Shown: one piece after another, positions 1 to 64,000 of the stretch
Layout: each line of letters begins with the position of its first letter
Position numbering within the stretch: the stretch's first letter is position 1
Assembly: GCA_000004985.1 (NCBI GenBank)
Contig: GG738889.1
From: Naegleria gruberi
Lineage: Eukaryota
Reading direction: 5' to 3' (one strand)
Length of the DNA stretch: 64,000 bases
Notes under the pieces: generated by a model
The model's database searches: none
Told to the model about the DNA's origin: nothing
The model's input: the letters and a program-made list of their open reading frames with translations, nothing else
Program-made: the position numbers and the translations under genes

Positions 1-3000
1 GAAAGAGAATTGTAATATTGGAAGTCATTGAGAGGAAATTGAGTAGAGGAGAGAGGATTAGTCTCATTGAAGAATTTGTTGATTACTTTGAACAAAATGG
101 AACGTGGGATTCAATTAAGGATGATGTTATTATTCTAGAAGCGGAGGAGAGAAGATTGAGTGGAGGATTATCTTTTCGAAGTTCTCTTGATGGATTACCA
201 GCAGGTGCTGGAGGAGGTGCTGCCACTGATGTAACTGGAGGAACACAAGCAACAGCAACCTCATCATCCTCTTCTTCAATGAGTACCTTCACAAAGATAC
301 AGACAGCAATTTCTAATATCGGAATTGCCTTACAAGAAAAGAGGAGAGTTAAGTCGAAAAAATCCTTCATCTTTTCGATAGTAATGAATATATGGATGAT
401 GTGGACAAGTATTTTCATGCCCTCGCTGGANNNNNNNNNNNNNNNNNNNNNNNNNNNNNNNNNNNNNNNNNNNNNNNNNNNNNNNNNNNNNNNNNNNNNN
501 NNNNNNNNNNNNNNNNNNNNNNNNNNNNNNNNNNNNNNNNNNNNNNNNNNNNNNNNNNNNNNNNNNNNNNNNNNNNNNNNNNNNNNNNNNNNNNNNNNNN
601 NNNNNNNNNNNNNNNNNNNNNNNNNNNNNNNNNNNNNNNNNNNNNNNNNNNNNNNNNNNNNNNNNNNNNNNNNNNNNNNNNNNNNNNNNNNNNNNNNNNN
701 NNNNNNNNNNNNNNNNNNNNNNNNNNNNNNNNNNNNNNNNNNNNNNNNTGGATATGCCATTCTGTTTACAAGTTTGATTGTTCCCTACTTGATGGCTGGC
801 TCTTTAGATTGCGACTCTAACAGTAATGTTATCATTGATGAGGTAGCTTATCAGGTTTTGAAAAGATTTCCCACACAGCCATGCTATCTCACTCCAAATG
901 TCATATTCTATGCTATTTTCATTGCATCGATACCATTGGCAGTGCTTACTGTTGCCATTTCAACCATGTTGGTGGCCAATCTCCATCCAATGAATACTTC
1001 ATGGTTTGCAATGCAACACAGTTTCTTTAAATTATCCTTTAATGTTGTGAATAGTACGAGTATATTCTTCCACTTTCTTATACCAGCTGAATTTGCGTAT
1101 GGAAGAGCTATTGTTCACATTGCTTTTGCTCTTTTGAACATTTACATTTTTTGGAAAATGATACCATACTTTAGAAGAATTGAAAATTCATTCTATTTTG
1201 GAGCTATTACTGGTCGATTGGGTTGTGCTGTTGGTGTTTTAATTTCCTCATTAGTTAATCCAACAGATTCCTCTGAATTGGGTCTTGAAATGATGGGAAT
1301 GACCTTGGGTATTATTCTTTTGTGCTATCTGGTTGGTTTTATTACTATGGAAGTTTACACTCGTTTGGTATTTAGATATGTTAGAGATGTTTTGGCAAGG
1401 AATTCAGAGAGGGAGAAGGAAGCTGTAATGATTTATCACATCTTTGAGGAGAAGGATAGATTGAGGTTTTTACAAATGTTTCTTCGATTTGCATTGAGAG
1501 GTAGTCATGATATTGCAGATTTGGCAACTTCATTTGTCAAGTCAGCTGCTGCCTCAAAATCATTCAATGATCCAGAGTTGTTAATTCTGGGAGCGATGCT
1601 TGCTGCCTATAGATGGGAAGACTATGGCTATTCTTATGCCCAAGTGTTGATTAGAAGAGCCAACAGAGCCAACATTCCATACGCGATTCGTTTCTATTTG
1701 GCCGAAAGATCAAGAGAATTGGAAATTGACCAAACTAAGGATATCAATTCTGGACACAACTTTGTAGAAATCAAACATATTGTTGAGAAGGTTGAAAAAA
1801 AGACAGAAGAGCTCAGATCTCTACACAAACATTTTTGGAAGGAGTTAATTAATGAAGTTCCTAATATGGGCAAGCTGGATCAAGTTAATAGAAGAATGAC
1901 CTCGCTTTCGAGTGATATAGAGACTACCTATTCTAATTTAATGACAAATTACTCAAGGGAGAGACAAGTGCTCAGAGGATACGCCACCTTTCTTGAAAAC
2001 TTCAAATTCGATAAGGATCTAGCTCACGAGCTTGTACAGGAAGTTGCCAAAATTGAAGAGGAGGAATCAATAAGAGTTAAGAGAAAATCCTCTGGTTTGC
2101 ACATTCCCTATAACAGTAAGAGAAAGTTTGAGTCGTACAGCATTAGAAAATCCATTGAAGAACGTCCTATACAACCACAAGCAGATCAAGTTGATGATTC
2201 ATTTTCTGGAGTGGAAACTCAACGTGATGTTTCTAAAAAAGAATCCTTATTCAGAAATGCAATTAGAAATGGTGGAAATTCCAAAGTAATACTTTCTTCA
2301 CTTGTAATATTTGGATTTTTCACACTTACATTTTTCCTCTATTACTTGATTTTTGGTGTATATATTAGTATGAACGCTGGTGAGCATGTTAGTAGTGCTT
2401 ATTATATGTGTAAACCATCAACATCAACCATTGGTTTGCTGAGAGAAATAAGAATGAAACAAAATCTTAATCAGGTGATGACACTATTTCCAGAAGCAAT
2501 AACAATTTCCCCAATTATGGTAAATATTTCATTAGAAGAACACAAGACAAGACTCAGTGAATATGATTCCTTTTTCAAACAAATTACAAAAGAAGCACAA
2601 CAAAATAGATTTACGAGAGAGCTCTACGAGATATTTACCAAACCAGATATTACTATTTTCGTTCCATCTGTTCCAAAAAATAGTGGAACTTTGGATTTTA
2701 CCACAACAGATCAGAAAAATGTTAGTGTATTCGAATTAATTAATATTATTTCTGAATCAGCTACATATTTCAAAAATTGGAAAGGTGCAGATTACAACAA
2801 CACAATCCAATCGTTTGAGTTTATGTACGTTTGGGATAACAAGTTGATTGCCAGAAATTCTTTTGTAAAATTTTGTGAATCTGCCATTGCTGCCAATTCA
2901 GATGAAACAAACCAATTTTCCTTTATATTGAATGTTTCTTATGGTGCTACTGCTGGTGGTTACTTGATCATTTCTATTATCTATTTGATTGTGACAAGAT

Positions 3001-5305
3001 ATCAAATGGCAGAAGTTCCCCATGTTTTGAACATTTTCAAAAATAACCTTTCGAAAAATGTTGTGGGAAAGATCTATCATGAGATGAATGAGAAGAATGA
3101 CGATGATGCCACAACTCACCTTCCAAAAACTTCATTGACCAGACCTAATAATTTATTCTTTCTTTATGGAGTTTTGGTTATAGTATCATTGATACTTGTT
3201 GGTGGTCTTATTCTCATTGAATCGAATGTTAATTGTACTGATTCCATTCAAACTTCACTAAATATCAAACATGGAACATCTGTTCTCAGAGTTATTCACA
3301 GAGCAAGTTTCAGAGTTGGAGAATATTTTGCTTATTTTGGTCTACCAAAAACCCATCTCAACAGTGATTACATGACCACCACAGCAGAGCTTGATGGATT
3401 TTTAACAGATATCAAATCCCTGATGGCTCAATTGTTTACTGATTGGACAGCTTTAGTTTACGGTTCTGGTGGATCTGATGTTAGTGTTGGTAAATATTCA
3501 ACAATTGACAGATTAATTCAAGGAGTATCTTCTTGCAGTGATAATTCCACAATGGATGATACAGAATTAGTGGATTTGTGGAAAAACTGTTATGGATTGG
3601 AAAGAATGATTTCAACCTTTACTACTGACGTTTCCAAACTAAACGAACAGGTATACAATCAAAATTATGTGAAGAATTTTGCAAATTTCTTAAATGGATT
3701 TTTGGATATCTTTGTTCAGACAAATATTCTTTCAGACCACTTGATCAAATTCTTGGATTTATTTGTAGAAAATTCATCTTCACCTAATTTTGAGATTACT
3801 GGTGTATTTGGTGCATTGTTTTGCTTGGTTTGCATCTTTTTGTTCTATTCAATGTTTAATACATTGCAAAATAATCATGCTCAATTGATGTGTTTGAGAA
3901 ATATGTTAAATTATGTTCCAGTTGATGCCTTGGATTCGAATGAAGTGGTTAGAAACTTTATTCTTTACAATGCCATTCCAAGTCCATTCTCCAAGGTCTT
4001 TAAGAGTAAGACCGAGAATCCAACTGATGAAAACTCAAAGGTGAGAAGTGTTTTGAATTCTTCTGTTGAGGGAGCCTTCATTGCAGATGAAAATGGTTTT
4101 GTAGAGCTGATTAATCCAGCAGCTCAAAATATTTTCGGATTCCAACAACAATCTGATGTGGTTGGTACTCCTTTCATTAACATATTCGATACTAAGGATC
4201 ATGAACACATCAAAAAGATTATTCAAACCATGAAGGATAGTATGAAATTGTCAAATCACAAAAATGGAGAAGTTGCTGAGGTGGATTGTGTAAGAAAGAA
4301 TGGAACACAATTCCCAGCTATGGTTAATATGTTTATTGTTATTTTTGATAATTCACCTAACTTGGTTTGTTTCTTGAAAGATGTCACATCAGAAAAGAAG
4401 CATAATGCTATAATTGCAGAAGAGAAGGCAAAATCTGATAGATTATTGAGAAATATTCTACCAGAGTCTGTTGCTGCTCGTTTGAAATCGGGTGATACTT
4501 TTATTGCTGAAAAGTTTGCAGATATTACTTGTTTCTTTAGTGATATGTAAGTATTCAAGTATCAATTTTTATTCGAATGATTTTTAATTATTTTCATAGG
4601 GTTGGATTTACAAATCTATCATCAGGATTGAATCCAAATGAATTGGTAGGCATGTTGAATACAATTGTTAATGGATTTGATGCCTTGACTGATAAATATC
4701 AATTGGAAAAGATTAAGACTATTGGAGATGCCTATTTCGTAAGTAATTTCAATCTCTTCTCATAATTTCTAACACAATATATTTCTATCATAGGCTGTTG
4801 GTGGTATTGGAAATACTCAATCAGATCACCCTGAGAGAACTCTTAGATTTGCAATTTCAACCTTTGATGTGATTAAGGATTTCAATATGAAAAATCCAAA
4901 TACTCAAATTAATATCAGATGTGGAATCAATACTGGTGGTTGTGTTGCTGGTGTAATTGGTACGAAGAAGTTTGCATATGATTTGTGGGGTGTAAGTTGT
5001 CAATTTATTTTACTTTTATTTGAATGATTCAGGATACTATTAATGTTGCTTCAAGAATGGAATCAAATTCAAAACCAGGCCGTATTCAAATATCACGATC
5101 TACTTTTGAAAGAGTTCATGATTTGAAATTTGATTTTGAAGAAAGAAGATTGGATATTAAAGGAAAAGGCCTTTGTGCTTGCTATTTGCTTCACCAAAAA
5201 CATCACGAGAATCCAATAATTGAAAAGAAAGTAGAGGACCCATCCCCTCACATGTCTAGTTCAGTTTCTGCAACTACGATTGCCAGTACAAATGGAACCA
5301 ATTAA
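1..5305 (+). CDS. Multi-pass membrane PAS-domain class III nucleotidyl (predicted adenylyl) cyclase, paralog 1. It has 4 exons: up to 18..4546, 4600..4738, 4794..4991 and 5033..5305. The 5' end may lie upstream of the window.
   Basis: A long ORF runs from 18 to 4546. It contains an N-terminal cluster of hydrophobic helices, further TM segments in the middle, and a PAS-like fold (SVLNSSVEGAFIADENGFVELINPAAQNIFGF...). It then has the cyclase signalling helix and catalytic motifs: LPESVAARLKSGDTFIAEKFADITCFFSDM|VGFT, KIKTIGDAYF|AVGG, DLWG|DTINVASRMES. Three introns of 53, 55 and 41 nt (4547..4599, 4739..4793, 4992..5032) have GTAAGT donors and TAG/CAG acceptors and restore the frame exactly. The stop is TAA at 5303..5305. 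The ORF crosses the N-gap 431..748, so the frame there is unverified. There is no in-frame stop upstream within the window. Confidence 0.85.
431..748. other. Assembly gap of 318 N inside the cyclase-1 coding region.
   Basis: A literal run of n. Its length is a multiple of 3, so the ORF track reads through it as X. Confidence 0.99.
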
Positions 5306-5310
5306 ATTAT

Positions 5311-6582
5311 TTACTGGTCTGTCAATTTTTGGATTGCTTGTTTGAGCTCTTTGATTTCGGCATTATTTTCGTTTGTCTTGTTAATCAGAGTCTTGATGGT
5401 TTGCATCAAAGACATTACCAGTTCTTGTTGTTGGCTTAACTGAAATTCTAAAAACTTATTCTCCTGTTTACATTGTTCAATATCTTCTCTCTGCTGTTCA
5501 ATCATGGAAATGAGTGTCAAGTGATCTTCCACTTCTTCTGTTGTGTTGTAATTTCTTGGTTGTTGCTGATTGTATTGTACACTATTTTGTCTTTCTGTGG
5601 TATTAAAAACCGATTCACTCTTATTTACACTATTTGACGAGGAAGAAGGTAAGCCTATCATTAATTCCTCTTGACCTATTTCTTCTAATAGATTTTCCAA
5701 AGCAATTTGGATTCCTCTGGTTGTTCTATAGATGGAGTAGTTCATTATCCTTTCAACATATTTCCTGATATTTTGTTGGTTATTTTCATTGGAACCTGTT
5801 TCTTGTGGCTCAGAAAATAAATAACACTGTTTCGAATCATCCACACTCATTGCATAAGATTTAATCAATTCGAAACATATTTGTGCAGCCAAATCAATAA
5901 GAGCCGAATCTTCACCATCATATTTTTCCAATAATTCCACAAGCCATTCCTTTCTGTACCTATAAATCAATCGCCACTGATCTAAATCTCTTGTCAGATT
6001 TGAACACTCGACCAGAATATCTTCACACAAAGTTAAATCCACAATACTCGAATCAAACGAATGTCTATTTCTTGCAATAATATCAAACAATTGATAAGGT
6101 TTTTGAATTCCAATCAAATACTGTCCATAACAATTCAAAACAGAACCTATCGTTACCTCCTTCAAAATATTAAAAGCAAATAACCAATCCACAATATTGT
6201 AAAAATCCTCATTCTCCTCCGAAGAAGATGCAGAACATTCACTCTTACTTGCTAAAGGTAACAAGTATTGCAAGTAGAGTGCATAATTTTCCAAATTTAC
6301 ATCATTCATAAAACAAGATTCATCATCATCAGCATCTCGTACAATAACACTCTTCAATAATTTCATTCCGAGATTATAAATTTGCTCAACGCTATTTTCC
6401 GAGTCATTATTGTCTTGTTGTTTAATTAAATTGGAAAATTCATTAGAAAATTGATTCCACAACAAATTGGCCAATGCATAATCTTCAGATTCAATAGCTA
6501 ATTTAATTTGATTTTCTAATGAATTTTCAACCGATTGTATTTCTTCTTGTGATGGTGGTTGAATAAGTTCAACTAAAGCCAT
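5311..6582 (-). CDS. Hypothetical protein of 423 aa with an acidic N-terminal half and a C-terminal coiled coil. It is a single exon.
   Basis: The ORF is uninterrupted, with ATG at 6582..6580 and TAA at 5313..5311. The C-terminus is heptad-like (...EQCKQENKFLEFQLSQQQELVMSLMQTIKTLINKTNENNAEIKELKQAIQKLTDQ). I recognised no known domain. Confidence 0.6.
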   Translation of the reverse strand: MALVELIQPPSQEEIQSVENSLENQIKLAIESEDYALANLLWNQFSNEFSNLIKQQDNNDSENSVEQIYNLGMKLLKSVIVRDADDDESCFMNDVNLENYALYLQYLLPLASKSECSASSSEENEDFYNIVDWLFAFNILKEVTIGSVLNCYGQYLIGIQKPYQLFDIIARNRHSFDSSIVDLTLCEDILVECSNLTRDLDQWRLIYRYRKEWLVELLEKYDGEDSALIDLAAQICFELIKSYAMSVDDSKQCYLFSEPQETGSNENNQQNIRKYVERIMNYSIYRTTRGIQIALENLLEEIGQEELMIGLPSSSSNSVNKSESVFNTTERQNSVQYNQQQPRNYNTTEEVEDHLTLISMIEQQREDIEQCKQENKFLEFQLSQQQELVMSLMQTIKTLINKTNENNAEIKELKQAIQKLTDQ

Positions 6583-6618
6583 TTTTTAATTATTATTATT
6601 TATTGAGTAAGCAACAGT

Positions 6619-8069
6619 TTACAACTTGTTCAAGATCTTATCAGCAGCCTTTTGCAAACGGTTAGTCTTGAGGTCTCTCTTTTCCAGCAATTCTCTCTTT
6701 CCTTGCATCTTCATCTTGGCTCTATCTCTACAACAGCAGCAGAAGATACAGAAACCAAGGATACAAGCAAAGACGGCACAAACAACAATGACAAGAATGG
6801 AAACACCAACAGCAATATAAATACCATTTTCAGCAATAACAGTCAAAAGATAGAATGGATCAACACTACACTTTCCAGAATCAGATTCAGCATATGGATT
6901 GTAAACGTAGGCCTTTGGATTTGTACAACCAGTAGCACATTCTTCACCAGTACAGGCGATTCTAGATCTCAAAGTGGCAACATCAGAAGCTGCAGGTGGT
7001 TCGAAAGAAACAGTCTTAAGACTTGGCTAATTTAAAATTAATTGAAAAGTTCAAATCAAAACAACTTACCAAATAGAATGGAACTGGAGTACCAAGTTGA
7101 ACGCTCTTGGCAATGTTGGCCTTCAAAGGATCCTTTGGAATAACATATTGTTCAGTATTTTGGACAACTGGAGCAACAAAGTCCAAAACCTTACTTCTAA
7201 TTTCAGACATGGCAGTTTCAATTGAACGAGCCCCAGATGGACACCAAGCTGGATAAGCAGTAGTGTCAGTACATGTTGAACTTCCTCCAAAGTTATCGAA
7301 TTTGAAACCATCTTCAGAGTAGAATCTACTACAAGTGTACTTGTAACTAGAAGCATCACTGCTACAATCGCAAGTTGAAAGGAGGGTTTGACAGTGGTCA
7401 ATATTCATAAAGTGTTCAGAACAGGATCCGAGCTTAGTGAAAAGATCTGGCAACTTTGGAACAATACATGTAAGCAAACTATAATTTTCAATTGAGAGAG
7501 TCTTTGTTTGACATGATTTTCCGTAACTATCAATAACACACAAGCCAGAGTTTGCACAACAAAAGCCACTACATGACTTTCCAATTTCAGCAAGATAGGA
7601 CAAGTAATTATTAGCAACACAACTAATATAACCATTCTTTGGGAAAGCATTTGCACAATAAGAATACTTCAACTTTTCAATACAGGATGGACAACTTGTA
7701 ACACCCTTTCCAAGCAAATAGGCTTGCATACTGTTGAAGGAATCTATACAGATCATTATATTCATCACATCATCATATTGAAAACCTACCTTCAAGGAAC
7801 TTATCCATATATTCAGCATAGGTAGAGTATGTTCCGTTTCCTGTAACGATTGGTTTTGAGAAGAAAGCCTTATCGGTATATCTTCCGTTCATCATTGAAC
7901 AGAAAGTAAGATTTGAAATTATTGTTTCTCCACAATGCAATTGATCACCCATACTAGCAACCAAATTTTTACATTGACCCTTAACGAGTGGTATATTATT
8001 AATCAAGGCTAATAAAACAATAACCGCAACAGCGAAAATTTTCAATGCCCTCATTGGAATTTGATTCAT
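6619..8069 (-). CDS. Cys-rich type I membrane glycoprotein of about 453 aa. It has 3 exons: 8069..7790, 7743..7070 and 7026..6619.
   Basis: It has a signal peptide (MNQIPMRALKIFAVAVIVLLALINNIPLVKG) and an ectodomain with about 40 Cys. A single TM helix (IYIAVGVSILVIVVCAVFACILGFCIF) is followed by a CCCC juxtamembrane motif and a short basic tail. The introns are 46 nt (7744..7789, GTAGGT...TAG) and 43 nt (7027..7069, GTAAGT...TAG), with phases that restore the frame. Confidence 0.7.
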
Positions 8070-8367
8070 TTTTTTAAGGTTCCTTTTTGAATTTTATAAA
8101 AAATAAAAAGTTCTTTCCCGCCTTAATAATGAACCACCCTCGCTCTATTTTGCTTCATCTCTTCTTAGATGGAAGGTTTTCCGAATAGGAACTCAATAAG
8201 AAGAAGAGAATGATTTGTATTTGATATTACTATTATATTTAAAATGATTATAATTACAATTTGCAAAATCTTACTTTTCCTTCTTGCTTCCAAGATGTTA
8301 AGATTCTAAAGATCAATTTGATGGTGATGCTAATCAAAATAATGAAATTTGAATATTATTATTCTTA

Positions 8368-9423
8368 TTACTTCTTCTTATTCAAATAGAATAAGGCACT
8401 TCCTACAGCTGGATCCACTCTTGGTTTTTCAATAATTTGAATCAAGTCTCCAAAACTCTCCTTCAATTTCTCAATTAATCCCTCAGCAACAATTGAATTT
8501 TCATGAGTGAGAATACTTCCACAGAATACCAATGAAAACTTTTCCGATCCATTTGTGAAATTCAATTTAGTTGCAGTGGTTTTCACTAAATGAAACAAAT
8601 CATTGACCATTTGTTGAATAATCTTCTTTGAGACAGCATCATCAGATTCACTAATGGCCTTGAAAGCAAGTGGTGCAAATTGAGCAATTCTACTCCATTC
8701 TGTATTCTTGTAAATATATGGAATTAAATTACTCAAATTCTTTCCATCATATGCATCTCCTAAATGAATTTTCAATTCATCCTTAACCAATTGAGTAAGA
8801 ACAGTTTGTTCTCCATATTCATCCTCACAATCAACTGCACTTAACAAGACTTGAGAGCCAAGCCAGAATCCACTTCCTCTATCACCCAACAATGGTCCCC
8901 ATCCTCCAGTTCTCTTATAATTTTGACCATCATCATTGGTTCCGAGACAAATCGATCCAGTACCTGCAATCAAACATATCACATGATGCAAACTACCCAA
9001 TGTTCCACTACAGATAGCAGCTACAGCATCATTGAATATGTGAATTTCAGGATATTTGTTGTTATTTTCTTCGCAATTTGATGATGATGATGATAAAGGA
9101 ATGTTAAATAATTCACAAATCCATGATCTCACTTCAGCAATATCATCTGGACGATCTACACCACTCAATCCCAAACAGACAGCAGAAACTCTTTCCAATT
9201 GTTGTTCTTGTGCTTCAGATGAACAACACTCTGCCAATACTTGTCTAATACCATCAAGAATGACTTGTTTAGCTTTATCAGCTCCAACACTATTCTTATT
9301 GGAAGATGGACAGTGAGCTGTTGAGAGGATGGCTTGTGTGGAATTGTCGAGAGCTACGATGGTGGTGCCTGTTGATCCGCCATCAATGCCAATGGTGATG
9401 TTTCTTGTTGTTGATGATGACAT
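8368..9423 (-). CDS. N-acetylglucosamine kinase-like sugar kinase of the BadF/BadG/BcrA/BcrD (ASKHA) ATPase family, 351 aa, single exon.
   Basis: The ORF starts with the phosphate-1 motif ITIGIDGGSTGTT, shows an ASKHA-fold motif pattern (GGWGPLLGDRGSG) and ends in TAA. The family call rests on recognising the motifs, not on a database search. Confidence 0.65.
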   Translation of the reverse strand: MSSSTTRNITIGIDGGSTGTTIVALDNSTQAILSTAHCPSSNKNSVGADKAKQVILDGIRQVLAECCSSEAQEQQLERVSAVCLGLSGVDRPDDIAEVRSWICELFNIPLSSSSSNCEENNNKYPEIHIFNDAVAAICSGTLGSLHHVICLIAGTGSICLGTNDDGQNYKRTGGWGPLLGDRGSGFWLGSQVLLSAVDCEDEYGEQTVLTQLVKDELKIHLGDAYDGKNLSNLIPYIYKNTEWSRIAQFAPLAFKAISESDDAVSKKIIQQMVNDLFHLVKTTATKLNFTNGSEKFSLVFCGSILTHENSIVAEGLIEKLKESFGDLIQIIEKPRVDPAVGSALFYLNKKK

Positions 9424-9493
9424 TTTTTTATTGTTTGCTTTCGGAGATTCGGATTAAAACTTTAGGTTGACTGTGTGAAAGATTTTTAATAAG

Positions 9494-9640
9494 TGATTGT
9501 TTGAAGAAGCAAATTCTATTCTTCAATATTTCTCAAATGTTATTTTCCATTCAATGAATTTCTTTTCATTTCTCTTGATTTTCCTTCCAACTAATGGGAC
9601 GATTGTTATTGAAGAAGCAAATCCCATTCTTCAACCTTTT
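9494..9640. repeat. Imperfect direct repeat of about 38 nt: copy A at 9494..9533 in the 3' UTR and copy B at 9600..9640 covering the last codons and stop of the kinase.
   Basis: The two copies are gattgtttgaagaagcaaattctattcttcaa and gattgttattgaagaagcaaatcccattcttcaa, about 85% identical and about 105 nt apart. Confidence 0.6.
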
Positions 9641-12600
9641 TCAATATCACATCAATAGAAGGTCGTTTACCTGGCTCATGACTCCACATCTGGCGAATCA
9701 CTTTTGTCATTTCAAAAATCAATTCATGGTGAATTACTTGTTCCTTATCAAGAAATTCCTCACACCATTTCTTACACTCTTCACAAGTTGAGAATGGAAT
9801 GATTGGCCTCAAATTCTCCTCACAAACACTCTTATGGAAGTGATACGAACTACTAAATGGTGTTGGTTTGGTGATTTTCAACTTTTTGAGAACGTTTGGA
9901 TCTGAGCTATGGTAAGGTTCAATAATTTCGAATAATAATTGCCACATAATGATGGCCAAACTGTAGATATCAATAGAACGGGCGTCCTCTCTCTCAATTT
10001 CACCAGAGAAAAGCTCCGGAGCCATAAATGAGCTGGTTCCAATCTGACTGGTAATTGCTGAAATTGTGTGAGAACAAAAAGCTCGTCCTAATCCAAAATC
10101 ACACAGTTTGGCAGTTCCACTTTTATCGAGAAGGATATTGGCTGGTTTCAAATCTCTATTCCACAAATGAAAGATTATTTTAGGTGAAATTTAGTATTAA
10201 TACATACCTGTGGACAATGAAATTCGGTTCCAAATGATGCAAATAATAAATTCCACTCACAATGTTCCTCAATATTGCCAATTTTTCATTGAGAGTGCAT
10301 TTGGAATAGCCACGTTGCATGGATGCAATCATTGCCTCTAAACTCTTATCCATGCACTCCATGGCAATGAATCTCTTTGTTGGTGTCGATGAAACACCAT
10401 AGAAATTGATAATATTTGGATGCCTTAATTTGCTTAATAAAATTGCTTCCACTTTGAAATCATTTTCTGAAATACTCAAATTATTCAAATCGAATACCTT
10501 GACTGCAATTGTCATTCCATTGAATTTGGTTGCAAAAACAGAACCCATTCCACCTTCTCCGAGTCTCTTGATTGGTTTGTCCATATTGAGTTGTTCTATT
10601 GGAATGATGAATTTATCTGCCTCTTCCACATAGTAAGAACTAGATCCCATACTTGATTCATAATGGTCCAACAATCTTTCATCTAAAACCAGATCAGTTT
10701 CAGTCAGTTTCTTATTCTTTCGTTTTACAGAAATATACGAAATAAAGATAATGAAACAAATGGCAGTAACGATGAGTAAAACAATGGCAGATGAGAGTCC
10801 CAATCCGAGGGCAATCGTGTTGATACTACAATCCTTTCCAAAGTAGGAAGATTGACAAAGACACTCATCCTGTTTTACACATGTTCCATGTCCTGAGCAA
10901 GCACTTGATCCTGATTGACCAAAACAAATAGCAACCCCACAATCTTTTCCTGTATATCCACTATTACAAACACAATTATCTGGTGCTGTACAAGATCCAT
11001 TTCCATGTGAGCAAACTTCCACAGATGTCTTTGGATAATTAAAGCAAATTGGTAATTGACAGTTATTGCCAAAAAAACCTTGATTGCAAGAACATTGATT
11101 AATATCGAAACAATTTCCGTTTCCACTACACACTGATTCTGAAATATTTGCTGGTATTCCAAAACATATTGGAATACACATTGTCAAATCTCTACTCAAA
11201 AGGTAACCCTCTCTACAAAATGGTGTCAGTTGTCTCACGACATTTTGAGTAGAATCTGATAAGTAAATCGATCCAGAACTAGGGGAAATTGTAAATCCTT
11301 GTGGAGATGCCAAATAATCACTCGTTGCCAAAATTTCATTCAAATCCAATTCTTTCACAGTTGAATTTCCAGCAATTGTGTAAACTAGATTAATTCCATT
11401 TCGTCTACTTATTTTCCTAATCATTGCATTCAGTGAATCAATGAAAATAATATCCACAAAATCAGGAGGTACCAATTTCACTATAGTTGGATAATTAAGC
11501 TCTGCCTGTTCAGCAATTCCATCTATGTATCCAGGATTTCCACTGCCTGCAATGGTGGAAATTGATCCATTCACATGAATCATTCTAATTCTATTATTAT
11601 TCGAATCGGCGAATATAATTTCATTATCCAAATTGATGGCAATTCCGGTTGGCTGAGCCAAAAGTGCAGACTTAGCATCATTTGAATCTCCATTAAAACC
11701 ATATCCCTTTCCTGCAATTGTTGAAATTATTCCATTTCTATCAATCTTTCTAATCTTGTTATTTCCAAAATCGGTCACATAAATTTCTCCATTGAGAGGA
11801 GAAACAGAAACCGCATAAGGTTTAATTGAAGCATAGGATGCCAATCCCTTATCACCTATTCCACCAACTATAGTCTTGACGATACCAGTTTTAAAATTGT
11901 AAAGTTTCACCAAATTACTGTAAGTATCAGCAATTGCCAGATATTGAGTTCCACCACTTGGTAACTGGAGATATCTGACGCTTGAAGGATAGCTGAGCTT
12001 GGATTTGATTCCCAATCCCTCCTCAAATTCTCCACCTCCAATCAATGTATCAGCAATTCCAGTAGAAATCGAGACAGTCCTAATCCTATTATTATTAGTA
12101 TCAGCTATAAACATGGTATTCTGTGAAATGGTTATACTTTTAGGGAGATAGAGTTCCATATTTCTAACAAATCCACCGTCACCTCCATTACCAATTTCAC
12201 CTGTGCCTGCATAGGTATCTGTAACACCATTAATAGTGGCATATCGAATTCTGTGATTACCCGTATCGGCAATGCAAATCATTTGGCTATCTACCACGAC
12301 AACATCCTCAGGAAAGCTCAATTGAGTTTCAGTTGATAAAATATTATCACCATTGAATCCTTCATGTCCAGAACCAGCAACTGTCTTTACCATTTGAGAT
12401 GTACTACTGCCCAAGTAAATTGATCTAATTCTATGATTTCTAGAGTCGGCAACCAGTAAAACTTTATCAGCAGAGTCAATATGAATTCCTTTTGGCTATA
12501 GAGTTTGTAAATATTGCAAATTATCAAAAATTTCAAACTTACACTATTAAATGTTGTGTTCAACAGTGTGTTATCTCCATTAAAACCCTTCACTGTTGGT

Positions 12601-14393
12601 ATTCCAGCAAATAGTTCCAATTTTCTAGTTCTAATATTCACTCGCCACAAACAATGTTTTTCACTATCTGAAAAATAAACATAATTACTTATATAGGCAA
12701 TGCCAACTGGAGTGCCAATACCACTGTCCTTTGAAACCAGTGTTTGGGATATTCCAGTACTAACATCTACCATTAAAACTCTATAATTCTTTGTGTCTGA
12801 AACAAATAGAGTGACATTCTTTTCGAGATTGTAATTCACTACTGCAACACAAACTCCTTGTGGACTGTTGAGAACTTCTGATAAACCATCAACCATTTGT
12901 GTATTGGTTGAATTAAAGAAGAATGATCCAGTCATTGGTTGAGATTCTAGAGTATTCAAATTGAATTTCACAAGAAAATTCGAAGCCCAATAGTTAATAT
13001 TATTAACTACGAGTAAGTTTGATTGGTGATCAGTGGTAATTGATATTGGATCAGTAAATATAGGAATCTTACTGTGTAATCCACGTTTCAAATCTAATAG
13101 AGAAGTGCTAATCCTTTCAGATATTCCACTCATAAATGAATATTTCAGTAAACGAGCTGATTGAGAATCAGAAATCAGCAATTCCTCTTCTCCATTCTTA
13201 TTCTTAATAATGATCAAATCTTTTGGTGATCTGAGACCAGTCATTGTTCCTCTGGTTTTTTCAGCAAAGGGAACCCTACTCGAGTAAATTGTTGAAATTA
13301 ATCCTGACCTTCTATCCACCATTCTCATTTCATCTGAAACATCCACAAAAACAATTGCTCCTCCAATGGAAATTGTGACTGATATTGCATTGGTTATTTG
13401 AGCTTCAATGGCTAGCCCTCCATCGCCCAATGATCCTGTGTTTGTTCCCTTAATGACATGTTCGAAAACTCCCATTTCGAGTGAATTCACACTTTCATCC
13501 TGATTGTAAACAGTTGTAAATTTCTTAGATGTCACTGCTTGAGGTCCAGAAAAATAAAAAGTTTCTTCCACAATCGTATTAAGTCCATTTTGATATGTTT
13601 TCAAAGAGGTAACATCAAAAGCAAAAGACATACTATTCCTACAGTCAAAAACAGTACGTGTTCCATTTCTGAATATTCTTTCACCTTTTGATTGAAGTAA
13701 AACTTGCCATTCATCTCTTTCATTAATGATAATTCCTTGAATTGACTCTGAAAAAGTCCTGTACAGAGATACATAACCATTCCTTAACAAGAATACATTG
13801 TAATCTTGTGTGAAATAAACATCAATTTCATCCATATTCGAATACTTGTTAATTGGAACGGAGATTGTTTGGGGATAAATAGAAATTGATGTGGCATTCA
13901 CTTTTTCTGTGGAATCCAAAAATTTACATTGACCATCTCCAGCCAAAGTTGTGATCATTCCATCTGCAGTGTTTAGTCTCTTCAAAAAACAATCCGAATA
14001 GAAATAAATTAAATCAATTGCTCTAGTTGACGACGATTGAAAGGAAACAACCTGAAACTTGGGCCAAACATTGGACCGAACAAAACTGATATCACCTGTT
14101 TCAATGTTCAATTTTGCAAGTTGATATCCTTCACTACCTGTGTTTGATGTGAAATAAATAATGTTTGGATCAACTTTTGAGAACATTGCCCTCGCAGCAA
14201 CGCCAGACAGCTGGTTCTTCTTCTCCAAATATCCAATAACAGGTTTTGATTTATATTGCACAAGTCTCTTCCGAACTAAACTTTCCGTTGTTGGTATTTC
14301 TTGTTGACAAAAAACTGGTGATGTGAAAAACAATGTCACGATTAAAAAACACATCAAAACAGATGCCTCTTTACTGAAAGATAATGATGACAT
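9606..14393 (-). CDS. Receptor protein kinase with an NHL-repeat beta-propeller ectodomain, EGF-like Cys-rich modules, one TM helix and a TKL-like kinase domain, about 1562 aa. It has 3 exons: 14393..12543, 12495..10208 and 10155..9606.
   Basis: A signal peptide (MSSLSFSKEASVLMCFLIVTLFFTSPVFCQQE) is followed by multiple NHL-type repeats (…YVTDFGNNKIRKI…, …IFADSNNNRIRMI…, …IADTNNNRIRTV…). Next come EGF-like modules (CSGNGNCFDINQCSCNQGFFGNNC…CVCNSGYTGKDC…CLCQSSYFGKDC), a TM helix (GLSSAIVLLIVTAICFIIFISYI) and the kinase. The kinase carries GEGGMGSVF, AVKV, HRDLKPANILL (with the HR|D codon split by an intron), DFGLG and APE. The introns are 47 nt (12496..12542, GTAAGT..TAG) and 52 nt (10156..10207, GTATGT..TAG). 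Confidence 0.85.
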
Positions 14394-14413
14394 TTTTTTC
14401 ACTCTCTTACAAG

Positions 14414-17400
14414 TTATTTATTATTGGAAGGATTGTTAGGGGTATTCAAGTCTGAAAGTTTTCCAATGAAAGATGAACGAAGTCTACCAGCAGTGTTTGT
14501 CAATTTTCCTGCAATGGTAGCACCTCTTTCTCTGAGTGATGGTGTAGATAATCCATTGTTTGGTTGACCTGTGGTTGGTCGTTGGTTTGGTGGTAAAACT
14601 GGAAGTGTTGGGAGATTCTTTTGTGGGATGGTTGGCAATGGTTTTCTATCATGGTCATCAGTAGGAGAACTAGCTCCATTATTATTGGCTAGGAGTTTGT
14701 CTTTACCAGAAAAGCTCAACACTGTTTCAAGTTTGATTTCACCTGTTTGAGCAGGAGAAACTTCATCTTGAGGTTCGGTAAGTTTGTCTTGCAATAGTTT
14801 GGTTTGCAACTCCAAATTTTGCATTTGAAGGTTTTGGTTTTGTTGTTTTAACTCCGCCAACTGCACATACAAATCAGAAATGATATTCTTCAATTCTGCA
14901 TTGACTAATTGTTGGTCATTAATTTCACCTCTGACGATTTGAGCTGATTCACCCTTCTTTTCCATTTTGAGAGCTCTCTCAGTTTGTTGAATTTGTCTCT
15001 TTACAAGTACATTATACTCCTTCTCAACCTTTCCCTTGTCGATTTGAGTCTTTTGTAAATCTTGTTGTAATTGAATGATATGTTCACGAAGAGTTCTATG
15101 AAGAGCATTTGTTTCCTCTTGAGCCTTCTTGAACTTTTTCTTTTCTTCCTTTAGTTTAAAGTCCAAATCGGTAATCTTTCTATCTCTGAGATCACATTCA
15201 GATTGTAATTGTTTGGTCAAGTGCTTTTGTTGGTTCAGCAATTTACGTGTTTCACTCTCCTGAGTAAGGTAAGTGGAGATACTTTGCTCACGGTTTTCCT
15301 GCTCCTTTCTAAAAGATTGGATATATTCATGGAGTTGACTGAATTCAACTCTGAGAGAAAATTCTTCTTCAGCAGCAACACGAAGAGAATTCTTGATAAT
15401 TTCGAATTGCTTTTGCATGCCTCTCAACTCACGATTTTGATGTTCAATACTTTCATCTGTTAAAACTCTATTAACAATTTCTTCATTCTTCTTATCATCA
15501 ACTTCTTGCTTCCTTGTTTCAAAGAAATCTCTGCCAATATCTGTTTGAACACTCATGTCAATACGCATATTTTTGATACGGAGTTCTTCAATTACTCTAG
15601 CACTTAATCTAATCCAGTCTGCAAGTTGGTTAGGAGTTTCTGGATAGATGAAAAGTCTCTTTTCATTACCATTAATGATGGCCAAAACTTCCTTTGGCAT
15701 TGGTTGATTTTCTTCAATTGGTACTTGTGTCTTGATATACTCTGTTGTATCAGACAAAGCCATATGATAGAACAAGTACTTATCAATGGCATTTGTAGAA
15801 TCCTTTACAAAGCTTTGAGGTGGAAGTTTTTGAGTGAGACACAAAATTTCACAAGTATCTAACAAGACACAGTGAATTCTCTTGAAAGTATTTGAACTGT
15901 GAGTGAGTACTTTACAAGGTCCTTCAATAAGAATATTCTTCTTATTGTCATCAACTTTTGGTGTGTTGGTAACAGCTTGGGGTTGTTTAGAAGGAGTCTT
16001 GATAGATGATTGTTGGTTTTGCATATCGGCCAATACTTCTGTAAGGTGAATCTTACTCTTGATGGCTTCATTCAAAGCTTCTGTCTTATCATTGAGTTCA
16101 GAGTGCATATTATTGAAAAGTCTTGTCAAACTATAATGTTCAATAAGAGTCTTTGTGAAGGATCTTTGTGATTCTGCTATTAAATCTCCCAAATTTTGGA
16201 ATTTTTTGATAATCAAGAGAGTCTTCTTATCAGCAAACATGGCAAAATAACCTTGTAACATATCTGCCCATTGTTTGATATCCTTGAATTGGCTTCTCAA
16301 GAGCTTGGAAATTACATAAACCATCTCTGGTTTGATTTCAATACGCAAAGAGTTCTCTGAATGTCCAAGGGAAGGATCCATAGCTTGGAACCAAATACCT
16401 CTCTTACTCAATGGCTTGGTATAATCATTGATAAGTCCAATCATCCAATCAACTGGTGCCGAGGTGAGTGGAACAACTTCCAAATTGTCAAATGTTGAAG
16501 TCTTTGGAGCACTGTTAATATCATCCAATGACTTGAAAGGAACACCAGTCTTAATCAAACAGTGAACATTTGTACCAGTACCATAGAGCTTGAGTTCATA
16601 TTCATGAGATCTATTACTAAAGCTTTGAACAGGTTGTTTTGATATTCTGTCCAAATGTTCAATACGGTAGAGACTATCAAACATTGGTAGGGTAGCACCC
16701 TCCATGATACTTCTTGTTGGCAAGTGAGTGACCCCCAATGTCTTGATTTCCACACCAACAGCATTTGGTCCTTGACCTTTTCCGATGACATAAACTTCAA
16801 CCTCCTCAAGAGAAATGTCGAACAACATTGGATAGAAAGTTTGGTGAGTGGTGGCCAAGAATTCTTGAACTGTCTTCTTGTCCTCTTCCTCCTCCGTAAG
16901 TTCTTGTTCCTCTGATTGTTCTTTAACAACTTGTGGTTTCTTCTTTGTATCTTTGATCTTTTTAGCAACAGTCTTGATGACTGGAATTAATTCAGTCTTG
17001 ATGGTTGGAATGATTTCTTCCTTAATGACTGGAATAATTTCAGCAGTACTTTCTTTGGTTTTTCTCTCAATTTTGGCAGGTTCTATGGTACGAATTGTTG
17101 GTGTGGAAATGCCTGTTGCTATGGAAATAGGTTCTGGCTTTTTCTCTGACGAATCAACTTCCACAGAAACAAATGAGTCAATTTCTTTCATTGTCAATGT
17201 TAGAGTTGGTGTTTCCTTTGGAGTATCGAAGGCCGATTCTGAAGTAATAATCTCAAATGAGTCATCACCTTCTTCGGTATTCATTTCTTCATCAGTCAAT
17301 GGTTCTTCATCCTCTTCATCCTTTTCTGAAGGTGAAGTAGCAGCCGATTTCGACTCTGCTTCCTGTCCAGCTACTTGTGGTAAAGAAGATTCTTGTTGTT

Positions 17401-20400
17401 GCTGTGTTTGTTCTTCTTGGTTTTCCTCTAAAACTTCAACTGAGTCTTTTGGTGAAAGAGACTCTTCAACCTTTGGTGAAGTAATTCCTGTTTCGCTCTC
17501 CAAAAAGTCAGTAGGCAATTGTGAAACCAATTCCTCTTCTTCCTCTTGAGCCTTCTTCTTTTCAGGCAAGTACTTTTCACGAATCTTACTGTATGTTCTC
17601 TTCACTGTTCTATTCATAATTTCCATAGGTGATACATCAAATGCATTTTCTCTGGAATTTAAGAAATGAAGAACATGGTATGCAGTGTCAGTATTTAAAC
17701 CAATGTGAAGTCCGTTTGCTTTCAAAATAAGTCTTGGATTTCTCAAAAAATTTGAATTTCTGTGAGGTTCCATCTGTGGTTGGTCACTAGGAGTTGCTGG
17801 TGACTTTTTAGTATCAGCATTCAAATCCATTGGATGTTCATATCTGAAAACTATCATGTGACCAGGAGATTTGGTTTTATCATACATTGGGAATACATAT
17901 GGAGACTTTTGTGAAATGCTCGAATGCATATGGCTTACCATGATCGAAGAAGGATTTTCACCATTTTGTGGAGAAGTTATTTCAAAGTGAGCAATCTTAC
18001 TCTTCACCGTTAAAAAGTTGCTAACCTTTGTAGTATTGTTGGTTTCTACTAAAACCTCAGCTCCACTCAAAACCATAGTCAATAATTTTGCATCCAAAGA
18101 AGGGTCATACTGTGAGGAGAAGAATGCCTCCATTGAGGTGGCAGATGAAGCAGTAATTGAAACTTCAAGCTTGGCAATCTTGGACATGAACATGAGAGGG
18201 ATGAGACGAATATCTTCCTTTGGAGCTTCAATAATAGGTTGAGGTTGATTTGGTTTTTTGAAAAGATCAATATTATGGTCATGGAATGATTTGGTACTTT
18301 GAATTAGGAAGGACTTGATCATTGGAGGATCATCAACAAATGTACGTATGAATTCCAACAATAAAATCACTTGAGATTGGTTCATGTGGAAATTCAAATT
18401 TTCAATAAAGGTAAGAAGTACAATTTTTGGTAACTTGGCATGGTAATCTGACAAGGTTTCATCATTGATACCCAAATCAAAAGTCAAGGAAAGAGGTTCC
18501 ATAATTCTCTGTGGTGGTGAGTGAATGGAAGGCATGATTTGAATCAAAAAGTCGGATATTTTGACCTTGAACTTGTTTGGCAAAACTTCCCATAGAGAAG
18601 AATGTAACGAACTGTAATCTGAACCACTTGATGGGAATGTATCAATTGATTTTGGAGCAAAGAGTGAATCCTTATCCTTCTTTCCCCATTCCGATTGTTT
18701 TCTAATTCTAGGATCACTAGTGATGATCAATTCTCTATTATCAATACAAACAATTTCATTCACATCGGTCATTAGATCTGGTGAGTAATTTGAAGGAATA
18801 AAAATTTTTGGACTTCTAATTTCCACAAGGAAGGAGAAGCTCTTCTCATCTCCTCCACTTTCTTCATCTGAATTGTAATCAGAATTTGATGAATTGATAG
18901 AGTTACTGGATGGTGAAACTTTCAACTTTTCTGCACTTTTAGTTGTGGATGCCATAGAGCTGAGTGAACCAGTTGGATTAAGAGGTTTACCAAGTTGTAT
19001 GATACTATCCACAGGAGGTTTGACGGACATGTCTGGTAAACATTCTAGAGAAAATTCCAATAATCTAATAAGTCTACGAACATCGAGCATGATATTGATA
19101 GGATTCACTCTACATTCTAAAATGAATTCCATTCCTTCACCCTTAACAAACTTTAACCTGACCATTTCTTTCCCTTCCTCAAAGAATTTTCTTTTAATGA
19201 CAGAGTTTGGTCGGTATACTCTATCAGTTTTAGTATAGTCAGGATAGTATCTGTGTGTTGATAAAAATTCAGGCCAGACGTCCAAATTGACTGTATAACT
19301 GTGTGATCCTGTAACTGTAGGACTCACTATTTTTGTAGTTTCTGCATGATGACTCACAAAATCATCCTCTTCAAACTCTTCTTTAAATATTTGAGGTTGA
19401 ATAATATAATTTTCATCTTTCAATTCATTATCTGTAGTATTGTGATTTCCAATGAGTTCCAAATCCAAGAAAGAAGCTGCTGTTTCTGATAAATTTCCTT
19501 GTCCCTTGAAACTTGTAGTAATTTCCTTAAATTGGATGAAAGGAATTCCGAGTTGAATATTCTTATCCTCAGGTGTATCCTCTGGCATGACCAAGCCTAA
19601 CTGGAATCCCAACATTTCAAAATAGTACCCAAGTACACGTCTATTTTCTCTTCCAACAACTTGTTTAGGTTGATTATTCTCATCACGACTATACAAAAAT
19701 GTCATTGAAAACTCGTTTAAATTTACAACTATACACTTTCTGACAGTGTCTTGTGGAGTTGAGGATTTCTTAATCATATCATCTGTAATAATTTCCATAT
19801 CATTTAAATCTCCATCCATTTCTGCCAATTCCTCTTCAAGTTTGGCTTCATCATCCGAATCCTCCTCATCACCATTATTATCAACAAAGAATTTAGAAAT
19901 TGCTTTAGATTGTCTAGCTGTTGTTGTTGTGTTGGTCATTGATGTTTTGCTAGATTTTGATGAAAGACTAGATTGACTGCCTGATCTTTTTGTTCTCTTT
20001 ACATATGTTGTTAGTGGATCTTTTGGTTGAATTAAATCCTGTCTTGCTGATGCTGATTTAAAAGCTAACAAGACTCTGATAAGTGCTTTAATATCGTCCT
20101 GTCTTAGTGTTATTGCTATTTTAGGAAGAATAATTTCAGCATTGATACTCAGTAGTGATGATTGTTTACCCACTGTTACTGCTCGCTTTTTCATTGTTAT
20201 AAAGATATTACAAGTTATATCATTTAAAAGCTTGATAGGGTCTGAGTTTGGTAAGAAACTATTTGCTGATGGTGTACTCTTTATACCTGTGCTAGAAAAG
20301 ACTGAACTAGGTATGAGAGAGATGGATATTGATTCAATAGTACCCATACGATGCACCCAAACAAAAGGATTTTTATCAACCTTTGGGATGGCTTGTTTTA

Positions 20401-20977
20401 AATCTGGTACAGGTTTAAATCTATAATCTGTTGTTTGAAGGGTAAATCCCTTGACTAGAATTTGCAATACATGAGGTGTATATGGTCCAATTTGTGTTGA
20501 AGGTATTGGCCCGAGAGTTTTAATATTAATTTCAACTCTATTTACCACAATCTTGAGACCATCAATAATTCTATCCACAAATCCATACTTGCTGGTACCT
20601 GTTTTTGATGAAGAAGAACCTTCATCACCCTGAGATCCTCTGTTCTTTTCCAGAAAATCCTTCAGTGGTGTCTTTTTAACAAAAGGTTTTGTTGGTTCCT
20701 CCAAGTTGATAACCAACTTATCGAGAGTGATGATGAGAGGATCATTTGTTAAACGTGTAAGACCTGGTAAACGTATGGAGAGTTGATTGACGTGAGCATC
20801 CATTACTTGAAGAAAATCAATAGGTAAAACCTCTTGAATAACTTGTTCATTGACGAATAAATTATTCAGAGACCCTGATCCCTTCATAAACGATAGAGAC
20901 AAGGCATCCTTTCCCCAGTTTTTAATAAAGACGGAAAGATATTTTCCCAACACACTAGAAATCAATCTATCAGCCAT
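14414..20977 (-). CDS. Chorein-N bridge-like lipid-transfer protein resembling BLTP3/UHRF1BP1/SHIP164, 2186 aa, single exon.
   Basis: The ORF is uninterrupted over 6.5 kb. Its N-terminus (MADRLISSVLGKYLSVFIKNWGKDALSLSFMKGSGSLNNLFVNEQVIQEVLP…LSIRLPGLTRLTNDPLIITLDKLVINLEEP) matches the chorein-N pattern of UHRF1BP1/SHIP164, from my memory of that family. It also has an acidic Glu/Asp-rich segment and a long C-terminal coiled coil (…ELKQQNQNLQMQNLELQTKLLQDKL…). Start is ATG 20977..20975 and stop is TAA 14416..14414. Confidence 0.75.
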   Translation of the reverse strand: MADRLISSVLGKYLSVFIKNWGKDALSLSFMKGSGSLNNLFVNEQVIQEVLPIDFLQVMDAHVNQLSIRLPGLTRLTNDPLIITLDKLVINLEEPTKPFVKKTPLKDFLEKNRGSQGDEGSSSSKTGTSKYGFVDRIIDGLKIVVNRVEINIKTLGPIPSTQIGPYTPHVLQILVKGFTLQTTDYRFKPVPDLKQAIPKVDKNPFVWVHRMGTIESISISLIPSSVFSSTGIKSTPSANSFLPNSDPIKLLNDITCNIFITMKKRAVTVGKQSSLLSINAEIILPKIAITLRQDDIKALIRVLLAFKSASARQDLIQPKDPLTTYVKRTKRSGSQSSLSSKSSKTSMTNTTTTARQSKAISKFFVDNNGDEEDSDDEAKLEEELAEMDGDLNDMEIITDDMIKKSSTPQDTVRKCIVVNLNEFSMTFLYSRDENNQPKQVVGRENRRVLGYYFEMLGFQLGLVMPEDTPEDKNIQLGIPFIQFKEITTSFKGQGNLSETAASFLDLELIGNHNTTDNELKDENYIIQPQIFKEEFEEDDFVSHHAETTKIVSPTVTGSHSYTVNLDVWPEFLSTHRYYPDYTKTDRVYRPNSVIKRKFFEEGKEMVRLKFVKGEGMEFILECRVNPINIMLDVRRLIRLLEFSLECLPDMSVKPPVDSIIQLGKPLNPTGSLSSMASTTKSAEKLKVSPSSNSINSSNSDYNSDEESGGDEKSFSFLVEIRSPKIFIPSNYSPDLMTDVNEIVCIDNRELIITSDPRIRKQSEWGKKDKDSLFAPKSIDTFPSSGSDYSSLHSSLWEVLPNKFKVKISDFLIQIMPSIHSPPQRIMEPLSLTFDLGINDETLSDYHAKLPKIVLLTFIENLNFHMNQSQVILLLEFIRTFVDDPPMIKSFLIQSTKSFHDHNIDLFKKPNQPQPIIEAPKEDIRLIPLMFMSKIAKLEVSITASSATSMEAFFSSQYDPSLDAKLLTMVLSGAEVLVETNNTTKVSNFLTVKSKIAHFEITSPQNGENPSSIMVSHMHSSISQKSPYVFPMYDKTKSPGHMIVFRYEHPMDLNADTKKSPATPSDQPQMEPHRNSNFLRNPRLILKANGLHIGLNTDTAYHVLHFLNSRENAFDVSPMEIMNRTVKRTYSKIREKYLPEKKKAQEEEEELVSQLPTDFLESETGITSPKVEESLSPKDSVEVLEENQEEQTQQQQESSLPQVAGQEAESKSAATSPSEKDEEDEEPLTDEEMNTEEGDDSFEIITSESAFDTPKETPTLTLTMKEIDSFVSVEVDSSEKKPEPISIATGISTPTIRTIEPAKIERKTKESTAEIIPVIKEEIIPTIKTELIPVIKTVAKKIKDTKKKPQVVKEQSEEQELTEEEEDKKTVQEFLATTHQTFYPMLFDISLEEVEVYVIGKGQGPNAVGVEIKTLGVTHLPTRSIMEGATLPMFDSLYRIEHLDRISKQPVQSFSNRSHEYELKLYGTGTNVHCLIKTGVPFKSLDDINSAPKTSTFDNLEVVPLTSAPVDWMIGLINDYTKPLSKRGIWFQAMDPSLGHSENSLRIEIKPEMVYVISKLLRSQFKDIKQWADMLQGYFAMFADKKTLLIIKKFQNLGDLIAESQRSFTKTLIEHYSLTRLFNNMHSELNDKTEALNEAIKSKIHLTEVLADMQNQQSSIKTPSKQPQAVTNTPKVDDNKKNILIEGPCKVLTHSSNTFKRIHCVLLDTCEILCLTQKLPPQSFVKDSTNAIDKYLFYHMALSDTTEYIKTQVPIEENQPMPKEVLAIINGNEKRLFIYPETPNQLADWIRLSARVIEELRIKNMRIDMSVQTDIGRDFFETRKQEVDDKKNEEIVNRVLTDESIEHQNRELRGMQKQFEIIKNSLRVAAEEEFSLRVEFSQLHEYIQSFRKEQENREQSISTYLTQESETRKLLNQQKHLTKQLQSECDLRDRKITDLDFKLKEEKKKFKKAQEETNALHRTLREHIIQLQQDLQKTQIDKGKVEKEYNVLVKRQIQQTERALKMEKKGESAQIVRGEINDQQLVNAELKNIISDLYVQLAELKQQNQNLQMQNLELQTKLLQDKLTEPQDEVSPAQTGEIKLETVLSFSGKDKLLANNNGASSPTDDHDRKPLPTIPQKNLPTLPVLPPNQRPTTGQPNNGLSTPSLRERGATIAGKLTNTAGRLRSSFIGKLSDLNTPNNPSNNK

Positions 20978-21034
20978 CTTGTTTAAATTTTAATTATCAA
21001 ACGTGGGTCGTGTTGTTGTTGTTGATTTGTAGTG

Positions 21035-21052
21035 ATGATGATGATGATAACG
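21035..21052. repeat. Trinucleotide microsatellite (ATG)5 to (ATG)6 in the divergent intergenic region.
   Basis: The run is gtgatgatgatgatgata. Confidence 0.7.
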
Positions 21053-21364
21053 ACTCGAAAGAGAATAGTTCTTCCTTTTTATCGGCTGATTCTTCAATTA
21101 TTCCTTTTCTTGTTGTTGGAGTGTTGTGTTGTTTGGTATGGAGTTTTTTTTCTATTGTTTTCTGAACAACAGCAACTCCACCTCATCAATCGAAGGTGCT
21201 TGGAATCGAACACGAATATTTGAGTGTTTGAAAAGAACAGCTTGTTATTTAAGGTTACATCCTTGATGAATGCAAGATAACTCTTTGATAAATTCTTATT
21301 AGTACAATATTTGTCAATATTCCATACTATAAAGTAAGATGATTGATTTGTGAAAGAAGAAAAA

Positions 21365-22330
21365 ATGTTTCATCGTGATGAAGAAGAAAAGGTTTGCATT
21401 AGCTTGTGCGATTTCCAGTTTGATGATGATTGTAAAAGAAGATTGCACTCCATGCTGAAAGGAAAACTCTGCTCTTCTTCTATCGAATTAAAACCCTTCT
21501 CCAAACAATTTAATCTTTTAAATACTATTTCATTGTCTCCCTATGCTTCTTCTTCGAATACTTCCTTTTATCAGGATGTTAGAATTGTGTACAAGTACAA
21601 TTTGATCATCATTACACAGGGAAGTGACTTGATTCTCCTGGATTATCAATCTAAACAATATCTAAAATCAATTTCAATTGAAAATGGCATTACTTCCATT
21701 GAAATTGATAATGCCGAAGAGTTTCTCTATTTATTGGTCATTAATTATTCGACAAAATGTTTTTCCTTGCAAAAACATGATTTGAATCAATTGGTTAGTA
21801 GTGGTGGTAATAATTCATTACTATGGAAGAATAGCTATGGTTTTTATTTTAGAGATGACGAGCATATCTCACAAAGAAAGATAGCCCTAAAGGAAGTCAA
21901 TTCAAAACAATATGTTTACCTAATGTACTTTACCGATGGACTGGTTGTTTACAATGGCAGTAATGGTGAATTAGATCATTCATTTGTGGATCTTTACTAT
22001 AATTACTTTATGAAGTTCAATGAAAAAGGCCAGATTTTAACATCAAGTCTTAATGGATTAGGAAAATATACTTTTTGCTTGGAAGAAAACAAATGGAAAG
22101 AAGAGGAAACTGAGCCTCTCTATGCATCAGTGGAGGGAATACACTATGAGAAAAGTTCACAATTGATTTATACTATTGAAGATTCATATTTCATTGCGTG
22201 GTATGATGAACAGTTTAATGTAGAAAATAAGAAATTGGATTTACAGCAGATAACAGCAATGACTATTGATGAGAGAAGAGGAGAAATTTATATAATTTCT
22301 TCAGATAGAAATTTAAATATTTACAATTAA
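21365..22330 (+). CDS. Hypothetical protein of about 321 aa, single exon.
   Basis: An uninterrupted ORF ends in TAA. The first ATG in frame is at 21365; the ORF track begins at a GTG at 21350. I recognised no known domain. Confidence 0.55.
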   Translation: MFHRDEEEKVCISLCDFQFDDDCKRRLHSMLKGKLCSSSIELKPFSKQFNLLNTISLSPYASSSNTSFYQDVRIVYKYNLIIITQGSDLILLDYQSKQYLKSISIENGITSIEIDNAEEFLYLLVINYSTKCFSLQKHDLNQLVSSGGNNSLLWKNSYGFYFRDDEHISQRKIALKEVNSKQYVYLMYFTDGLVVYNGSNGELDHSFVDLYYNYFMKFNEKGQILTSSLNGLGKYTFCLEENKWKEEETEPLYASVEGIHYEKSSQLIYTIEDSYFIAWYDEQFNVENKKLDLQQITAMTIDERRGEIYIISSDRNLNIYN

Positions 22331-22370
22331 TTTCCCTTTCAGCTCGATAAATAGTGAATGTGTCAATTCA

Positions 22371-23654
22371 TTATTTATATCTCAAGTTTAGTAGCATGTT
22401 TAGATGTCCTAAAAATACAGTGAATTCTGATTCACTTAGAGTTTGAGCTTTGGCCTTTCCACAGCTCTCTACATATTTACATTTTTCAAACGTGTCAATA
22501 TATTCCATCCAAATGTCATACACTTCAGGATTTTTAGTCATGTTGTGGTATTTAGATAAGACAATATCACAAATATATTGTCTTACTGTTACATTTGCTG
22601 GAAAATATAATTCTGGATCCTTTGATGCCACAGATCGTTCAATGAGCAGTGGAGAATACAGTACAAACTCACAAAATGAAAAGTAATTCCTCTGAATAAT
22701 CCTATACAAATCATCCATGTGTAAATTTACAATATTTTGCTCTGCCATAACAACAGTTCCAGTAGAAGAGTTTAAATTTCCCTTTGAAAGAGATGAAAAA
22801 TATTTTCCTCCATTGGCCATATTAAGTTGAGATGTTGATTGGGAGAGAATTTTAGTGGATGATGATTGAACAATACCAGTGGATGGTGGAATTGGTTGAG
22901 TGGATGGTGGTGGAGTAGTGATTGAGATTCCAACATTTGAAGGATTTCTAAATTCAAGTTCAATATTTTCCAAAGATGCTCCAGCAATGGTTGAAGAAGT
23001 TGGCTTCCTTTCCAATAATATACCCTTTCTCAATTCAGTTAAATCTGTAGATTGATGAGCAGCAACTCTTGAACTATTCAAAATTGAAATATTCGAAAGA
23101 GAACTTCCCATTGAATCTCTCACATTATTGTAGAATACATATCCTTCACATTGTGGATGATTGGTTGAACTGCTCACTACATATAAATGAGCAAAGTGAG
23201 GAAGAGCTTTCAATTGGAAAACAGGTGGTTTCCAATTTTGAAAAATTTCATTAGCTTGAATAGAATAGGCCTTTACCGAATTAGAAACTGTCCAATGTGA
23301 TGCTTTTGATTTGAAATATTCCTTATCAAATTCTCGGGGTTGTTTTTCTCTCTTTTGAAATTGATAAAATTTATATTTTCCTATTTAATTTTCGAATATA
23401 TTTAATGATAATATTATTCGAAACCTACTTTTTGAATTTCTCAAGATGGCACACGTAATTAAAATCAACAAGAATAATACAATAAACACCGAACCCATGA
23501 TGAGGATAATAGATGTATAATCGACTTGAGTAGTTGAAATGGCTTGGTTGATGGCCATTACAACTGGTTGTTGTTGGTCGATTAAATTATTCTCGTTATC
23601 ATTCAAATAGTCCGAAATGTATTCGAATGTGTGATGAAGAATATCCGAATCCAT
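22371..23654 (-). CDS. Single-pass membrane protein with a cytoplasmic Ser/Thr-rich region, about 411 aa. It has 2 exons: 23654..23429 and 23380..22371.
   Basis: Exon 1 encodes the N-terminus plus a TM helix (IILIMGSVFIVLFLLILITCAIL). A 48-nt intron (23381..23428, GTAGGT…ATAG, phase 1) joins it in frame to the 22371..23213 ORF. The result reads …LRNSK|RKYKFYQFQKREKQP…. Confidence 0.6.
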
Positions 23655-23834
23655 CCTATTTTTTTTTAAATTTTATTAAAATCCTAATAATAATTACTAC
23701 ATATTTAAATACGTTATACATTAAAGAGCTAATGAAACAATTATTGATAATTTTTGAAACCCACCTATTAAAGGAAATTTTATTACATATTTACAATTCA
23801 TTACAAAACTCAATATTTAAAAACAAATTAAAAA

Positions 23835-24401
23835 ATGCGATGCAAAGCTTCAAGTGAATCCCTAGAAGCGATCCAATCCTTCTTCATATCAAATTCCATC
23901 ATTCATAATAGTAATGAAATTAATCACCAACAACATGAATCAAAAAGTAACAAACAAAAGGAACAAGATTCAAATTCTTCATTGTTTGGAAACTTTTCCT
24001 TGATCGGAAGGGATGTATGGCAAGAGGTGATTATGAAATTTATTAATCCGATAGAATTGATGCATATGAGAAGAGTTTCAAGTGAATTTAATTTTTGGAT
24101 TGAATGTTTGGATGATGAATTGTATTGGAAAGAGTGCCAGATGAAGAATATGAGAGGAATGATCAAGGGAATGATCATTGATCCGATATCGGAAAAGTAT
24201 TTTCTCAGATATTGGAAAATATTGATGGAAAAAACACGGAATAATACTGATGAAAAGTTTTCCTATAGAAAAATTACCTTAGATATTTGCAAAGATTTAC
24301 AAATGGAAAGGAGGATTAATGTAAATTATAGAATTTATTTGAATAAGGGATTAATTGATGAGAAACATTTGAAAATTCCACAAAAGGATGAGTCAATTTA
24401 G
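23835..24401 (+). CDS. F-box domain protein of 188 aa, terminated by TAG.
   Basis: The F-box signature VWQEVIMKFINPIELMHMRRVSSEFNFWIECLDDELYWKE follows an N/Q/S-rich N-terminus. Start is ATG 23835. Confidence 0.65.
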   Translation: MRCKASSESLEAIQSFFISNSIIHNSNEINHQQHESKSNKQKEQDSNSSLFGNFSLIGRDVWQEVIMKFINPIELMHMRRVSSEFNFWIECLDDELYWKECQMKNMRGMIKGMIIDPISEKYFLRYWKILMEKTRNNTDEKFSYRKITLDICKDLQMERRINVNYRIYLNKGLIDEKHLKIPQKDESI

Positions 24402-25016
24402 AATGTGAGAACTGCTATTATTATTGAGGGAAAACTAGCAACAACAAATGCACTCTTGTTCACTTATCATGATGGCATATTTCCATATGATTACATTCCA
24501 ACTATTTTCTCTAATACAGATATTAAGGGATTGGTCCTCAAATCGGAGAGTTCACAAGCCAAGATTACATATTCCAATTTTCCAATGATGTGTTTCGAGA
24601 GTGTGAGTGCACATTTAACATTTTACAATAATGCAGTTGTTTTAATTTTTTTTAACAAGTTATTGAGATCGAGTTGGAATGAAGTTGCCCATTCTATCAT
24701 TCCTTCACTTTCTATAAAACCTGGATGTATTTATATTCTGATAGGACTAAATTGGGGTGCACTATCTCAGAATAGCTCAATGTATAATTTGAAGTATACA
24801 TGCGAGCATTATTCGGATGAATTTGTGGCAAATAGTGAAATTTTGGAATATATTCATGGAAAGAAGTTTCTTGCATATGTTGATTTGAAACCAAGAAGTG
24901 AGAAGGAAATATTTACATTTATGGATTCGATTGTTAAATTGGTCGTTATGAAAGATAAGGGATATAATTTATTTGAAAAGGATTTTCTTGCCAAAGTTGA
25001 CGATATTTCTCGATAG
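24402..25016 (+). pseudogene. Degenerate Rho-family pseudo-GTPase domain. It lies in the same frame as the upstream F-box ORF, separated from it only by one TAG codon. It is either a disabled fusion or a read-through or independently initiated product.
   Basis: The ORF aligns residue-by-residue with the Rho G-domain: IIIEGKLATTNALLFTYHDGIFPYDYIPTIFSNT against Rho [34 protein letters not shown]. The P-loop (GxxxxGKT), DTAGQ and NKxD motifs are all lost. There is no ATG at the ORF start. Confidence 0.45.
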
Positions 25017-25542
25017 TTTATCTTTTTAGAGACTTATGTTCCTGGCTTGACTCTAAACAAAGTTTATTTGACATGCTTCAGATATTCAAGTTCCCTCAAA
25101 TAAGAAATTAAACAAGATAGGGAATTCGTTTTTAGATATAGTCTTGGCTTCCCGTAAAGAAATCTGGATAAACACTTTGATATATTTCAGAATGAAAAGA
25201 TTCATTTCCTTAATATCACAACTCAGTTTTACAGTAATAAATTTAACAAATAAAGAGTTTGATTGTAAAGTTTTTTTGAATATTTTTGAAAAAAATGGGA
25301 CAATCACTCCAGAGTCAATTAGTGAGCAGTTGCCAATCGGATCAAGTCGAATTGTGCAAAAGTATTCTCAATCAAGATTTAAATCTATTCAATTATGAAG
25401 ATGATAAGGTAAGTATTAGTGCCTGCCTTCGGAATTGGTTATTAATAATTAATACATTAAATAGTCGATGGTTTGTATTGAAACTCTAAATTAACGTTTA
25501 AACTTTGGATGAATATATTGAATAATATTGAATAATTGGAAT

Positions 25543-27262
25543 ATGAAGAATATATTATTGATGTGTGCCAAGTATGAATCGGTTGGAATTATCAAAATGT
25601 TATTTTCCGATTTTAAAACACAAGTGATGGCAATTATCGATAAGACTGATGTAGGTTTAACCTCTGTTGAAATTACGATTATATCATCATTATTGATTTT
25701 AATAGTGGCCTTCGAATTATGTAGGTTTATAAAATTGTTGAGGATTATTGGAAATATTGTTGTGATGAATGATGGAATTATTATATGAAATATTGGAAAA
25801 ATTAGACGGCTTTGCATTGGGCTTGTTATAATCAAAATTTGGAGATTGTGAAAATTCTGGTGGAGAATGGAGCCAACACAACACTTGAAAATGTAGGTTA
25901 TTGTTAAAGGTTATTTCAAAAACGAAACTTGAATAGGCGGATGGTCATAAAGCAATTGATTTGTGTGAGAAAAATTCATCAGTTTATTCATATTTAGCAA
26001 GTGATAGAGCTTCATTGTTTGATTGGATGAAAAAGACTCTTCAACCAAACAAGTACAATCATTCGAATTATAAACCATCGGGAAATGAGGACTATGTCAC
26101 AACAGATACTGATGATGGGTTAGTATTTATTTATTCGAATGTATTATTCACACATGTGAAATCTTAGTTTTGTGGAAATTGAAAAGGTGGAGGTTATTGA
26201 AACGGAGAAAACTCAACGAGAGGAATCAAAGCCACTCACAAGCAAATTACAAATTTTGGAAAATATTACAAAGAGCTTTGCCAAAACTTTTAAAATTGAA
26301 TCGACACTTTCACATGACATTACATCGAGTGTTAGATTTTCCAAAGTTAATGACATGGAATTAATGGATCCTATTGCCTCGGGAAGTGAAGGAAAGGTAT
26401 TCTATGGAAGGTGGAAAAAGCAATCAGTTGCCATCAAGGTCATTGAAGTGCCCTACCTCACTGAGGGGCTTGTGGAAAATTTAAATTTAATTCTCAACAT
26501 TTCACACAAGTATTGTGTCTCTCACCATTCATTTTCCTATGATGAGGAAAATTGTAAATTGTACATAATTATGGAACTTATGAATACCAACCTGTTCAAG
26601 TATATTTTCAGACAAAGGAAAGAATTGACTCTAAAAGAAAAGGTTCATGCATTACATAGTATTTCTATTGGAATGTTCTATTTGCACGATATGAATCCTC
26701 CTGGTAGGTTAGGAATTTCATTAGATTGTTAACAATATTATTTTACATAATATTGAAAATAGTTTTAAATTTGGATTTGAAATTGGAAAATATCTTGATT
26801 AATATTGGAAATGATGGAAGACCTTCAGATATCAAAATTTGCGACTTTGGATTGTCAATGTTTAAGAGCAAGGCAGAATTCATTAAATTGACAGATCCAG
26901 TGGGTACTTTGAGAGCCATTGCCCCAGAAATTCTTCATAATTTCACATGTTCTGAAAAATCAGATGTCTACTCATTTGGAATTTTAATGTATGAATTATT
27001 ATTCGGAAGAGTTGCTTATTATGACTATTTGGAAAATGCAAATGAAAATGATGGAGATGACTTGTTGTTGAATATTGTCAATAATCACAAACGACCAACT
27101 ATTCCATCTGACTATACAATGCCAACTCTCAATCAAGAACGAACAAGTGTGGAAACCTTAATAGATATGATGCAGAAATGTTGGGTGGAAGATCCAAAAC
27201 AACGACCAACCTTTGACCAAATTACTACAGAATTGGAAAAGATTGTTTTGCCGTGCAAATAA
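25543..27262 (+). CDS. Ankyrin-repeat protein kinase, non-RD and TKL-like, about 470 aa. It has 5 exons: 25543..25650, 25806..25892, 25937..26118, 26168..26703 and 26763..27262. There may be an extra 5' exon at 25295..25408.
   Basis: The ankyrin motifs are NILLMCAKYESVGIIKMLF and TALHWACYNQNLEIVKILVENGANTTLEN. The kinase motifs are ASGSEGKVFYG, AIKV, a catalytic loop NLDLKLENILI split by a phase-1 intron, DFGLS and APE. The introns are 25651..25805 (155 nt, the least certain), 25893..25936, 26119..26167 (GTTAGT donor) and 26704..26762. All restore the frame. Confidence 0.7.
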
Positions 27263-27522
27263 TAATTCTATTACTGTGAGTGTGTTGAATGCAAAAAAGA
27301 AAGGTCAGAGGGTAGTGCATGATATGAAACTCATCACATTTTCTTATGAAGGCTTGGGTTGTTAAAGTTTGTCATCATTAAGTTTGGTCCTAAGATCGTC
27401 CTCCCAAAATTTTTCCCAAGCATCAACAAGAATAAACTTATGGTTGTGGCTTTTTTTAAAAATAATAATAAATTAATATTTTTCACACAACACTGTTTCG
27501 CAAAAATTTAAATTCAAGTTAT

Positions 27523-30500
27523 TTATTCTCTTTTAAATGTAATGGTGCCCATTGTTCTATCCAACATTTCAATTCTTTGGTCTTCATAGTCAGCACTACA
27601 CACAGATCTCAATTCATCTCTATGATCCAAAGTTGGCACAATACTCACCATTCTAGTAACATTTTGAACTTTGTATCTTCTAGAAATTATAATTAAGGCA
27701 ATAATGGAACTAACACAGACAAACAAGACGGCAACATAACCACCAATGACAGAACCAACAATAATACCAACCAAGTTGATATACGTAACTGGAATACTAC
27801 AATCCTCTCCAAGATAACCCAAATCGCATTTACAAACACCACTCAAACACTTGCCGTTCAATGAACAGAAGTTTGGACATACCAAAACTGCTGTGCATGA
27901 ACCATTATTGCTGCATGAATCTTGAGCAACGGCTGTAGCAGAAGCCATAGCATATTCAACCAAACCAGTTGACAAGACATCGAACATACATGATTCGTAG
28001 AATGATGCTGTCAATCCCAAACTATTACAAGCCTTTTCAGCCAAAGCTTGTAGAGTAGCATTTTCCGAAGAGGCCTTCATAATAGGCTTAAAGTCAAGAA
28101 CATTAAGGTCTTCATATTGAGATCCAACAGTATAAGTAAAGAAGGATTCATTCTTTGAAATTCTCCAACTTTCACCAAAAACTTGGTGAATTTGTTCAGC
28201 AGTAGGTGAAGGAAGAACAGTACCATCTCTCAATGTAAATTCATTGTCCTTATTTCCATCGAGTGTACCATACAAACCTCCAAGTTCAGTACCAGTAAAG
28301 TTAACATCCTTTGATGGAGCAAATGAAACAGCCAACCATCCAAGTCCATCATTTCTCAATTTGATTTGACCCTTGAAATCACCACTATACTTGACAGTAA
28401 TGGATTTGTAATAAAACTTCAAACCATTAACCATGTAATAACTTGATGTATCATCTTCTTGGGTAATTGTGGCACCTCCATTCAAAACAAGAATTGGGGT
28501 ATCTGGTTCCTTATACACAAGTTGTGATTCTGTGATATTGGCAACTTGGTTAGTGTCTGGATCGACTTGACCCTTAATTTGTTCTACTAACTTTTGAAGA
28601 TCCTTTGGAATTTCAAACTTGGTATCAGCTTCAACAGGTTGAACATTGACTTTTGTTTCATTGAGATAAACTTGAACATCATTGACAAGAACCTTAACAC
28701 CAGTCTTACCATCAGACAAGATTGAAACCTTATCCGATCCGCTCATGAATGAAATACCCTTCATACATGATGTCTTTGAATCTGCTGTACATTTCATCAA
28801 TCTACCTTGTAATCCCAATTCATTAGACTTGTACAAGTAGAATTCACCAATTGAATTGAATGTATATTCTGCAGCATCAACAGTTCTAAGGTGAATATCA
28901 CCAAAGGCCAAAACCTTATTGACCAAATCAAATATGTGAACAAGACTACAATCTGATCCTCCAAAACCTGGGAAACAAGCACAAGTATTTGGACCAACAC
29001 AAGTACCTCTTCCTCCACACCAATTTCTATGGACACAATGGAATGATGAACAGGTTTCAGTGTACCAACCCCATCTACAGACACATTCATTTGGTCCAAC
29101 ACATTTACCTCTCTTAGCACCACCACAACTTGATCTATTAGCACACAAATCAGTATCAATGACAGCAACACAATTAGATCCAGGAGGAACATAGGTAGCC
29201 TCTTCAATATAGACAGTTGCTTCCTTCTTGACTGGAAGAGTGACAATATTATTCTTACAATCATAAGTAGTTAGACCATCTGTGAAATTGGATGGTGAGA
29301 GATTTCTAGTTGGTGAACCATCAGTAAATTCAATCTTAACTTTCAATGGTCCCCATTTGACAAATCCAATGGAAACACTCAAAGTTGTGGAACCTTGCCA
29401 ATCGAGTCTTATCTTTTCAGGTGTACCAACAACACCAAGCCAATCAATGGAATATCTATAGATACCATAATCCATGTAAAGTGCTCTGTACCACCATTCA
29501 CCCCAATATTGCAATCTACCATTCAACTTTTCACTATATCCATTAGTACTATTCACTCTAGCTCTATCAATACCATTGGTAATGGCTGGAGTTGTAATTT
29601 CAAATCTCTTGAAATTCACAGATTCGTCACAAATGAAAGCATTCCATTCCTTAACATAGGCACACAAAATTGGATCGACCATGATCATAGTACTTGGAAT
29701 AATTCTAGCACCAGCTCTTCTGATTTTAGAAGGTACAGTAATATTTCTAGATAAAGTGCCGTCAGTATCAATAATAACTTCATGTCTATAAACATCAGAC
29801 AATGATGATTCCTTAGAAGCCAAACCAGCAAGTAAATACATAACGTTAGCATTGTGGAAATACATTCTATTGGTAACATAATCACCTTGATTCATTGAAG
29901 CCCAATCATCATTTCTAAGATCAATGGATGATAGCTTTCTTTCACAATTATCAACAAAATCAAAGAATTCCAAATCTTGAAGAAGTAAAGTATTACCATC
30001 ACGATGATATAAAACACCGATAAATGGATCATTTCTACTGTATGAAGGAAGTGATCTATAATATGGTGAGGATGGATTCTTGTAATCAGTTCCACATCTA
30101 TAACATTGACCATCATTACAATTATTTGGATTACCCTTATTTTGTGTAAAACCAATAAAGATGGCACCACTAACAACAATTGGACTCATAATGATATTAA
30201 GGACAGTATAACTAACTGGATTGTCTGCAAAGATACTTCCCTTCAAATTGAGTTTTCCTTGAACGTGGGAGTATTGACCATTTTGTCTATTCTTCCAAAT
30301 GTTCATATTCTCAAATACTGGTTCAGACCAAGGATTCTTATCAGTACCACAATTAGTTGAATCATACATTTCCATCTTTGGATTTGTGCATGTGTAAAAG
30401 TTTGGATACAACATCATACCATGTTGATTATTACTGTGGGCAGTGTTGTTAACAAATTGTCCCCAGTACCATCTATTAGGTCTAATATATGGAGTTTGAG

Positions 30501-33500
30501 AAGCACCTGTAGCATAGGAATCCAAATGATACCAGAAACCAAAAGCATCACTTCCAGCTGCACGATTTCCAATGAAAATATTGTTTGGATTGGTAATGTA
30601 GAAGGTGGCTGGATTATTGTCTTGATTGTCTGGAAGCATGACAGATCTTGAATCTGGAATGACCTTTGAAAGTATACCAAGATTATTTTCGAAAATGTTA
30701 TACTGTTCAGCACCATCTTCAAGGAAGAAAGTATGTCCATAAATATTGAAAGCAACAACTCCTTCAACGTGTAAATAATTGGTTCCTTGCAATGCAACAG
30801 CTCTTTGATAGGTATCATAGACTGAAACCTTGTGGACATAGGAAGTATTGGCATCACCAAACAATTGGAAGTAAATTGGATAACGACCTGGAATACCAGC
30901 TTGACCCATTCGTGTGAATTCAACATTATCAAGTCTGACATATTGAGCAGTTCTGAGGAAGGCAGTGTGACCACCAAACATTGAATCTTCACTTGTTGCC
31001 AAATCACCTCTAATCTTAATATTGTGCGATAACAAACCAACTTCACCACGTTCATCAAATGTAACAACAGTTCCATTAGCCTTTTGATAGTATTCTGTAT
31101 TGGCATAGTGACCATAGACGAGTGGTTTAACAAATCCAAAACATGTACTATTGAAACGGACTGAAATTGTTCTTCTTTCAGCTTGATTGTGATAGTAATC
31201 AGTGGAAGCTAGAACAATTTCATCACCAACTTGCCATTCAGTTGGTTGTTTAAGATGAACGGAAGTATCACCAACTTGAGCTGATTTACCCAACAAAGTC
31301 CAAGAAACTTCATGTTTCTTACCATGCAAGCTCAAAGCACCTCCACTGGTTACAATGATATTCTTAACACCAAATCCAATTAAAGTTCTATTGAGATTTC
31401 TTTCACCGTGAAGTGTAATTGTGGCATTGTGTTGATGAGGGCTGGTTTCATTACCTATTTGGAGAGAACCAGTAACAATCATCGATTTAAAGTGCATTTC
31501 CAAATCAAGCTCATCACTGAAAACTAAACAACCAAATACATGAACAACGTCCAATTTTGGAGGAATGACATCCAAAATAACAGTATAGTTTTCTGGAACA
31601 ACCAAAATTCTTTCGGGTTCAAGATAGAGAGAATCATCCTCTTCTTCTTCATCAATATAGTTGTTGGTAGAATTGGTTGTAGAGTTGGTGGAATTGTGTG
31701 AAATGAGAGTATTATTAACAAGAATGAATGTTGAATTATCGCCATAGCAATTTGTAACATTGAAAATGGTTCTATTAAGGGAACAAACTGTTGAGGTATT
31801 TACAGTAATTTGATTACAGACAACACTGGTAACATTCTCTGAAATGTAGGTAGTATTGCTGCAGTTTGAATTAGTTACTGAAATACACATGGCATCTCCA
31901 TTGGAACAAGTTGAACAATTAGCACTATCACAAGTGAATGAATCAATATGAGTGAAGATGACACAATCAGTATGGTTTGTATAGTAGAATCCATCGAATG
32001 TTGAATTCGTATAACATTCAGTGGTGTGTTCTGTAGCATAACAGTCATAGATATCTTCACGAGTAATCTCAGTTGTGCAATTGGTAGTGCTATTGAATTG
32101 AGAATCATCAATATTTGAACTATTGCTATTGGATGTATTGTTAGAATCAGTTGTTGAACTATTACCAATAGTTGAGTTACCGTCAACAGTAGAGTTATTA
32201 TCAGTTGTTGAGTTTCCAGCAATTGTTGAGTTATCATTAGCTATTGTGGAGTTATCAGAAGTGGAATTGTTAAAGGTGGAGTTATCACTTGTAATAGTAC
32301 CATTATTTACAATTGTTGAATTATCTGAAGTGGAATTATTTGAATCAGTTGTATTATTACTAGTTGTGGAATGATCAACTAGAGTAGAATTACTTCCATC
32401 AATATTGGTGGAATTGTTATCACCAATGTCAGTACTATTATCAACATTTGTTCCATTATTATTATCAACTGTGCTATTATTGTCAGCTGTATTGTTGTTT
32501 TGAACAGTGGAGTTAGAATCGAGAGTTGAATTGTTTTCACCAATTGTACTGAAATCACCAACAGTAGCATTACTACCATCAGTGGTGGAATTATCAACTA
32601 GAGTTGAATTACCATCGATTGTGGAGTTATCACTTGTTGAACTATTAGATTCAGCTTGAGCAGTAATATTAACACAAGTTGTTGAAATACTCAAAACANN
32701 NNNNNNNNNNNNNNNNNNNNNNNNNNNNNNNNNNNNNNNNNNNNNNNNNNNNNNNNNNNNNNNNNNNNNNNNNNNNNNNNNNNNNNNNNNNNNNNNNNNN
32801 NNNNNNNNNNNNNNNNNNNNNNNNNNNNNNNNNNNNNNNNNNNNNNNNNNNNNNNNNNNNNNNNNNNNNNNNNNNNNNNNNNNNNNNNNNNNNNNNNNNN
32901 NNNNNNNNNNNNNNNNNNNNNNNNNNNNNNNNNNNNNNNNNNNNNNNNNNNNNNNNNNNNNNNNNNNNNNNNNNNNNNNNNNNNNNNNNNNNNNNNNNNN
33001 NNNNNNNNNNNNNNNNNNNNNNNNNNNNNNNNNNNNNNNNNNNNNNNNNNNNNNNNNNNNNNNNNNNNNNNNNNNNNNNNNNNNNNNNNNNNNNNNNNNN
33101 NNNNNNNNNNNNNNNNNNNNNNNNNNNNNNNNNNNNNNNNNNNNNNNNNNNNNNNNNNNNNNNNNTATAGTAGAATTGTTGTCTATTGTTGAATTGGAAT
33201 TGGTAGTTGAATTATCAACATTAGTGGTATTATCATAAAGCGTTGAATTGTCAACGTTAGTAGAGTTGTCCATTGTGGAATTGGAATCAGTCGTTGAATT
33301 ATTAACATTAGTGGTATTATCACCTGTGGCTGTTGTTGAATTGTTCTCCACTGTTGAGTTATAGCTAACTGTACCATTTGAATCTGATTGTGTTGAATTG
33401 GAAAGTGAGTCGGTAGTGTTTTGGACAGTTCCATTATTAGTAGAAATGGTCGAATTATCAGTAGAATTATTAGATATCGAGGTGTCATTCAAACCAGAGG

Positions 33501-34641
33501 TACTATTATCAACACTTGTTGAATTATCTATTTCTGTAGAATTGGAATCAAAAGTGCTATTAGAATCAATTGTAGAATTATCAATATTGGTATTATTGGA
33601 ATTATTACCATTATCAATATAAGTATTGTTATTATTAGTATTATCATCAGTGTTAGTGGAATTACCAGTATGAGTAGAATTATCTCTGGAAGAATCATTA
33701 ATAAAATGTGTATTATTATTCCCAATAATGGATGAATTATTCACAAGTGAGGAATTGCTCACAACTGTTTCATTCTTAACAATCACTGGATCCATGTATT
33801 CAGTCAAATTTCCATACAATTCAGACCACTTGATCACTTGTGATGGACAATTATCACCAATACCATGTCCATATGGATTCAACTTGGTTGTTGTGAAAAT
33901 AATTGCTTGATTACCAATACCATAACTATTATATCCAGTAAACTTGTTATATGGAAGAATTCTAAAACTGTAAGTCTTGTTTTCATCCAAATTATATCTT
34001 GTGAAATTATTGACATTATAAGATTTGTAAGTAATAGTAGTATATCCAACTGCATTCAATGTAGACATTTGAATTTGGATATAACAAATAGTACTAGCAG
34101 AAACATCTGGCATTTTCCACTTTAACAATACACTGTGATAGGTTGGAATTGCTCTAAAATTGTAAATGCTCGCAACTGATGATGCAGAAGGGAATGGAGC
34201 AACACTTGAATTATTGCCAGGATCAGACAAGTCCTTCAGGTTGTATCTTCTTGTTGGAGGACCTCCATAGTACCACGAACAACAAGGATCACCCAATTCA
34301 TCACCATTGGTTAAGCCATCTCCATCAGAGTCCTTCATGCAGAGATCAGTGTTCCAGGCATAATTGTTATTCATGAAATCTCTTCCGAAAGATGTTAAAT
34401 TACCATCCTTTTTGAAAATGTTCTGAAAGAGAGGTGAATTAGCAAAGGTGAGACCATTAGGAAGTTTGGCCACATCAAAATCCAAAGCAGTTACCATTCC
34501 CATACAGCAATAGAAGGAAATTACAATTCCTATCATGATCATTAATATCCTTGAGGATGAGGATGACCAAGACAGCTGATGTCTTGCTGTATTCTTCTTC
34601 ATCCTGTTATCATCATCATTCCCGAACAAGGAACGCATCAT
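27523..34641 (-). CDS. Giant membrane glycoprotein of about 2370 aa with a TMEM2/CEMIP-like domain arrangement. The order is an N-terminal signal-anchor, an FN3-like region, an N-glycosylation sequon array, a G8 domain, a right-handed beta-helix region, EGF-like modules, a VWD-like domain, more EGF modules, and a C-terminal TM helix.
   Basis: The G8 region (…GSLQIGNETSPHQHNATITLHGE…GGALSLHGKKHEVSWTLLGKSAQVGDTSVHLKQPTEWQVGDEIVLASTDY) and the following RYPIYFQLFGD…HVEGVVAFNIYGHTFFLEDGAEQYNIFENNLG…NPNNIFIGNRAAGSDAFGFWYH are collinear with TMEM2/CEMIP. The EGF modules are CVCRWGWYTETC and CACFPGFGGSDC. The VWD-like motif is GGLYGTLDGNKDNEFTLRDG. The TM helix is GIIVGSVIGGYVAVLFVCVSSIIALIII. The ORF is uninterrupted except for the N-gap 32689..33165. 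The first ATG is at 34641, with a possible signal-anchor IMIMIGIVISFYCCMGMVTA. Confidence 0.85.
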   Translation of the reverse strand: MMRSLFGNDDDNRMKKNTARHQLSWSSSSSRILMIMIGIVISFYCCMGMVTALDFDVAKLPNGLTFANSPLFQNIFKKDGNLTSFGRDFMNNNYAWNTDLCMKDSDGDGLTNGDELGDPCCSWYYGGPPTRRYNLKDLSDPGNNSSVAPFPSASSVASIYNFRAIPTYHSVLLKWKMPDVSASTICYIQIQMSTLNAVGYTTITYKSYNVNNFTRYNLDENKTYSFRILPYNKFTGYNSYGIGNQAIIFTTTKLNPYGHGIGDNCPSQVIKWSELYGNLTEYMDPVIVKNETVVSNSSLVNNSSIIGNNNTHFINDSSRDNSTHTGNSTNTDDNTNNNNTYIDNGNNSNNTNIDNSTIDSNSTFDSNSTEIDNSTSVDNSTSGLNDTSISNNSTDNSTISTNNGTVQNTTDSLSNSTQSDSNGTVSYNSTVENNSTTATGDNTTNVNNSTTDSNSTMDNSTNVDNSTLYDNTTNVDNSTTNSNSTIDNNSTIXXXXXXXXXXXXXXXXXXXXXXXXXXXXXXXXXXXXXXXXXXXXXXXXXXXXXXXXXXXXXXXXXXXXXXXXXXXXXXXXXXXXXXXXXXXXXXXXXXXXXXXXXXXXXXXXXXXXXXXXXXXXXXXXXXXXXXXXXXXXXXXXXXXXXXXXXXXXVLSISTTCVNITAQAESNSSTSDNSTIDGNSTLVDNSTTDGSNATVGDFSTIGENNSTLDSNSTVQNNNTADNNSTVDNNNGTNVDNSTDIGDNNSTNIDGSNSTLVDHSTTSNNTTDSNNSTSDNSTIVNNGTITSDNSTFNNSTSDNSTIANDNSTIAGNSTTDNNSTVDGNSTIGNSSTTDSNNTSNSNSSNIDDSQFNSTTNCTTEITREDIYDCYATEHTTECYTNSTFDGFYYTNHTDCVIFTHIDSFTCDSANCSTCSNGDAMCISVTNSNCSNTTYISENVTSVVCNQITVNTSTVCSLNRTIFNVTNCYGDNSTFILVNNTLISHNSTNSTTNSTNNYIDEEEEDDSLYLEPERILVVPENYTVILDVIPPKLDVVHVFGCLVFSDELDLEMHFKSMIVTGSLQIGNETSPHQHNATITLHGERNLNRTLIGFGVKNIIVTSGGALSLHGKKHEVSWTLLGKSAQVGDTSVHLKQPTEWQVGDEIVLASTDYYHNQAERRTISVRFNSTCFGFVKPLVYGHYANTEYYQKANGTVVTFDERGEVGLLSHNIKIRGDLATSEDSMFGGHTAFLRTAQYVRLDNVEFTRMGQAGIPGRYPIYFQLFGDANTSYVHKVSVYDTYQRAVALQGTNYLHVEGVVAFNIYGHTFFLEDGAEQYNIFENNLGILSKVIPDSRSVMLPDNQDNNPATFYITNPNNIFIGNRAAGSDAFGFWYHLDSYATGASQTPYIRPNRWYWGQFVNNTAHSNNQHGMMLYPNFYTCTNPKMEMYDSTNCGTDKNPWSEPVFENMNIWKNRQNGQYSHVQGKLNLKGSIFADNPVSYTVLNIIMSPIVVSGAIFIGFTQNKGNPNNCNDGQCYRCGTDYKNPSSPYYRSLPSYSRNDPFIGVLYHRDGNTLLLQDLEFFDFVDNCERKLSSIDLRNDDWASMNQGDYVTNRMYFHNANVMYLLAGLASKESSLSDVYRHEVIIDTDGTLSRNITVPSKIRRAGARIIPSTMIMVDPILCAYVKEWNAFICDESVNFKRFEITTPAITNGIDRARVNSTNGYSEKLNGRLQYWGEWWYRALYMDYGIYRYSIDWLGVVGTPEKIRLDWQGSTTLSVSIGFVKWGPLKVKIEFTDGSPTRNLSPSNFTDGLTTYDCKNNIVTLPVKKEATVYIEEATYVPPGSNCVAVIDTDLCANRSSCGGAKRGKCVGPNECVCRWGWYTETCSSFHCVHRNWCGGRGTCVGPNTCACFPGFGGSDCSLVHIFDLVNKVLAFGDIHLRTVDAAEYTFNSIGEFYLYKSNELGLQGRLMKCTADSKTSCMKGISFMSGSDKVSILSDGKTGVKVLVNDVQVYLNETKVNVQPVEADTKFEIPKDLQKLVEQIKGQVDPDTNQVANITESQLVYKEPDTPILVLNGGATITQEDDTSSYYMVNGLKFYYKSITVKYSGDFKGQIKLRNDGLGWLAVSFAPSKDVNFTGTELGGLYGTLDGNKDNEFTLRDGTVLPSPTAEQIHQVFGESWRISKNESFFTYTVGSQYEDLNVLDFKPIMKASSENATLQALAEKACNSLGLTASFYESCMFDVLSTGLVEYAMASATAVAQDSCSNNGSCTAVLVCPNFCSLNGKCLSGVCKCDLGYLGEDCSIPVTYINLVGIIVGSVIGGYVAVLFVCVSSIIALIIISRRYKVQNVTRMVSIVPTLDHRDELRSVCSADYEDQRIEMLDRTMGTITFKRE
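31900..33700 (-). repeat. Coding low-complexity tandem array of about 15-nt-period units encoding (D/N/S/T)-N-S-T, that is dozens of N-x-S/T sequons. It includes the N-gap.
   Basis: On the coding strand it reads …NSTIDSNSTFDSNSTEIDNSTSVDNSTSGLNDTSISNNSTDNSTISTNNGTV…. On the plus strand it appears as the reiterated gaattg/gttgaatt/attggaatt motif. Confidence 0.85.
32689..33165. other. Assembly gap of 477 N inside the sequon-array repeat of the G8 gene.
   Basis: A literal run of n flanked by the NST repeat on both sides. Confidence 0.99.
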
Positions 34642-35426
34642 CTTTATAAAATTAAAATTGTTCGGTTTAAAACACCAAGTTCTCCAACACAAATGTTTCT
34701 CTTGTTTTTTTTAAGGCAAATCCCGCACTAAGATATTTCAGTTGTGAGGATGTTAATAATTCAATAACGAAACAAACCTGTGTAATAAATTAAATAGTGT
34801 GAGGAATAGTTTGATGTTTTTTTTCACTTGGTCAATGTTGAGGAGAATAGTTGATGGCCCTCCATTTACCAACGGCCTCAATCCATTCACATTGTTGATG
34901 CAACACAATGGTGGTGAGGAAGATATTAATATCCTTTAGGTTGTATGGTCTCCTGAATGCCACTGTATAACAAACCGAAAAACGTCAATTTTAATTAGGA
35001 GAGCTTCACAAATTTGACACCACATTGTCAGAGACAGTTTTGGCAAATCTCACAACATTGTGCTTAGAGCGCATGTATTCCATAATATTGTATAATATAA
35101 CATTGTCTTAGGAGTGGTGTTAAATAGCTTTCAATTTTTTTGGAGATTTCGTTGAAAATCTAACTGCTGTAATGCTGCTGTTAAAAAGAAAATCAATGAT
35201 ATTACAGGTAGTTATTCATTAATTAAGTTGTTTCTTTTGATAGAAGGAATTGTATTAACAAATAGAGTATTCACAGACCATTGTAAGTAAGGAACAAATG
35301 GTTTTATACGGCAATCGTTACAGAATTGCCAAACCTGAGGGACAGAGCTGTTCGATAATGAATCTTCCAAAGAATCAAGGACTCTTTACTCCTATTATTC
35401 CGTAAACTATGAAATTACAAATAAGT

Positions 35427-37068
35427 TTATAATACCTTTCTAATCCTATTATTTTTAGTATCTGCAATGTAAACAGCACCATTTGACTGAACTGCAATTC
35501 CACATGGATCATTGAGAGATGACAAGATGGCAGGCCCATTATCTCCATCAAACCCAGCTCCGCTTCCACCAGCAATTGTTGAAATAGTTTTGGTTGTTGG
35601 ATTAATCTTCTTAATTCTTGCATTAGACTTGTCAGCAACATAGACATCACCATTTGGACCAATAGCAATACCAAAAGGTGAATCCAAGCATGCAAACTCT
35701 GTTGTGGATGGGAATCCTGGACGACATCCACCAGCAATTGTAGTCATGGTATAATAACCATTTTGAACTACGACTTGTCTCACCGTATTGATCAAATTTT
35801 CAATAAAGTAAATCTTTCCTCCACTTGCTGCAACACTTATTGGGGATGAAATCTTGATATATTGAGCAAGTCCTTCATAAATTAAATTGGGTTGTATATA
35901 AGGAGAGTATGTGTAATCTGTTCCAGCAACAGTGTAAAGTTTTGAAGAGGTAATTTTTCTAATCTTTGAATTATTAGTATCTGCAAAGTAAACAGTATTT
36001 GAACTAGATTGATCCACAGCAACACTTGTTGGATTATTCAACGATGAAGCAATGGCTGATAATCCGTCATACAAAGGACTACCAGCATCACCATCCCCTG
36101 CAATGGTAGAAATCTTTCCATTTGAGATTGTAATCTTTCTAATTCTATGATTTTGGCTATCAGCAATATAGACATTTCCAATCGAATCGAGAGCAACACC
36201 TGTTGGTGAGCTTAATTTAGCAGTTGTAGCAATGATATTGTCTCCGTTATAACCTTCCTCTTCTGTTCCAGCAATGGTTGAAAGCTTTCCAGTAAGTGCT
36301 GTGAATTTTCTAATTCTATGATTTTGAGTGTCTGCAATGTAAATATTTCCACTAGAATCCACTGCAATACTTGTTGGAAATAGAAGGGAGGTAGAAGTTG
36401 CTGCTCCTGAATCTCCACCATATCCAGGCATACCATTACCCACAATGGTTTTAATTTGAGGTAACAAAATGTTGGTCAAGAATTGAGAAACGCTCACTGA
36501 ACTAGATGGATTAGCCAACCTGTTTATCAAACCCCATGCGGAAGAGGAATTCGACTTTTTGTAAAGGAATACTACTCCATTATCAACCATGTCTGGTGCG
36601 CCAACTAAGAGATAGTTACCATTGGATGAGAAGGACAATAAACCGCCAAAAGATTGTTCTTCAGAATCAATGGCAAATTCCAATGCACAACTATCATTTT
36701 CCACACATGAGAAAATTTCAACTCTATATTCATATCCAAGCACCAATTGGTTGGATAACATGGCTGCAGAAGTAACGTTCGAGACTGAGACATCCATCTC
36801 CTTATACCATTCAAAAGTGGATGTGGAATACTTGTAAAGGGATACTATTGATTCTTGAATGGAGACTACTCGTTGATAGTCCTGAGAAAAGAGAGCTGAA
36901 ATAACTTGGACTGGTGTATCTAATATAATTGATGAGGTGCTTCCATTATGAACTGTGAGTGTATCAACGTCCCATGTGAGTGTGAGTTGTTGTTACTTGG
37001 GTGAAACTACCAAGAGTCAATAAGAGCAGCATCATGATCACTGTTACCATAATATGTAATCGCTTCAT
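35427..37068 (-). CDS. Secreted NHL-repeat beta-propeller protein of about 520 aa. Its 5' structure is uncertain.
   Basis: The 456-aa ORF carries more than 6 NHL repeats (…IYIADTQNHRIRKF…, …VYIADSQNHRIRKI…, …VYFADTNNSKIRKI…, …VYVADKSNARIKKI…, …VYIADTKNNRIRKV). An upstream signal-peptide ORF (MKRLHIMVTVIMMLLLLTLGSFTQVTT, ATG 37068) lies in a different frame. The two join either through a short intron or, more likely, a 1-nt frameshift near 36990. Confidence 0.65.
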
Positions 37069-38282
37069 TGCTGGTGTTTTGTTGTTGGTAGCAGCTACGA
37101 ACAACAATGGATTAGTAGAGAGGCTAGAGATATGTGGTGTTGAGGACATTTTTTTTAAAGATTTGAGAATGTCTAAGGGTACAGTAATAGTGGCGGGAAA
37201 TATCCTGTTCCATTGATCAAGCCAACCTCTAGCTGTTTTGGGGCTACTTGGAGCGTTCTCGTTTGTTAATAGAAGCTTCAAAAAAGTTGTTTGTTTGCGC
37301 TTATGTGCCTGGCAGTAGATTACATCCAAAACGAGACGAGCTGGTACAAGCTCCTCTACTGACATAAATGACAATAAGGTTCAAATATGGATGATTGGTC
37401 ATCTTTGCCATTAAGCACATACGCAATTATTGGTATTATTATTATTTAATATCAATCAGTATTAAATAATGAAAAATGTCAAAATATAGAGAGGATAGGA
37501 TCAGATTGAAAATTAATCTTGTATTGAAATTTAAATATTGAATTTAAATTTTCAAGTCACTACACCGAGCCACTACAAACTGGGGTCCATATTTGAAGAG
37601 AAGGGCAACGCATGGAAAGCAGATAATTTCAGTTTGGCTTGCCGTCTATAGAGATGGTTGATGTTGATGTTGAATTGGTAGTAGTGGTGGAGGTTGAATT
37701 ATCACTCGTTGAATTATCAATACTCTGCAGTAAATTGAATAGCAAGAGGGGAATATTGGATGATGAAATTTCTTCTGCCATGATAATTGATGATAGGATT
37801 GATGATGGTAATAAGTGTGTTCTCTTTTTCTCTCGGAGGTTAATAGTGTGGATGGATTTTACAGGATTGTTTGGTGATGAACCTTCAGAGATGTTGAAAT
37901 TGTTTTTTTCTAACGGTTTGCTGTTTCATAAAGGTTTTTTGATTTTCCACATGTCAGCAAAACCCTTGATTTGCTAAATGACTTGTCAACCATTGTCGCA
38001 AGATTCTGAGCACTCAAATAGAATGGTTTCCTCATTCAAGTTCAAAAGTTCGCTCGTGTGGAAATTGTTTGTGTTAATTCCTTAGTCATATAAAACTTTA
38101 AATTTATTATTGAGACTAAACTATCCTACTATTTGATATTCGGTTGTATTGGTTGCTTGATCAAATTGCCACTATTCAATTCCATACTATTTTGAATTAT
38201 CTAAATTCAATCTCCATTATTATTGAACTGGTCAAAACTGTTTCATCATTTAAATATTTCAGATGAAACTTGTTTAAATAAT

Positions 38283-41200
38283 TTAATCGCTGTTATTCAT
38301 GAATGGACCCAAAGCTTCATCATAGGCAAAGGAATAAATTTCTTGCATGTCATCATTATCTAGGAATGGCTCAAAGAATGATTCATTTTGAAGAGATGGC
38401 TCTGCATTCATATTTGGAACAGGAGAAGCAAGTCCAAAACCTAGATTATTTCCCAAATTCAAATTTAAACCGCTACCATTAATCATGTCTTGCCAGTTAA
38501 TAGTAGGAGGATCTACCATTTGATTTTGAGTTCCCATATTGATAGGATTATTACTCTTGTTATTATTCTTTGGATTGGCAATAACTGAGAAAAAGTCCTT
38601 GGTATTCTTAACATTTTGGAATTCGGAAAATTCTGAAAGATTGTAGTGACTAAATATATCATTTGAAAATCCACTCAAAGGATTAGTAGTGGTAGTGCTT
38701 CTATTGGATGTATTGGAAACGGTAGGAAGACTACTAGTTGTACTACTAGGAGTGGTGCTATTGGTGCTATTAGAACTGCCAATACTGGTGGTTGGAAGAG
38801 AGCCAGATGAAAAGTTTTGAGTGAATTGTGGCAAGTCAGTTGGTTGTTTGCTTCCATCATTCAGAGAGTGAGAAGTGAATAAATTGAGAGCACTCATCAA
38901 GTGTTTTCTATTGATAATTTCCTCCATTTCTTGCATAAGTGTTTTGTGGAAGAGAGAAACTTTCTTATATCTCTTGGAGAGAATGTTCAAGGCTCTCAAA
39001 TCTTTGGCCAAAATCTCATAATAGTCAACAGTACCAACTCGTGGTTCCTCACCATAGTTGACTGTTGGTACCATCATTACCTCTGGATTTTGACGTTCTC
39101 CAGCCTCAATAGACTTGACGATGTGAAGGTGAACTTTGGCAGCTGCTGCAACGTGAGCAACAATTGGTGGTGGCACAAAGAGGAATAACTCATTCTCTGT
39201 ACCAAATGTAATTTTGAGAGCAGACTCTTCAATCAATTCCTTTCCACGATTGACAGCACTCAAAATTCCTAATCTAATGCCATGGAATACAATAGTTGAT
39301 CCCATATCGAAAATCTTCAAGTTTCTTTCACTACCAGTCTTTGTGAGATGCATTCTTACGATGTGTAAAAGTGTCTCTACAACCTTGATCATTGTGGAAT
39401 AGTTATTTGGTGTCAAATCTTGCTCGAGTAATGTTCTCCATTCGGTAGGTATTTGAATACCAAGTGTCTTTTCGAATACATTTGGCCAATCCTTCAAGAG
39501 AGAAAGCACACCACTATCATTTGATGAACAGACTTTACAAAAACTTCTAATCTTTTTGAGATTTTTCTGATAGATTGTCAAATTTTGTTGTTCTTCTTCA
39601 CTGAGCTCATCAAGGTAAAAGTTAACAGACTGTAAATAGTATTTGGCAGTCTTTAGTCTTCCACATCCTGACTCGTAGATGCACATGAATGCATAACAAC
39701 AACTCACGTAAAAATTTGAATGTTCATCAAAGAATTTGGATAGAGCTTCTCTAGCTTTTTTCATTGTTTCTTCAGCTAAATCTGAAAGACCAGTTCTTTG
39801 CTCGCAAATGGCCTTAATAGCTAAAAACATGGCATATACTTCCTTCTTGTTTGGCATGATATCATTTCCTTCAGTAATAATTTCTTCATCGTCATCCTTT
39901 GAGTTATTTGACTTAGAAGAGAGATATCCTTCAAAGTCTTTTCTTTCAATTACTGGCATACCATTACCAAAAATGTTAAAGTACAAATCTAGTACCTTTC
40001 TCTTGTCAAGATGTTTTTCTGGTGTTTTGGCAATATTTCCATAGGGTGTTTCAGATGATAAAATGTTTGCCAACAACTTGGTTGTGCTTGAATGAAGAGG
40101 TTTCACTCCAGCATTAGTAGTATTGAAGATACACATGTTCATTTCGGAAATTCTTCTAACATCAACATCTGCCATTTGAGGTGCTGTATTTGTTGAAATT
40201 CTGTCCAATTCTGGAGGGTTCATTGAAACTCCTTCCCATGATGGTAGAGATGAAGCAATGTCCCTATTGCTTTGGTCACCTTCAGTAGATGTTTTTGGTT
40301 TGGCTGTTCTTCCCTTTTTTCTTGGGATTTTATATTCACAATTTACTCCTCTCGAAACACATTTTGAACAGGCTGGTAATTTCCTATCCTATAATTTCAA
40401 AATTCAATATTATAATCCAAATATGATAAGAGATATCAAAAGTTAGTACTCCAAATAATTGTTTAAATACTAATACGTACACATCTTTTGTGTAGACGAC
40501 GGCATTGTACACAAGCTATTGGATGGAATAAACCTCCACTCTCATCTCCTTCCATTTGCATCTCCTCATCTTCATCAGATTCTGGAGCAACTGGTTTTTT
40601 CTTCTTCTTTTTCTTTGATTCTTCTACGTGTTGTCCATTACTTCCACTACTACTCGAAAGGGATGATGAGGATGTTGGTGATGTCATTGGTAGGTTGTTG
40701 TTGCTGCTACTTGTAATATGATTATTAATATTATTCAGCAAGGTTGAAATCTTGTCCGAAGATGCTGATTTTGATATTTGTTGATTGGCATTTGCTGATG
40801 TTGTGTTGTTTGTTCCTGCTGATGAATTACCCAAGAGTGAAGAAGAACTTGTTGATGGTGCTAATAAACCTCCCTTGTTCTGGTTTGGCAATCCAAGTTG
40901 TTCCAAATAGTAAGAGAGTGAATCTGCCAGAGGTGTTGATGCTGGTGGAAGGGGTGAGACAAATGCTGATGGATTGGTGCTATTGCTATTTGAGGAGGAA
41001 CTTCCTGGAGTATTTACATTGGCTGACATTGCATTCAGGAGGTTGTTATTGCTATTGGTATTGTTGTTATTGCCAGAGAAGAGTCGTTGATAGTAGTGTG
41101 CCATTTCGTCGGAAGCCATCGTAGATGTGGATCCATCCAATAAATTAAATAGAGAAGGTTGATTGGTGGCACCACCTTGTTGCTTTTCGAATTGGTGTAG

Positions 41201-41383
41201 GAAGTGAAGAGCATTGGAGGTGTTGGAGGATTGGAAGGCAGATTGTGGCCCTTGGTATCGTAAATTATAAAGGTTGTTATTGCTCTCGCTATTATTCTGT
41301 TGTTGTTGTTGTGAATGTTGTTGGTGGTTGTTGTTATTGCCATTGCTACCACCTTGGCCAGGGTAGGTTGTTTGTTTGGGCAT
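38283..41383 (-). CDS. Zn(II)2Cys6 binuclear-cluster transcription factor of about 1002 aa. It has 2 exons: 41383..40481 and 40388..38283.
   Basis: It has a Gln/Asn/Ser-rich N-terminus and the zinc cluster CvqCrrlhkrC|drklpaCskCvsrgvnCey with all 6 Cys at canonical spacing. A 92-nt intron (40389..40480, GTACGT…TATAG, phase 0) sits between Cys3 and Cys4. A basic linker follows, and the large C-terminal region may be a fungal-TF middle-homology domain. Confidence 0.8.
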
Positions 41384-42781
41384 TGTTTTGGGACTGGTAT
41401 TAGCAATTAAAACGAAAGGATCTTCTTAGATTGGAGATTTTCGTGATTGTAGGGGTTGGCGTTGTTTGATGGTTTTGTGTTCTAAGAGGTAGGAAGAAGA
41501 ATGTGGCTCTCTTGTTGTAGATCGTTTGGAAGATGACAAGATGTTATTCTTTCCAAGCAAGGGAGGCGATAACGATTTTTACTTGGGGAGAGAAAGCAAA
41601 AAAACTTGTGGTGGTTTGGATAGCGATGTTGTTGTTTTCTTTTTCTCTTTGAATTCTAAAATTATGCTTACGGCAACAATTGACAAAGATAATAAGTGAT
41701 GATAGATTGGATATGTTGCTGATGATGATTGATGTTGTTCGAGCAGATTTTTGAATGGGTGGATTAACACCATCATATTTGAAGTTGAACAAGAAGTAAT
41801 AGAAATTTTGATATGAATATTCATGCGAGGATGAAAACACATGAGAGAGGACAATAAATTGAAGCGTGAGCATAAATGCATGCTGTGCAAAGGAACTGAA
41901 AACAAACCTTTGGAAATGAAATATGGAAGGTCACCTTCTCTTTTGTTCTTTACTCATCACACACGAGAATGGAACCTAAGAGCTTGTCTTGTTTTTTTCT
42001 GGATTTCAAAAATAAATTCCTGCAGTATTTCGAAGAAGGCATGAGAATCAAACGTTTGAAAAACAAAGTTTTCAACAGCTAATTGCAAATCAATTGACAA
42101 GAAAGCATCTTGATGGGCGGCAATAAGAATAGACTCAAAAAGAACCACATATTTACCTCAAGATTACTATTGATATTGGATCACTGTGTTTTTCATTAAA
42201 TTGATAGAGCTCATGTTTAAATGATGAAAACGTGCGCTTCTACTTGAAATTCCAAGAGGAATAAAGTGCGTTGTTTCATGACCTTGTTGAACCAATCCAT
42301 CTACTACTGTAGTTGAGTGGTTGATTGTGTTTTCAATTGGGTTTAATTTTGGAATATCAAATGCATTTGAATTTGAATACACGTGTTTTTGAGGAAATTC
42401 ATTAGAATGAAATACGTAAGCAAATGAATACTTGAGTTTACAATACAATCATTTTGAGATCCTCATAGGCGACTGTAATGGCGCTAAATAAACTATTAAA
42501 GATAAATGCCTTTCCGTTGCTACTTTAACAATGATGTTTGATCCGTGCGGGTCTTTGCTATTTATAATTGTGTGTTCCCTTTCTATCCAATCATTTTCAC
42601 ACTAAATACCTTATCGACATCTATTTTCAATTGTAAAGTTGATAAAATAGAAATTTTAAAAACAACTCAATTTTAAAAAAAAATAGAACCAAACAACTTT
42701 CCATTTTTTGAATAGATCTATTTGCATACATTGCCCATACAAAAAGAAGAATAGCAGGAAAAACACTTAAAAATACAGAGA

Positions 42782-43498
42782 ATGATACCCCTCGGAAAAA
42801 CCTTACTAATCGGAACGGCATCTTCTCTCCTCGGAGCAGTATGTCTTGATTATGTGTTATCCAAGCACTACTTTAAGATTGAAACCATCCGAGAGGATAC
42901 CAATAGAGAACAAGTGATGAAAACATATGCCAGTTTGAAAATACCATCTCTCAATATGCAAGAAGTGTCTTTGAATGATAAATTGGAGAATGTTTCAATG
43001 CTGGATCGATTCGAATCCAAGTATGGTGAAGAAATCATGCTGATGGATCATTATAGAACTTCCATTTCCATTCCAAAAAGTGGTGAATCAATGAGCCAGT
43101 TGAACTCAACAGAAATGGCTCAGAGTTTCTACAGCTCACCTCTTTTCGGTTTGGAAAAGATGATTCTTGCACGAATTGAACCAACTTTTGGAAATTTGGA
43201 AAATTCAAAAATTGAAAAGATGAATTTTGACATTGGCGAAAATGTTTCGATATTTCATGTGATTGAGAAGAAGGATGATGAGATTTTATTGAGAACTCCA
43301 TGGGGCTCATTATCTTGGATGAAAGTTGTGAGGAAATCAGATAGTGAATATGAATTGAATTTTGGAAGTGGAATCTTGACGAAAGGTCATTTGGGAAGTA
43401 AACCAATGTTTAAGGTTTTGATTCCATTCCATGCTATTTATTCAAGGTATTTGTTGGCATTTACAAAACGTGGTATTGCTATTAATAAAAAATTGTAA
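42782..43498 (+). CDS. Hypothetical protein of 238 aa with an N-terminal hydrophobic segment, single exon.
   Basis: An uninterrupted ORF from ATG to TAA. I recognised no domain. Confidence 0.5.
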   Translation: MIPLGKTLLIGTASSLLGAVCLDYVLSKHYFKIETIREDTNREQVMKTYASLKIPSLNMQEVSLNDKLENVSMLDRFESKYGEEIMLMDHYRTSISIPKSGESMSQLNSTEMAQSFYSSPLFGLEKMILARIEPTFGNLENSKIEKMNFDIGENVSIFHVIEKKDDEILLRTPWGSLSWMKVVRKSDSEYELNFGSGILTKGHLGSKPMFKVLIPFHAIYSRYLLAFTKRGIAINKKL

Positions 43499-44050
43499 AT
43501 AACTTTCGAATACAAATTCCAATACAATTAATTGTCTTTAATTGGAAATGTTTAAAAATAATTGAACATGACATTATAATACCAATTATTTACCACTCAA
43601 CACCAGTCATACAATAGATATTTATTTCCTAGTCAACCTCACCAACCTTTACACCAGTTGTCAATTCTCAATACTAGTTATTTTATTCCTCATATAGCTA
43701 CTGCACCTTTTTAACGCACGCACCAACAAAGTCCATCACGCACTCTACGTAGGCACCTAACCATAATGGACTTCCTTATCTCGTTCCCGTGCAATGGTTG
43801 CCTCATGTCAATTAGGAAGGTTTTTCACTGCAGCAACATTGTGCGGGCGATGAATAAGCAAAAAATCACACGAATAATTCAAGCATGGCATTTGAGCATA
43901 GAAATTTACGATTTGAGTTTTAAGAATATTTTTTTCAAATTCTAAAAAAAAACAACAACAAGGGTGACGAGACTCTTTTTACAAAAGCAGCAAACAAGTT
44001 TTTTTCTTTAAAGCTAATTGAGAGGTTGACTAATTGAAAGCCAACATTCG

Positions 44051-45875
44051 ATGGAAGATAATATTATACACGAGGCTATTGAAACATTGAACCTTTTTGA
44101 ACGTACTGATAGTTTAATTGAAGAATTCTTCAATAATAACAGCAAGGATGACAAGGAGAATGAAACTACAACAAGTATTGTCGATGAAAAGAAGGTGGCG
44201 GAAGGAGATGGAAGGATGGATTTGATGATTGAAGACCAATTAAAATACGACTTGCTGGTAGAAATTACAAAGGAAAGAGAACATGAACATACAAGAGTTC
44301 CTTCATCACCAGAAGATAAGGAACATGATGCTAATTTGTTTATTCATGGATTTGAGGAGAAGGTTCAAAAATTGTTTGATGACATTGTCGATTGTATTGA
44401 GGATGAGAATCATCAACATCATTACATTAACAATCAAAAGACAATTACTCCAGAAAAGATGAGACTCTTCATGAAAAAGTCCAAGATTTTGGTAGTAGAT
44501 GGAACTGTGGACGAAATTATGAGATTACATGACACCAGTAAGGATGGTCACTTGTCATTTGATGAATTCAAGCAATATATGATTGCTCAAGAATTACAAT
44601 TGAGAAAATTGTTTAATCAAATTGATTTGGATAACTCTGGAGACATTGGTATCGGAGAATTGAAGGCAATTTGTAAGAAACTCAAGTTGAAATTGAGTGA
44701 CAAAGAAATGAAACAAATTATGAAAATGATAGATAAGAACAAGTCAAATTCCATCTCTTATCAGGGTAAGTAATTTCTGATCGGTGTGTAAATTTACCCA
44801 AATATGTAAATCTTAATTGTTGGATTACTGAACTTTCGAATATTTTAAAATTTTATCAGAATGGTATGATTTTATGCATAGAAAGAAGTTAATCCCTATT
44901 CACAATAAGGATGTATCATTGAAAAGTGCTTTCAATATTTTAAAGAATGAATGTGAGGCAGATACAGAACATCCAAAGTGGAAATACTTCCTTGCAGGTG
45001 GTATGGCAGCTGCTGTTGCAAGAACAGCTGTAGCTCCACTGGAACGTTTGAGATGTCTCTACCAAATTCAAACTCAAATCACCAAACATAAGAATGGCCA
45101 ATTTTTGGAATTTCAATCAATCAGGGAGGGATTGAGAGAAATTGGTAAAGATGGTTACAAAGGACTTTTCAAAGGAAATGGTATGAATGTCATGAAAGCA
45201 ATTCCAGAGATTGCAGCCAGATCTTACTTTTATGAAATGTTCAAGAGATGGATCATTTATTACAATGATCACGTACCTGATGCTGTTTCTATTCAAATGC
45301 ATCAACGTTTTTGTGCCAGTGCATTTGCTGCTATGGCTGCCCAAGCTCTTATTTATCCATTGGATTCAATCAAGATGCATCTCATGACAAGAGAAAATGT
45401 AAATATTAGAGGAATTTTTAGAGATTCCTTAAAAGCTGATGGTTGGAGACAATTCTACAGAGGATGCACACCAGCAATGATTAGAGTGGGTCTTGACACT
45501 GGACTCTACGAAACGTTCAAGAAAATTCACTACACTTATTACAGCAGTCAAGATATCAATCATGACTATCCATCAATGCCAGCTGTCTTTATGATGGCAA
45601 CAGCTGCTTGTACAGTTAACCAAGTACTAACTTATCCACTCCAACTTGTAAGAACTCGTTTGCAAATGCAAAACGTTTTGGAAAGATCTCACATTACTGA
45701 CATTCACTATAATGGCATGTCAGATGCCTTTAAACAAATTTGGAAAACTGAAGGAATTAGAGGATTGTACAGAGGCAGTGTAGTTACATTCTTAAAGAGT
45801 GTTCCTACAGTTTCTACAACCTTATTTGCTTTCGAATTTGCCAAGAGAGAATTTGGTATTTATTCTCAAGTGTAA
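44051..45875 (+). CDS. Calcium-binding mitochondrial carrier of the SCaMC / ATP-Mg/Pi carrier type (SLC25A24-like). It has 2 exons: 44051..44765 and 44860..45875.
   Basis: The N-terminal regulatory domain has EF-hand loops (DLDNSGDIGIGEL, DKNKSNSISYQ). A 94-nt phase-1 intron (44766..44859, GTAAGT…TCAG) follows. The carrier domain has three repeats with P-x-[DE]-x-x-[KR]-type signatures (PLERLRCLYQIQ, PLDSIKMHLM, PLQLVRTRLQ). Confidence 0.8.
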
Positions 45876-46049
45876 ATTATCGTTAACTTGTGTAAAATAA
45901 ACAACTATAGCTGAACAAAGAGCTAATTGATTAATTTCACTCATATTTCTCTCTACTACAAACAACTAGCTAATTATCATTCCATTCAAATACCAATCAA
46001 ATAACATAAAAAGACTAAGAATACTATCGAATCTTTATTTACATTGAGT

Positions 46050-47805
46050 TCATTTTCTTTCCACAAGTCTATACTTGTTAGAACTATCTGGTGACATATT
46101 CGGTCTCAATTTGTTTAGTTTGAGAACTTGGTCTGGTCTCTCCAATTCAATCTTGTATTTTCTCAATAACGCAATGACAAATGTTTTTTGTTCCATCATC
46201 GAAAATTGATTACCCTAATCCAAATTGTGAATTAAATGTTAAAAGTGAATTCTTTTAAAACTTACAATGCATTTACGAGCACCTGAACCAAATGGAATCC
46301 AAGCAAAGGAAGGATATCTCTTTTCCAAGAATCTCTCTGGTTTAAATTCCTCAGCATCTTCTCCCCAGACTTCTGGATGCCTGTGAACGCTGTACACACT
46401 CAAATTGACAGCAAATCCTTTTGGTATCTTGTAGCCATCAATGACAGTGGTAGAATTCAAGATTCTTAAAGGAAGTTGAGGAACTGGAGGGAATAATCTG
46501 AGATTTTCTTTCAAGACAGCATCTAAATATTTCATATCTTTCACCTTTTCATAATTATTGAATTGAGTTTCATCTTGATCCAATGGGAATGTTTCAATAA
46601 TTTCTTGATATAGCTTTTCTTGAACTCTTGGATTGGTTGCCAATGAATAAAAGATGAATGCCAAAGCAGCAGCCGTAGTCTCTATATTTAAGTAAATAAA
46701 CAAAATAATTGAAAAGAAACAACATACCAGTTCCTGCAAGGAAAAAGACTGAGGTATTATTCTTGATATCTTGAATAGACATTCCATTTCCTTCCTCATC
46801 AACAGAGTCAACCATCATTTTGAGAAGGGTATTATTTTGATAATCCTTCTTATTTTTACAATCTTCAATTAATTCATCGAGGAATGATTGGAAAGCTGCA
46901 ATATTATTATTCATCTTGATATTTGATTCTATATTCCAATCAGCAAAATATTTACCAGCAAGGAATCGAACTGGATTGGCAATATTATCCATAACATATT
47001 GGTAGGATTTGAGAGCTTTGGCAACCTTTTCAGATTCATTTGTCTTGGTATGTAATGGAGACAATGCACTAATGGTATTGAAATTGACTCCAAAAACTGT
47101 CATGCCCAAAACATCTAGAGCTAATCTTCCAGTCATGTCCGAAGGATCAACAATGAGTTCCTTTCCACTCTGGTTCAATTCAGAAAAAACTTGTACAGCT
47201 TTGAATGCATTCTTAACAAATGCTCCCATAAATCTTGAAATGTCTTTAAAGGCAGGATTTACAACAGTTCTTTGCCTTTTCCATTCATCTCCATTTGCAA
47301 ACACTAAGTTAAGTCCCATAAATTTGTGAATATCTGGTGAGAATAATCTGGTATTTTCCTTTTCAATTTCTCTCCAATTCATTGTCAATACTCTTGCAGC
47401 ACTAGGAGTTGAAAAGACAACATATGGGAATGACATTAAATATCCCAATAATGGTTGATAATTATGCTTGAGAACAGCTTGTTTGTGAACAACCACAGCA
47501 GGATGTTCAGGAGTCATGAAATTATAAGCAATACTCTCCACAGTATTCCAAAACAACAACTCCTTAATAGGCTTTGGTTGAGGTGTTTTAAAAATTGGTT
47601 TAGCCTCCTTATTGTCCTCACTCGGAATCCCAGTATTTTCTCCACCAATCTTCTCATCATTATCATTAATATCATGTTGTTCCTCCTCAACTTTTACAAC
47701 TTTAATCTTCCACTTGTTAGCTTCCTCCTTCCGAGCAATATAAAAATAAGTACCAACAACAAGGCACACCACAAGACCCAAAACACTCAAGACACTCGAC
47801 CACAT
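46050..47805 (-). CDS. Cytochrome P450 of about 552 aa. It has 3 exons: 47805..46728, 46681..46266 and 46214..46050.
   Basis: It has an N-terminal membrane anchor (MWSSVLSVLGLVVCLVVGTYFYI) and a K/E-rich linker. The I-helix FLAGT|ETTAAAL is split by a 46-nt intron (46682..46727, GTATGT…ATAG). It also has ExxR (ENLRLFPP), PERF (PERFLEK) and the heme loop FGSGARKCI immediately before a 51-nt intron (46215..46265, GTAAGT…TTAG). Stop is TGA 46052..46050. Confidence 0.8.
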
Positions 47806-48156
47806 CTTCCGAATCAGTTTTTGATATTTCTTCTTCTTGAATTTACTTTTTTCAAAGCGTTGAGCTTTTTGTTATTTTTTTTTAATGTTTTTTATGAACT
47901 GTTTTTGGATTTTTTATAGTAATTGGTGAAAATGGCGGGGTGCTGCTGACTAATATGGTGATTTGGTCGCCACTATGGAATGCATAGTTGAGATTCGATT
48001 TTGTTGTTGACTTGTTGGAATGTTATTAGAAAGGTTTGGAATAATCAAACTATCTGTTGTTGTAATACGGTTTTCATGAAATGTTGTTGGTTGACCTGTT
48101 GTTATCTTTTATTCACTTCCAGTTTTCAGTCGAACTGAAAATTTGAATCAAAAAAA

Positions 48157-49440
48157 ATGAAAAGACGCGCCAATAAGAAATCCACATCTTCTTCCTCGAA
48201 GAAAACCAAACTCGAAGTGGCAACAGAAAATGATTCTAACACCACCACAAATATTGTAGTGTCGACAGAAAGCGCTCCGAATAGCAAAGAAGAAAATCAA
48301 ATGGTTGATGATTTTAATCCTGATTTGTATTGTGTAGAAGAATTAATTCAAGAATTTGATCGGGTAGATTCGGAAATTGTTGAATTGGAGAGGAGAAGAC
48401 AGGAAGTGTTGAGAATATTGAAGAAACATCCATCTACTCGAATTAAATATTCAACTGTGAATAGATGGGAAAAAACCAAGGAAATGATTGCTGGATCACA
48501 ATTTCATAATGTGAGTGCTGATTGTTTGGGAATTATCTTGTCTTTTATTTATGGAAAGGAACTGTTGGATGTTGAATTGGTCAAGAAGATTAGTTCTCTT
48601 TCCACTAATTTCAATAAGGGTCTCTTGCACTATACACCATTCGTTCTGACCTTGAATAGGGAAATTAAAAGTTTTAAAGAGGATGCCATTCCAGAATTTA
48701 ATAGTTTGTACGGTATTGAATTCGCTCCATATTCAGAGAATTTAAAAATTGTCGAATTGCTAATGAAGAAAGCAAACTATTCCATCGAGTATTTGTCTGT
48801 TCGGTGCGATATCACCAATACTGTGTTTCCAACATTTTCCAAACAAGTTCAAGAATCTGTTCAAGTATTGAAATATATTGAGAGCCACAACCAAACTCGA
48901 GGAAAACTCGATTTATCTTCATTCTCCTCACTCAAAGATGTGTACATTGCCAAATTGAGATCAGCTGCAGCTGTAATTACCTTCCCTTCGAATACTCTTT
49001 CCAGACTTTCATTTTCTTTCCCCCATTGTGGAAGTGATCTTAAGATTAGTCAATTATTTGGTGTATCAGAACACTTGACTCTATGTTTACCAAACTGTGC
49101 CAAAGCTGCAAATAATATTTCAGATTCGAATGCTAAGGAGCATTTCGCCAGTTCAACACAATCCAAAACCAAAACCTTTACATTTATTCGATTCAAGAGC
49201 AATTCCAAGAAACCAGATCTAATGGAACGTCTCACTACTGAAACGACATTTTACAGTAGAAATGTGAGGGGAGATGCTGAGTCACAAGATAAACACTCTA
49301 CAACCTCAACAATTTCAGATATCACAAACAAATTAGAGAAGGAATTTAACATTCCTTTAGAAGTTGTTACTGGCATTAAATCGACAACACTCTTGAGTGA
49401 CCGATATATTGAAAAATTCACTCGGGCAATATTAGAATAA
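48157..49440 (+). CDS. Hypothetical protein of 427 aa with a basic N-terminus, single exon.
   Basis: An uninterrupted ORF from ATG 48157 to TAA 49440. I recognised no domain. Confidence 0.5.
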   Translation: MKRRANKKSTSSSSKKTKLEVATENDSNTTTNIVVSTESAPNSKEENQMVDDFNPDLYCVEELIQEFDRVDSEIVELERRRQEVLRILKKHPSTRIKYSTVNRWEKTKEMIAGSQFHNVSADCLGIILSFIYGKELLDVELVKKISSLSTNFNKGLLHYTPFVLTLNREIKSFKEDAIPEFNSLYGIEFAPYSENLKIVELLMKKANYSIEYLSVRCDITNTVFPTFSKQVQESVQVLKYIESHNQTRGKLDLSSFSSLKDVYIAKLRSAAAVITFPSNTLSRLSFSFPHCGSDLKISQLFGVSEHLTLCLPNCAKAANNISDSNAKEHFASSTQSKTKTFTFIRFKSNSKKPDLMERLTTETTFYSRNVRGDAESQDKHSTTSTISDITNKLEKEFNIPLEVVTGIKSTTLLSDRYIEKFTRAILE

Positions 49441-49656
49441 TTGAAAAGAATGCATGTTCACTGCATGAATCGTGAAGTTTCCAATATAAATATCATGTCA
49501 TGTGGAATTTGGAATAATTTTACTTCATGAATTTGTATGACGAATCGATTCAGTCGATTAGGCAACGAACTCAAATGTCAACTTTCATATTTTCGATTTG
49601 TTTAGAAATACTAACATGATGTTATCAGTTTAAGAAACTTTTCAACACGCGAAAAA

Positions 49657-51298
49657 ATGCCAAGCACGAGTATTGATATTGTAGCCTTCTCGATTCTTAT
49701 CAATCCAACACTCACCAATACAACAGCAGACTCAATTTCGAATAGTAGCTCTAGGCTTTCGTTAAGATTCTCCTCATCAGGTTCTTCATCAAGTGGATCA
49801 AATCCTAATCTCAGAGCAAGTACTTCACAAGGCTCACTCATGGAACTCTCCATCTCCAAGAAGCCTATAGAATCACAATTAGAATGGATAGGTTGGTTAA
49901 AGAAGGCTTTCCTCGGTTTTGTTGAGAAGAAAGTTCACAAATCAATGGAAATGGAGTTGAAAATATTATTCCTTGAGCACTTTTTGAATCCACTAACAGA
50001 GAAGGTAGCCTGGAAAACGAGAAGTGAAGTGCTTTCCATGTTGAATTTATTTTGTGAACTTGTATTGGAATGGATGGTACCTTTCGAATGGATTGAAATT
50101 GAAAAGACGAAAGATGTCAAGAACTTGAATTATTATACACAACAATTAGCCTTGATTTTAGAGAAGGCTAACTTGTTTGAACATGAATATTTGAAAGATT
50201 TCATTCACAATCAAGCTAAACTGACAAGTTCTTCTTCCATGCAAGAAGAAATAGAAGAATCCGAAACTATTGATGAGGTGAAACTAATCTGCTCAATGTT
50301 TTTCCTGGAACTCTCTGATTGGTTCAATGAATTTGAGTTCACAAATAGAAAAAAGATTAACAAGTGGTTTGCTAAAGGACTCCAATCTGACATTATTCCA
50401 AAATATGTAATCAAGATTTACAAGACGAAACGAGATAAGTTATCAAAGGCCAATGAAGAATTCATATTCAAAGAAGATGATTTAAATCAAAAGCATGTGA
50501 TTGCATCTGACTGGAATTATACAAATTTCATTGGGAAAGAACATTCCACAGAGTGGACCCTTACTTATTCGAGATGTCCTGAAACTTCCATGTGGATTTC
50601 ATCGGTTGACCGTTCGAGTGACAAGTTGGGATTGAAAACTCTCAAATCTGTAGGATATTTAGACACCTCAGTTGCAAAGATTACGAAAGCAACTTGTAGT
50701 GATGCTCATTTCCATCAATTTTTCAAAGAAGCAAGGTTTCATGATTATTCCTCGATTGATAAATCTCATTCCCAGAAGAAATATCCATTAGTGTTCATGT
50801 CTAATATCTTTAAGTTTGGCCCAATGTTTAGCACTAGAGAACTCCATTTGGTTTACTCAACTTTGGCCAAGTTTCAATCAGACAAGATGGTTGAGAGTTG
50901 CATTTTGTTTAAATCTCGTGATTATGTTTATGTAAGTAAGGATGTTTTAAAAGCTAACACAAATGTAATAGGGTTTGAATGAGGAAAATAAGAAACTGAT
51001 CAAAGTGCCAATGATTGGGGCAAGATTGTATTATATGGTCGATAAGAATCGTGTAAGATATGTCGAATACAGAACTCTCAACTCTGGAGGTCTGTTAAAT
51101 TCAAATCTTGTATTGTACAACAAAATGGCTGCAAAAAAAACCGTGGATGATATTCTTTCAGCTATTCAAAAATCAGAAACTGACTCTAACCAATACAAGA
51201 ATGGAATTAATCCAAGTAATGATAATTTATCTAGACTGTTGCATAACTATTGTAAAGAGTATTGCAACATTGATTTAGAAAATACTGAAATATCATAA
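49657..51298 (+). CDS. Hypothetical protein of about 533 aa. It has 2 exons: 49657..50931 and 50972..51298.
   Basis: A 40-nt phase-0 intron (50932..50971, GTAAGT…AATAG) joins …SRDYVY| to |GLNEENKKLIKV…. The N-terminus is Ser-rich. Confidence 0.55.
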
Positions 51299-51352
51299 TT
51301 TACACACCTCTGTAAAATACACTATAATGTACATTAGTATTGCTGTTGGTAT

Positions 51353-52966
51353 TTAACACACTCTACTATCTAAATACCTATCAGGAATATAACAATCCAT
51401 GTAGCAACTACTCATTCTAATTTGTCTTAATTCTTTTAAGAAATTCTCACCAAATAAAATTCTGTAAACTTGATTTTCTTCTCTGTATGGGTAAGGAATG
51501 ATGAACCCATTCTGCTTGACAGCTTCTATAATCATCTCTGCATTGAATTTCCATCTGTTGGAACAGAACATGAGTGCCAATCCATTCTGTCTAATTGCAG
51601 ATAATGCCAATTCCCTATCTGAAGGTTTAATAAAAGGTTTCAGATAGCATAGAGAGAAGCCGTTCAGTTTTACCAGTGTATGAATAAACTCTCTATCTGA
51701 AAATACATTATCAGGTGCCTGACCAATCACTGATGGATTAATCTTGATAGATTCACACAGAATATCTACATCACTCTTCAAAGTTTCCGATAATTGAGAA
51801 TAAAGGTTTAAAATTTGATCTGGATGCTCCTGCTTCAAAGCCTGAATAACAAACTCCTTATTTTCTTGAAGTTTCTGTGGGAACTCTTGGAATACCTTAT
51901 TATTTTGTTTCAGTACTTTTAAAGCAAATTCAATGTCTCCTTTCATTTGACCTGTTATAAACTTTAAGTTTTGAGTATCTCTATAAAGAACCTTTGAATC
52001 ATTATGCAATCTCATATTTGGTGATTTCTCTTGGTTAGCAATTGATTCGGAATATTGTTGAATTTCTGGATTTAATTCCAATAATTCTGTAGAAGCATAC
52101 TCAATGGCACATGAATTTTGCTTGATAGCTTGTTTTACAATTTGTATATTTGATTTCATTCGTTCAGATGCATAACCAAGAGCAAGCCCATTGCTGTTAA
52201 TGGCTAGTTTCACTAATTCTTCATCATCATTAAAGTGGGCCACATATCTCAAGCTTAATCCATTTTGACAGATGGCAAGTTTGACAATATCAATATCTCC
52301 TTTGAACTCTTCATTCAAATATTCCAAAACCATTCCATTTACACTAACCACTTTTTTAATAAATTGGTAATCCTTTTTCAAGACTTCTGATGCAAATCTA
52401 AATGCAAATGTCATTTGTCTTGTGGCTTCTAAAACAATTTCTTCATCTGATTGCATTGAAGGAGCATGGGAAAGAGCAATGCCTATCTGCTTTACAGCTT
52501 CCAAAACAATTCTTCTATCATTTCTCAATTCCAGAGGAATTTCACTAATCATTAATCCATTTTGTTTGACTGCTGACAGGGCAACATCTCTGTCATTTCT
52601 CAATTCTTCAGAGGCAAACGTCAGAGCAAATCCGCCCTGCTGACAAGCTTTCATTACAATTTCCTTATCATTCTTCCAAGAAGGAACTAAACTCAAATAT
52701 TCTCTATAAACTGAAGTGTCCTTATCAACAATTGACAGGACAGTTTCTCTATTCTCAATAAATTCAATTGGAATATACAAGTGACTTCTATTGTAATGAC
52801 TACTCTTCCAATTTCTTATGTGTTTATGATAGATTTCTCTATTGGTGAACCACTTTACAAAACCCTTGCTTTGCAATTGAAGTTTTGTAGTGAGAAGTGT
52901 TTGCAACGAATTGCATTCATTGAAATCAATTAACTCAATGATAACCTGTTGTTCTGCATGATGCAT
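51353..52966 (-). CDS. Tandem-repeat protein of 537 aa with about 27-aa repeats resembling the DUF4116 family, single exon.
   Basis: The reiterated units follow the pattern [RK]xDx[ED][IL]V[LK]xA[IV]KQNGxAL[SE]YAS[ET]EL: RNDRDVALSAVKQNGLMI, RNDRRIVLEAVKQIGIALSHA, KGDIDIVKLAICQNGLSLRYV, DDEELVKLAINSNGLALGYASERMKSNIQIVKQAIKQNSCAIEYAS. Confidence 0.6.
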   Translation of the reverse strand: MHHAEQQVIIELIDFNECNSLQTLLTTKLQLQSKGFVKWFTNREIYHKHIRNWKSSHYNRSHLYIPIEFIENRETVLSIVDKDTSVYREYLSLVPSWKNDKEIVMKACQQGGFALTFASEELRNDRDVALSAVKQNGLMISEIPLELRNDRRIVLEAVKQIGIALSHAPSMQSDEEIVLEATRQMTFAFRFASEVLKKDYQFIKKVVSVNGMVLEYLNEEFKGDIDIVKLAICQNGLSLRYVAHFNDDEELVKLAINSNGLALGYASERMKSNIQIVKQAIKQNSCAIEYASTELLELNPEIQQYSESIANQEKSPNMRLHNDSKVLYRDTQNLKFITGQMKGDIEFALKVLKQNNKVFQEFPQKLQENKEFVIQALKQEHPDQILNLYSQLSETLKSDVDILCESIKINPSVIGQAPDNVFSDREFIHTLVKLNGFSLCYLKPFIKPSDRELALSAIRQNGLALMFCSNRWKFNAEMIIEAVKQNGFIIPYPYREENQVYRILFGENFLKELRQIRMSSCYMDCYIPDRYLDSRVC

Positions 52967-53556
52967 TTTCAGTTTTTTTTCATTGAGTTTCTCTTTCGTA
53001 TTATTGAAAAAATCCTAATCGATGGAATTTCTGTTTTCAGAGGATTCTCCAAGATTCTCAAGTAAGTGCATGATGGAAGTTTCTTTATCTCTTCTTAGTA
53101 GCCCAAATTACATGTTTGATGTTTCCATTTATATCTATTTGAAACACTACCACAAAAAACATCATCAAATTCATTTTCTCTAATTTCCTCAACCTCTTAA
53201 TCGTTTTTTTATATGAAATCTTCAAGTGTTGTTCATCAATTTATCAAAGAAATATATGATAAAAACCTTATCATTTCTTCTGATGCATTCCGATGATGCT
53301 CAACAATTACCAATAATAATATATCTATTTTTAAAAAATCAAACAATATTAGCAAGGTTCATCCCGTGAACATTCCAATCCATTCTTGAGGTGTAACTTT
53401 GAATTTTACGTTCATCTATTCCTTCATTCCCTTGTTCACGCACAACTTGTTATCTTCATCAAACGCTAGTTTTTGGGTTTTCTATTTTTTTTTAAGGCCA
53501 AAAAAATATCGCAACACGCAACCACACAGAAAGTTTTTTCTATTCTTTTGTAAAAT

Positions 53557-54501
53557 ATGGAAAGTAACAATCATACATTGATGGAAGAAAATATATCGAC
53601 AGTAATGGGAAAAAATGGTAGTAGCTATGGAATTGTAGATTTACCTGGAGAAATTCTAGTACACGGAATAATACCCTTCATTTCTGAATATCATCCGAAA
53701 GATGTGATGAGACTTATTCTACTCAATCATGAAACAAAGGATAAAATTATGGAAGGCTTGAATTCGTTCCGAATTGTTGGAAGTGAAGTTTATAAAGCAA
53801 ATATTGCTAGAACCAATTTCAAGAAACCAGGAGTTGGTAGAAAAAGGGATCAACAACGAGGATTTAAATTGAATTTTTCCAAACCTAAAAAGTTGGCAAC
53901 TCAAAAGGATCTGATCATGTTGGACAAGTTGAAGAATTTGAAGAGTGTAACCTTTGAATCATTGTTTTTTAACGATAAGAATAAGGAGAAAATTATTTCT
54001 GCACTCAACAAAGTAACAAACCTGTCAGAACTCAAATTTGTGAAATGTAAGGGTTCTTTCTTGGAAATTTTGAAACCGTTCAATGAAAAATTGACTAGCT
54101 TACATTTCATAGATTGCATTGGAAGTATATTTCACTTACATGAAACTTCATTCCCTAATTGCGTAAATCTAGTTTTTTCCACCAAGTACTTTGATGGACA
54201 ACACAAAAAGTACAAATCCAAGCTCATCACTGATCTGCCTATCATCACACCAAATTTAACTTCCCTCACTTTCATTGATAAGAGCTCTAAATCATTCTCA
54301 CCTGCCACACCTTCATTTTATTCATTCATAAAACTCAAACAATTGAAAGAGTTGAATATTGACACTGCAACGTTTACATGCCCGAAGTTAAGTGAAATTT
54401 TGAACCATAACCCATCACTAAAGTGTAAACTTCCTAGTAGGTTCCAGGATTTATTAGGAAAGGCCAAAATCACAATTACAGAGCTGGAATATTTCAAATA
54501 A
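53557..54501 (+). CDS. F-box / leucine-rich-repeat protein of 314 aa, single exon.
   Basis: The N-terminus is F-box-like (VDLPGEILVHGIIPFISEYHPKDVMRLILLNHETKDKIMEGL). LRR-like LxxLxF units follow (LTSLHFIDC, LTSLTFIDK, LKELNIDTATF). Confidence 0.55.
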   Translation: MESNNHTLMEENISTVMGKNGSSYGIVDLPGEILVHGIIPFISEYHPKDVMRLILLNHETKDKIMEGLNSFRIVGSEVYKANIARTNFKKPGVGRKRDQQRGFKLNFSKPKKLATQKDLIMLDKLKNLKSVTFESLFFNDKNKEKIISALNKVTNLSELKFVKCKGSFLEILKPFNEKLTSLHFIDCIGSIFHLHETSFPNCVNLVFSTKYFDGQHKKYKSKLITDLPIITPNLTSLTFIDKSSKSFSPATPSFYSFIKLKQLKELNIDTATFTCPKLSEILNHNPSLKCKLPSRFQDLLGKAKITITELEYFK

Positions 54502-54578
54502 CCAGCCACAACCTCCAAAAATCAAAATTAAAACTCTTTATTGTACAGTAAATAAGTAAATAATATTCCGTTCCAAAA

Positions 54579-56126
54579 TTAAAGGGCTATACTGCCATTT
54601 TCATCCAATGTTTCGAAATATCCGCTAGAGTTTGCTGGTCTTGTATACATATCACATTTAGTTTGTTTGATTACTTTCATGGTTTCTCTGAAAAAGTTCT
54701 TGGCTCTTGTCTTGACAATCTTGTGTACTATAAAGTTTGGAAGCGACCCTCTAAGATCTGTACCAATTAATTCAATATATTTACAATGCTCTTTTCCATC
54801 TACCATGACAGGCATGAAAATCCAAGCACCAATATCCAGGGCCTTAATTGCATCCTTCTCCGACAATTTGTAATTTGGTGGTTCACAAGATTTCTTTGCG
54901 ACAATGTACAACTTGTCAGTAGTGTCATAAACCATAGATTGAGCCAAAACATAGTACCTATTCTTAACAGGCCACACCAATTTGTAGACCTCATGGGTGA
55001 GAACAGTTGCCAATCTTGTCTTGCCAGAAAGTTTGTTCAAAGAAAGGAGGGAATCTGATGAGGCACTATGATTACTATGTGTACTATGTGGTGAGGCTGG
55101 TGGTGAATGGTTGAGTGATGACAGGGACTCACTACTCTTGTATTTTTTTGGAGGTGATGAAAGTAAATCTCCTCCAGACTTATTCAGATACCCCACAATT
55201 TTGATACTATCCAAATTCTTATCAGATGCCAATCTAATTGTAGTATTTGTCATAATATTCATCATTTGTTCCACAGTATAAGGGAAAATGACTTGAGATT
55301 TGGCAAAGTAAATACCCTTCTTACTTTCTTCCTCTCCCAGAATGTACTTGTTCGATGATAAAAATGCAAAACAAGTATCCTTACTATAGATGCAATCCCA
55401 GAACTTTTCTTCCAATACATGTTGTTTGATCATTTTGATTTGGTCAACTGTAATTTCACAACTCTTCATATCCATCAATGATTCCACAAAACAGCTGTGG
55501 GAGAGATTTCTTACAGTACCAATTTGGTTCAAGAATTGTTTGCTCTTCTTGCAAACAAATTGTTTGAATGTGTCAGATTCCAAAAACATTGGAAAGACGT
55601 GTTCTTTCATATTGACTAGAATATAGCTCTCTGCTTTCTTAAGCGCTTCTTCACATTCTTGAAGATCAGAACTGTCAATATTCACCTGTTGAAGAGTTGA
55701 GTTACTGGCATTTGAAGAATTTGTTGGTGTTTTTAGAGTAATCTTGTCGTTCAGATCCATAAAGCTCTGTTCCATAACTTCCCTTGATCTTTGAGGTAAA
55801 TTCAACTCGTGAACAGAATTACCACTGAAAAAAGTAATGAAAATTTGTTGCAACGCATTCCACTTATTGGCAGCAGATCGCTTTCTATAATACTCGTTAA
55901 CTTGATCTAGAAACATTATACTCTCCTCGCAATGAATAATTTTCATGAACTGCAGCAAGGCTTGTTTAGTTTCTGGTTCGTCCAGAAATGCTTCATATGA
56001 AAAACAATAATCTCTCAACGAGAGTAATAGTTTCTGTTGTTCAGTTGTGTATGTAGAGAGAGGAATGTTCGTGGTAGTAGCCGAGAAGGATTTATCAACA
56101 GCCAAGGTTGATGTTGTTGCACTCAT
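54579..56126 (-). CDS. RGS-domain plus START (StAR-related lipid-transfer)-like domain protein of about 515 aa, single exon.
   Basis: The RGS-like segment is …LLSLRDYCFSYEAFLDEPETKQALLQFMKIIHCEESIMFLDQVNEYYRKR…IFITFFSGNSVHELNL. The C-terminal half ends in a START-type C-terminus (…KYIELIGTDLRGSLPNFIVHKIVKTRAKNFFRETMKVIKQ). The first ATG in frame is at 56126; the ORF track starts at a TTG at 56240. Stop is TAA. Confidence 0.6.
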   Translation of the reverse strand: MSATTSTLAVDKSFSATTTNIPLSTYTTEQQKLLLSLRDYCFSYEAFLDEPETKQALLQFMKIIHCEESIMFLDQVNEYYRKRSAANKWNALQQIFITFFSGNSVHELNLPQRSREVMEQSFMDLNDKITLKTPTNSSNASNSTLQQVNIDSSDLQECEEALKKAESYILVNMKEHVFPMFLESDTFKQFVCKKSKQFLNQIGTVRNLSHSCFVESLMDMKSCEITVDQIKMIKQHVLEEKFWDCIYSKDTCFAFLSSNKYILGEEESKKGIYFAKSQVIFPYTVEQMMNIMTNTTIRLASDKNLDSIKIVGYLNKSGGDLLSSPPKKYKSSESLSSLNHSPPASPHSTHSNHSASSDSLLSLNKLSGKTRLATVLTHEVYKLVWPVKNRYYVLAQSMVYDTTDKLYIVAKKSCEPPNYKLSEKDAIKALDIGAWIFMPVMVDGKEHCKYIELIGTDLRGSLPNFIVHKIVKTRAKNFFRETMKVIKQTKCDMYTRPANSSGYFETLDENGSIAL

Positions 56127-58009
56127 GATTAGTTGTTGGTTGAGTACTGACGTTTTTTTGATATGATGAAATTGACTTGAAATAGTCCTTACTTTGAGAA
56201 TCTGCCAGGCGCAAAATCCAACTCTATAGACGTTAGACAAAGTATTATTTGGGATTCGTATGGAAAATGTTCTTTCAACACTTTTCTCTTTTCGTTTCCT
56301 AATCCTTTAGAATAACAAGCTGTTGGCAAGGAAAGTTCTTTTTGAGTAGGTGGTCAAACCCGTACGTTGAAAACCTTTCAATTTTTGATTTTTCTCAATC
56401 TGTCAAAGAGATACTAGTCTCCTTTGGTTTTCTTATCTTGCAACAACTGTTGAGAAAAATTAATGTCGTGTTGATGAAAAATCACCGCCCAGAAATGTTG
56501 TCGTTTTTTTGTTGTGAAGATTCCTCTAACACACGCTGTCAGCACCTATCGGCAACTATCACGAACAAATTAAAATATTATAATTCAAACCTGAGCAGTG
56601 CCGGTGTTTAACACCATCCTTGCCAAAGTCCTTAAAGCCTTTTACTAAAAAGCCTGCATACAAAAAATTTGCTTTCCTTACTCGAACACTCGTTGGGCAT
56701 CATCAGTGATTTCGCTCCTTTTTTTTTTAAAGTTGGACATGACGAAGTTGGTGAGCGGGAAAGTGTTTCTGTTTGAGAAAAAGATGCGGTGCATCTATTT
56801 TACAAATGTCATCAACACTTGGACATATTGGTATGATGAAGTCAGTTATTCTTATTAGTGAGTGTTTTTCACACTTTCAACATATTGAGATGATTTCTTG
56901 TATTCTGAGAAATGAAACATTTACATGAAATTGTTGGGAGTGGAGAAAGGTCAGAAGTCAAAATAGGTTTTGAATCATTTGAATCATTCCCTGAGAGAGT
57001 CACATTCCTTACCAGCCTTATTTCTTCTTCGACAATAAAATTCCTTGATCATATCCTTATCAAACTCTGATTCGTAAATATTCACATCTGATAATAATGT
57101 CAATTTCTTATCCAAATTGATTTTCCAAGAAATAGACAAGCTGAAACTGTATGAAAAAGCAGCAGAAACTACTCCATAAAACTGAAAACCCTGTTTTGGG
57201 CAAGAAATAATTAATTCTGATGGAATAATTAAAGATAAAATACAATTATCAAAAATTGAGAAATGTAAGGCATTATTGGTTCGTAACGTGTGATATTTGA
57301 GATTTCTACTCACACGATTATTGCATGATCCATGAAATAATATTAAATCTCCATGCTTCCCAGCACTCGGGTCAAGGTAATAAATTACTCTCAAATAAAA
57401 CATGATCACATCCAAATTCTAGGAATATTCTGATCACCTCATTGGTAACAGTAGTCATTGATTGAAATAATAAGCTTGTTCACTAGAAGCCAGTGTCTAA
57501 TCTCCGAAGAAGAAGAGAAGACTGAGTAGTGATTGCCCTCCATCATTGTCCGTTACATTAATACAACTTGAAAAAAAATAGAAATGATTTGTGCTCCTGC
57601 ATCATCTCTCTCAATGCTGAACTTATCTTCACATTAATGGAATTTACTAATATTAGTTAGTTTCCGAATACTTATTAAAAAGTCTAGAAGTGTGTTCTTC
57701 CTATTTCATGCATGAAACCTCATAATCCTTCAATTCTATCACTACCCGATATCAAGAAAGCTTCTGATGAGCAGTGATGGAACATATTCATCATCTGATC
57801 AAGTTTTGGCAATTCAACATTTCAAAACAGTAGAGAGAGGTTCAATGAAATTACGTTTCCATCCATTCTCCTACCATGTCCAGTAATATCATTGGCCATT
57901 ACTCGGAAGACATCAAACATTGTAATTTTAAAATGTGAGAGTGTCCAATGAAACTCTCAGATTGTACAATGAACCACAAAAACAACAAGAAAAAAGGTTT
58001 CATCATCAT

Positions 58010-61000
58010 ATGAGTACGAATCCATACCTTCTGCCCACTTCTTCTACAAGTATGTTTTCATTAGGAGAGGTAGCATCAAGTAGTCAGAATGTACTTGCAG
58101 AACAATCATCATCACACTATTCGATGGGAGCAACTGGGAATGAGTATAATCCCTCAAAAGCTGGTACCATGTCTCATACTGGCTCTGAAAGTATTAAAAG
58201 TGCTGATACACTATCAACAACAAGTGAGGGAGGAATTAGAGGTCAAACCAAATTGCTAATTACCACAACTTTGGTCAGTTTGCAAGATAGCTCACCAAAG
58301 AAAGGATGGCGATGCTATGTTTCCTATCTATTGGTTTTTATATACATGTTTTGGTGTCAGGTGTTTGTACCTACGTTGGGAAATTATGGTTGGGGAGAGT
58401 ATGGAACCTATGTATTGATTCATGTTCTCAATTTTCCAAATACCTTTCTGGTTCATCTCATTCCATTCTATGGATATTTGGCCATCACTATTGCAACTAT
58501 ATTATTTGTATTAACCATGGCAGTTTTGTATATTGTGGGAGTAAGGTTGGCAACGAAACCAAACAAGCATTTTAACAAGTTCAAGGTTTTGGTTTACTAT
58601 CTCAGTTTCTTTGTCAAGACTTTCTCTCTCCCTATTGTATATATTTTGGTTGGTTTATTGGATTGTAATTCTATTGCCTATGATGTAGATGGTGATCCAA
58701 TCCCTTCTTTGAGAAGATATAGCTCACAATCTTGTACAGACGATTTGAATATTATCATGATGATTATATCAGTAATTTCCCTTTTGATACTGTTACCTGT
58801 TTATTTCTTTTCAGAATCTATAACGGCAAATTCCAATCCACACAATAGAACTCCACTGATGGTTGAAAGTTCTTTTCCAACTTCAATTATTGGAGTAATT
58901 TCATTGATACAACTAATTATTGGCCAACTGATACCAAGCAATTACATGTACATATCTGCTGCCTTACAATTATTACTCAGTGTGATAGCAACCATTATTG
59001 CTGGTTATTCACTTCCTTGTTTCAGAATAATTGATAATTCTCTTTATTTTGGTATGAATTTGGCTAAAGTAGGAGCAAGTATTGGATCCGTGGTGGCGTC
59101 CTCTCTTAATACTGCAAATATATTGAATACATCAGATCCAACACTGGGCTGGTCTCTCATGACCTTGGGATTGATGATTCTATTCTTTGTTATTGGAGTG
59201 GCTATTTTGGAAGTTTTCCAAAGAATTCAACTGAAAAGAGCTAGAAGTTTTATACTGAACTGGGTTCAACAAGATGAAACAGCTATTAACTCTGATCCTA
59301 TTTCTCCACTCATTCTCATAGAAAAGAATGCCATGAATATATATGGCGATGCAGAAGATGCCAAGCTGTTGGGTCTATTGAGACACATGTTCAAGTGTTC
59401 CATTCTAGAGGCAAGGGATGCCAAAGGCACTTCATACACTAATAGTGACTTGTCTTCAGCATTTGTGAAGGGAGCAGCTAGTCACAACTCATTCAATGAC
59501 CTCAAGTTATTGATTTATTCGTCAATATTATTGGAGACTAAATGGAATGAAAGCAATAATACTGTCTTTTCTCTCAACCTACTCAAACGTGCAATGAAAC
59601 AACATCCAAATGGATTAGAGCAAATTACTATACGGGAGAGAATTAAGCAAGTTGAGAACTTTTCTCAAACCAACTTTAAGAATTTAACCAATTTTGAATT
59701 GAGCTCTCAACTCGACTTGCTAGAAAAGAATCAAAACATTCTTCTAACTTTGCACAGAAACTTTTGGAAGGAGTTGGCATCTGAAAAGATCAATTATGAT
59801 TCTGTTGAAAAAATCAATCGTGCCATTCATTCTCTCACTATTGATTGTAGGACAACACTTCAAAATTTAATGTACAACCACAAAAATAACAAGACAATTT
59901 ACAGATTATATGCCAATTTCATTGAAAGTTTTGAGTTTGACAGCGACTTGGCCCAACAATACTATAACGAAGCCAATTCTATTGAAGAGGAGGAAATGAA
60001 AAGAAAGAGAAGAATGTCAACCTTTAGTAATAATGGAAAGAGAGGTGGTAATCGTGTTGTTCCTGTCATGAATGAATACAAATTTGGAAATGCAGAGGCA
60101 GTTGAAGATCAAGATTTAGATGAGATGGAAAGTGCCTTTGATAATCCAAAGGTAAAAAAGGAGCAAGTTTTCAAAACAGCCATCTCAAATCAAAGATCCA
60201 ATAGATTCGTATTCACATCAACTCTATTATATGGCTTGCTATGTTTCAGTTTTATCACTGCATCGTTAGTACTTAGTGTTTATTACTCTAAAACTTCCAA
60301 GAACAATATTCCTTACTTGCAACAGGTTTGCGCAGTTAGTGTAGCTCCATTCTCAGTATTTAGAAATGTCAGGGCTGGTCAGAACTGGATGAACTTTTAC
60401 ATGCTTTTTGAAAATGTTTGGCCAGCTATTAATCCTGAATCAAATACCAAAACAAGATCAAAATCAAGCTATGTCACAAGTCACAAACAAAGAATGTTAG
60501 ACGATTTGGCTTATTATGATACTCTCGTTTCTACAGCTCAAAGTAAGATATTCGATAGTGACTCATATATCGACTATTCAGAAAATGTTTATCCATTTGC
60601 ATACCCAAATGAAGACAAACAGTTTAACTATAATGGAGCTTTAACTATTAGAAATATTTCAGTTCAAGAAATTACCAATAATATGATCAAGTACACTAAG
60701 AAATTCTACGCAGACGTACCAGACACATATTTATTGGCCTCTGAAGCTATTAATATCACATATGCCAAGAAGAAACTCAATCTTGACTTGGCAGCAAATT
60801 CTACCTATTTTAATCCATTGGCAAACTATAATTTTATGGTTTTGTATAGTAATATTGAGAGAGCTAGTAATGCCTATGATGCATTTTGTGGAAAATATCT
60901 CGATAGATCAACAAGTACAATTAATGATACCATCAATCTTTTGATCTATTATACTGTTACATTGGTTGGTTTCTTCCTATTGTCAAGCTTTGCCTATCTG

Positions 61001-63361
61001 ATATTTATGCTTGTTGAAATGACTTCAATGAAGAGAATAATGAAACTCTATGAGAAGCAATTGAGCAAAGATGTTATTGGAAAGATCTATCATACCTTAG
61101 ATAAGAAGACAACAGAAGTTGCTGATTCTCAATCTAAAGGTATTTCTCTTAATAGAATCAAACCAAGTGTCATACTTATTGGCTTGATTTTACTTATCAT
61201 TCTAGTTACAGTAACCTGTTTGGTTTTATTATTTGTTGAAAGTTATGAAAATTCAATTACATCATCACAGGTGATGGCAAGTGTAAGATTGACAGTTCAA
61301 GCAGCTGCTATTTTGCAAAGATTATCGTTTGCAGTTGGAGAAGTAGCTACATACTTTGTTGCTAGTGAGACTTCCAATACCAAATCACCTCTAGCCAGTT
61401 CTTTCCCTAGAAAGGTAACCTTTGGAGATCCAAGTTTATATGGAATAGATATTGCAAGTTTACAAGCATTTTTAGTGGCACGTATAAACACAAGACTTCC
61501 TCAATTGAGTAGTATGTGGTCAAAATTAATTTATGGAGATGCAGCATCTGGAAGAGAAGCTATTCTTGGTAAATTTGATGATGTTGATCAAGTAATTGTG
61601 ACTGGAATTACTAATTGCACAGATTATATGGCCAAAAACAATATTACATATGGCCTTGAAACTAGTTATCAGTATTGTGTTGGATTTGAAGAATTATTTG
61701 GTAATTATTTGACAACTGTTGCTCAGCTCGTTACAGATTCAAAGAAACAGTATGCACTTCAACAAGCTGCCCTTAGCACTACAACTCTTCTTCCAACGGA
61801 TGATTTACAATTGAGACATAACAATGCTATGAGAATGGCTTTATCCTTAACAAGCAAATTTGTGAAATTTATTCAAGAATTTGTGGATGCAACCTCTAGT
61901 GCTTCCTACATTATTGCAATCATTAGTACAATTATCAGCTACTTGCTATGTACAGTCTTCTTCTTTTTCCTTCAGAGTACTTATCAATCTTATGATGGTC
62001 AATTACACACTTTGAGAATAATGGCTCACTACATTCCAGTTGATGTTCTTGATAGAAATGAACAATTGAAGAACTTTATTCTATACAATACTACCAAGAC
62101 AGAAAAGAAGAAGAAATCTCTGCTCTCTAAGGAAGGCTTTGTTGGAGGTTCCTCTCTTGAAGATTTGAAGAATATTTTCAATTCCAACATTGAGGGAACC
62201 ACAATTTGTAATAGCAAGTTTGAAATTGAATTTTTCAATGCAGCTGCCCTCAAAATGTTTGGTATGCAATCAATTGATGTGTTGGGAGTTTCTATGGGAA
62301 ATTTGATTGAGCCAACACAAAAAGATGAGCTCATTAATTGTATGGATCATTTAATGAAGAAAAAGACAGGTGAAAATAACCTAAAGAAGGATGAAATTCA
62401 AACTAATGATCAATGCGAAGTTTTAGAATTAGACTGCATCAGAAGAAATCAAACAAAATTCCCATGCAAAATAACTTTAATTGCTGTTAAGGTTAGTGAT
62501 GGAATAGGTCAAAAGCCAATCCTAATCGTCAGTCTTAAAGATTTAACATCTGAAAAGAAACAAAATGCACTATTGAGTGAAGAGAAACAAAAATCAGACA
62601 ATTTACTGAAAAACATATTACCAATGAGTGTTGCTTCGAGATTAAAGAGTGGACACACTTTCATTGCTGAAAAGTTGGATGATATCACTTGTTTCTTCTC
62701 AGATATGGTTGGATTTACTGCAATCAGTAGTGGACTTCAAGCAACTGACCTTGTGATGATGTTAAACTCTATTGTTAATGGATTTGATTTACTAACAGAG
62801 AAGTATGATTTGGAGAAGATCAAAACTATTGGAGATGCATACTTTTGTGTAGGAGGACTTCCAGGTGCAGCAACAAGTGATCATCCAGAACGAGTTCTCA
62901 AATTTGCTATTGAAACATTTGGTGTCATTAACGATTTCAATGCCAATAATGCTGAAAGGAAATCGGTGACTGATAATCAAGAAGAATATCAACCAACTGA
63001 AGAACAGTCATCGCCTATCAAGGCAAAGATCAATATTCGAGTTGGAATTAACACAGGAGCAGTTGTGGCAGGTGTTATTGGAATGAAAAAGTTTGCCTAC
63101 GACTTGTGGGGTGATACAATCAATACTGCATCTCGTATGGAATCAACATCAAAGAATGGAAGAATTCAAATTTCACGATCAACCTATGAAAGAGTTTTCG
63201 ATTTGGGTTATGAATTTGAGGAAAGAGAAGTAGATGTGAAAGGAAAAGGAATTGTCAAGACTTATCTATTGAATGATAAGCATCATAGATATCTCAAAAA
63301 CAATCCACTAATGTATTCAGCACAGAAGAGTGCTTCTTTGTTATTCACTTCCCAACAATAA
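58010..63361 (+). CDS. Multi-pass membrane PAS-domain class III nucleotidyl (predicted adenylyl) cyclase, paralog 2, about 1783 aa, single exon.
   Basis: It has the same architecture as the gene at 1..5305. That is an N-terminal TM cluster, a conserved juxtamembrane block (PCFRIIDNSLYFG vs PYFRRIENSFYFG), a PAS-like fold, the signalling helix (LLKNILPMSVASRLKSGHTFIAEKLDDITCFFSDMVGFT) and an uninterrupted catalytic domain (KIKTIGDAYFCVGG…DLWGDTINTASRMES). The first ATG is at 58010; the ORF track opens at a GTG at 57935. Stop is TAA. Confidence 0.85.
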   Translation: MSTNPYLLPTSSTSMFSLGEVASSSQNVLAEQSSSHYSMGATGNEYNPSKAGTMSHTGSESIKSADTLSTTSEGGIRGQTKLLITTTLVSLQDSSPKKGWRCYVSYLLVFIYMFWCQVFVPTLGNYGWGEYGTYVLIHVLNFPNTFLVHLIPFYGYLAITIATILFVLTMAVLYIVGVRLATKPNKHFNKFKVLVYYLSFFVKTFSLPIVYILVGLLDCNSIAYDVDGDPIPSLRRYSSQSCTDDLNIIMMIISVISLLILLPVYFFSESITANSNPHNRTPLMVESSFPTSIIGVISLIQLIIGQLIPSNYMYISAALQLLLSVIATIIAGYSLPCFRIIDNSLYFGMNLAKVGASIGSVVASSLNTANILNTSDPTLGWSLMTLGLMILFFVIGVAILEVFQRIQLKRARSFILNWVQQDETAINSDPISPLILIEKNAMNIYGDAEDAKLLGLLRHMFKCSILEARDAKGTSYTNSDLSSAFVKGAASHNSFNDLKLLIYSSILLETKWNESNNTVFSLNLLKRAMKQHPNGLEQITIRERIKQVENFSQTNFKNLTNFELSSQLDLLEKNQNILLTLHRNFWKELASEKINYDSVEKINRAIHSLTIDCRTTLQNLMYNHKNNKTIYRLYANFIESFEFDSDLAQQYYNEANSIEEEEMKRKRRMSTFSNNGKRGGNRVVPVMNEYKFGNAEAVEDQDLDEMESAFDNPKVKKEQVFKTAISNQRSNRFVFTSTLLYGLLCFSFITASLVLSVYYSKTSKNNIPYLQQVCAVSVAPFSVFRNVRAGQNWMNFYMLFENVWPAINPESNTKTRSKSSYVTSHKQRMLDDLAYYDTLVSTAQSKIFDSDSYIDYSENVYPFAYPNEDKQFNYNGALTIRNISVQEITNNMIKYTKKFYADVPDTYLLASEAINITYAKKKLNLDLAANSTYFNPLANYNFMVLYSNIERASNAYDAFCGKYLDRSTSTINDTINLLIYYTVTLVGFFLLSSFAYLIFMLVEMTSMKRIMKLYEKQLSKDVIGKIYHTLDKKTTEVADSQSKGISLNRIKPSVILIGLILLIILVTVTCLVLLFVESYENSITSSQVMASVRLTVQAAAILQRLSFAVGEVATYFVASETSNTKSPLASSFPRKVTFGDPSLYGIDIASLQAFLVARINTRLPQLSSMWSKLIYGDAASGREAILGKFDDVDQVIVTGITNCTDYMAKNNITYGLETSYQYCVGFEELFGNYLTTVAQLVTDSKKQYALQQAALSTTTLLPTDDLQLRHNNAMRMALSLTSKFVKFIQEFVDATSSASYIIAIISTIISYLLCTVFFFFLQSTYQSYDGQLHTLRIMAHYIPVDVLDRNEQLKNFILYNTTKTEKKKKSLLSKEGFVGGSSLEDLKNIFNSNIEGTTICNSKFEIEFFNAAALKMFGMQSIDVLGVSMGNLIEPTQKDELINCMDHLMKKKTGENNLKKDEIQTNDQCEVLELDCIRRNQTKFPCKITLIAVKVSDGIGQKPILIVSLKDLTSEKKQNALLSEEKQKSDNLLKNILPMSVASRLKSGHTFIAEKLDDITCFFSDMVGFTAISSGLQATDLVMMLNSIVNGFDLLTEKYDLEKIKTIGDAYFCVGGLPGAATSDHPERVLKFAIETFGVINDFNANNAERKSVTDNQEEYQPTEEQSSPIKAKINIRVGINTGAVVAGVIGMKKFAYDLWGDTINTASRMESTSKNGRIQISRSTYERVFDLGYEFEEREVDVKGKGIVKTYLLNDKHHRYLKNNPLMYSAQKSASLLFTSQQ

Positions 63362-63545
63362 ATAATTGAATGTGTCCAGCCATAAGTTAAATTGTTTATT
63401 TCGCCCGTTGATTTGGAATTTCAGCAATACACATTCTCTTGTCTGAAATTCCAATATTTATTTGAAAATGCGAAATAATTGCTGGTGGAGCTAATTTTAT
63501 TCACAACCTATAATATCGCTTAATATTTTAAGGTCAAATTTTCAA

Positions 63546-64000
63546 TTATTCGTAATCAAAAAAGTCCTCCTCAAAACAAAGCTCTTGTGCTGTAGATATT
63601 CCATTAACGAGTTGGAATGCCTTTCTACTAGCTCCGCTTTCCGTACCAGGATTGTAGTAATAATCTCGAATGTAAAAGAGTTTCTTACTACAGCCAGTTA
63701 GGTATTGAAACAATAAATCCAAAAGTGCCTCAGCATCACTGGTTCCATTTCCTAATATTTTCTCAATCTCTTCTAGATAGTTCGTAGCGAAAGAGTCTGA
63801 AATCAAGAACTGTTCATCTTTTTCAGAACTATTTGCATAGAGTGTTTTTGAATTTTGTGGATTGTCGAAATATAAGGATAAATATACATCAACGAAAGTT
63901 TCATCTCCATTAAAGTATTCCCAGCTGTATTTCAAATAAAAGAATTCAAACTGTTCTTCAAGATTTCCCCTTATTTTGAGTGTAAATTCAACCATTTCGT
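63546..64000 (-). CDS. Hypothetical protein covering only the C-terminal 149 aa or more. The gene continues beyond the window end.
   Basis: An ORF is open to the window edge with TAA at 63548..63546. I recognised no domain. Confidence 0.4.
   Translation of the reverse strand, partial: EMVEFTLKIRGNLEEQFEFFYLKYSWEYFNGDETFVDVYLSLYFDNPQNSKTLYANSSEKDEQFLISDSFATNYLEEIEKILGNGTSDAEALLDLLFQYLTGCSKKLFYIRDYYYNPGTESGASRKAFQLVNGISTAQELCFEEDFFDYE

Follow-up and report, generated by a model that had tools for sequence, protein, structure and literature searches.

Two PAS-domain membrane cyclases of Naegleria gruberi, predicted to make cAMP, are old paralogs in a heterolobosean family with short-intron turnover

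Results

Two cyclase genes on one scaffold

The window that we analyzed, a stretch of 64,000 nucleotides from Naegleria gruberi, carries two genes for membrane-bound class III cyclases, here called copy 1 and copy 2. Both lie on the plus strand with 52.7 kb between them (5305 to 58010), as the original prediction had placed them (about 52 kb apart), and no third cyclase was found elsewhere in the window. The exons, introns and assembly gap are as follows.

1..4546, plus strand: copy 1 exon 1, window part (ORF 18..4550; 5' end beyond the window)
431..748, no strand: assembly gap of 318 N (~106 codons, frame preserved) in the TM cluster of copy 1
4547..4599, plus strand: copy 1 intron 1, 53 nt, phase 2, in the Met codon between FSDM and VGF (GTAAGT..TAG; GC 19%; stops in two of three frames; used by P0019)
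4739..4793, plus strand: copy 1 intron 2, 55 nt, phase 0, between DAYF and AVGG (GTAAGT..TAG; contains CTAAC; used by P0019)
4992..5032, plus strand: copy 1 intron 3, 41 nt, phase 0, between DLWG and DTIN (GTAAGT..CAG; unspliced in P0019)
5033..5305, plus strand: copy 1 last exon, with DTINVASRM including the transition-state Asn and Arg; stop TAA at 5303-5305
58010..63361, plus strand: copy 2 coding sequence without introns, 1783 aa (single ORF; P0001 100%; GTAAGT absent inside)

Copy 2 is a single open ORF from the first ATG at 58010 to the end of the stop codon at 63361, and it matches P0001, an NCBI N. gruberi predicted protein of 1783 aa, at 100% identity and coverage; the earlier claim that it is open throughout is thus borne out. 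A candidate upstream exon (GTAATT...CAG, ~57924-57962) has a non-canonical donor, and no convincing frame could be built for it.

Copy 1 is more complicated. After the ORF to 4546, further exons lie at 4600..4738, 4794..4991 and 5033..5305, and the joined in-window coding sequence is 5139 nt long, in frame, and ends ...DLWGDTINVASRMESNS... The gene had been given an extent of 1..5305; its 3' end and exons stand, while its 5' end lies outside the window and the 318-nt gap at 431..748 interrupts it. The public model, P0019, is on the same 348,446-bp scaffold and starts 62 aa upstream of the window, its residues 58-137 corresponding to window positions 3-242. P0019 treats the assembly gap as an 'intron' and skips over it; it splices introns 1 and 2, reads through intron 3, and stops at 5025-5027, so that its C-terminus is DLWGVSCQFILLLFE and the cyclase domain is truncated. 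Because the gap is skipped as an intron and intron 3 is missed, the first TM helices are absent from P0019, as are the transition-state Asn and Arg.

Several features of the sequence indicate that the three introns, which had been proposed at these sites with lengths of 41-55 nt, are real. All have GTAAGT..AG ends, a GC content of 19-24%, lengths not divisible by 3, and stop codons. GTAAGT hexamers occur just at these three places in the 5.3 kb of copy 1 and nowhere in copy 2. Splicing intron 3 restores Pfam coverage of the catalytic domain to 3-182/183. The copy 1 model with intron 3 spliced is better than P0019, whose error would cause surveys of cyclases to count copy 1 as inactive.

Both proteins share one architecture

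The two proteins are 32.7% identical over 1592 residues (E = 0), and Pfam finds TPR_TmcB, PAS_9 and Guanylate_cyc in each. Their domains map as follows.

1755..2069, plus strand: copy 1 TmcB-type TPR region (Pfam PF25474, 67.3 bits, E 1.6e-18)
4068..4388, plus strand: copy 1 PAS domain (Pfam PAS_9 E 1.6e-14; PAS E 8.6e-8)
4506..5194, plus strand: copy 1 class III catalytic domain with three introns inside (PF00211 175.9 bits, E 8.2e-52, profile 3-182/183, spliced protein)
58313..59209, plus strand: copy 2 N-terminal cluster, ~7 TM helices (hydropathy; AF2 pLDDT 81.9)
59690..59998, plus strand: copy 2 TmcB-type TPR region, predicted cytosolic (PF25474, 49.8 bits)
60206..61966, plus strand: copy 2 four-TM module with two ~220-aa helical-bundle loops, predicted extracellular
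62192..62548, plus strand: copy 2 PAS domain (Pfam PAS_9 E 3.1e-14)
62558..62653, plus strand: copy 2 cyclase transducer / signalling helix, EEKQKSDNLLKNILPMSVASRLKSG (aligned to the helix that precedes AC9 C2)
62666..63274, plus strand: copy 2 class IIIa catalytic domain (PF00211 176 bits, E 7.5e-52, profile 3-182/183)

In both copies a cluster of TM helices at the N-terminus is followed by the TmcB-type TPR region and then by four TM helices that hold two helical loops of ~220 aa; the PAS domain, the transducer helix and a single class IIIa domain come next, in that order. Pfam, hydropathy and AF2 agree on the common plan that the original prediction had described (multiple TM helices, large loops, PAS, signalling helix, single class III domain), and the profile search that it had named as a check matched Guanylate_cyc and PAS_9 in both copies. 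The PAS_9 scores are 53.5 bits for copy 2 and 54.5 bits for copy 1, with a Pfam cutoff of 27 bits that applies to both PAS_9 and TPR_TmcB (PF25474).

The AF2 models are confident (pLDDT 82-84). A search for solved structural relatives of the N-terminal TM cluster of copy 2 gave none that was significant. We infer the topology from hydropathy and the odd/even count of TM helices: the number of helices in the N-terminal cluster may be anywhere from 6 to 8, and the two large loops are predicted to face outward. By structure comparison these helical-bundle loops resemble bacterial NIT and 4HB_MCP sensor domains; this is a resemblance of fold class only, with 5-9% sequence identity, and designed helical bundles and spectrin repeats score about as well against the loops. 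No matching ligand-binding residues were identified.

The PAS domain lacks both the NCRFLQ-type LOV motif and a conserved His across 31 family members, and no solved PAS domain in the PDB is similar to it by sequence at E < 0.01. The transducer helix, SDNLLKNILPMSVASRLK, aligns with ADWLLRNIIPYHVAEQLK of AC9 and is the best-conserved stretch among family members; its match to the HNOBA tail is weak (E 0.01, below cutoff).

Catalytic residues predict homodimeric adenylyl cyclases

In copy 2 the six catalytic residues are D1565, K1605, D1609, D1698, N1705 and R1709. FSDM and IGDAYF align with the metal Asp residues of AC9 C1 (FADIVGF, TLGDCYY), and EKIKTIG, YDLWG, the DTIN Asn and the ASRM Arg align with the K, D, N and R of AC9 C2 (EKIKTIGA, YDIWG, TVNIASRM). 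Copy 1 carries the same six once intron 3 is spliced. Across the family the D-K-D-D-N-R hexad is kept in 30 of 33 members and the base-specifying Lys/Asp pair in 31 of 33, which agrees with the residue assignments made at the outset for the metal Asp, N/R and Lys/Asp positions.

Each chain has a single PF00211 stretch, with the complete hexad within one domain in both copies. Since all six residues lie in one domain, each enzyme would form a head-to-tail homodimer with two equivalent sites; and since the base-specifying residues are Lys and Asp, the product would be cAMP. These residues are K938/D1018 in AC2 and K296/D365 in Rv1625c, and Glu/Cys in guanylyl cyclases. Exceptions to this two-residue substrate rule exist among class III cyclases, and the call of adenylyl specificity is by analogy at two residues. 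By this analogy each copy is predicted to be a homodimeric adenylyl cyclase, and the proposal to that effect in the original prediction is sound given the alignment with AC9 C1/C2 and the hexad within one domain.

Two other readings bear on this prediction. The enzymes might be guanylyl or dual-specificity cyclases: PF00211 spans both activities, the strong PDB matches include rhodopsin-GC and the receptor guanylyl cyclases (ANP receptor, GC-C) as well, and several public names in the family read 'guanylate cyclase domain-containing'. We consider this unlikely, since the base positions carry Lys and Asp as in AC C2 and Rv1625c rather than Glu/Cys, a pair kept in nearly the whole family, and since the best solved matches (AC9, AC8, AC5 and mycobacterial Cya/Rv1625c) are all class IIIa and all adenylyl cyclases. 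For copy 1 alone, the public model would imply that intron 3 is retained, so that the protein would be truncated and without catalytic activity, or the gene in decay; P0019 does read through 4992 to its early stop, and intron 3 is the shortest of the three. Yet the ends of intron 3 are GTAAGT...CAG, and the frame downstream, which is free of disabling changes, encodes 90 conserved residues, among them DTINVASRM and what remains of the Pfam domain. The annotation of N. fowleri P0144 also places an intron at this position and in this phase, and 41 nt is an ordinary length for the group, given Willaertia introns of 36-42 nt. A dead copy 1 is therefore very unlikely.

The copies belong to different subfamilies of a heterolobosean family

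An exhaustive representative search placed the two proteins in a family of 132 cluster representatives among 1.84 billion proteins, with PAS and cyclase in nearly all full-length members. Of the named members, 13 are from N. gruberi and the others from N. fowleri, N. lovaniensis, Willaertia and Acrasis; the family is found in Heterolobosea only. One N. gruberi member is already annotated as 'membrane bound adenylate/guanylate cyclase with PAS domain'.

The original prediction had treated copies 1 and 2 as a duplicated pair. Instead, they are two of at least 13 N. gruberi paralogs, each nearer to other genes than to its neighbor. Copy 2 is 51% identical to P0009, and copy 1 is about 40% identical to genes of N. 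lovaniensis and N. fowleri. In a quick neighbor-joining tree, built without support values, the copies fall in different clades: P0009, P0008, P0028 and N. lovaniensis P0007 group with copy 2, and genes of N. fowleri and N. lovaniensis with copy 1. Copies 1 and 2 are old paralogs of different subfamilies.

Short introns turn over across the family

We mapped introns in 12 genes, the two N. gruberi genes of the window together with genes of N. fowleri, N. lovaniensis and Willaertia. The 196 codons of the catalytic domain hold 19 distinct intron positions. Of 44 introns, 26 lie within 11.5% of the coding length (binomial p ~4e-14, a value that assumes independence, which introns do not fully meet). 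Many positions are near misses only 1-2 codons apart (1616/1617, 1695/1697/1698, 1709/1711 and 1721/1722). Six positions are common to genes of different species, at least three of them across paralog clades (1591, 1695 and 1702 in copy 2 numbering), and the orthologs P0010 and P0139 of N. lovaniensis and N. fowleri have four of five catalytic-domain introns in common. The contrast of three introns with none, which had been noted for the pair, is one case of this family-wide turnover and is not special to copies 1 and 2.

The introns of copy 1 seem to differ in age. Intron 3 agrees in position and phase with an intron of N. fowleri P0144 (L007 5542-5602), and because the site is common to this distant paralog, intron 3 is probably old; the common site could also reflect parallel insertion rather than common descent. 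The positions of introns 1 and 2 are unique among the 12 genes, and most likely the copy 1 lineage gained both of these introns. An intron of N. lovaniensis that is missing in the N. fowleri ortholog resembles in sequence the intron at the same site of a paralog, and so it may have been copied between paralogs.

We also considered intron transposition within copy 1, where introns 1 and 3 have a 16-nt stretch in common, TTTTATTYGAATGATT (2 matches against 0.06 expected). The pair ranks second among 528 family intron pairs, one point ahead (27 versus 26, 26 and 25), and its score was reached in 40 of 5000 shuffles, and we dismissed it as evidence of transposition.

How did copy 1 come to have three introns and copy 2 none? 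One option in the original prediction was that copy 2 arose as a retro-copy; the lack of introns over its 5.3 kb and its place on the same strand and scaffold as copy 1 would suit a retro-copy of copy 1, or a recent duplicate of it after intron loss. We regard this as scarcely credible. Copy 2 has only the 32.7% identity to copy 1 given above, the two cluster with different genes, no poly(A) tract is seen after the stop of copy 2 (63361), and other members such as N. fowleri P0015 are intronless too, so that the absence of introns is no special mark; we found no close parent gene for copy 2. Intron loss mediated by cDNA inside copy 2's own lineage is possible. Alternatively, the catalytic domain of the ancestor may have been rich in introns and since then only lost them, copy 1 having kept three old ones. 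The positions common across species and paralog clades favor such a history, and P0010/P0139 show that positions can be stable. Against it, loss alone needs at least 19 introns in 196 ancestral codons, about 1 per 10, a density that we judge to be several-fold above that of any known eukaryote; the many near-miss positions fit repeated insertion or sliding better, and introns 1 and 2 of copy 1 occur in none of the 11 other genes. We think loss without gain unlikely. We tentatively suggest, as a possibility still short of even odds, that the catalytic-domain exons form a hot spot at which short spliceosomal introns (36-99 nt) continue to be gained and lost, with introns 1 and 2 of copy 1 as recent gains in the N. 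gruberi lineage.

Discussion

Our favored reading, to which we give a probability of roughly three in four, is that both genes encode multi-pass, receptor-type class IIIa adenylyl cyclases of a heterolobosean multigene family, and that they are old paralogs in a family with frequent turnover of short introns. In the mechanism that we propose, the membrane part would begin with a TmcB-like module of ~7 TM helices and cytosolic TPR repeats, followed by four TM helices holding the two large helical-bundle loops, which would face outward. A cytosolic PAS domain, the conserved transducer helix and the single catalytic domain would complete the chain. As in Rv1625c, two chains would pair head to tail, giving two equivalent active sites, and the homodimer would produce cAMP. 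Input would come via the loops, the PAS domain or both, and we infer that the signal would pass along the PAS domain and transducer helix to the catalytic dimer.

The closest parallel for the catalytic part is the mycobacterial enzyme Rv1625c with its M. intracellulare relative Cya (5o5k E 1.4e-45, 7yz9 E 2.7e-44, 4p2f E 8.3e-44). Like the Naegleria proteins, these have one catalytic domain with all six residues, Lys and Asp at the base positions, and a transducer helix between membrane part and catalytic domain, and they form a homodimer with two symmetric sites, which is predicted here. Rv1625c differs in having a compact 6-TM anchor and no PAS domain, whereas the Naegleria proteins are eukaryotic, four times larger, and have ~11 TM helices, a TPR region, two ~220-aa loops, and a PAS domain before the transducer helix. 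Among the mammalian tmACs (AC9, AC8, AC5), AC9 is the best solved sequence relative (E 8e-62); the motifs FxDxVGFT, EKIKTIGDxY and YDxWGDTxNxASRM are alike, and the pre-catalytic helix aligns with that of AC9 C2. In contrast to tmACs, which have two complementary degenerate halves per chain and 2 x 6 TM helices, the Naegleria proteins combine C1-type and C2-type residues in one complete domain per chain.

PAS-regulated class III cyclases, such as cyanobacterial CyaB1 and the LOV- or BLUF-photoactivated enzymes that include the Naegleria NgPACs, likewise carry a PAS-type sensor directly upstream of a helical linker and class III domain. Those enzymes are soluble or have simpler anchors, and the PAS domain of the present family differs in showing no flavin (LOV) or heme signature and no similar solved PAS.

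The TPR region points elsewhere, to Dictyostelium TmcB/TmcC (PF25474), whose TPR_TmcB profile matches both copies above its cutoff (49.8 bits for copy 2 and 67.3 bits for copy 1, against 27). TmcB, to our knowledge, carries no cyclase domain; in the Naegleria proteins the module is instead fused in one chain to PAS and cyclase. Stand-alone TM+TPR proteins also occur in Naegleria, for example N. fowleri P0037. TmcB is genetically tied to cAMP signalling in Dictyostelium. Published work describes it as regulating the cAMP pathway when macrocysts form (PMC8516963, PMC12750705).

We know of no membrane PAS cyclase of Naegleria that has been characterized. The 2010 N. gruberi genome paper reportedly counted 108 cyclases. 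A cited figure for the Naegleria repertoire is 'at least 81' (PMC9928731), and the repertoire is unusually large. Both genes described here are already-catalogued members of a large amoeba-specific family of membrane cyclases, and theirs is an ordinary gene-family finding with a minor intron twist that does not overturn current understanding. The intron map is a small, testable case of intron turnover, and if the catalytic-domain exons are indeed a hot spot, the family would be a natural system for studying the origin of new introns in an otherwise intron-poor protist. The fixed fusion of a TmcB-like membrane/TPR module to PAS and a predicted adenylyl cyclase hints, in the Rosetta-stone sense, that a cyclase may be the direct target of TmcB in Dictyostelium.

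Two cyclase genes that differ in intron content

The window has a GC content of 30-38% and carries long open reading frames that are interrupted only by very short GT..AG introns. As originally predicted, its two ends hold paralogous cyclase genes: the proteins encoded by copy 1 and copy 2 share 32.7% identity over 1592 residues (E = 0) and the same three Pfam domains. A tblastn search of the window with the catalytic domain matched these two copies and no third cyclase locus.

Copy 2 is open across all 5.3 kb, from its first ATG at 58010 to the stop at 63361, and its translation is 100% identical over the full length to an NCBI entry of 1783 aa, 'predicted protein [Naegleria gruberi]', on a 348,446-bp scaffold that also carries P0019, the public model of copy 1; this identifies the window as nuclear DNA of N. 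gruberi. Upstream of the ATG (window 57760-58009), the reading frame has no stop back to 57935; there is also a short ORF with its own ATG at ~57769-57888 and a weak candidate intron, GTAATT...CAG.

The copy 1 reading frame extends from the window edge as far as 4546, and three exons come after it. The join 18..4546 + 4600..4738 + 4794..4991 + 5033..5305 is in frame, giving a 5139-nt CDS that ends in an intact cyclase C-terminus. The intervening introns are as follows.

4547-4599, plus strand, intron 1 (53 nt, GTAAGT..AG)
4739-4793, plus strand, intron 2 (55 nt, GTAAGT..AG)
4992-5032, plus strand, intron 3 (41 nt, GTAAGT..AG; phase 0 at the DLWG / DTIN junction)

They have 19-24% GC, none is divisible by three in length, and each contains stops; the hexamer GTAAGT occurs three times across copy 1 (5.3 kb), always at these introns, and not at all in copy 2. 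The observation of two cyclase genes with an intron contrast is correct and far beyond chance.

A corrected gene model for copy 1

P0019 is 1520 aa long and begins 62 aa before the window; its introns 1 and 2 are exactly those that had been placed from the sequence. It leaves intron 3 unspliced and runs into a stop at 5025-5027 (after ...DLWGVSCQFILLLFE), 90 residues early, so that the transition-state Asn and Arg are missing. When intron 3 is spliced out, the Pfam Guanylate_cyc domain is restored in one stretch (profile positions 3-182 of 183), which makes the three-intron structure preferable to the database model. P0019 also bridges a 318-nt assembly gap at 431..748 (106 codons, frame kept) as if it were an intron, thereby removing the first TM helices; the counterpart in copy 2 is ~100 residues of the TM cluster. 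The database model of copy 1 is thus defective at both 431-748 and 4992-5032.

A 16-mer, TTTTATTYGAATGATT, is common to introns 1 and 3 (4567-4582 and 5014-5029), at similar spacing from the 5' splice site, and proved to be no outlier among intron pairs of the family.

Between the cyclases, surface and signalling genes are abundant (the NHL/teneurin-like receptor, the giant protein and the second NHL-repeat protein); the list also gives the other neighbours.

10183-14402, minus strand, NHL/teneurin-like, EGF and protein-kinase receptor
14417-20977, minus strand, BLTP3-like bridge lipid-transfer protein, 2187 aa
27526-34692, minus strand, giant protein with G8, CEMIP beta-helix, EGF, Temptin and Asn/Ser/Thr-rich repeats, broken by a second assembly gap (32699-33165)
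35430-36797, minus strand, another NHL-repeat protein
44051-45872, plus strand, EF-hand protein adjoining a mitochondrial carrier
46597-47805, minus strand, cytochrome P450 fragment, probably with introns
51356-52966, minus strand, protein with eight DUF4116 repeats
54582-56240, minus strand, RGS and START domain protein

A TmcB-like/PAS/cyclase fusion

Pfam finds TPR_TmcB, PAS_9 (plus PAS) and Guanylate_cyc in both copies, and directly before the catalytic domain the C-terminal helix of HNOBA matches below threshold. Hydropathy of copy 2 places ~7 TM segments at residues 102-400, then a hydrophilic TPR region, then four more TM segments at ~739, 983, 1054 and 1301 that flank two loops of ~220 aa each; the shared layout of TM segments, loops, PAS and a single cyclase domain had been anticipated. 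The loops have an NCT motif and conserved Cys residues. From the four TM helices lying between the TPR region and the PAS domain, we infer an extracellular position for both loops and a cytosolic one for TPR, PAS and cyclase. Two AlphaFold2 models built from alignments of 17-19 family members are confident (residues 90-725, pLDDT 81.9, pTM 0.77; residues 720-1400, pLDDT 83.7, pTM 0.75), the latter consisting almost entirely of long helices that run on from the TM helices. Among solved structures, nothing significant resembles the N-terminal TM cluster, and only the TPR part matches 14-3-3-like or TPR-like folds. The PAS domain has no detectable solved relative and no LOV or heme signature.

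The closest solved relatives of the catalytic domain by sequence are AC9, AC8, AC5 and mycobacterial Cya/Rv1625c. FFSDMVGFT and TIGDAYF align with the metal-binding Asp residues of AC9 C1, and EKIKTIGD and YDLWGDTINTASRM with EKIKTIGA and YDIWGDTVNIASRM of AC9 C2, confirming how the metal, base-specifying and transition-state residues had been assigned. The aligned positions correspond to AC2 K938/D1018/N1025/R1029 and Rv1625c K296/D365/N372/R376. The full hexad (D1565, K1605, D1609, D1698, N1705 and R1709 in copy 2) is kept in 30 of 33 family members. Since each chain has one complete catalytic domain, these proteins would be expected to form homodimers with two symmetric sites, and Lys and Asp at the base-specifying positions point by analogy to ATP as the substrate. 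The reading as a receptor-type adenylyl cyclase, homodimeric as predicted, is well supported by this homology. The best-conserved stretch of the protein, KD.T.EKKqn.ll.eEKkkSe.LL.nILP..VA..LK, aligns with the helix preceding AC9 C2 and fits a cyclase transducer element, through which the catalytic dimer would sense the state of the membrane part and the PAS domain.

Two of many old paralogs

In an exhaustive HMMER search of 1.84 billion proteins with the 1197-aa membrane part of copy 2, only 132 cluster representatives matched, and nearly all full-length matches also have the PAS and cyclase domains. Named members include 13 N. gruberi proteins, one annotated 'membrane bound adenylate/guanylate cyclase with PAS domain', several from N. 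fowleri and N. lovaniensis, and others from Willaertia magna and Acrasis kona. Chlamydomonas-like algae gave distant matches in the TPR region only, and Naegleria also has stand-alone TM+TPR proteins (such as P0037).

The two copies had been framed as a duplicated pair, but their nearest relatives are other genes: P0009 for copy 2 (51% over the matched part), and N. lovaniensis P0011 and N. fowleri P0015 for copy 1 (~40%). A neighbor-joining tree puts them in separate clades, each with other Naegleria species, so the duplication is older than the split of the sampled species; they are old paralogs among many, not a recent pair. Loose clustering of paralogs, as in the window, seems common: N. 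fowleri P0144 and P0148 lie ~32 kb apart on contig VFQX01000027.1 (303013-309585 and 341137-347547), and N. gruberi P0028 and P0054 share a scaffold. Such clustered paralogs are not one another's closest relatives.

Intron turnover in the catalytic domain

For ten related loci of N. fowleri, N. lovaniensis and Willaertia, we located introns by threading the proteins exactly onto their DNA and by reading the sequence manually, and then projected them, with those of the two window copies, onto one alignment. The 12 genes have 19 distinct intron positions within copy 2 residues 1548-1743 (196 codons), many of them 1-2 codons apart. If losses alone had produced this pattern, the ancestor would have had about one intron per ten codons, which is implausibly dense; gains must have happened. 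Introns 1 and 2 of copy 1, absent from all other sampled genes, are probably gains. Intron 3 shares its site with an intron of P0144, a member of another clade; it is probably old, the alternative being a parallel insertion. Copy 1 lacks an intron at GxKK / FAY that is found in five genes, including its clade-mates.

A retro-copy origin had been one of the options offered for copy 2. At 33% identity and with no poly(A) remnant found, copy 2 is not a retroposed copy of copy 1; its lack of introns reflects loss in its own lineage, possibly cDNA-mediated. P0015, in the copy 1 clade, is wholly intronless like copy 2, the N. lovaniensis gene in the copy 2 clade has five introns, and the orthologs P0010 (N. 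lovaniensis) and P0139 (N. fowleri) have 4 of 5 catalytic-domain introns in common. The intron contrast is not special to this pair: it is a family-wide pattern.

Introns are concentrated at the 3' end, with 26 of 44 in the 11.5% of coding length that encodes the catalytic domain (loci L001-L010 and window 4506-5194; nominal binomial p ~4e-14, ignoring shared descent). This is opposite to the usual 5' bias of intron-poor genomes.

The ASRM / EST introns of N. lovaniensis P0011 and P0010 (L001 6457-6511; L006 ~5717-5774) are clearly alike, with a local score of 43 compared to at most 27 for all other intron pairs, and the site is empty in the P0010 ortholog of N. fowleri (compare L009 ~5460-5480). 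Such a pattern points to gene conversion or to transfer of the intron from one paralog to another, or alternatively to its recent loss in N. fowleri. In N. lovaniensis, the relative of copy 2 (L003, PYSW02000005.1) has been split by annotation into two genes, for a PAS protein of 1502 aa and a cyclase of 213 aa. Immediately after KKQNALL (L003 ~7262-7275) the frame shifts by one base and a TGA results; either the assembly is wrong here or the gene is decaying.

Implications

Dictyostelium TmcB, from which the TPR domain takes its name, has been described as regulating cAMP signalling during sexual development (PMC8516963; PMC12750705), and the TmcB-like/PAS/cyclase fusion hints at a direct functional link between TmcB and a cyclase. 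Since public annotation already covers both genes and the general class to which they belong (PMC9928731), what is new here is confined to the corrected gene model of copy 1, the description of the fusion, and the pattern of intron turnover.

Follow-up and report, generated by a model that had tools for sequence, protein, structure and literature searches.

Ultra-short junctions in a same-strand gene run of Naegleria gruberi: probable abutting or overlapping transcription units

In one stretch of Naegleria gruberi DNA, the ATG of one gene lies only 20 nt, and that of another only 36 nt, beyond the stop codon of the preceding gene on the same strand. The question raised by this locus is whether each downstream gene begins its own transcript in so little space or is transcribed together with its upstream neighbour. 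The free-living amoeba N. gruberi has an intron-rich genome of 41 Mb. The window, meaning the whole stretch of 64,000 nt that was analysed, is gene-dense nuclear DNA with 86% of its length covered by gene spans. Public RNA-seq exists for N. gruberi (ERR2215457).

Layout of the window

Gene identities were confirmed with Pfam and with exact matches to public N. gruberi proteins. The 24 genes of the window form 16 same-strand runs (directons), the longest having five genes, and cis-introns are common (19 predicted). The features of the five-gene run and its borders are listed below.

3..5305, plus strand: PAS-adenylate/guanylate cyclase gene, 5'-incomplete in the window, with an assembly gap inside; last exon 5033-5305
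5306..5310: 5-nt gap between convergent stops (plus-strand stop 5303..5305, minus-strand stop 5311..5313)
5311..6582, minus strand: coiled-coil protein gene, 423-aa ORF
6583..6618, minus strand: 36-nt stop-to-ATG spacer, actgttgcttactcaataaataataataattaaaaa, with AATAAA at 6604..6599
6619..8069, minus strand: Cys-rich type I membrane protein gene, 453 aa, three exons, exact match to XP_002673718
8070..8367, minus strand: tandem spacer, 298 nt
8368..9423, minus strand: N-acetylglucosamine (GlcNAc) kinase-like gene (BadF/BadG/BcrA/BcrD ATPase family), 351 aa, Pfam E=1.9e-33
9424..9605, minus strand: tandem spacer, 182 nt, upstream of the GlcNAc kinase gene
9606..14393, minus strand: receptor kinase gene, 1562 aa, three exons; introns 12496-12542 (47 nt) and 10156-10207 (52 nt)
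14394..14413, minus strand: 20-nt stop-to-ATG spacer, cttgtaagagagtgaaaaaa, read from the sequence
14414..20977, minus strand: BLTP3-like (bridge-like lipid transfer protein 3; chorein-N family) gene, single exon, 2187 aa, exact match to XP_002673721
20978..21364: divergent spacer, 387 nt, common to the BLTP3-like gene and the plus-strand gene 21365-22330
22331..22370: 40-nt gap between convergent stops of genes 21365-22330 (plus) and 22371-23654 (minus)

Base-by-base reading of the sequence bore out all coordinates of an earlier sequence-only reading, which had described very short spacers in the five-gene array. That description holds for the 20- and 36-nt spacers but not for those of 182 and 298 nt, which are not extreme; the remaining tandem spacers in the window measure 216-785 nt, the comparison being one of a small, post hoc sample. 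The convergent stop gaps of 5 nt (5305/5311) and 40 nt (22330/22371) were also confirmed from the sequence, and the 40-nt gap is identical in a second N. gruberi strain. The spliced C-terminus of the cyclase gene gave a full Guanylate_cyc domain (E=7.8e-53).

The five-gene run is not unusual, as at least five co-oriented genes among 24 randomly oriented ones arise by chance with P = 0.54. Median spacers in the window were 504 nt (divergent), 257 nt (tandem) and 125 nt (convergent), and 369, 264 and 120 nt, respectively, when pooled over five more loci. The order divergent > tandem > convergent fits an additive layout with one promoter per gene.

Gene models at the two short junctions

The 20 nt between the BLTP3-like stop (TAA, 14416..14414) and the kinase ATG (14393) were verified base by base. 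The upstream protein matched Pfam BLTP3A_B (PF24917) in residues 7-154 only (54.1 bits, cut-off 24; E=5.9e-15); because the remainder of the profile was unmatched, "BLTP3-like" is the fitting label. Its C-terminus was alignable with orthologues until 17 residues short of the stop, and the last 17 codons are specific to N. gruberi when compared with N. fowleri, N. lovaniensis and the L011 species. The downstream gene encodes a signal peptide, NHL repeats, EGF repeats, a transmembrane segment and a protein kinase domain (Pfam matches NHL, TEN_NHL, EGF_2 and Pkinase). Its splice junctions were read in the sequence, splicing restores the HRDLKP motif, and the frame of 1562 codons is intact over three exons, as are HRDLKP and DFG. 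The ATG at 14393 is the first after an in-frame stop, stands in a genus-typical AAAAAA-ATG context and is followed by the signal peptide, so that the start proposed earlier was upheld.

At the second junction, the 36 nt from the Cys-rich stop (TAA, 6621..6619) to the ATG at 6582 were also read base by base. A start at 7819 for the Cys-rich gene proved wrong; the gene starts at 8069 and has three exons, with introns 7744-7789 and 7027-7069 whose junctions were read in the sequence. The ATG at 6582 has an in-frame TAA 3 nt upstream and is the sole Met upstream of sequence alignable to the N. fowleri and N. lovaniensis orthologues. The public coiled-coil model is a 351-aa protein starting at an internal Met (ATG 6369, Met72), so that the annotation shows a spacer of 249 nt and the one of 36 nt goes unseen. 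When set beside N. fowleri and N. lovaniensis, the N-terminus of the coiled-coil protein is replaced: it has ~95 N-terminal residues fewer and 21 C-terminal residues more. An exon for the lost N-terminal region was sought in the window and not found.

The public start at ATG 6369, together with a 1562-aa kinase model that is identical to no public protein, could suggest a gene-model artefact, in which the downstream genes start elsewhere (at a later ATG or in an upstream exon) or splicing removes the upstream stops, leaving the true spacers longer. We regard this as very improbable, and as already largely refuted. Orthologues align to residues 26-80 of the 423-aa coiled-coil ORF, which is upstream of the annotated Met72 and leaves M1 as the only earlier Met, and the window holds no missing N-terminal exon. 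The kinase ATG is bracketed by an in-frame stop and a signal peptide, both upstream stops belong to models identical to public proteins, and orthologues cover the BLTP3-like C-terminus up to its last 17 residues.

Signals and comparison with relatives

Among 72 genes, A was found at -3 in 85% and positions -6 to -1 were A-rich; this genus start context is present at both downstream ATGs (14393 and 6582). The A-run at -6 to -1 may be translation-start context only. No promoter motif beyond the A-run before the ATG was detected in the 72 upstream regions, and the last 150 nt of both upstream CDSs showed no footprint of an embedded promoter, their coding potential and GC content being normal. AATAAA lies at the stop or at most 14 nt from it at both short junctions, and in the BLTP3-like gene it forms the final sense codons (AAT AAA, 14422..14417) directly before the stop; near stops in general it was only ~2-fold enriched over A/T-rich controls. 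The last 137 nt of the BLTP3-like CDS (P ~0.04) and the last 84 nt of the Cys-rich CDS (P ~0.13) are without ATG. AG dinucleotides are present in the 20-nt spacer (14394..14413), none occurs in the 36-nt spacer (6583..6618), and they are also absent from a 34-nt spacer of N. lovaniensis. With no AG in two of the five ultra-short spacers, a splice acceptor between stop and ATG is ruled out there.

The other ultra-short tandem junctions were found in N. lovaniensis (34 nt, lactamase-B to DUF4116; 30 nt, coiled-coil to OTU) and in a third lineage represented by a metagenomic Naegleria-like contig (36 nt, BLTP3 to DUF4116). Such junctions recur in the genus but join different, unrelated gene pairs. 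In N. fowleri the order is BLTP3, 221 nt, DUF4116, 255 nt, coiled-coil; in N. lovaniensis, BLTP3, 264 nt, lactamase-B; in Willaertia, BLTP3, 174 nt, aconitase. The neighbours of the GlcNAc kinase gene differ in each relative. Among N. gruberi, N. fowleri, N. lovaniensis, the L011 species and Willaertia, only the co-orientation of the BLTP3 and coiled-coil genes is kept, while the intervening genes and all junctions differ; the orthologous region contains seven-gene same-strand runs in N. fowleri and N. lovaniensis. Both N. gruberi junctions fall where synteny with N. fowleri and N. lovaniensis breaks; they are species-specific and young, and were tightened by extension of ORF ends into the spacers.

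A rearrangement that placed the junctions at breakpoints might also have cost the downstream genes their promoters, leaving them silent or decaying, and the ~95 residues missing from the coiled-coil protein would agree with such a loss. This is hardly to be expected of a kinase gene with 1562 codons in frame over three exons and its HRDLKP and DFG motifs kept, or of an intact coiled-coil ORF with a conserved counterpart in N. fowleri (E=3.5e-40). In other species, similar junctions precede conserved genes.

How little upstream DNA a Naegleria gene may need is indicated by a head-to-head pair, the FG-repeat protein gene and the GlcNAc kinase gene, whose ATGs are 52 nt apart in N. fowleri and 74 nt apart in N. 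lovaniensis. The N-termini were verified, stops lie in frame upstream of the ATGs, and a 46-48-nt part of the spacer is conserved between the two species. A head-to-head pair cannot be co-transcribed, so the dedicated DNA from which a Naegleria gene starts can be very short; these spacers bear on the size of the dedicated non-coding promoter DNA, not on the position of the start site. In the N. gruberi array, ATTAAAAATCTTTCACAC at 9490..9473 in the 182-nt spacer is similar to the promoter element that the orthologues in N. fowleri and N. lovaniensis have in common (local match to N. lovaniensis, p ~0.03), and the GlcNAc kinase gene, whose 351-aa product has 100% identity to a public N. gruberi protein, would seem to keep a partial copy of that upstream element.

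Tandem spacers of at most 36 nt made up 5 of the 33 seen, compared with 0.25% expected under the additive model, and the next size up was 88 nt. This ~20-36-nt class is far commoner than a layout of one promoter per gene would lead one to expect, and its discreteness may reflect a mechanism of its own, read-through being one candidate. One and the same F-box/DUF4116 gene was found behind three different upstream contexts, which a tiny promoter and read-through fit equally well.

Transcription of the junctions and known systems

The tandem spacers of 20 and 36 nt and the convergent gaps of 5 and 40 nt are too short for separate 3' and 5' signals. From stop to ATG, 20 or 36 nt means that these signals overlap each other or the upstream CDS, unless they are extremely small. 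The sequence-only reading had held that promoters and 5' UTRs must overlap upstream sequence; its geometry is sound, but the overlap is not forced if the signals are extremely small.

It had also offered polycistronic units with trans-splicing, which found no support in the 16 runs for 24 genes, the spacer order, the unconserved pairs, the AG-free 36-nt spacer or published surveys. A true polycistronic unit resolved by spliced-leader (SL) trans-splicing, as in the related Euglenozoa, is barely credible here, even with five consecutive same-strand genes, AG dinucleotides in the 20-nt spacer and the published placement of Heterolobosea as sister group of Euglenozoa within Discoba. In the AG-free spacers of 36 nt (N. 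gruberi) and 34 nt (N. lovaniensis), an acceptor would fall in the upstream CDS and the upstream mRNA would be destroyed. The run length is ordinary and so are the frequent cis-introns. A published survey of Discoba reported ~2 genes per directon in Heterolobosea, with no heavy or long-run tail, an inter/intra-directon spacer ratio of ~1 and no polycistronic architecture. No SL RNA or any other Rfam family was detected in the 64-kb window, and no paper in the literature library that was searched describes SL trans-splicing in Naegleria.

Read-through without trans-splicing is unlikely, though it is the form of co-transcription to which we give most weight. RNA polymerase II from the BLTP3-like or Cys-rich promoter would often continue into the next gene, and the downstream protein would come from reinitiation or internal entry on a bicistronic RNA, or from an RNA cleaved out of that precursor. 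The discrete excess of 20-36-nt junctions, the DUF4116 gene that works behind three different upstream sequences and the absence of an embedded-promoter footprint from the upstream CDS ends would all agree with this, as would the ATG-free CDS tails, since an RNA covering them meets the downstream ATG without an earlier one. Other eukaryotes have read-through polycistronic transcripts beside independent ones. Once they have translated a long ORF, however, eukaryotic ribosomes are poor at reinitiating, and the two upstream ORFs run to 2187 and 453 codons. The N. gruberi pairs are unconserved, the N. lovaniensis short junctions have an ATG within 31-35 nt upstream, and head-to-head pairs show compact independent initiation. 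Promoters at the level of single genes are further favoured by the spacer hierarchy and by the published occurrence of the promoter mark H3K4me3 on most N. gruberi genes.

A stricter form, in which co-transcription at the 20-36-nt junctions is obligatory, the downstream gene being promoterless and fed by the upstream polymerase and the RNA then resolved or translated internally, is improbable; among the 33 tandem spacers, none falls between 37 and 87 nt. If true, it would be a living intermediate towards trypanosome-style polycistronic expression, in the sister lineage of Euglenozoa.

Co-transcription at the junctions is thus disfavoured by what the sequence offers, and promoters that are tiny or that overlap are a likelier cause of the pattern than operon-like co-transcription. 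We consider it reasonably probable that the short junctions are independently initiated, abutting or overlapping transcription units, like those of other compact eukaryotic genomes. Each of the five genes would be its own transcription unit in an ordinary gene-dense stretch. At both ultra-short junctions, transcription of the downstream gene would begin at a tiny A/T-rich core promoter situated within the spacer, within the end part of the upstream gene, or across both, and the upstream mRNA would be cleaved and polyadenylated in the spacer or just past it; adjacent units would thus either meet or share a few tens of bases. Convergent pairs would end back to back or overlap in antisense.

The polycistrons of Euglenozoa (kinetoplastids, diplonemids and euglenids) share with this locus same-strand neighbours and little room for promoters, in a lineage sister to that of Naegleria within Discoba. 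Unlike their clusters of tens to hundreds of same-strand genes, the runs in Naegleria are short (five genes at most in the window), with orientation alternating more than random, heterogeneous spacers and unconserved gene order. The AG acceptor upstream of every ORF in a Euglenozoan unit has no counterpart in the 36-nt N. gruberi and 34-nt N. lovaniensis spacers.

Giardia, Trichomonas and Entamoeba have minimal promoters and very short UTRs, with transcripts that begin a few to about 20 nt from the ATG at an A/T-rich initiator, and very small intergenic regions suffice for expression. Naegleria is similarly A/T-rich before the ATG, and a region of 52 nt serves two N. fowleri genes, whereas most Naegleria spacers are several hundred nt long. 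In Agaricomycete fungi, long-read cDNA revealed read-through polycistronic transcripts of tandem genes, each also transcribed alone (Gordon et al. 2015, PMC4503453). By analogy, a mixture of independent transcription and read-through by failed termination is plausible at the Naegleria junctions.

For compacted genomes, PMC3629993 (citing Williams et al. 2005 and Corradi et al. 2008) reports transcripts that start in upstream genes or end in downstream genes. In Naegleria the ultra-short junctions are a minority among mostly ordinary spacers, and overlap would follow from the geometry; as in compact eukaryotic genomes, stop-to-start and stop-to-stop gaps measure from a few to a few tens of bases, and here too they force that geometry.

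Gene models and start codons at the short junctions

Genes were predicted with a small exon-chaining predictor trained on long ORFs, which favours introns of the observed 40-94 nt and returned 24 genes in the window (a prior version, which fused neighbours via implausibly long introns, was dropped). By exact-sequence look-up, seven of the ten submitted models were identical to public N. gruberi proteins (11 were submitted when the GlcNAc kinase is counted). The 2187-aa BLTP3-like and 453-aa Cys-rich models are among these exact matches, so the upstream stops at both short junctions agree with the public annotation. All 19 predicted introns measured 40-94 nt (e.g. 12496-12542, 10156-10207 and 7744-7789), with donors GTA[AGT]GT and acceptors [TA]AG and without a polypyrimidine tract. 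The G+C content was 30-38%. The two assembly gaps are N runs at 431-748, inside a PAS-cyclase gene, and at 32699-33165, inside a 2372-aa gene at 27523-34641. Scanning the window for Rfam families and tRNAs gave no hits. The largest apparently gene-free stretches were 41384-42781 (1398 nt) and 56127-58051 (1925 nt); they hold uncalled minus-strand ORFs of 128 codons (41544-41930) and 144 codons (56984-57418), and because of these, small genes may be missing from the predictions.

Genes around the short junctions
14414-20977, minus strand: BLTP3-like gene, Pfam BLTP3A_B N-terminal domain
9606-14393, minus strand: receptor kinase gene, Pfam NHL, EGF and protein kinase domains
8368-9423, minus strand: GlcNAc kinase gene, 351 aa, BadF/BadG-type kinase (Pfam)
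Start at 8069, minus strand: Cys-rich gene, three exons, splice junctions read directly
5311-6582, minus strand: coiled-coil gene, 423-aa ORF
Stop at 5305, plus strand: cyclase gene, complete cyclase domain over the spliced last exons (Pfam)

Base-by-base reading bore out every junction coordinate of the sequence-only reading. The BLTP3-like gene ends in TAA at 14416..14414, 20 nt before the kinase ATG at 14393, and the Cys-rich gene ends in TAA at 6621..6619, 36 nt before the coiled-coil ATG at 6582. The convergent pair at 5305 and 5311 has 5 nt between its stops, and the one at 22330 and 22371 has 40 nt. With spacers of 20 and 36 nt, the geometric argument also holds: unless they are extremely small, the signals that terminate one mRNA and initiate the next have to overlap one another or run into upstream coding sequence. 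The Cys-rich start had been placed at 7819; the splice junctions put it at 8069 instead. Direct reading also gave the kinase gene two introns (47 and 52 nt), with the HRDLKP catalytic motif restored by splicing. The GlcNAc kinase ORF matches a public 'predicted protein [Naegleria gruberi]' at 100% identity; its N. fowleri and N. lovaniensis orthologues reach 61-63%, and the one from Willaertia magna 52%. By this match and its composition, the window is nuclear DNA of N. gruberi, a free-living heterolobosean amoeba.

Both downstream ATGs match the start context of the genus, which in 72 Naegleria and Willaertia genes has A at -3 in 85% and is A-rich from -6 to -1. The kinase ATG at 14393 (context gaaaaaaATG) is the first past an in-frame stop and opens a typical signal peptide. 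At the ATG of 6582, an in-frame TAA lies 3 nt upstream. The public coiled-coil model (351 aa) begins at the internal Met72 (ATG 6369), which would lengthen the spacer to 249 nt. Orthologues from N. fowleri and N. lovaniensis align to residues 26-80 of the 423-aa ORF (the N-terminal piece by itself gives E=4e-6), and no Met precedes the aligned block except Met1; 6582 is thus the better start. The public model therefore looks 5'-truncated, apparently because the true start abuts the neighbouring gene.

Run length and spacer lengths

The sequence-only reading had singled out the five genes in a row on the minus strand. A run of at least five among 24 randomly oriented genes has P = 0.54, so the run is within chance; the window holds 16 same-strand runs, and strand alternation is above random.

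Spacers between neighbouring genes in the window, by orientation (nt)
Tandem: 20, 36, 182, 216, 298, 526, 552, 785; median 257
Convergent: 5, 40, 54, 77, 174, 184, 260, 305; median 125
Divergent: 180 to 1925; median 504

Such a ranking, divergent > tandem > convergent, is expected for one promoter per gene with short 3' ends, and the 20- and 36-nt spacers are outliers within this pattern. Tandem spacers were pooled from the window, five annotated loci and a metagenomic contig (n=33). Five of them measured 20-36 nt, none fell at 37-87 nt, and the others were 88-1831 nt; the gap at 37-87 nt suggests that the 20-36-nt junctions are a discrete class. Their frequency of 15% is a biased estimate, because the loci were reached through the very genes under study. 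In a crude additive model, in which a tandem spacer is half a divergent plus half a convergent one, the predicted tandem median was 308 nt versus 264 nt observed, and tandem spacers of 36 nt or less were predicted at just 0.25%.

Comparison with other lineages

The gene order around the BLTP3-like and GlcNAc kinase genes was compared with two N. fowleri loci (L001 and L006), two N. lovaniensis loci (L003 and L009), Willaertia, and a metagenome contig, L011 (ENA ERZ27315067, contig k141_767819). The L011 BLTP3-like protein is equally distant (~66% identity) from its N. gruberi, N. fowleri and N. lovaniensis counterparts, and the contig appears to represent a third, unsampled Naegleria-like lineage.

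Gene order by lineage, with spacers in nt
N. fowleri (one strand): BLTP3-like, 221, F-box/DUF4116, 255, coiled-coil orthologue, 88, OTU
N. lovaniensis: BLTP3, 264, lactamase-B, 34, DUF4116, 542, metallopeptidase, 157, coiled-coil, 30, OTU, 365, RGS
Willaertia: BLTP3, 174, aconitase
L011 lineage: BLTP3, 36, F-box/DUF4116

Both short junctions of the window coincide exactly with synteny breaks relative to the other species, and the BLTP3/kinase and Cys-rich/coiled-coil arrangements are, among the sequences compared, specific to N. gruberi. Elsewhere in the genus, other ultra-short tandem junctions join unrelated gene pairs, every one of them ending in AAAAA-ATG. At the protein ends, N. gruberi BLTP3 runs 17 residues past the C-terminus common to the three other lineages. 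Relative to N. fowleri and N. lovaniensis, the N. gruberi coiled-coil protein is longer by 21 residues at the C-terminus, and these account for most of its gene's closeness to the convergent cyclase. It is without ~95 N-terminal residues common to N. fowleri (L006 10001-11434) and N. lovaniensis (L009 21991-23451), and an exon for these was sought throughout the window, including upstream, and not found.

None of the genes that flank the GlcNAc kinase gene in the window flank it in N. fowleri or N. lovaniensis. A secreted NHL-repeat protein gene also lies in the window (35427-37149, minus strand), and N. lovaniensis has an NHL-EGF gene (L003 18673-20999) 7.7 kb from its GlcNAc kinase gene; these nearby NHL genes suggest loose conservation of the neighbourhood despite many local rearrangements. 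Seven-gene same-strand runs occur in the orthologous region of N. fowleri (L006) and N. lovaniensis (L009), from BLTP3 to coiled-coil, OTU and RGS, and in N. gruberi as in these two species, every lineage-specific gene between BLTP3 and coiled-coil shares one orientation.

Two further metagenome contigs, L004 and L005 (ENA ERZ929261, PRJEB11402), match the window at 19997-23573 and 42489-43984 with 99.3% and 97.2% identity. They were considered as transcripts and rejected, because they are genomic sequences of another N. gruberi strain and carry no information on RNA ends. Three of the differences between the strains are 3-nt indels, and the 40-nt convergent spacer is identical in both.

Initiation, read-through and trans-splicing

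On balance, we favour ordinary Naegleria packing, in which abutting or overlapping transcription units are probably initiated independently. In a survey of 59 Discoba, heterolobosean directons hold ~2 genes with no heavy tail, and spacers between and within directons are similar (inter/intra ratio ~1); H3K4me3 is found on most N. gruberi genes; both agree with gene-level initiation. AATAAA occurs at both short junctions (14422..14417 and 6604..6599), a signal enriched near stops just ~2-fold over A/T-rich controls. The canonical distance from AATAAA to the cleavage site is 10-30 nt, which would place the ends of the upstream mRNAs near the downstream ATG.

A promoter motif was sought in 72 upstream regions by position-specific composition and by 6/7-mer enrichment, and nothing emerged beyond an A-run before the ATG. 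Neither composition nor coding potential showed a footprint of an embedded promoter over the final 150 nt of the upstream CDSs. The N. gruberi upstream CDS tails are ATG-free for 137 and 84 nt (P ~0.04 and ~0.13), which is suggestive; N. lovaniensis contradicts depletion of upstream ATGs as a signature, having an ATG at 31-35 nt at its short junctions.

A head-to-head pair bears on how little upstream sequence may be needed. The GlcNAc kinase gene and an FG-repeat protein gene have 52 nt between their ATGs in N. fowleri (L001 9949-10000) and 74 nt in N. lovaniensis (L003 9927-10000); both N-termini are conserved, with in-frame stops just upstream of both. Between these species 46-48 nt of the spacer are conserved, and it looks like a compact bidirectional promoter. 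Since a divergent pair cannot be co-transcribed, a few tens of dedicated upstream bases can be enough for a Naegleria gene to initiate, whether the remaining signals of the pair are tiny or lie inside coding sequence. A 20-nt piece of this element, ATTAAAAAT(T)CTTTCA(T)CAC, recurs ahead of the GlcNAc kinase gene within the N. gruberi array, at 9490..9473 (p ~0.03), a weak suggestion that the gene carries its own promoter along. For expression constructs in Naegleria, very short upstream segments may suffice to drive a gene; transfection of N. gruberi has published protocols (PMC7200600).

Read-through co-transcription across the short junctions is an unlikely, minority alternative. The DUF4116 gene follows BLTP3 at 36 nt in L011 and at 221 nt in N. 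fowleri, and lactamase-B at 34 nt in N. lovaniensis; three different upstream sequences are compatible with read-through, and fit a very small promoter equally well. The N. fowleri spacer contains a 79-nt relic of the lactamase-B 3' end (L006 7738-7816 versus L009 17766-17844; 77% identity, E=6e-14), and lactamase-B is intact in N. lovaniensis. The relic marks a recent gene loss that spared the stretch beside the downstream gene. As a candidate embedded DUF4116 promoter it is weakened by L011, where the same gene lies 36 nt after BLTP3 without the relic.

Spliced-leader trans-splicing of a polycistronic unit is very improbable. AG is absent from the 36-nt N. gruberi and the 34-nt N. lovaniensis spacers, so a splice acceptor between stop and ATG is impossible there; the window is without any Rfam family, and no report of SL trans-splicing in Naegleria was found in the literature searched. 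Missing polypyrimidine tracts upstream of the ATGs are uninformative, because N. gruberi cis-introns are without such tracts too.

For Naegleria, the relevance of independently initiated, tightly packed units is mainly one of annotation, with one public model here apparently truncated. If RNA showed co-transcription of the ultra-short junctions, and only then, the finding would be important, Heterolobosea being the closest outgroup to Euglenozoa; we know of no intermediate stage to the polycistronic, trans-spliced expression of that group. Of the defining features of polycistronic units in Euglenozoa, the three examined with a clear outcome (run length, availability of acceptors, conservation of gene order) all fail here; the polycistronic, trans-spliced alternative of the sequence-only reading is disfavoured. 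Microsporidian transcripts are described as beginning in upstream genes or finishing in downstream genes (PMC3629993). Agaricomycetes, with read-through transcripts alongside independent ones, are also close to the arrangement in the window (PMC4503453). At face value, the window would be a further case of compact eukaryotic genomes pressing transcription signals into or against their neighbours.

Follow-up and report, generated by a model that had tools for sequence, protein, structure and literature searches.

A minus-strand gene of Naegleria gruberi NEG-M, lying within the 64,000-nucleotide stretch analysed here (the window), raises the question of whether an extracellular NHL repeat array and a protein kinase belong to one and the same receptor and, if so, what kind of receptor this is. 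The earlier note, made from the letters of the window, had read the locus in this way and had added a secreted NHL-only protein as a possible partner. The coordinates of the features discussed are collected in Table 1.

Table 1. Features of the receptor kinase gene and of the NHL-only gene (positions in the window).
Feature	Coordinates	Strand	Description
Receptor kinase CDS	9606..14393	-	Naegleria gruberi NEG-M; 3 exons, 4689 nt in frame, 1562 aa, stop included
Exon 1	12543..14393	-	Residues 1-617: predicted signal peptide, divergent N-terminal region, first two clear NHL blades
Intron 1	12496..12542	-	47 nt, GTAAGT...TATAG, inside an NHL blade
Exon 2	10208..12495	-	Residues 618-1380: other NHL blades, EGF modules, predicted transmembrane (TM) helix, juxtamembrane segment, kinase N-lobe to HR
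Intron 2	10156..10207	-	52 nt, GTATGT...AATAG, phase 2, within the Arg codon of HRD
Exon 3	9606..10155	-	Aligns with the C-lobes of family kinases
Ten clear NHL blades	11274..12927	-	Residues 489-1039; range takes in intron 1
Cys-rich region	10875..11264	-	Residues 1044-1173, 20 Cys; short Cys-containing linker, then three 6-Cys EGF modules
TM helix (predicted)	10773..10859	-	Residues 1179-1207; KRKNKK next, on the cytoplasmic side (positive-inside)
Protein kinase domain	9606..10617	-	Residues 1259-1552, on to the C-terminus; range takes in intron 2
NHL-only secreted protein gene	35427..37068	-	GenBank EFC40980.1 / XP_002673724.1, 'NHL repeat-containing protein'

The receptor kinase gene is real and intact, and flanking ORFs are identical to GenBank proteins. 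It runs from an ATG at 14393..14391 to a TAA at 9608..9606, and the boundaries given for it in the earlier note are right. Removal of intron 1 recovers the blade consensus across the junction (...TTFNS/PKGIHIDSADKVLLVADSRNHRIR, the slash marking the splice site); when it is retained, the frame enters unrelated residues and meets a stop about 50 codons on (ORF 12387..14402). The two blades of exon 1 occupy residues 489-590, and the third (593-647) straddles this intron. Intron 2 was said to split the HRD motif and does so by cutting its Arg codon, and its removal gives FIVHR/DLKPANILL. In addition, a single stop-free ORF (12414..10180), which contains exon 2, spans eight NHL blades and continues through EGF modules and TM helix into the kinase, as far as HR. 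Since the NHL, EGF, TM and kinase N-lobe segments share this one ORF, the fusion of ectodomain and kinase is independent of splice prediction.

The N-terminus carries a hydrophobic signal-like segment (VLMCFLIVTLFF; best 12-mer of 3.03 by hydropathy), and the predicted signal peptide covers residues ~1-29 with cleavage after VFC. The TM helix reaches a Kyte-Doolittle 19-mer maximum of 2.97, and, the signal peptide aside, hydropathy found no other strong hydrophobic segment in the receptor. With signal peptide and TM predicted by hydropathy, the protein classifies as a type I single-pass receptor kinase, a class marked by a cleavable signal peptide, an outward-facing domain, exactly one TM and a kinase at the cytoplasmic C-terminus.

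Two Pfam profiles matched the propeller region above their cut-offs, NHL at 1.3e-26 (91.7 bits, cut-off 20) in four stretches and TEN_NHL at 9e-25 (87.8 bits, cut-off 27.1). A blade HMM recognized 10 blades with i-E-values from 1e-16 to 3e-26, but it was trained on the very blades it scores, and the independent support is that of Pfam NHL and TEN_NHL. The AF2 model showed eight four-stranded blades in the exon 2 part, with residues 618-1040 mostly at pLDDT >80, and the top Foldseek matches of the modelled blades were all NHL propellers with a probability of 1.00 (BiTLP 9ifo, SOQ1, NHLRC2, teneurins and TRIM71). By profile and by the modelled four-stranded blades this region is an NHL repeat beta-propeller, an assignment made at the level of the blades. 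The long array of NHL repeats described earlier holds for the 10 blades of residues ~489-1039 but not for residues 30-488, which stay sub-threshold: TEN_NHL reached 23 bits where 27.1 are required, and the blade HMM gave three matches, all weak. The structure prediction for exon 1 had a pLDDT of 29.6, and the N-terminal 460 aa appear only weakly NHL-like.

Modules were considered EGF-like when they combined the spacing C-x(n)-C-x5-6-C-x5-C-x-C-x8-C with a profile match above cut-off. By Cys spacing and Pfam, the three modules next to the membrane are classified as teneurin/tenascin-type EGFs, with matches to EGF_2 (1.2e-13, 51.6 bits, cut-off 22.1) and EGF_Teneurin (3.5e-12, 46.6 bits, cut-off 24.3); the multi-EGF model EGF_TEN gave 48.9 bits, under its cut-off of 65. 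In the AF2 model the pLDDT of this stalk was below 50.

The kinase domain matched Pfam Pkinase at 2.4e-43 (148.9 bits, cut-off 31.7). A competent kinase was defined by a Pkinase match together with the Gly-rich loop, VAIK Lys, alphaC Glu, HRD Asp, DFG Asp, APE and subdomain XI Arg. All the catalytic motifs are present in the translation (LGEGGMGSV, IAVKVF, KVEAILL with the alphaC Glu, HRDLKPAN, CDFG, MAPE and GKRPS), so the domain belongs by this definition to the eukaryotic protein kinase superfamily and is predicted to be catalytically competent. The activation segment SHTISAITSQIGTSSFMAPE is Ser/Thr-rich, and a C-lobe insert, RPxIPF..C..WC, is family-specific and conserved in the alignment of family kinases. 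HRDLKPAN is a catalytic loop of Ser/Thr type, and the Pkinase score exceeds the 108.6 bits of PK_Tyr_Ser-Thr. Membership of the TK group, as a receptor tyrosine kinase (a group further defined by its P+1 loop and by motifs in subdomains VIII/XI), was rejected, since HRDLKPAN stands in place of HRDLAARN or HRDLRAAN.

The nearest solved kinases are CTR1 (1e-31), IRAK4 (2e-23), TAK1 (5e-23) and SOBIR1 (1e-21), in agreement with the TKL-like nature claimed for the domain. Non-TKL kinases such as MARK and CDK follow close behind at ~1e-21 to 1e-20, the TKL matches after CTR1 being only ~100-fold better. In a small NJ tree, the phylogeny that had been proposed as a check, the kinases of the receptor family formed a single clade with 100/100 support. 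This clade lay on the TKL-like side, among plant RLK, TAK1 and protist kinases, and the bacterial STKs were placed apart from it. A TKL-like affinity is supported by this similarity ranking and small tree, membership of the TKL group itself being a matter of kinome-wide classification, with RAF/CTR1, MLK/TAK1, IRAK/Pelle-RLK and STKR as its families. Taken together, Pfam, hydropathy and motifs bear out the domain order that the earlier note had proposed, from NHL repeats and EGF modules through one TM to an intact kinase: the NHL, EGF and Pkinase profile searches that it had suggested all scored above cut-off, and hydropathy returned a signal-like segment and a single TM.

N. gruberi D2VDH5 shares this architecture, which was also found on three Naegleria-like metagenome contigs (L001, L082 and L083), and the family specificity that the earlier note had suggested is upheld, for the receptor, by this distribution and by the kinase clade. 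D2VDH5 (NAEGRDRAFT_66846, 1555 aa, 'predicted protein', full length in the JGI model) is 33% identical to the receptor and collinear with it over residues 321-1547. It shares architecture, length class and kinase clade, but has five EGFs and a diverged N-terminus and is without the HRD intron, judging by its close orthologue on L001, which carries NHL, EGF, TM and kinase in one uninterrupted 643-aa ORF (2888..4819). The presence of one architecture at four loci, with this collinearity to D2VDH5, suggests that selection has kept the arrangement as a whole. A juxtamembrane LDERLL motif, acidic and with Leu-Leu, is conserved and common to family members. These comparisons support the receptor as a likely member of a small, lineage-specific and uncharacterised Naegleria family. 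A further protein, D2VPM5 (NAEGRDRAFT_70916, 'predicted protein'), combines NHL repeats and EGFs with a kinase at its C-terminus, which is preceded by a hydrophobic stretch resembling a TM, and has a long extra region besides. Since its kinase (29% identical) is unrelated and falls outside the family clade, the fusion of an NHL-EGF ectodomain to a kinase has occurred two or more times. NHL repeats were described in the earlier note as usual in soluble proteins, which is not mainly so in N. gruberi, where NHL-EGF(-TM) surface proteins are many (for example P0190, P0349 and P0284). Many giant proteins rich in NHL and EGF, mostly of unnamed source, were also retrieved in a representative search.

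The closest bacterial parallel is PknD/Mbk of M. tuberculosis, a receptor Ser/Thr kinase with the order kinase, TM and six-bladed NHL propeller (PMC3322341, PMC1262709); the bacterial NHL-propeller kinases retrieved were P0164 (annotated 'PknD'), P0195 and P0389. PknD has in common with the receptor a Hanks-type kinase, one TM and an extracytoplasmic NHL beta-propeller sensor. However, its order is reversed, with the N-terminus inside, it has one six-bladed propeller and no EGF stalk where the Naegleria receptor has EGFs and more than 10 blades, and its kinase, a bacterial STK, falls opposite this family in the tree. A PknD-type assignment was therefore rejected, given the reversed order, the added EGFs and a kinase outside the bacterial cluster. 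In principle the receptor would act as PknD does, but the resemblance is that of an analogue arisen by domain shuffling, not of an orthologue.

Another free-living amoeba, Dictyostelium, lacks TK-group kinases and has type I TKL receptor kinases (GDT, DRK) with lineage-specific ectodomains (PMC1420674). Compared by description, GDT and DRK share with the receptor a signal peptide, one TM and an ectodomain peculiar to the lineage, and their kinase is TKL-type where that of the receptor is TKL-like, but they carry gdt, drk and TIG domains instead of NHL-EGF and belong to Amoebozoa, not Discoba. Plant RLK/Pelle proteins, of the TKL group, are single-pass receptor Ser/Thr kinases as well, and the nearer relatives of the kinase include LRR-RLKs and SOBIR1. 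WAKs also carry EGF-like repeats beside the membrane, but these are calcium-binding EGFs with GUB_WAK and no propeller, and the Naegleria kinase clade is apart from the plant clade. Propeller arrays that alternate with EGF modules or precede them, above a single TM, are also found in LDLR/LRP and Sevenless/ROS1, the latter kinase-coupled and all with six-bladed propellers. LRP6, LRP2 and LRP4 were weaker Foldseek matches to the receptor propeller; these metazoan-only proteins differ in their YWTD propellers and, for ROS1/Sevenless, in a TK-group kinase (HRDLAARN instead of HRDLKPAN).

Teneurins and bacterial TLPs resemble the ectodomain in their extracellular teneurin-type NHL and tenascin/teneurin-type EGF, and the nearest solved relative of the propeller is the Bacillus inaquosorum TLP (9ifo/9pt5; PMC13018210). 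Teneurins, however, are type II, with EGF before NHL, no kinase and one six-bladed propeller within an FN-plug/YD-shell superfold. For the receptor, Pfam gave no YD/RHS or FN-plug match at E<=1, and membership of the teneurin/TLP class was discarded on this ground as well as on the type I topology and the NHL-before-EGF order. In the literature searched, no paper describing the eukaryotic NHL-EGF-TM-kinase order was found, and in this respect, as far as that search reaches, the claim of a receptor class not yet described stands. It does not extend to the principle, since NHL-propeller receptor kinases are known in bacteria (PknD; PMC3322341, PMC1262709), and Dictyostelium (PMC1420674) and plants have TKL receptor kinases whose ectodomains are lineage-specific. 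The receptor adds a new domain combination to the familiar class of receptor Ser/Thr kinases of protists and plants.

The NHL-only gene on the same strand is as real as had been stated: ORF 35430..36797 matches EFC40980.1 exactly, the signal-peptide exon is backed by the near-identical ENA protein P0431, and the product is NHL-rich (Pfam NHL 3.7e-37) and secreted, with a signal peptide and no TM. That it is a dedicated ligand, co-receptor or decoy of the receptor is very improbable. Although both genes bear NHL repeats and share strand and window, its propeller is only 34% identical to that of the receptor, below the unlinked P0155 (40%) and D2VPM5 (39%) and close to bacterial NHL proteins (31-32%). 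A distance of 21 kb and several unrelated genes, among them those for the 2187-aa EFC40977.1, another kinase and a giant surface protein, separate the two, and the short contigs L001, L082 and L083 show no NHL-only gene nearby as far as they extend. For the pair proposed in the earlier note, no specific link between the members emerged. There is hardly any chance, either, that the receptor itself is an annotation or assembly artefact in which one gene for an NHL-EGF surface protein and another for a cytoplasmic kinase were misread as a single gene. N. gruberi models of relatives are sometimes split, as in the kinase-only 303-aa P0027, and gene callers give separate NHL-EGF and kinase parts on L082 and L083, but the continuous ORF 12414..10180 from NHL blades through the TM into the kinase N-lobe effectively refutes a two-gene artefact, and the likewise continuous ORF of L001 and the full-length model of D2VDH5 also speak against it.

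Two other readings keep the receptor and change what it would sense or where. As a teneurin-like adhesion or recognition molecule, its NHL-EGF ectodomain would bind NHL-EGF proteins of other amoebae or the substrate. Such a role seems unlikely, as does its corollary that the kinase would report homophilic or heterophilic contact and not a diffusible ligand. Teneurin NHL domains engage in homophilic trans-interactions, the modules are teneurin-type (TEN_NHL and EGF_Teneurin), and P0190, P0349 and P0284 would be potential partners in N. gruberi. The nearest solved propeller is, moreover, the NHL domain of a bacterial teneurin-like protein (1e-44; PMC13018210). Nevertheless, without YD shell, FN-plug or type II topology the receptor is no teneurin, Naegleria is unicellular with no cell-cell adhesion role known for such proteins, and sequence alone does not separate contact sensing from soluble-ligand sensing. 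Less likely still is a phagosomal or endolysosomal receptor with luminal propellers that sense ingested bacteria and a kinase that regulates phagosome maturation, the process in which the Dictyostelium receptor-like TKL kinase VSK3 acts. Naegleria is a bacterivore, a luminal ectodomain is equally compatible with the topology, and the LDERLL motif could be a sorting signal, although it is off the canonical [DE]xxxL[LI] spacing; DRK-family TKL receptor kinases exist in Dictyostelium (PMC1420674), but the sequence gives nothing to tell luminal from surface residence.

On the best explanation, the product is probably a type I receptor Ser/Thr kinase with a single membrane pass, which may have dual specificity and belongs to a small Naegleria-specific family. 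Its residence at the plasma membrane is assumed, and the mechanism proposed for it has precedents in PknD (PMC3322341, PMC1847690) and in the Dictyostelium TKL receptor kinases (PMC1420674). For this receptor kinase, the predicted signal peptide would send the ~1150 aa ectodomain outside, or into the endocytic/phagocytic lumen, where the NHL blades form the membrane-distal part and the three disulfide-rich EGF modules a stalk by the membrane; one TM helix couples them to a TKL-like kinase with every catalytic residue. The propeller face or faces may bind a ligand, for instance a protein or a glycan, on bacterial prey, on the substrate or on other amoebae. Clustering or dimerisation driven by this ligand would gather the kinase domains, which would then trans-phosphorylate their activation segments and, after these, cytoplasmic targets.

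The receptor gene is real and was correctly described in the earlier note, which placed it at 9606..14393; reading of the reverse complement of 14500..9500 puts it on the minus strand. The spliced coding sequence is 4689 nt long, in frame, and encodes 1562 aa. Splicing of intron 1 rebuilds an NHL blade (...TTFNS/PKGIHIDSADKVLLVADSRNHRIR), and splicing of intron 2 rebuilds the catalytic loop (FIVHR/DLKPANILL). The second intron cuts the Arg codon of HRD, so that the motif is split by an intron, as had been claimed. In addition, a mechanically called ORF of 744 codons (12414..10180) holds eight NHL blades, the Cys-rich modules, a hydrophobic helix and the kinase N-lobe as far as 'HR'. Since this single ORF spans both ectodomain and kinase, their fusion is independent of splice prediction, and a gene-fusion artefact is ruled out by its continuity. 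Upstream, the gene for the 2187-aa protein EFC40977.1 has its stop codon (TAA, 14416..14414) only 20 nt away from the receptor ATG. Therefore, the receptor promoter and 5'UTR must overlap this upstream gene, or both genes are co-transcribed.

Features of the receptor gene and of other genes in the window
Feature	Coordinates	Strand	Remarks
Receptor start codon ATG	14393	-	reverse-complement reading
Receptor intron 1	12542..12496	-	47 nt, GTAAGT..TAG
Receptor intron 2	10207..10156	-	52 nt, GTATGT..TAG
Receptor last exon, stop TAA	9608..9606	-	reverse-complement reading
EFC40975.1	8368..9423		exact ORF match
EFC40977.1	14414..20977		exact ORF match; directly flanks receptor gene
Giant Asn/Ser/Thr-rich type I surface protein, >2300 aa	27523..34692	-	assembly gap (run of N) inside
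Very large gene, TmcB-type TPR repeats and PAS domain	18..4550	+	paralogue of 57935..63361
Very large gene, TmcB-type TPR repeats and PAS domain	57935..63361	+	paralogue of 18..4550
Second, unrelated protein kinase	26172..27262	+	24% identical to receptor kinase

Exact-sequence look-up of seven neighbouring ORFs found six of them in the protein collection, with one 646-aa ORF lacking an entry. Five, among them EFC40975.1 and EFC40977.1, are N. gruberi NEG-M proteins of one scaffold, and the sixth clusters with a protein from the same scaffold. For the receptor itself, three homology searches returned no entry, though the collection includes the N. gruberi proteins that flank it, and exact look-up of the 1562-aa model and three variants (two kinase-only starts and the unspliced exon 1) gave no match. 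As the accessions on either side are EFC40975.1 and EFC40977.1, its GenBank model would be expected to be EFC40976.1 / XP_002673720.1 / D2VQM8. Either there is no public model for the locus, or the public model differs from the 1562-aa one.

The kinase domain matches Pfam Pkinase (2.4e-43, residues 1259-1552) and PK_Tyr_Ser-Thr (4.4e-31), and its set of catalytic motifs is complete. A receptor tyrosine kinase is ruled out by the catalytic loop HRDLKPAN, which is of the Ser/Thr and not the TK type, and a pseudokinase is ruled out as every motif is intact. The nearest solved kinases are CTR1 (1e-31), IRAK4, TAK1 and SOBIR1, all of the TKL group, with a mixed set close behind; judged by similarity, 'TKL-like' appears to be a fair description. 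Two elements are family-specific in the alignment of family kinases (A2): the acidic, Leu-Leu juxtamembrane motif LDERLL (residues ~1215-1222), kept in relatives, and the C-lobe insert RPxIPF....C..WC (residues ~1495-1515), kept in all available family members.

The NHL assignment of the ectodomain, which the earlier note would have taken as refuted by failure against profile HMMs, was upheld: Pfam NHL scored 91.7 bits, its cut-off being 20 (1.3e-26). TEN_NHL (9.2e-25), EGF_2 (1.2e-13) and EGF_Teneurin (3.5e-12) were also matched. A blade HMM trained on the receptor's own repeats located ten blades at residues 489-1039 and gave weak extra matches at residues 146-179, 319-363 and 382-421, all three outside the training set. 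When the N-terminal 587 aa were searched alone, TEN_NHL scored 23 bits, under its cut-off of 27.1. The Cys map places 20 Cys at residues 1044-1173, grouped into three six-Cys modules in a row, whose spacing is of the tenascin/teneurin type. By hydropathy, there is a signal-like segment at the N-terminus and one strong TM at residues 1179-1207, with KRKNKK next; these topology signals fit a type I orientation.

The AF2 model of residues 618-1177, obtained with a 47-sequence alignment, contains eight four-stranded blades with pLDDT >80 over most of the blade region, and its EGF region is poorly modelled (pLDDT <50). For exon 1, a two-sequence alignment gave a pLDDT of 29.6, which is meaningless for the fold of residues 30-488. 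Foldseek against the PDB returned exclusively NHL propellers as top matches, in the order of the Bacillus inaquosorum teneurin-like protein 9ifo, then SOQ1, NHLRC2, teneurins, TRIM71/Thin and Pizza designs. A PDB sequence search with the propeller agrees, giving 9pt5/9ifo at 1e-44; both are bacterial TLPs (PMC13018210). Teneurin identity was rejected for the receptor, since the YD shell is absent and the topology is type I: the module types are common to both, but the architecture is not.

With the full-length receptor as query, bacterial NHL proteins and generic kinases dominated and paralogues were missed; separate kinase and ectodomain queries were used. The kinase query gave a tight set at 37-56% identity, followed by a fall to ≤36%, apart from one 39% match covering only 28% of the query. 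One member of the tight set (P0030) sits in the 90% cluster of D2VDH5 (NAEGRDRAFT_66846), a 1555-aa N. gruberi 'predicted protein' with Pfam NHL, EGF and Pkinase domains, which is collinear with the receptor over residues 321-1547 at 33% identity. On a Naegleria-like metagenome contig (L001), an orthologue of D2VDH5 has NHL-EGF-TM-kinase within a single uninterrupted ORF, with further NHL ORFs and a signal peptide ahead of it, and on two other such contigs (L082 and L083) an NHL-EGF-TM ORF lies directly upstream of tight-set kinases. An NJ tree built from kinase domains unites all six members of the family in a single clade (100/100 bootstraps), which groups with plant RLKs, TAK1 and further protist kinases and apart from bacterial STKs. 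Scanning metagenomes with the kinase alignment yielded, among the matches listed, no family members and only distant generic kinases at ≤38% identity over near-full length; one match at 45% is confined to a 64-residue fragment. The receptor thus belongs to a small family that is conserved; as a protein of N. gruberi it had been sequenced before but is uncharacterised.

When protein representatives were searched with exon 2, the best 150 matches were giant NHL/EGF repeat proteins, a list not usable as a census of kinase fusions. Among these 150, a kinase is present in only the eukaryotic D2VPM5 (P0284) and the PknD-like bacterial protein P0389. D2VPM5 (2807 aa, on another N. gruberi scaffold) has ~17 NHL blades, >15 EGFs, a long stretch without domain match and a C-terminal kinase. 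Since this kinase shares only 29% identity with that of the receptor and falls outside the family clade in the tree, the NHL-EGF cassette was joined to a kinase at least twice. The GenBank model of D2VPM5 stops inside the kinase domain and is therefore probably truncated. Other N. gruberi proteins are P0190 and P0349, with NHL and EGF and without kinase, and P0155, in which a single EGF-like Cys module accompanies NHL.

The NHL-only gene (35427..37068, minus strand) had been proposed to encode a ligand, co-receptor or decoy for the receptor, and nothing specific was found in favour of this pairing. Its product is 34% identical to the receptor propeller, against 40% for the unlinked P0155 and 39% for D2VPM5, with bacterial NHL proteins about equal at 31-32%, and a 21-kb stretch with unrelated genes lies between the two. 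From sequence comparison and position, a partnership is unsupported. The NHL-only ORF matches exactly EFC40980.1, 'NHL repeat-containing protein', whose GenBank model begins downstream, at 36797, and misses the signal peptide. The latter is backed by the near-identical ENA protein P0431 (573 aa), which runs straight through from MKRLHIMVTVIMMLLLLTL. In the region 36797..37068 (minus strand), joining the signal-peptide exon needs a 1-nt correction near 36995 or a ~57-nt intron (about 37010..36954).

Elsewhere in the window, the C-terminal part of the giant surface protein contains teneurin-type EGFs, a VWD domain, an RGM_C-like stretch and a C-terminal TM, and this protein is a further member of the EGF-bearing surface repertoire. 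The paralogous TPR/PAS gene at 57935..63361 additionally has an adenylate/guanylate cyclase catalytic domain (7.5e-52), which was not found in the ORF at 18..4550; this ORF begins at the window edge and its 5' end may be incomplete. The second kinase is broken into overlapping ORFs (26172..26732 and 26726..27262), which imply a short intron or a frameshift.

Plants have type I receptor kinases of the TKL group whose ectodomains are lineage-specific, and in WAKs EGF repeats sit beside the membrane. Receptor kinases of this make-up are described for Dictyostelium too (PMC1420674). Bacterial NHL-propeller receptor kinases are represented by PknD/Mbk, with kinase, TM and six-bladed propeller (PMC3322341, PMC1262709, PMC1847690), whereas in the receptor this order and topology are reversed and the kinase type is different. 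In the incomplete literature collection that was searched, neither a Naegleria receptor kinase with NHL or EGF nor this domain combination in eukaryotes was found described. The kind of receptor is known, and the domain combination within it is new.

The data show the receptor's architecture, its topology signals and a catalytic machinery that is intact, and it is most likely a ligand- or contact-activated receptor Ser/Thr kinase. Its ligand binding, localisation, activation mode and substrates we infer: the propeller array would bind a ligand, external or phagosome-luminal, with the EGF stalk keeping the array away from the membrane, and clustering would lead to trans-phosphorylation and an active kinase. 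A broader reading, considered improbable, is that Naegleria (perhaps Heterolobosea) independently built a receptor-kinase family on a teneurin-type NHL-EGF scaffold for contact-sensing of bacterial prey or of the NHL-EGF coat proteins that are abundant on other amoebae. If true, Discoba would have a receptor Ser/Thr kinase system of their own, for which one ectodomain cassette was used on at least two occasions (the D2VDH5 clade and D2VPM5). The propeller modules and those of teneurins might go back to a common bacterial NHL pool.

Receptor kinases beyond animals and plants are poorly charted, and this gene adds, from a free-living amoeba of the Discoba, a conserved family of putative type I, TKL-like receptor kinases, whose sensor, an NHL propeller on an EGF stalk, is known in a kinase context otherwise only from bacterial PknD. 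The trypanosomatids, the best-studied Discoba, have no TK or TKL kinases, and their TM kinases are few (PMC1266030); the absence of these two groups gives the Naegleria family some evolutionary interest. It is also a data point on how often module shuffling outside the cell reinvents receptor kinases. Its practical weight stays modest until a ligand or a phenotype has been found. The family offers a concrete, testable entry point into the sensing of prey, surfaces or other cells by Naegleria, the relatives of the pathogen N. fowleri included.

What the first reader, a model, noticed from the sequence alone, without database searches (positions are those of the whole stretch)
23835..25016. An F-box domain and a Rho-like pseudo-GTPase in one reading frame, separated by a single TAG
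The ORF 23835..24401 has a clear F-box and ends at TAG 24399..24401. The next ORF continues in the same frame one codon later with no ATG. It aligns position-by-position with the Rho G-domain (switch I YIPTIFSNT against YVPTVFENY) but has lost the P-loop, DTAGQ and NKxD. TAG is otherwise almost unused in this window; essentially all other gene stops are TAA, with one TGA. The candidate explanations are (a) a sequencing error in a single F-box-pseudoGTPase gene, (b) programmed stop-codon read-through, or (c) a recently disabled gene. An F-box with a nucleotide-blind Rho fold as substrate adaptor would be a novel architecture.
Basis: seen in the sequence. Interest (0 to 1): 0.6.

Follow-up and report, generated by a model that had tools for sequence, protein, structure and literature searches.

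The report
F-box–pseudo-Rho gene split by stop
This is one Naegleria gruberi gene, encoding a weak F-box joined to a Rho-derived domain that has lost its GTP-binding motifs; in the reference strain a single G-to-T change (GAG to TAG) cuts it in two, most likely an ordinary recent knockout allele or a base error rather than recoding.

Summary
The window is Naegleria gruberi NEG-M. ORF 23835..24401 ends at TAG 24399..24401, and a 204-codon open frame follows in the same phase.

The reference annotates two genes, NAEGRDRAFT_71286 (188 aa) and 71287 (142 aa, starting at an internal Met). A near-identical Naegleria contig from a metagenome carries GAG (Glu) at that codon and encodes one 392-aa protein. 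N. lovaniensis homologues read straight through the equivalent region, and one of them (424 aa) has both domains in one ORF. So this is a single gene.

The F-box is below Pfam threshold in N. gruberi but passes in the N. lovaniensis homologue.

An intron is excluded. Programmed read-through has no support.

The gene evolves fast: 6 protein-changing versus 1 silent difference between strains, against 1 versus 14 in neighbouring genes. A recent nonsense allele is therefore most likely, and a sequencing error is second.

The architecture is a lineage-restricted variant of GTPase-plus-cullin-adaptor proteins (RhoBTB, Rab40, TbFRP).

The parts
23835..24401 (+). N-terminal half of the gene up to the premature stop. 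It is annotated in the reference as NAEGRDRAFT_71286 / EFC40900.1 (188 aa).
   Evidence: It is an exact match to the deposited N. gruberi protein.
24000..24140 (+). Divergent F-box-like motif, residues 56-102: LIGRDVWQEVIMKFINPIELMHMRRVSSEFNFWIECLDDELYWKECQ.
   Evidence: Pfam F-box scores 14.6 bits, E 0.033, below threshold. BLASTP to the N. lovaniensis homologue's F-box exon gives E 7e-9, and that exon passes Pfam F-box at 27.7 bits. hhalign of the family motif against canonical F-boxes gives 86.6% probability. The canonical LP is IG here.
24321..24398 (+). Linker peptide VNYRIYLNKGLIDEKHLKIPQKDESI. Together with the TAG it forms the only plausible in-frame GT..AG intron candidate (24321..24401, 81 nt), which was rejected.
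   Evidence: One search lists the candidate. The peptide is conserved in N. lovaniensis (RIYLAMINEKEFHKLKIPKNGEVV). It is uninterrupted coding sequence in L002.
24399..24401 (+). Premature TAG (codon 189). It is GAG (Glu) in the near-identical contig L002.
   Evidence: One search shows 24399 as T in the window and G in L002. One search shows P0006 reading ...KDESIENVRTAIIIEG...
24402..25013 (+). Rho-derived pseudo-GTPase domain (204 codons). Its last 142 codons are annotated as NAEGRDRAFT_71287 / EFC40901.1, starting at an internal Met.
24426..24449 (+). Degenerate P-loop position: EGKLATTN in place of GDGAVGKT.
   Evidence: alignment; alignment.
24486..24518 (+). Retained switch I / effector loop (YDYIPTIFSNT). 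The Y, Y and P residues are invariant in the family.
24747..24758 (+). Lost G4 motif: LNWG in place of [NT]KxD.
24759..24824 (+). Rho-insert-equivalent segment (ALSQNSSMYNLKYTCEHYSDEF). H-Ras has no counterpart.
   Evidence: alignment.
25014..25016 (+). Natural terminator of the gene, also TAG.
   Evidence: Homologues end at the equivalent position.

Best explanation
Bases 23835..25016 are one intron-less Naegleria gruberi gene. It belongs to a small, fast-evolving family restricted to Naegleria.

The intact product, seen in a sister strain, is a protein of about 392 aa. It has a low-complexity N-terminus, a divergent F-box, an alpha-helical linker and a C-terminal domain descended from a Rac/Rho GTPase. 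That domain keeps the G-domain fold, the switch I effector loop and the Rho insert. It has lost every nucleotide-binding motif and the prenylation signal.

Inferred mechanism: the F-box docks the protein on Skp1/Cul1. The nucleotide-blind Rho mimic acts as a constitutive binding surface for proteins that normally recognise Rho switch I (GEF, GAP, GDI or effector) and presents them for ubiquitination. Alternatively it acts as a decoy. Either would parallel RhoBTB-Cul3.

In the NEG-M reference, a single G-to-T substitution changes Glu189 (GAG) to TAG, three residues before the first strand of the G domain. Standard termination there would leave a 188-aa F-box-only stub, so this copy is most likely a very recent, possibly heterozygous, loss-of-function allele of a dispensable gene. 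The two reference gene models are an annotation artefact of that stop.

Shown: single gene, domain identities, sense codon in the sister strain, relaxed constraint. Inferred: SCF docking, Rho-partner binding, and that the T is real rather than a base-call error.
For: Source and annotation:
- The window is N. gruberi NEG-M, and the two halves are annotated as separate proteins.

Single gene:
- P0006 from contig L002 is a single 392-aa ORF with Glu at the TAG position. Across 1182 nt the DNA differs by only 7 substitutions and one in-frame codon deletion.
- An exhaustive HMMER search of 1.84 billion representatives finds only six relatives, four named as Naegleria (N. gruberi, N. lovaniensis) and two unnamed metagenome proteins (names).
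- N. lovaniensis P0019 (424 aa) has the F-box-like motif and the pseudo-G domain in one ORF.
- At the N. lovaniensis locus L003, an F-box exon (3660..3923) lies upstream of P0016. It joins in frame through a 62-nt GT..AG intron at a different place.
- The peptide encoded by 24321..24398 is conserved in P0016.

Rho descent:
-.

F-box:
-.

Relaxed constraint:
- Between the two strains this gene has 5 missense changes, 1 nonsense change and 1 codon indel against 1 synonymous change.
- The EF-hand, carrier and P450 neighbours have 1 missense against 14 synonymous. Fisher p = 6e-4.
- A partial homologue from a third Naegleria-like organism (L006) also carries an in-frame stop inside the domain, which fits a family that readily loses members.
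- No N. fowleri homologue was found.

The stop is recent:
- ORF2 in NEG-M has no further disabling change.
- At G342R the NEG-M residue is the one shared with L006.
Against: - No reads or transcripts could be examined, so a consensus base error in the Sanger assembly cannot be excluded.
- The intact downstream ORF is equally compatible with an error or with read-through.
- The N. gruberi F-box is below the Pfam threshold and lacks the canonical Leu-Pro that contacts Skp1, so SCF docking is uncertain even for the intact allele.
- The excess of protein-changing differences rests on only 7 substitutions. It could reflect diversifying selection on a functional adaptor rather than decay.
- Two independent in-frame stops in the family are both TAG and both sit in a 'TT TAG AAT G' context. 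A pure-decay model treats this as coincidence.
Confidence: 0.6

Rival explanations
1. The reference has a sequencing or assembly error. The NEG-M genome really carries GAG at 24399..24401, the gene is intact, and only the deposited consensus and its two gene models are wrong.
For: - The only other available copy has G at 24399.
- ORF2 shows no secondary decay.
- The stop lies in an otherwise well-conserved linker.
Against: - Real differences between the two sources occur at about 0.5% of coding sites. From my own knowledge, not measured here, that is far above the usual consensus error rate of a multi-fold Sanger assembly. Any single difference is therefore more likely real.
- The gene shows relaxed constraint, so a nonsense allele is not implausible.
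- A relative also carries an in-frame stop.
Confidence: 0.2
2. Leaky or programmed read-through of UAG. The TAG is real, but a fraction of ribosomes decode it, producing both an F-box-only stub and the full F-box/pseudo-Rho protein.
For: - The downstream ORF is intact and in frame.
- A second family member (L006 277..279) has an in-frame TAG at a different position with the same local context, TT TAG AAT G.
Against: - The stop is not conserved. It is GAG in L002 and a sense codon in all three N. lovaniensis paralogues.
- The +4 base is A, and there is no CARYYA or CUAG motif (known read-through contexts are from my own knowledge).
- The 100 nt downstream fold no better than shuffles, z = -1.43.
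- TAG is the normal terminator of this gene, of L006 and of P0019. P0019 ends in 'TAG AAT C', almost the same context, at the family's usual C-terminus.
- No other TAG-interrupted long ORF exists in the window.
- A literature search found no report of read-through in Naegleria.
Confidence: 0.08
3. Two independent genes, as annotated: a 188-aa F-box protein and a separate 142-aa protein starting at Met252.
For: Both models are deposited (EFC40900.1, EFC40901.1).
Against: - The 142-aa model starts in the middle of the G domain. It omits strand 1, helix 1 and the family-invariant switch I, which are conserved upstream of that Met in every homologue.
- The sister strain and N. lovaniensis P0019 encode both halves in one ORF.
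- There is no intergenic spacer, only one codon.
Confidence: 0.03
4. The TAG lies inside a spliced in-frame intron (24321..24401, 81 nt, GTAAAT...TTTAG), so the mRNA encodes a 365-aa fusion.
For: - It is the only GT..AG pair spanning the TAG that has a plausible donor (GTAAAT) and acceptor (TTTAG); three other in-frame pairs with poor splice-site sequences also keep the frame open to 25013.
- Short introns exist nearby: a 59-nt intron at 26704..26762 in the kinase gene.
Against: - The 26 codons it would remove are conserved as protein in N. lovaniensis P0016.
- Apart from the TAG itself they show no strain differences, whereas real non-coding flanks are full of substitutions and indels.
- In L002 the region is plain ORF.
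Confidence: 0.02

Closest known systems
RhoBTB / Dictyostelium RacA (atypical Rho GTPase fused to BTB domains, Cul3 adaptor)
   Same: A Rho-family G domain without a CAAX box is joined in one polypeptide to a cullin-RING ligase docking module (PMC8305917). Both give the same logic: a Rho-like surface attached to a ubiquitin ligase.
   Different: The docking module here is an F-box (Skp1/Cul1) and is N-terminal. In RhoBTB it is a pair of C-terminal BTB domains (Cul3). RacA and RhoBTB keep G1-G5, whereas this domain has lost all of them. There is no sequence relationship outside the G domain.
TbFRP (FYVE-F-box-GTPase of Euglenozoa)
   Same: An F-box sits N-terminal to a Ras-superfamily G domain in a discoban protist. 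This is a published precedent for the F-box plus GTPase combination (PMC3593210).
   Different: TbFRP has an additional FYVE domain, and its G domain is Rab18-like and apparently competent. Its authors found no orthologue in N. gruberi. The Naegleria family is Rho-derived and nucleotide-blind, so it is an independent fusion.
Canonical Rac/Cdc42/Rho GTPases
   Same: These are the best and only sequence matches. Switch I YxPT[VI]F, the FxxxSxxSxxN[VI] helix-3 cap and a Rho-insert-length segment are shared.
   Different: The P-loop GxxxxGK[ST], DTAGQ, [NT]KxD, SAK and CAAX are all absent. Pfam Ras does not match the N. gruberi protein.
Described pseudoGTPases (CENP-M, kappaB-Ras, AAGAB G domain, p190RhoGAP pG1/pG2)
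   Different: None of these is Rho-derived and fused to an F-box. There is no detectable sequence relationship.
Rab40 (Rab GTPase with C-terminal SOCS box, Cul5 adaptor); from my own knowledge, not tested here
   Same: A small GTPase domain is fused to a cullin-RING docking box.
   Different: Rab40 is a Rab rather than a Rho, carries a SOCS box rather than an F-box, and has an active GTPase.

Membership tests
F-box proteins (Pfam PF00646 / PF12937) | Match to the curated F-box profile at or above the gathering score | tested here: not met
   N. gruberi segment: PF00646 scores 14.6 bits (E 0.033) against a 20.5 cut-off. There is no hit when the whole ORF is scanned. The N. lovaniensis homologue's exon passes (27.7 bits F-box, 25.8 bits F-box-like). 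P0019 is sub-threshold at 18.5 bits.
F-box proteins (Pfam PF00646 / PF12937) | Homology of the motif to canonical F-boxes by profile-profile comparison or transitive homology | tested here: met
   BLASTP of N. gruberi residues 56-110 against the L003 F-box exon gives E 7e-9.
F-box proteins (Pfam PF00646 / PF12937) | Conserved Leu-Pro at the start of helix 1 (Skp1 contact) | tested here: not met
   N. gruberi has L-I-G-R-D, with no Pro. N. lovaniensis L003 has I-I-P-D-E, with Pro kept. P0019 has N-I-A-F-D. Pro is invariant in the canonical set.
F-box proteins (Pfam PF00646 / PF12937) | Binding to Skp1 and assembly into an SCF ligase | not testable with these tools
   Needs pull-down, two-hybrid or complex modelling.
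Rho family of small GTPases | Closest sequence relatives over the whole G domain are Rho/Rac/Cdc42 | tested here: met
   All of the best 60 PDB matches shown are Rho-family proteins. The best is E 4.5e-5 over query 10-182 and target 14-177. The family profile gives E 1e-4. The top Foldseek hits are Rac1, Cdc42 and Rho1.
Rho family of small GTPases | [quoted passage not shown] | tested here: met
   A 22-residue segment (24759..24824) aligns with the Rac1/Cdc42/RhoA insert, where H-Ras has a gap.
Rho family of small GTPases | G1-G5 nucleotide-binding and hydrolysis motifs | tested here: not met
   G1 is EGKLATTN, G3 has no DxxG, G4 is LNWG and G5 is DLKP. Only the G2/switch I Thr is kept. All family members share the loss.
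Rho family of small GTPases | C-terminal CAAX prenylation box | tested here: not met
   The protein ends ...KVDDISR*. There is no Cys in the last 60 residues.
Rho family of small GTPases | Pfam Ras (PF00071) at gathering score | tested here: not met
   No hit for the N. gruberi protein at E up to 10. Paralogue P0018 scores 16.2 bits against a 21.6 cut-off.
PseudoGTPases | G-domain fold | tested here: met
PseudoGTPases | No nucleotide binding or hydrolysis | not testable with these tools
   Predicted from loss of G1, G3, G4 and G5. Needs MANT-nucleotide or thermal-shift assays.
Programmed stop-codon read-through | The stop codon itself is conserved in orthologues, with coding conservation downstream | tested here: not met
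   Downstream conservation is present, but the stop is GAG in L002 and a sense codon in the N. lovaniensis paralogues.
Programmed stop-codon read-through | Stimulatory 3' context or downstream RNA structure | tested here: not met
   The context is UAG-AAU-GUG. The downstream 102 nt fold with z = -1.43. P0019 terminates at UAG-AAU-C.
Spliceosomal intron containing the stop | GT..AG segment whose sequence is not constrained as protein | tested here: not met
   The candidate 24321..24401 exists, but its peptide is conserved in N. lovaniensis and it is ORF in L002.

The most novel reading that the evidence does not exclude
In Naegleria, UAG in a 'UU UAG AAU G' context is partially decoded. This fast-evolving F-box/pseudo-Rho family would then use read-through to make two products from one gene: a substrate-less F-box stub, and a full adaptor carrying a nucleotide-blind Rho mimic. 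The in-frame TAGs in N. gruberi NEG-M (24399) and in the unrelated metagenome homologue L006 (277..279) would both be functional rather than lesions.
Probability: 0.07. Interest if true: 0.75.

Novelty: new variant of a known kind. Interest (0 to 1): 0.33.

Why it matters
The practical result is an annotation correction. NAEGRDRAFT_71286 and NAEGRDRAFT_71287 are two halves of one gene, and the N. lovaniensis model C9374_004600 appears to lack its F-box exon.

Biologically, this defines a small family seen only in Naegleria, in which a Rho GTPase has been stripped of nucleotide binding and attached to an SCF docking motif. It appears to be an independent, third way of coupling a GTPase-like surface to a cullin ligase, alongside RhoBTB and Rab40, within the same eukaryotic supergroup as TbFRP.

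If the Rho mimic does deliver Rho regulators to the proteasome, it would be a simple natural example of a pseudo-enzyme used as a substrate receptor.

The stop codon itself is most likely an ordinary strain polymorphism or a base error, and it says nothing new about the genetic code.

Tried and rejected
1. Intron hypothesis. I enumerated all GT..AG pairs spanning the TAG that keep the frame open. Only 24321..24401 was plausible, and it was rejected on protein conservation.

2. Direct Pfam assignment of either ORF gave no hit at E up to 1. Evidence had to come from PDB phmmer, homologues and profiles.

3. The search for homologous proteins with the spliced model found nothing. With the family alignment it found only family members already in hand. 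With the reconstructed N. lovaniensis protein it found only P0016. The word-index search is lossy here, since it missed P0016-P0018, which the exhaustive HMMER search found.

4. Searches for more strains or species found nothing. I tried search for related loci on metagenome contigs and an exact-pattern scan with N at the variable base. The allele question therefore rests on one extra contig.

5. ORF1 against PDB gave no hit at E up to 10. The family profile against PDB hit only Rho proteins and no F-box chains.

6. The full-length AlphaFold model was poor (pLDDT 52, F-box region below 50), so there is no structural test of the F-box. The ORF2-only model was better.

7. Synteny between the window and the three N. 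lovaniensis loci: none beyond the gene itself. Strict orthology of L003 is therefore inferred from best similarity only.

8. Literature searches for the sample accession PRJEB11402 and for read-through in Naegleria found nothing relevant.

9. Polarising the strain differences with outgroups was informative at only one site (G342R, where NEG-M is ancestral).

Full report
**What is in the sequence**

The window is gene-dense, about 34% G+C, and has long ORFs with occasional short introns. Exact protein look-ups identify it as part of a 348-kb scaffold of Naegleria gruberi NEG-M.

The ATG-initiated ORF 23835..24401 (188 aa) ends at TAG 24399..24401. The same reading frame stays open for another 204 codons, to a second TAG at 25014..25016. 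There is no in-frame ATG before Met251/252.

By base composition, a 204-codon open frame has a probability of about 4e-7. This is the only place in the window where two long ORFs are separated by one stop.

The reference annotation treats the halves as two genes:
- NAEGRDRAFT_71286 (EFC40900.1, 188 aa).
- NAEGRDRAFT_71287 (EFC40901.1, 142 aa, starting at the internal Met).

**One gene, not two**

The 90%-identity cluster of the 188-aa protein contains a 392-aa member, P0006, from a metagenome assembly (ERZ929261). It reads ...KDESI-E-NVRTAIIIEG... across the stop.

Its contig (L002) aligns to the window with only seven substitutions and one in-frame codon deletion in 1182 coding bases. One of those substitutions is 24399 T to G, so TAG in the window is GAG (Glu) in L002.

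An exhaustive HMMER search of 1.84 billion representative proteins found only six relatives, four from Naegleria species and two unnamed metagenome proteins:
- The two N. gruberi halves.
- Three N. lovaniensis proteins: P0016 (251 aa), P0018 (282 aa) and P0019 (424 aa).
- A 78-aa metagenome fragment, P0017.

P0019 carries the N-terminal motif and the C-terminal domain in one ORF, and UniProt names it 'F-box domain-containing protein'.

P0016 begins inside the linker. The peptide just upstream of the N. gruberi TAG (RIYLNKGLIDEKHLKIPQKDESI) matches its RIYLAMINEKEFHKLKIPKNGEVV.

At the P0016 locus (L003), an unannotated ORF at 3660..3947 encodes the F-box. It can be joined in frame to P0016 by a 62-nt GT..AG intron (3924..3985) at a different place. 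The N. lovaniensis model is therefore probably truncated.

**The intron idea**

The only plausible GT..AG segment that spans the TAG and keeps the frame is 24321..24401 (81 nt). A genuine 59-nt intron lies nearby, in the kinase gene at 26704..26762.

The 26 codons the candidate would remove are conserved as protein in N. lovaniensis and are ORF in L002. Apart from the TAG base, they carry no strain differences, whereas the flanking non-coding DNA is full of substitutions and indels. I reject the intron.

**The C-terminal domain**

Pfam finds nothing at E up to 1. phmmer against all PDB sequences returns only Rho-family proteins among the best 60 shown. The best is rice Rac1, E 4.5e-5, aligned over nearly the whole G domain. 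The family profile gives the same picture at E 1e-4.

The result:
- Switch I is retained (YDYIPTIF against EYIPTVF), and its Y, Y and P are invariant in the family.
- A segment occupies the Rho-insert position, where H-Ras has a gap. PMC8305917 calls the insert the most characteristic Rho signature.
- G1 is lost (EGKLATTN), as are G3, G4 (LNWG) and G5 (DLKP).
- The CAAX box is absent.

It is therefore a Rho-derived pseudoGTPase by sequence. Actual nucleotide blindness is predicted, not tested.

**The N-terminal motif**

'Clear F-box' is too strong for this sequence. The isolated N. gruberi segment scores 14.6 bits on PF00646 (E 0.033; cut-off 20.5), and the whole ORF gives no hit.

The evidence is transitive:
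- The homologous N. lovaniensis exon passes both F-box models (27.7 and 25.8 bits).
- It aligns to N. gruberi residues 56-110 at E 7e-9.
- The three-member family motif matches an alignment of nine canonical F-boxes by hhalign at 86.6% probability.

N. gruberi has Ile-Gly where canonical F-boxes have the Skp1-contacting Leu-Pro. N. lovaniensis L003 keeps the Pro. The domain is F-box-derived, but whether it still docks Skp1 in N. gruberi is open.

**What the TAG is**

Evidence against read-through:
- The stop is not conserved.
- The 3' context is UAG-A. From my own knowledge, purine at +4 favours termination.
- The next 100 nt fold no better than shuffles, z = -1.43.
- TAG is also the normal terminator of this gene, of L006 and of P0019. 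P0019 ends in TAG-AAT-C at the usual family C-terminus.
- I found no literature on read-through in Naegleria.

That leaves a real nonsense allele or a base error.

Between the two strains, this gene has 5 missense changes, 1 nonsense change and 1 codon indel against 1 synonymous change. The EF-hand, mitochondrial carrier and P450 genes 20 kb away have 1 missense against 14 synonymous. Fisher p = 6e-4. The gene is therefore under relaxed or diversifying selection.

Other points fit a birth-and-death family in which a nonsense polymorphism is unremarkable:
- The family is small and patchy, with one copy in N. gruberi, three in N. lovaniensis and none found in N. fowleri.
- A partial homologue from a third organism (L006) also has an in-frame stop.

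Naegleria is described as mainly a heterozygous diploid (PMC9928731), so the TAG may be one of two alleles.

Because ORF2 shows no secondary damage, the lesion is very recent, or it is an error. I put a real allele at about 0.6, an error at about 0.2 and read-through at about 0.08.

**An unexplained detail**

The two in-frame stops in the family are both TAG, and both sit in TT-TAG-AAT-G (window 24399; L006 277..279). I treat this as coincidence. AAT is a common codon in this AT-rich genome, and the P0019 terminator has nearly the same context. It is nonetheless the only thing keeping the read-through reading alive.

**How the intact protein most likely works (inference)**

The F-box docks on Skp1/Cul1. 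The Rho mimic cannot switch, but it keeps the effector loop. It could therefore bind proteins that recognise Rho switch I (GEF, GAP, GDI or effectors) constitutively and present them for ubiquitination, or act as a decoy.

This is the logic of RhoBTB with Cul3. It echoes TbFRP, the FYVE-F-box-Rab-like GTPase of Euglenozoa, for which no N. gruberi orthologue exists (PMC3593210).

**Comparison and novelty**

Nothing here is categorically new:
- GTPase-like domains fused to cullin-adaptor modules are known.
- PseudoGTPases are a recognised class.
- The N. lovaniensis paralogue with this architecture is already in public databases, although its Rho-like half is unannotated.

The specific F-box plus nucleotide-blind Rho combination was not found in the papers searched, and it is restricted to Naegleria. 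I therefore rate it a new variant of a known kind. The stop codon is ordinary.

**Verdict**

Interest is modest.

Noticed in passing
L006 277..279 (metagenome contig ERZ27254845 k141_1595075): A partial homologue of the pseudo-Rho domain, 45-49% identical, from another Naegleria-like organism has its own in-frame TAG at a different position (GINWGIL*NDPVM). The local context is the same as in the window (TT TAG AAT G). Its final stop is also TAG.
   Followed up: partly
L003 3660..3985 (N. lovaniensis PYSW02000021.1): The deposited model C9374_004600 (P0016, 251 aa) appears to lack its F-box exon. An ORF at 3660..3923 passes Pfam F-box and joins P0016 in frame through a 62-nt GT..AG intron (3924..3985). 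The true start codon upstream was not resolved.
   Followed up: partly
L003 3234..3305: A tRNA-Met (CAT) gene lies about 350 nt upstream of the N. lovaniensis F-box exon.
   Followed up: no
window 26172..27262: A TKL-type protein kinase gene is split over two frames by a 59-nt intron (26704..26762, GTAGGT...AATAG). Splicing restores the HxDLKxxN-region motif as PPV|LNLDLKLENILIN.
   Followed up: partly
window 44051..45875: EF-hand ORF and mitochondrial-carrier ORF are annotated as one 576-aa protein (EFC40904.1), a calcium-binding carrier architecture. The sister-strain contig L001 has a 1-nt insertion at 44722, near the end of the EF-hand ORF, presumably in the joining intron.
   Followed up: no
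window 10180..14402 (- strand): Two long ORFs overlap by about 28 nt in different frames. The downstream one encodes NHL repeats, EGF-like repeats and the N-terminal part of a kinase domain. This is probably one receptor-kinase-like gene with short introns, continuing into 9606..10166.
   Followed up: no
window 279..4550 and 58010..63361 (+ strand): Two large paralogous signalling genes share TmcB-type TPR and PAS domains. The second ends in an adenylate/guanylate cyclase domain.
   Followed up: no
window 32001..34000: G+C drops to 24% inside the 2389-codon ORF 27523..34692 (- strand). The sequence is low-complexity and repeat-like (for example CAACAATAGACAACA).
   Followed up: no
L006 583..779: Immediately downstream of the pseudo-Rho homologue, the same contig starts another gene with a canonical-looking F-box (LPEEIVQDNILSFLAGSELLCYVQFVSKHWQNM).
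   Followed up: no

Follow-up and report, generated by a model that had tools for sequence, protein, structure and literature searches.

Several described systems share parts of the architecture reported here. The animal proteins TMEM2 and CEMIP combine G8 and a beta-helix with two lectin-like (GG) domains; TMEM2 is a type II membrane protein and CEMIP is secreted. Lectin-like domain 1, a GG domain inserted after the third helix turn, holds R265, D273 and D286, the TMEM2 residues reported to be required for activity, and also CEMIP R187 (PMC10206443). No active site has been assigned for any superfamily member (PMC10206443), and whether TMEM2 is itself active is disputed between that study, in which the purified ectodomain was inactive, and Narita et al., who reported intrinsic activity (PMC10474455). 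Fibrocystin-like proteins of the PKHD1/PKHD1L1 type carry TIG/IPT repeats and two G8/CEMIP_beta-hel units (Pfam, best-scoring long relatives), and their G8 runs continuously into the beta-helix with no GG insertion. Bacterial G8 proteins of ~ 800-900 aa (e.g., Deinococcus sp. YIM 134068 and Pirellulales) are soluble or secreted and have nothing beyond the G8/beta-helix unit, and no function is known for any of them. Mucin domains are long, degenerate, low-complexity tandem repeats in ectodomains, rich in Ser/Thr, of lineage-specific length and hard to assemble.

The locus considered here lies in a 64-kb window, the whole stretch of Naegleria gruberi DNA that was analysed. We read it as one intronless gene for a type I cell-surface glycoprotein, specifically a divergent, probably non-catalytic and heavily N-glycosylated surface paralogue, and we give this joint reading of gene and function a probability of roughly one half. 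The coding sequence is a single uninterrupted open reading frame that runs from the first ATG, at 34641 on the minus strand, to a stop at 27523-27525. The deposited gene model starts at a later ATG (MIMIGIV...) at position 34542. The first-pass annotation had described a type I membrane protein of 2370 aa, and the topology and approximate length hold: there are 2372 codons, a signal-like N-terminal h-region, and a C-terminal transmembrane segment followed by RRYK. It did not give the strand. Features are as follows, in protein order.

27523..34641, minus strand: whole coding sequence, 2372 codons (156 of them X, for the gap) and the stop
34486..34548, minus strand: signal-peptide-like hydrophobic segment, aa 32-52 (sequence inspection; homologues begin with an ordinary signal peptide here)
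34216..34416, minus strand: Temptin_C, aa 76-142 (Pfam PF24784, 9e-21; 5/5 family members match)
33886..34170, minus strand: FN3-like beta-sandwich, aa ~158-252 (Pfam fn3, 0.0025; PDB profile search)
32095..33819, minus strand: sequon array, aa 275-849, a degenerate 18-nt repeat interrupted by the gap
32699..33165, no strand: assembly gap, 467 N, within the sequon array
31651..32094, minus strand: sequon-rich 12-Cys module, aa 850-997 (the sole linker of the homologues at this position; no Pfam match)
31291..31617, minus strand: G8, aa 1009-1117, the first beta-helix turns (Pfam PF10162, 5e-26; aligns to TMEM2 G8)
29188..31614, minus strand: beta-helix core and C-terminal beta-sandwich ('domain X' type), aa 1010-1818
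30415..30978, minus strand: CEMIP_beta-hel match, aa 1222-1409 (Pfam)
30787..30873, minus strand: replaced-histidine segment, Y1257/Q1259/Y1275/Q1285
28945..29187, minus strand: two EGF-like modules, aa 1819-1899 (EGF_TEN and EGF_PEAR1L matches)
27913..28944, minus strand: VWD with RGM_C/C8-like end, aa 1900-2243 (VWD 6.8e-8, RGM_C 8e-7)
27793..27879, minus strand: membrane-proximal teneurin-type EGF, aa 2255-2283 (EGF_Teneurin 27.3 bits, above cut-off; teneurin EGF repeats in the PDB profile search)
27682..27783, minus strand: transmembrane segment, aa 2287-2320 (hydrophobic run, then RRYK; position conserved in homologues)
27526..27681, minus strand: cytoplasmic tail, aa 2321-2372, with a conserved RMVSIVPTL motif

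Profile searches recover the G8 domain (PF10162, E 5e-26, 91.4 bits with the cut-off at 22.9) and, after it, CEMIP_beta-hel (PF24606, 3e-63), as the first-pass annotation had proposed, and the two form one right-handed parallel beta-helix. Domain X is also present, with 694 of 890 model residues aligning to the structure 8c6i versus 300-370 for plain beta-helix enzymes. The GG block claimed to be collinear with TMEM2/CEMIP is absent: no ILEI/GG Pfam match occurs in the protein at E ≤ 0.1, TMEM2 ~247-421 (the small sandwich plus lectin-like domain 1) corresponds in the alignment to a 10-residue connection, and in place of the second GG/lectin-like domain after domain X there are EGF, VWD and EGF modules. 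The residues shown to matter in TMEM2 (R265, D273, D286) thus belong to a domain that this protein lacks, and the proposed check on catalytic residue conservation finds no counterparts for them.

The label of TMEM2/CEMIP family was too narrow, given the missing GG/lectin domains, the opposite membrane orientation and the core scores. Best scores outside Heterolobosea come from fibrocystin-like proteins (36-38% identity over core positions ~4-470), which together with bacterial G8 proteins reach 330-360 bits against the core; TMEM2 reaches 155 bits. Bacterial G8 proteins are collinear over G8, the beta-helix and most of the sandwich (32-35% identity over ~660 residues) and share the same invariant residues. 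As judged by these alignments, the beta-helix unit is of the GG-less type found in bacterial G8 and fibrocystin-like proteins, and TMEM2/CEMIP are more distant. The Naegleria protein differs from the fibrocystin-like proteins in having one G8 unit and no TIG match by Pfam; they, as far as scanned, lack domain X, Temptin_C, FN3, VWD and a sequon array.

Acquisition of the core by horizontal transfer from bacteria was considered and set aside: the heterolobosean sequences cluster together, identities to bacterial and fibrocystin-like units are similar, and these data favour no direction. No carbohydrate-related neighbours surround the gene of one bacterial homologue (Deinococcus), whose surroundings thus gave no clue to function, NCBIfam models match neither the core nor a bacterial homologue, and literature searches on Naegleria with G8 and CEMIP structures returned nothing relevant.

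The complete domain order is shared with other heterolobosean proteins: Temptin_C, an FN3-like domain, a 12-Cys linker, G8/beta-helix plus domain X, two EGF modules, VWD, a further EGF, the transmembrane segment and the tail. N. gruberi FM171, N. fowleri FDP41_006486 and Willaertia magna ABK040_005245 are collinear from Temptin_C to the RMVSIVPTL tail, have the same Pfam set, and are 48-54% identical to the window protein over 99% of a 1375-aa query. We describe them as an unnamed family, known to date from heterolobosean-type protists alone. FM171 and the N. fowleri gene are 72% identical to each other, and the window protein branches outside them, at 48-54% identity to all. By identity and branching, FM171 is the conserved copy, orthologous to the N. 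fowleri gene, and the window gene its divergent paralogue. Sequence comparison distinguishes the paralogue in two ways: the histidine cluster H-x-H, H, H, which spans successive coils of the helix, has become Y-x-Q, Y, Q, and a sequon array has been inserted.

All 119 of 119 homologues have His at core positions 248, 250 and 276 (within RYPxHxH and VHG), and 110 of 119 have it at position 266; the window protein has Y, Q, Q and Y, respectively. The replaced codons are Y1257 (TAC), Q1259 (CAA), Y1275 (TAT) and Q1285 (CAA), corresponding to core 248, 250, 266 and 276. Seven heterolobosean relatives keep the histidines. The additional heterolobosean-type relatives P0121 and P0223 keep them, and so does TMEM2 (~H550, H552 and H585, plus H575; numbering approximate). 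The motifs compared as family-invariant were RYPxHxH, VHG, GHxFFLEDGxE and others, and many other invariant residues are intact here (D139, E146, H169, R189, H216, R244, Y245, P246 and R271, and also H294, E299, D300, E303, H393 and D464). More broadly, 356 matched stretches from 149 other best cluster representatives, beyond the 119 close homologues, read mostly HHHH in proteins >2000 aa, with a minority without the cluster (ALHF, AVHF and similar). The histidine-less state is documented in one assembly of one strain. Each histidine change is a separate single-base change; sequencing error was considered and rejected, as four separate codons are affected, each by a clean single-base change.

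Positions 250, 276 and E299 are predicted to form an outward-pointing ladder on one sheet, judging by how the strands register in the model and by the alternation of hydrophobic residues. With no assigned active site in the superfamily and TMEM2 activity disputed, the histidines may be structural or metal-binding rather than catalytic. A more far-reaching idea, which we regard as doubtful, is that the cluster, invariant from bacteria to humans, is the functional site (metal or acid-base) of the G8/CEMIP/TMEM2/fibrocystin beta-helix, and that this gene is a natural knock-out encoding a pseudoenzyme coat or adhesion protein on an N-glycan 'bottle-brush'. If true, the bottle-brush would be the N-linked counterpart of a mucin domain. 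The invariant histidine/acid ladder offers a concrete and cheap mutagenesis target in TMEM2/CEMIP, and FM171, set against the window gene that has lost only the histidines, provides a ready-made paired control within Naegleria.

So, is the protein an enzyme? The first-pass annotation proposed a candidate polysaccharide-degrading or matrix-remodelling enzyme. In this reading, the protein is an active extracellular enzyme of the TMEM2/CEMIP type and the array is mere decoration. The beta-helix fold does match TMEM2, followed among the fold matches by polysaccharide lyases, depolymerases, epimerases and glycosidases. Most of the invariant residues with acidic or basic side chains are still in place (among them E299, D300, E303, D464 and R244), and the activity reported for TMEM2 by Narita et al. 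would be a precedent. This proposal is weakened by the replacement of three family-invariant histidines. Among the 140 highly conserved columns, six changes are unique to this copy, three of which are at the absolutely invariant histidines, and W339 and G468 have also changed only here. Also missing is lectin-like domain 1, where the only residues with a demonstrated role in TMEM2/CEMIP activity are found, and the inactivity of the purified TMEM2 ectodomain in one study, where no active site was assignable (PMC10206443), argues in the same direction. We consider an active enzyme the strongest of the alternatives, but unlikely. Hyaluronan is not known from Naegleria.

The loss of histidines and the long sequon stretch make a binding or adhesion protein more probable than an enzyme. 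In the reading that we prefer, that of a non-catalytic surface glycoprotein, the protein would enter the secretory pathway and be N-glycosylated within the array at some 60 or more sites, and the array might serve as a 'bottle-brush' spacer, stiff, hydrated and resistant to proteases. Having presumably dropped an ancestral histidine-dependent chemistry, the beta-helix may act on the amoeba surface as a binding/adhesion module or as one of altered specificity, and the VWD/EGF stalk and conserved tail would anchor the protein. The analysis shows gene structure, domains, fold, substitutions, array statistics and paralogy; N-glycosylation, a place on the surface, the end of catalysis and a role in binding are inferred.

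The sequon block was previously described as far above typical, and the counts agree. The 419 sequenced residues of the array contain 75 N-x-S/T sequons (17.9 per 100 aa), a density twice the mean of composition shuffles (z = 5.9 and 6.0), and 71-78% of Asn in the array occur within sequons versus 20% in the rest of the protein. No other open reading frame in the 64-kb window exceeds 7 sequons per 100 aa. The repeat unit is 18 nt long and degenerate, encoding the hexapeptide x-D-N-S-T-x; NST accounts for 37 of the 75 sequons, and the spacing mode is 6 residues. In the predicted topology, the array sits between the signal peptide and the transmembrane segment and faces the secretory lumen, and N. 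gruberi has a full Alg/OST set (PMC4973528). The likeness to mucin domains is in repeat structure, richness in Ser/Thr, lineage-specific length and difficulty of assembly rather than in putative glycan type: mucin repeats are O-glycosylated and rich in Ser/Thr/Pro, whereas the element repeated here is the N-glycosylation sequon.

The linker from the N-terminal head to the beta-helix measures 740 aa with 13 Cys in this protein. Two homologues, FM171 and that of N. fowleri, have 139-157 aa there with 12 Cys, and Willaertia only ~15 aa (alignment inspected by eye). Based on these alignments, the array is an insertion unique to this paralogue, of at least 420 and probably ~575 or more residues. 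A 201-aa array query against the protein database missed even the public model and matched nothing at E ≤ 1e-3, an uninformative result, since composition filters probably removed hits; a literature search on sequon-repeat domains found nothing relevant. At least 420 residues of sequons at hexapeptide spacing make an unusual domain, and one that would be a useful substrate for studying oligosaccharyltransferase on dense sites. The array would also be a candidate for a major antigen or coat component at the cell surface. The pathogen N. fowleri belongs to the same genus, but its orthologue of the conserved copy has no array.

The gap does fall inside the array, as first noted, with the same repeat family on both flanks, but it is a run of 467 N at 32699..33165 rather than 477 N at 32689..33165. 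As the length of the gap is only estimated, the reading frame across it is arbitrary. Among public N. gruberi entries, the 'predicted protein' P0001 (1829 aa) is 100% identical to the open reading frame outside the part that it splices out, which is most of the array. Were this deposited model correct, 32287..33819, including the gap, would be an intron and the protein would carry a short sequon stretch only; the junctions are indeed GT...AG (TT|GTATGG ... ACAAG|T). We think this improbable. The putative intron (≥ 1533 nt) is open in the frame of the gene on both sides of the gap, with no in-frame stops in 654 and 604 nt of flank versus 5-59 in other frames. Its repeat is also that of the flanking exon, what the model retains as exon is the same kind of sequence as what it removes, and all 28 repeat spacings within the gap flanks are multiples of 3. 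The gene of a relative is a single intronless 5.4-kb open reading frame, and a run of N forces gene predictors to bridge by an intron. If the array is coding, as in the intronless gene that we favour, the public model drops ~510 residues of coding repeat as intron, and such surface glycoproteins are consequently likely to be under-represented in annotation.

It is less probable still that the gene is a decaying duplicate or incipient pseudogene, with histidine losses reflecting relaxed selection. Within its clade the gene has diverged furthest, and a protein database search found no orthologue in another species, both of which would fit decay. Against this, the ~2216 sequenced codons contain no stop or frameshift, deviations at 140 highly conserved columns number 32 here versus 28-29 in relatives, so there is no general decay, and the domain boundaries, cysteines and tail motif are all conserved. 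An assembly chimera, in which the flanks of the gap come from different genes, is very hard to credit even though the 467-N gap sits in a repetitive region, given that repeat family, strand and frame type agree on both flanks and that 5-7 heterolobosean homologues carry both halves (the N-terminal Temptin_C-FN3 and the C-terminal G8...TM) collinearly, in the same order in one protein, disposing of the first-pass concern that the halves belong to different genes.

Temptin_C, which the first-pass annotation overlooked, has an invariant DSDGDGxTNGDELGDPCC loop resembling a calcium-binding loop, with weak EF-loop and TSP3 matches. The neighbouring FN3-like call is weaker. The Pfam fn3 score is below cut-off (18.4 bits versus 25, E 0.0025), yet weak matches recur in 5/5 family members (best 2e-5), a PDB profile search matches titin, neogenin and contactin FN3 domains, and the top-50 Foldseek matches of a 7-strand AF2 model, of low confidence (pLDDT 46, five-sequence alignment), are all FN3.

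At the other end, the earlier call of several EGF modules is matched by the three found, and VWD is confirmed by Pfam (PF00094, 6.8e-8). With the C-terminal part scanned alone, VWD scores 33.4 bits versus a cut-off of 22.9 over the first 89 of 156 profile positions; it is matched in 4/4 family members, and RGM_C scores 28.8 bits here. A PDB profile search of the C-terminal part returned EGF and RGM fragments (the RGMB C-terminal region) and no full VWD structure, and the VWD call comes from Pfam. Where cleavable VWDs such as the RGM/MUC4 type start with GDPH, this one starts with GDIH, and every heterolobosean member has GD(I/V)H, which makes Asp-Pro self-cleavage unlikely. In overall arrangement, the membrane-proximal end of the protein resembles RGM, MUC4 and SUSD2, in which a VWD with a C8-like end likewise adjoins EGF modules.

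The gene at 27523..34641 (-), in a window of ~34% G+C, runs as one uninterrupted frame from the ATG at 34641 to the stop at 27523-27525, or 2372 codons with a run of N counted as 156 residues. As the first-pass annotation proposed, the product has the layout of a type I membrane protein, with an N-terminal signal-like segment and a C-terminal transmembrane (TM) segment followed by RRYK, and profile searches recover the G8, beta-helix, VWD and several EGF modules that it had named.

Domains of the window protein, minus strand, numbered from the ATG at 34641 (profile E-values in brackets)
aa 32-52: signal-like hydrophobic segment
aa 76-142: Temptin_C (9e-21)
aa ~158-252: FN3-like sandwich (Pfam 0.0025, under the cut-off in this protein)
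aa 275-849: sequon array
aa 850-997: 12-Cys sequon-rich module
aa 1009-1117: G8 (5e-26)
aa 1222-1409: CEMIP_beta-hel (3e-63)
C-terminal to the beta-helix and domain X: two EGF modules
after the two EGF modules: VWD (6.8e-8, 33.4 bits, over the cut-off when the C-terminal part is scanned alone)
C-terminal end: teneurin-type EGF module, TM segment then RRYK, 52-aa tail

The architecture from Temptin_C to tail is common to four homologues and, in part, to two more (P0121, P0223).

Homologues with the full architecture
P0002: N. fowleri FDP41_006486
P0003: N. gruberi NAEGRDRAFT_73885, 'FM171'
P0004: Logan assembly protein
P0005: Willaertia magna ABK040_005245

The FN3-like sandwich is seen in 5/5 family members, and the top 50 fold matches of a low-confidence model of this region are FN3 domains only. 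VWD is matched in 4/4 members, and the C-terminal part scanned alone also matches RGM_C (28.8 bits). An invariant Temptin_C loop, DSDGDGxTNGDELGDPCC, weakly resembles EF-hand/TSP3 calcium loops, and the heterolobosean family conserves a tail motif, RMVSIVPTL. RGM/MUC4-type VWDs carry a self-cleaving GDPH, whereas the VWD of all heterolobosean members begins with GD(I/V)H (GDIH at window 28894..28905, aa 1913-1916), so autoproteolysis at this site appears unlikely. The tails of three homologues contain a C-terminal YG(E/T/M)(L/V)LF, similar to a Yxx-hydrophobic sorting signal; the window protein has MGTITF (tail at 27526..27681).

Within the core, the G8/beta-helix unit that starts at aa 1010, identity is 72% between FM171 and the N. 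fowleri protein and 48-54% between the window protein and each family member. The window protein branches outside the others in a neighbour-joining tree, has no closer relative in the databases searched, and by these comparisons is a divergent paralogue, with FM171 as the conserved copy. The public model of P0003 lacks ~24 VWD residues present in all relatives (at the junction of AFGDIHLRTVDG and RLLKC) as well as the N-terminal signal region, and is probably mis-modelled. On an 8.5-kb heterolobosean-like Logan contig (SRR15442820; L002), a synaptobrevin gene and a protein kinase gene adjoin an orthologue of the conserved copy that is intronless and encodes 1808 aa.

The sequon-rich block reported earlier is real and has the assembly gap inside it. 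In its sequenced parts (aa 275-492 and 649-849; 419 residues) there are 75 N-x-S/T, a density of 17.9 per 100 aa; no other ORF within the 64-kb window exceeds 7. Tested separately against composition-preserving shuffles, the two parts contain 39 and 36 sequons versus 20.5 and 18.0 (z 5.9 and 6.0), numbers that no shuffle attains, and 71-78% of array Asn lie within sequons versus 20-21% in the remaining ectodomain. NST accounts for 37 of the 75, and a spacing of 6 residues is commonest. Thirteen sequons share one residue with a neighbour; given what is generally known of oligosaccharyltransferase, usable sites are presumably nearer 60. N. fowleri and FM171 have linkers of 157 and 139 aa at this position, both containing 12 Cys and 12-14 sequons; that of Willaertia, by inspection, has only ~15 residues. 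The linker of the window protein measures 740 aa, including 156 unsequenced, with 13 Cys and 91 sequons. The array is thus a paralogue-specific insertion that separates the FN3 module from the 12-Cys module.

We modelled aa 1010-1899 with AlphaFold2 on a 64-sequence alignment (mean pLDDT 86.3, pTM 0.86). The model's best fold match is human TMEM2 (8c6i), with which it has the helix and the following 'domain X' sandwich in common. Next come plain beta-helix enzymes and adhesins with 300-370 residues aligned, including capsule depolymerases, GH87, alginate epimerases, NosD, PL6 lyases and tailspikes. The collinear GG block that had been claimed is absent. Sequence alignment to 8c6i falls into two blocks (query 40-123 with chain 76-164; query 134-535 with chain 340-785), and since the construct carries 23 extra N-terminal residues ahead of TMEM2 residue 106, the unmatched stretch corresponds to TMEM2 residues ~247-421. 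Niu et al. (PMC10206443) describe this stretch as the small sandwich and lectin-like (GG) domain 1; the window protein has ten residues in its place. It also lacks the second lectin-like domain of TMEM2/CEMIP; EGF modules and VWD come after domain X instead.

An exhaustive search of 1.84 billion cluster representatives with the core gave 5581 relatives at E<=1e-3, of which 1463 reach E<=1e-30. Behind the heterolobosean-type proteins, two groups score highest (330-360 bits, 36-38% identity): proteins of 2000-4600 aa, of which 3/3 scanned contain TIG/IPT repeats and two G8 + CEMIP_beta-hel units and are thus of fibrocystin type, and bacterial G8 proteins of ~800-1100 aa. TMEM2 scores 155 bits. 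The unit is thus of the GG-less type, for which the label 'TMEM2/CEMIP family' is too narrow. The 'FM' of FM171 presumably refers to a list, in the N. gruberi genome paper, of genes with a phylogenetic distribution that tracks flagella, an origin that would fit kinship to fibrocystin-type proteins.

Alignments of 63 and then 119 homologues revealed a histidine cluster: His occupies core positions 248, 250 and 276 in 119/119 and position 266 in 110/119, with W339 and G468 also invariant. In the window protein these six positions read Y248, Q250, Y266, Q276, Y339 and S468; the family motif RYPxHxH has become RYPIYFQ, and VHG has become LQG. A single base separates each of the four codons (TAC, CAA, TAT, CAA), which lie in separate places, from a His codon. 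All four histidines are kept in P0121, P0223 and TMEM2 (approximately H550, H552, H575 and H585 by our count), and HHHH is kept in most of 356 matched stretches from cluster representatives (P0122-P0269). A minority, mostly from proteins of >2000 aa, read ALHF, AVHF and similar, so histidine-less G8 beta-helix stretches recur in the superfamily; within these long proteins too, three of which are fibrocystin-like on scanning, HHHH occurs in most. From the model's strand register (247-254, 273-279, 296-298) and the alternation of hydrophobic residues, H250, H276 and E299 would line up on one sheet across successive coils, facing outwards as a ladder, with H248 alongside. The outward face of a sheet across successive coils is the usual ligand-groove site in beta-helix enzymes.

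We propose, with a probability of about 0.5, that the array is N-glycosylated and, as an extended spacer, holds the Temptin_C/FN3 head and the beta-helix apart, that the histidine cluster marks the family's functional site, and that the window paralogue has lost or altered that function and may now have a role in binding, in adhesion or as a coat protein. The genes for a complete Alg/OST pathway are present in N. gruberi (PMC4973528, Table 1). The first-pass annotation instead favored an enzyme, which we regard as less likely. Two points speak for it: the superfamily has no known active site, and most invariant acidic residues are still there, among the kept D139, E146, H169, R189, E191, H216, R244, Y245, P246, R271, H294, E299, D300, E303, N306, H393 and D464. 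The proposed check of catalytic acidic residues has no target in this protein, because the lectin-like domains are absent and Niu et al. could assign no active site (PMC10206443). Whether TMEM2 is a hyaluronidase is itself disputed: the activity was absent in that study and observed by Narita et al. (PMC10474455). The 8C6I model contains one Ni2+, the position of which is not discussed in the paper (PMC10206443).

The public record offers a different gene. The best database match is P0001, a 1829-aa 'predicted protein [Naegleria gruberi]' that is 100% identical, starts at a downstream Met (MIMIGIV, window 34542) and skips from ...KWSE to FDNSTFNNST. Most of the array would then be a 1533-nt intron (window 32287..33819, gap included), and its junctions are indeed GT..AG. 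However, the gene frame is stop-free in both gap flanks (654 and 604 nt; 5-59 stops in other frames), the supposed intron and the retained exon part consist of the same degenerate 18-nt repeat (60-87% identity between copies), one repeat family has copies on both flanks, 28/28 start-to-start spacings within flanks are multiples of three, and the P0004 gene is a single intronless 5.4-kb ORF. We therefore think that the intron is an artefact of gap bridging and consider a genuine one unlikely. The N run spans 32699..33165 (467 bases), not the 477 N at 32689..33165 reported previously. The two flanks are not near-identical to each other, and assembly collapse is a plausible source of the gap. As written, 467 N happens to leave the flanks in one frame, from which mechanical ORF finders return a single ORF. 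Gap lengths are estimates, so the frame across the gap is uninformative; the agreement is a property of the estimated length and no evidence of continuity.

General decay of the window gene could also have removed the histidines, but this is improbable: the window protein deviates at 32 of 140 columns with >=95% conservation in 115 non-heterolobosean homologues, and its relatives deviate at 28-29. The histidines account for three of its six genuine unique deviations, and their loss does not appear to be part of a wider erosion. An assembly chimera across the gap is hardly credible, given that one repeat family has copies on both flanks and that heterolobosean homologues have the same architecture.

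The gene was already in public databases with automatic Pfam labels, and G8 proteins are known from protists and bacteria. New here are the heterolobosean architecture, the corrected gene model, the histidine-less state of the window copy and the N-sequon repeat domain.

Other features of the window
431..748: second assembly gap, 318 N, within a long ORF (3..4547, plus strand) continuing beyond the window start
10183..12495 (-): receptor-like ORF with NHL repeats, teneurin-type EGF modules and a protein kinase domain
12390..14417 (-): weaker TEN_NHL-like ORF adjoining the receptor-like ORF
35430..36992 (-): NHL-repeat protein directly upstream of the G8 gene
38286..40388 (-): 701-aa ORF, weak N-terminal match to a fungal-type Zn(2)-Cys(6) binuclear cluster (E 7e-4, just under the cut-off)

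The teneurin-type EGF module is common to the receptor-like ORF and the G8 protein.
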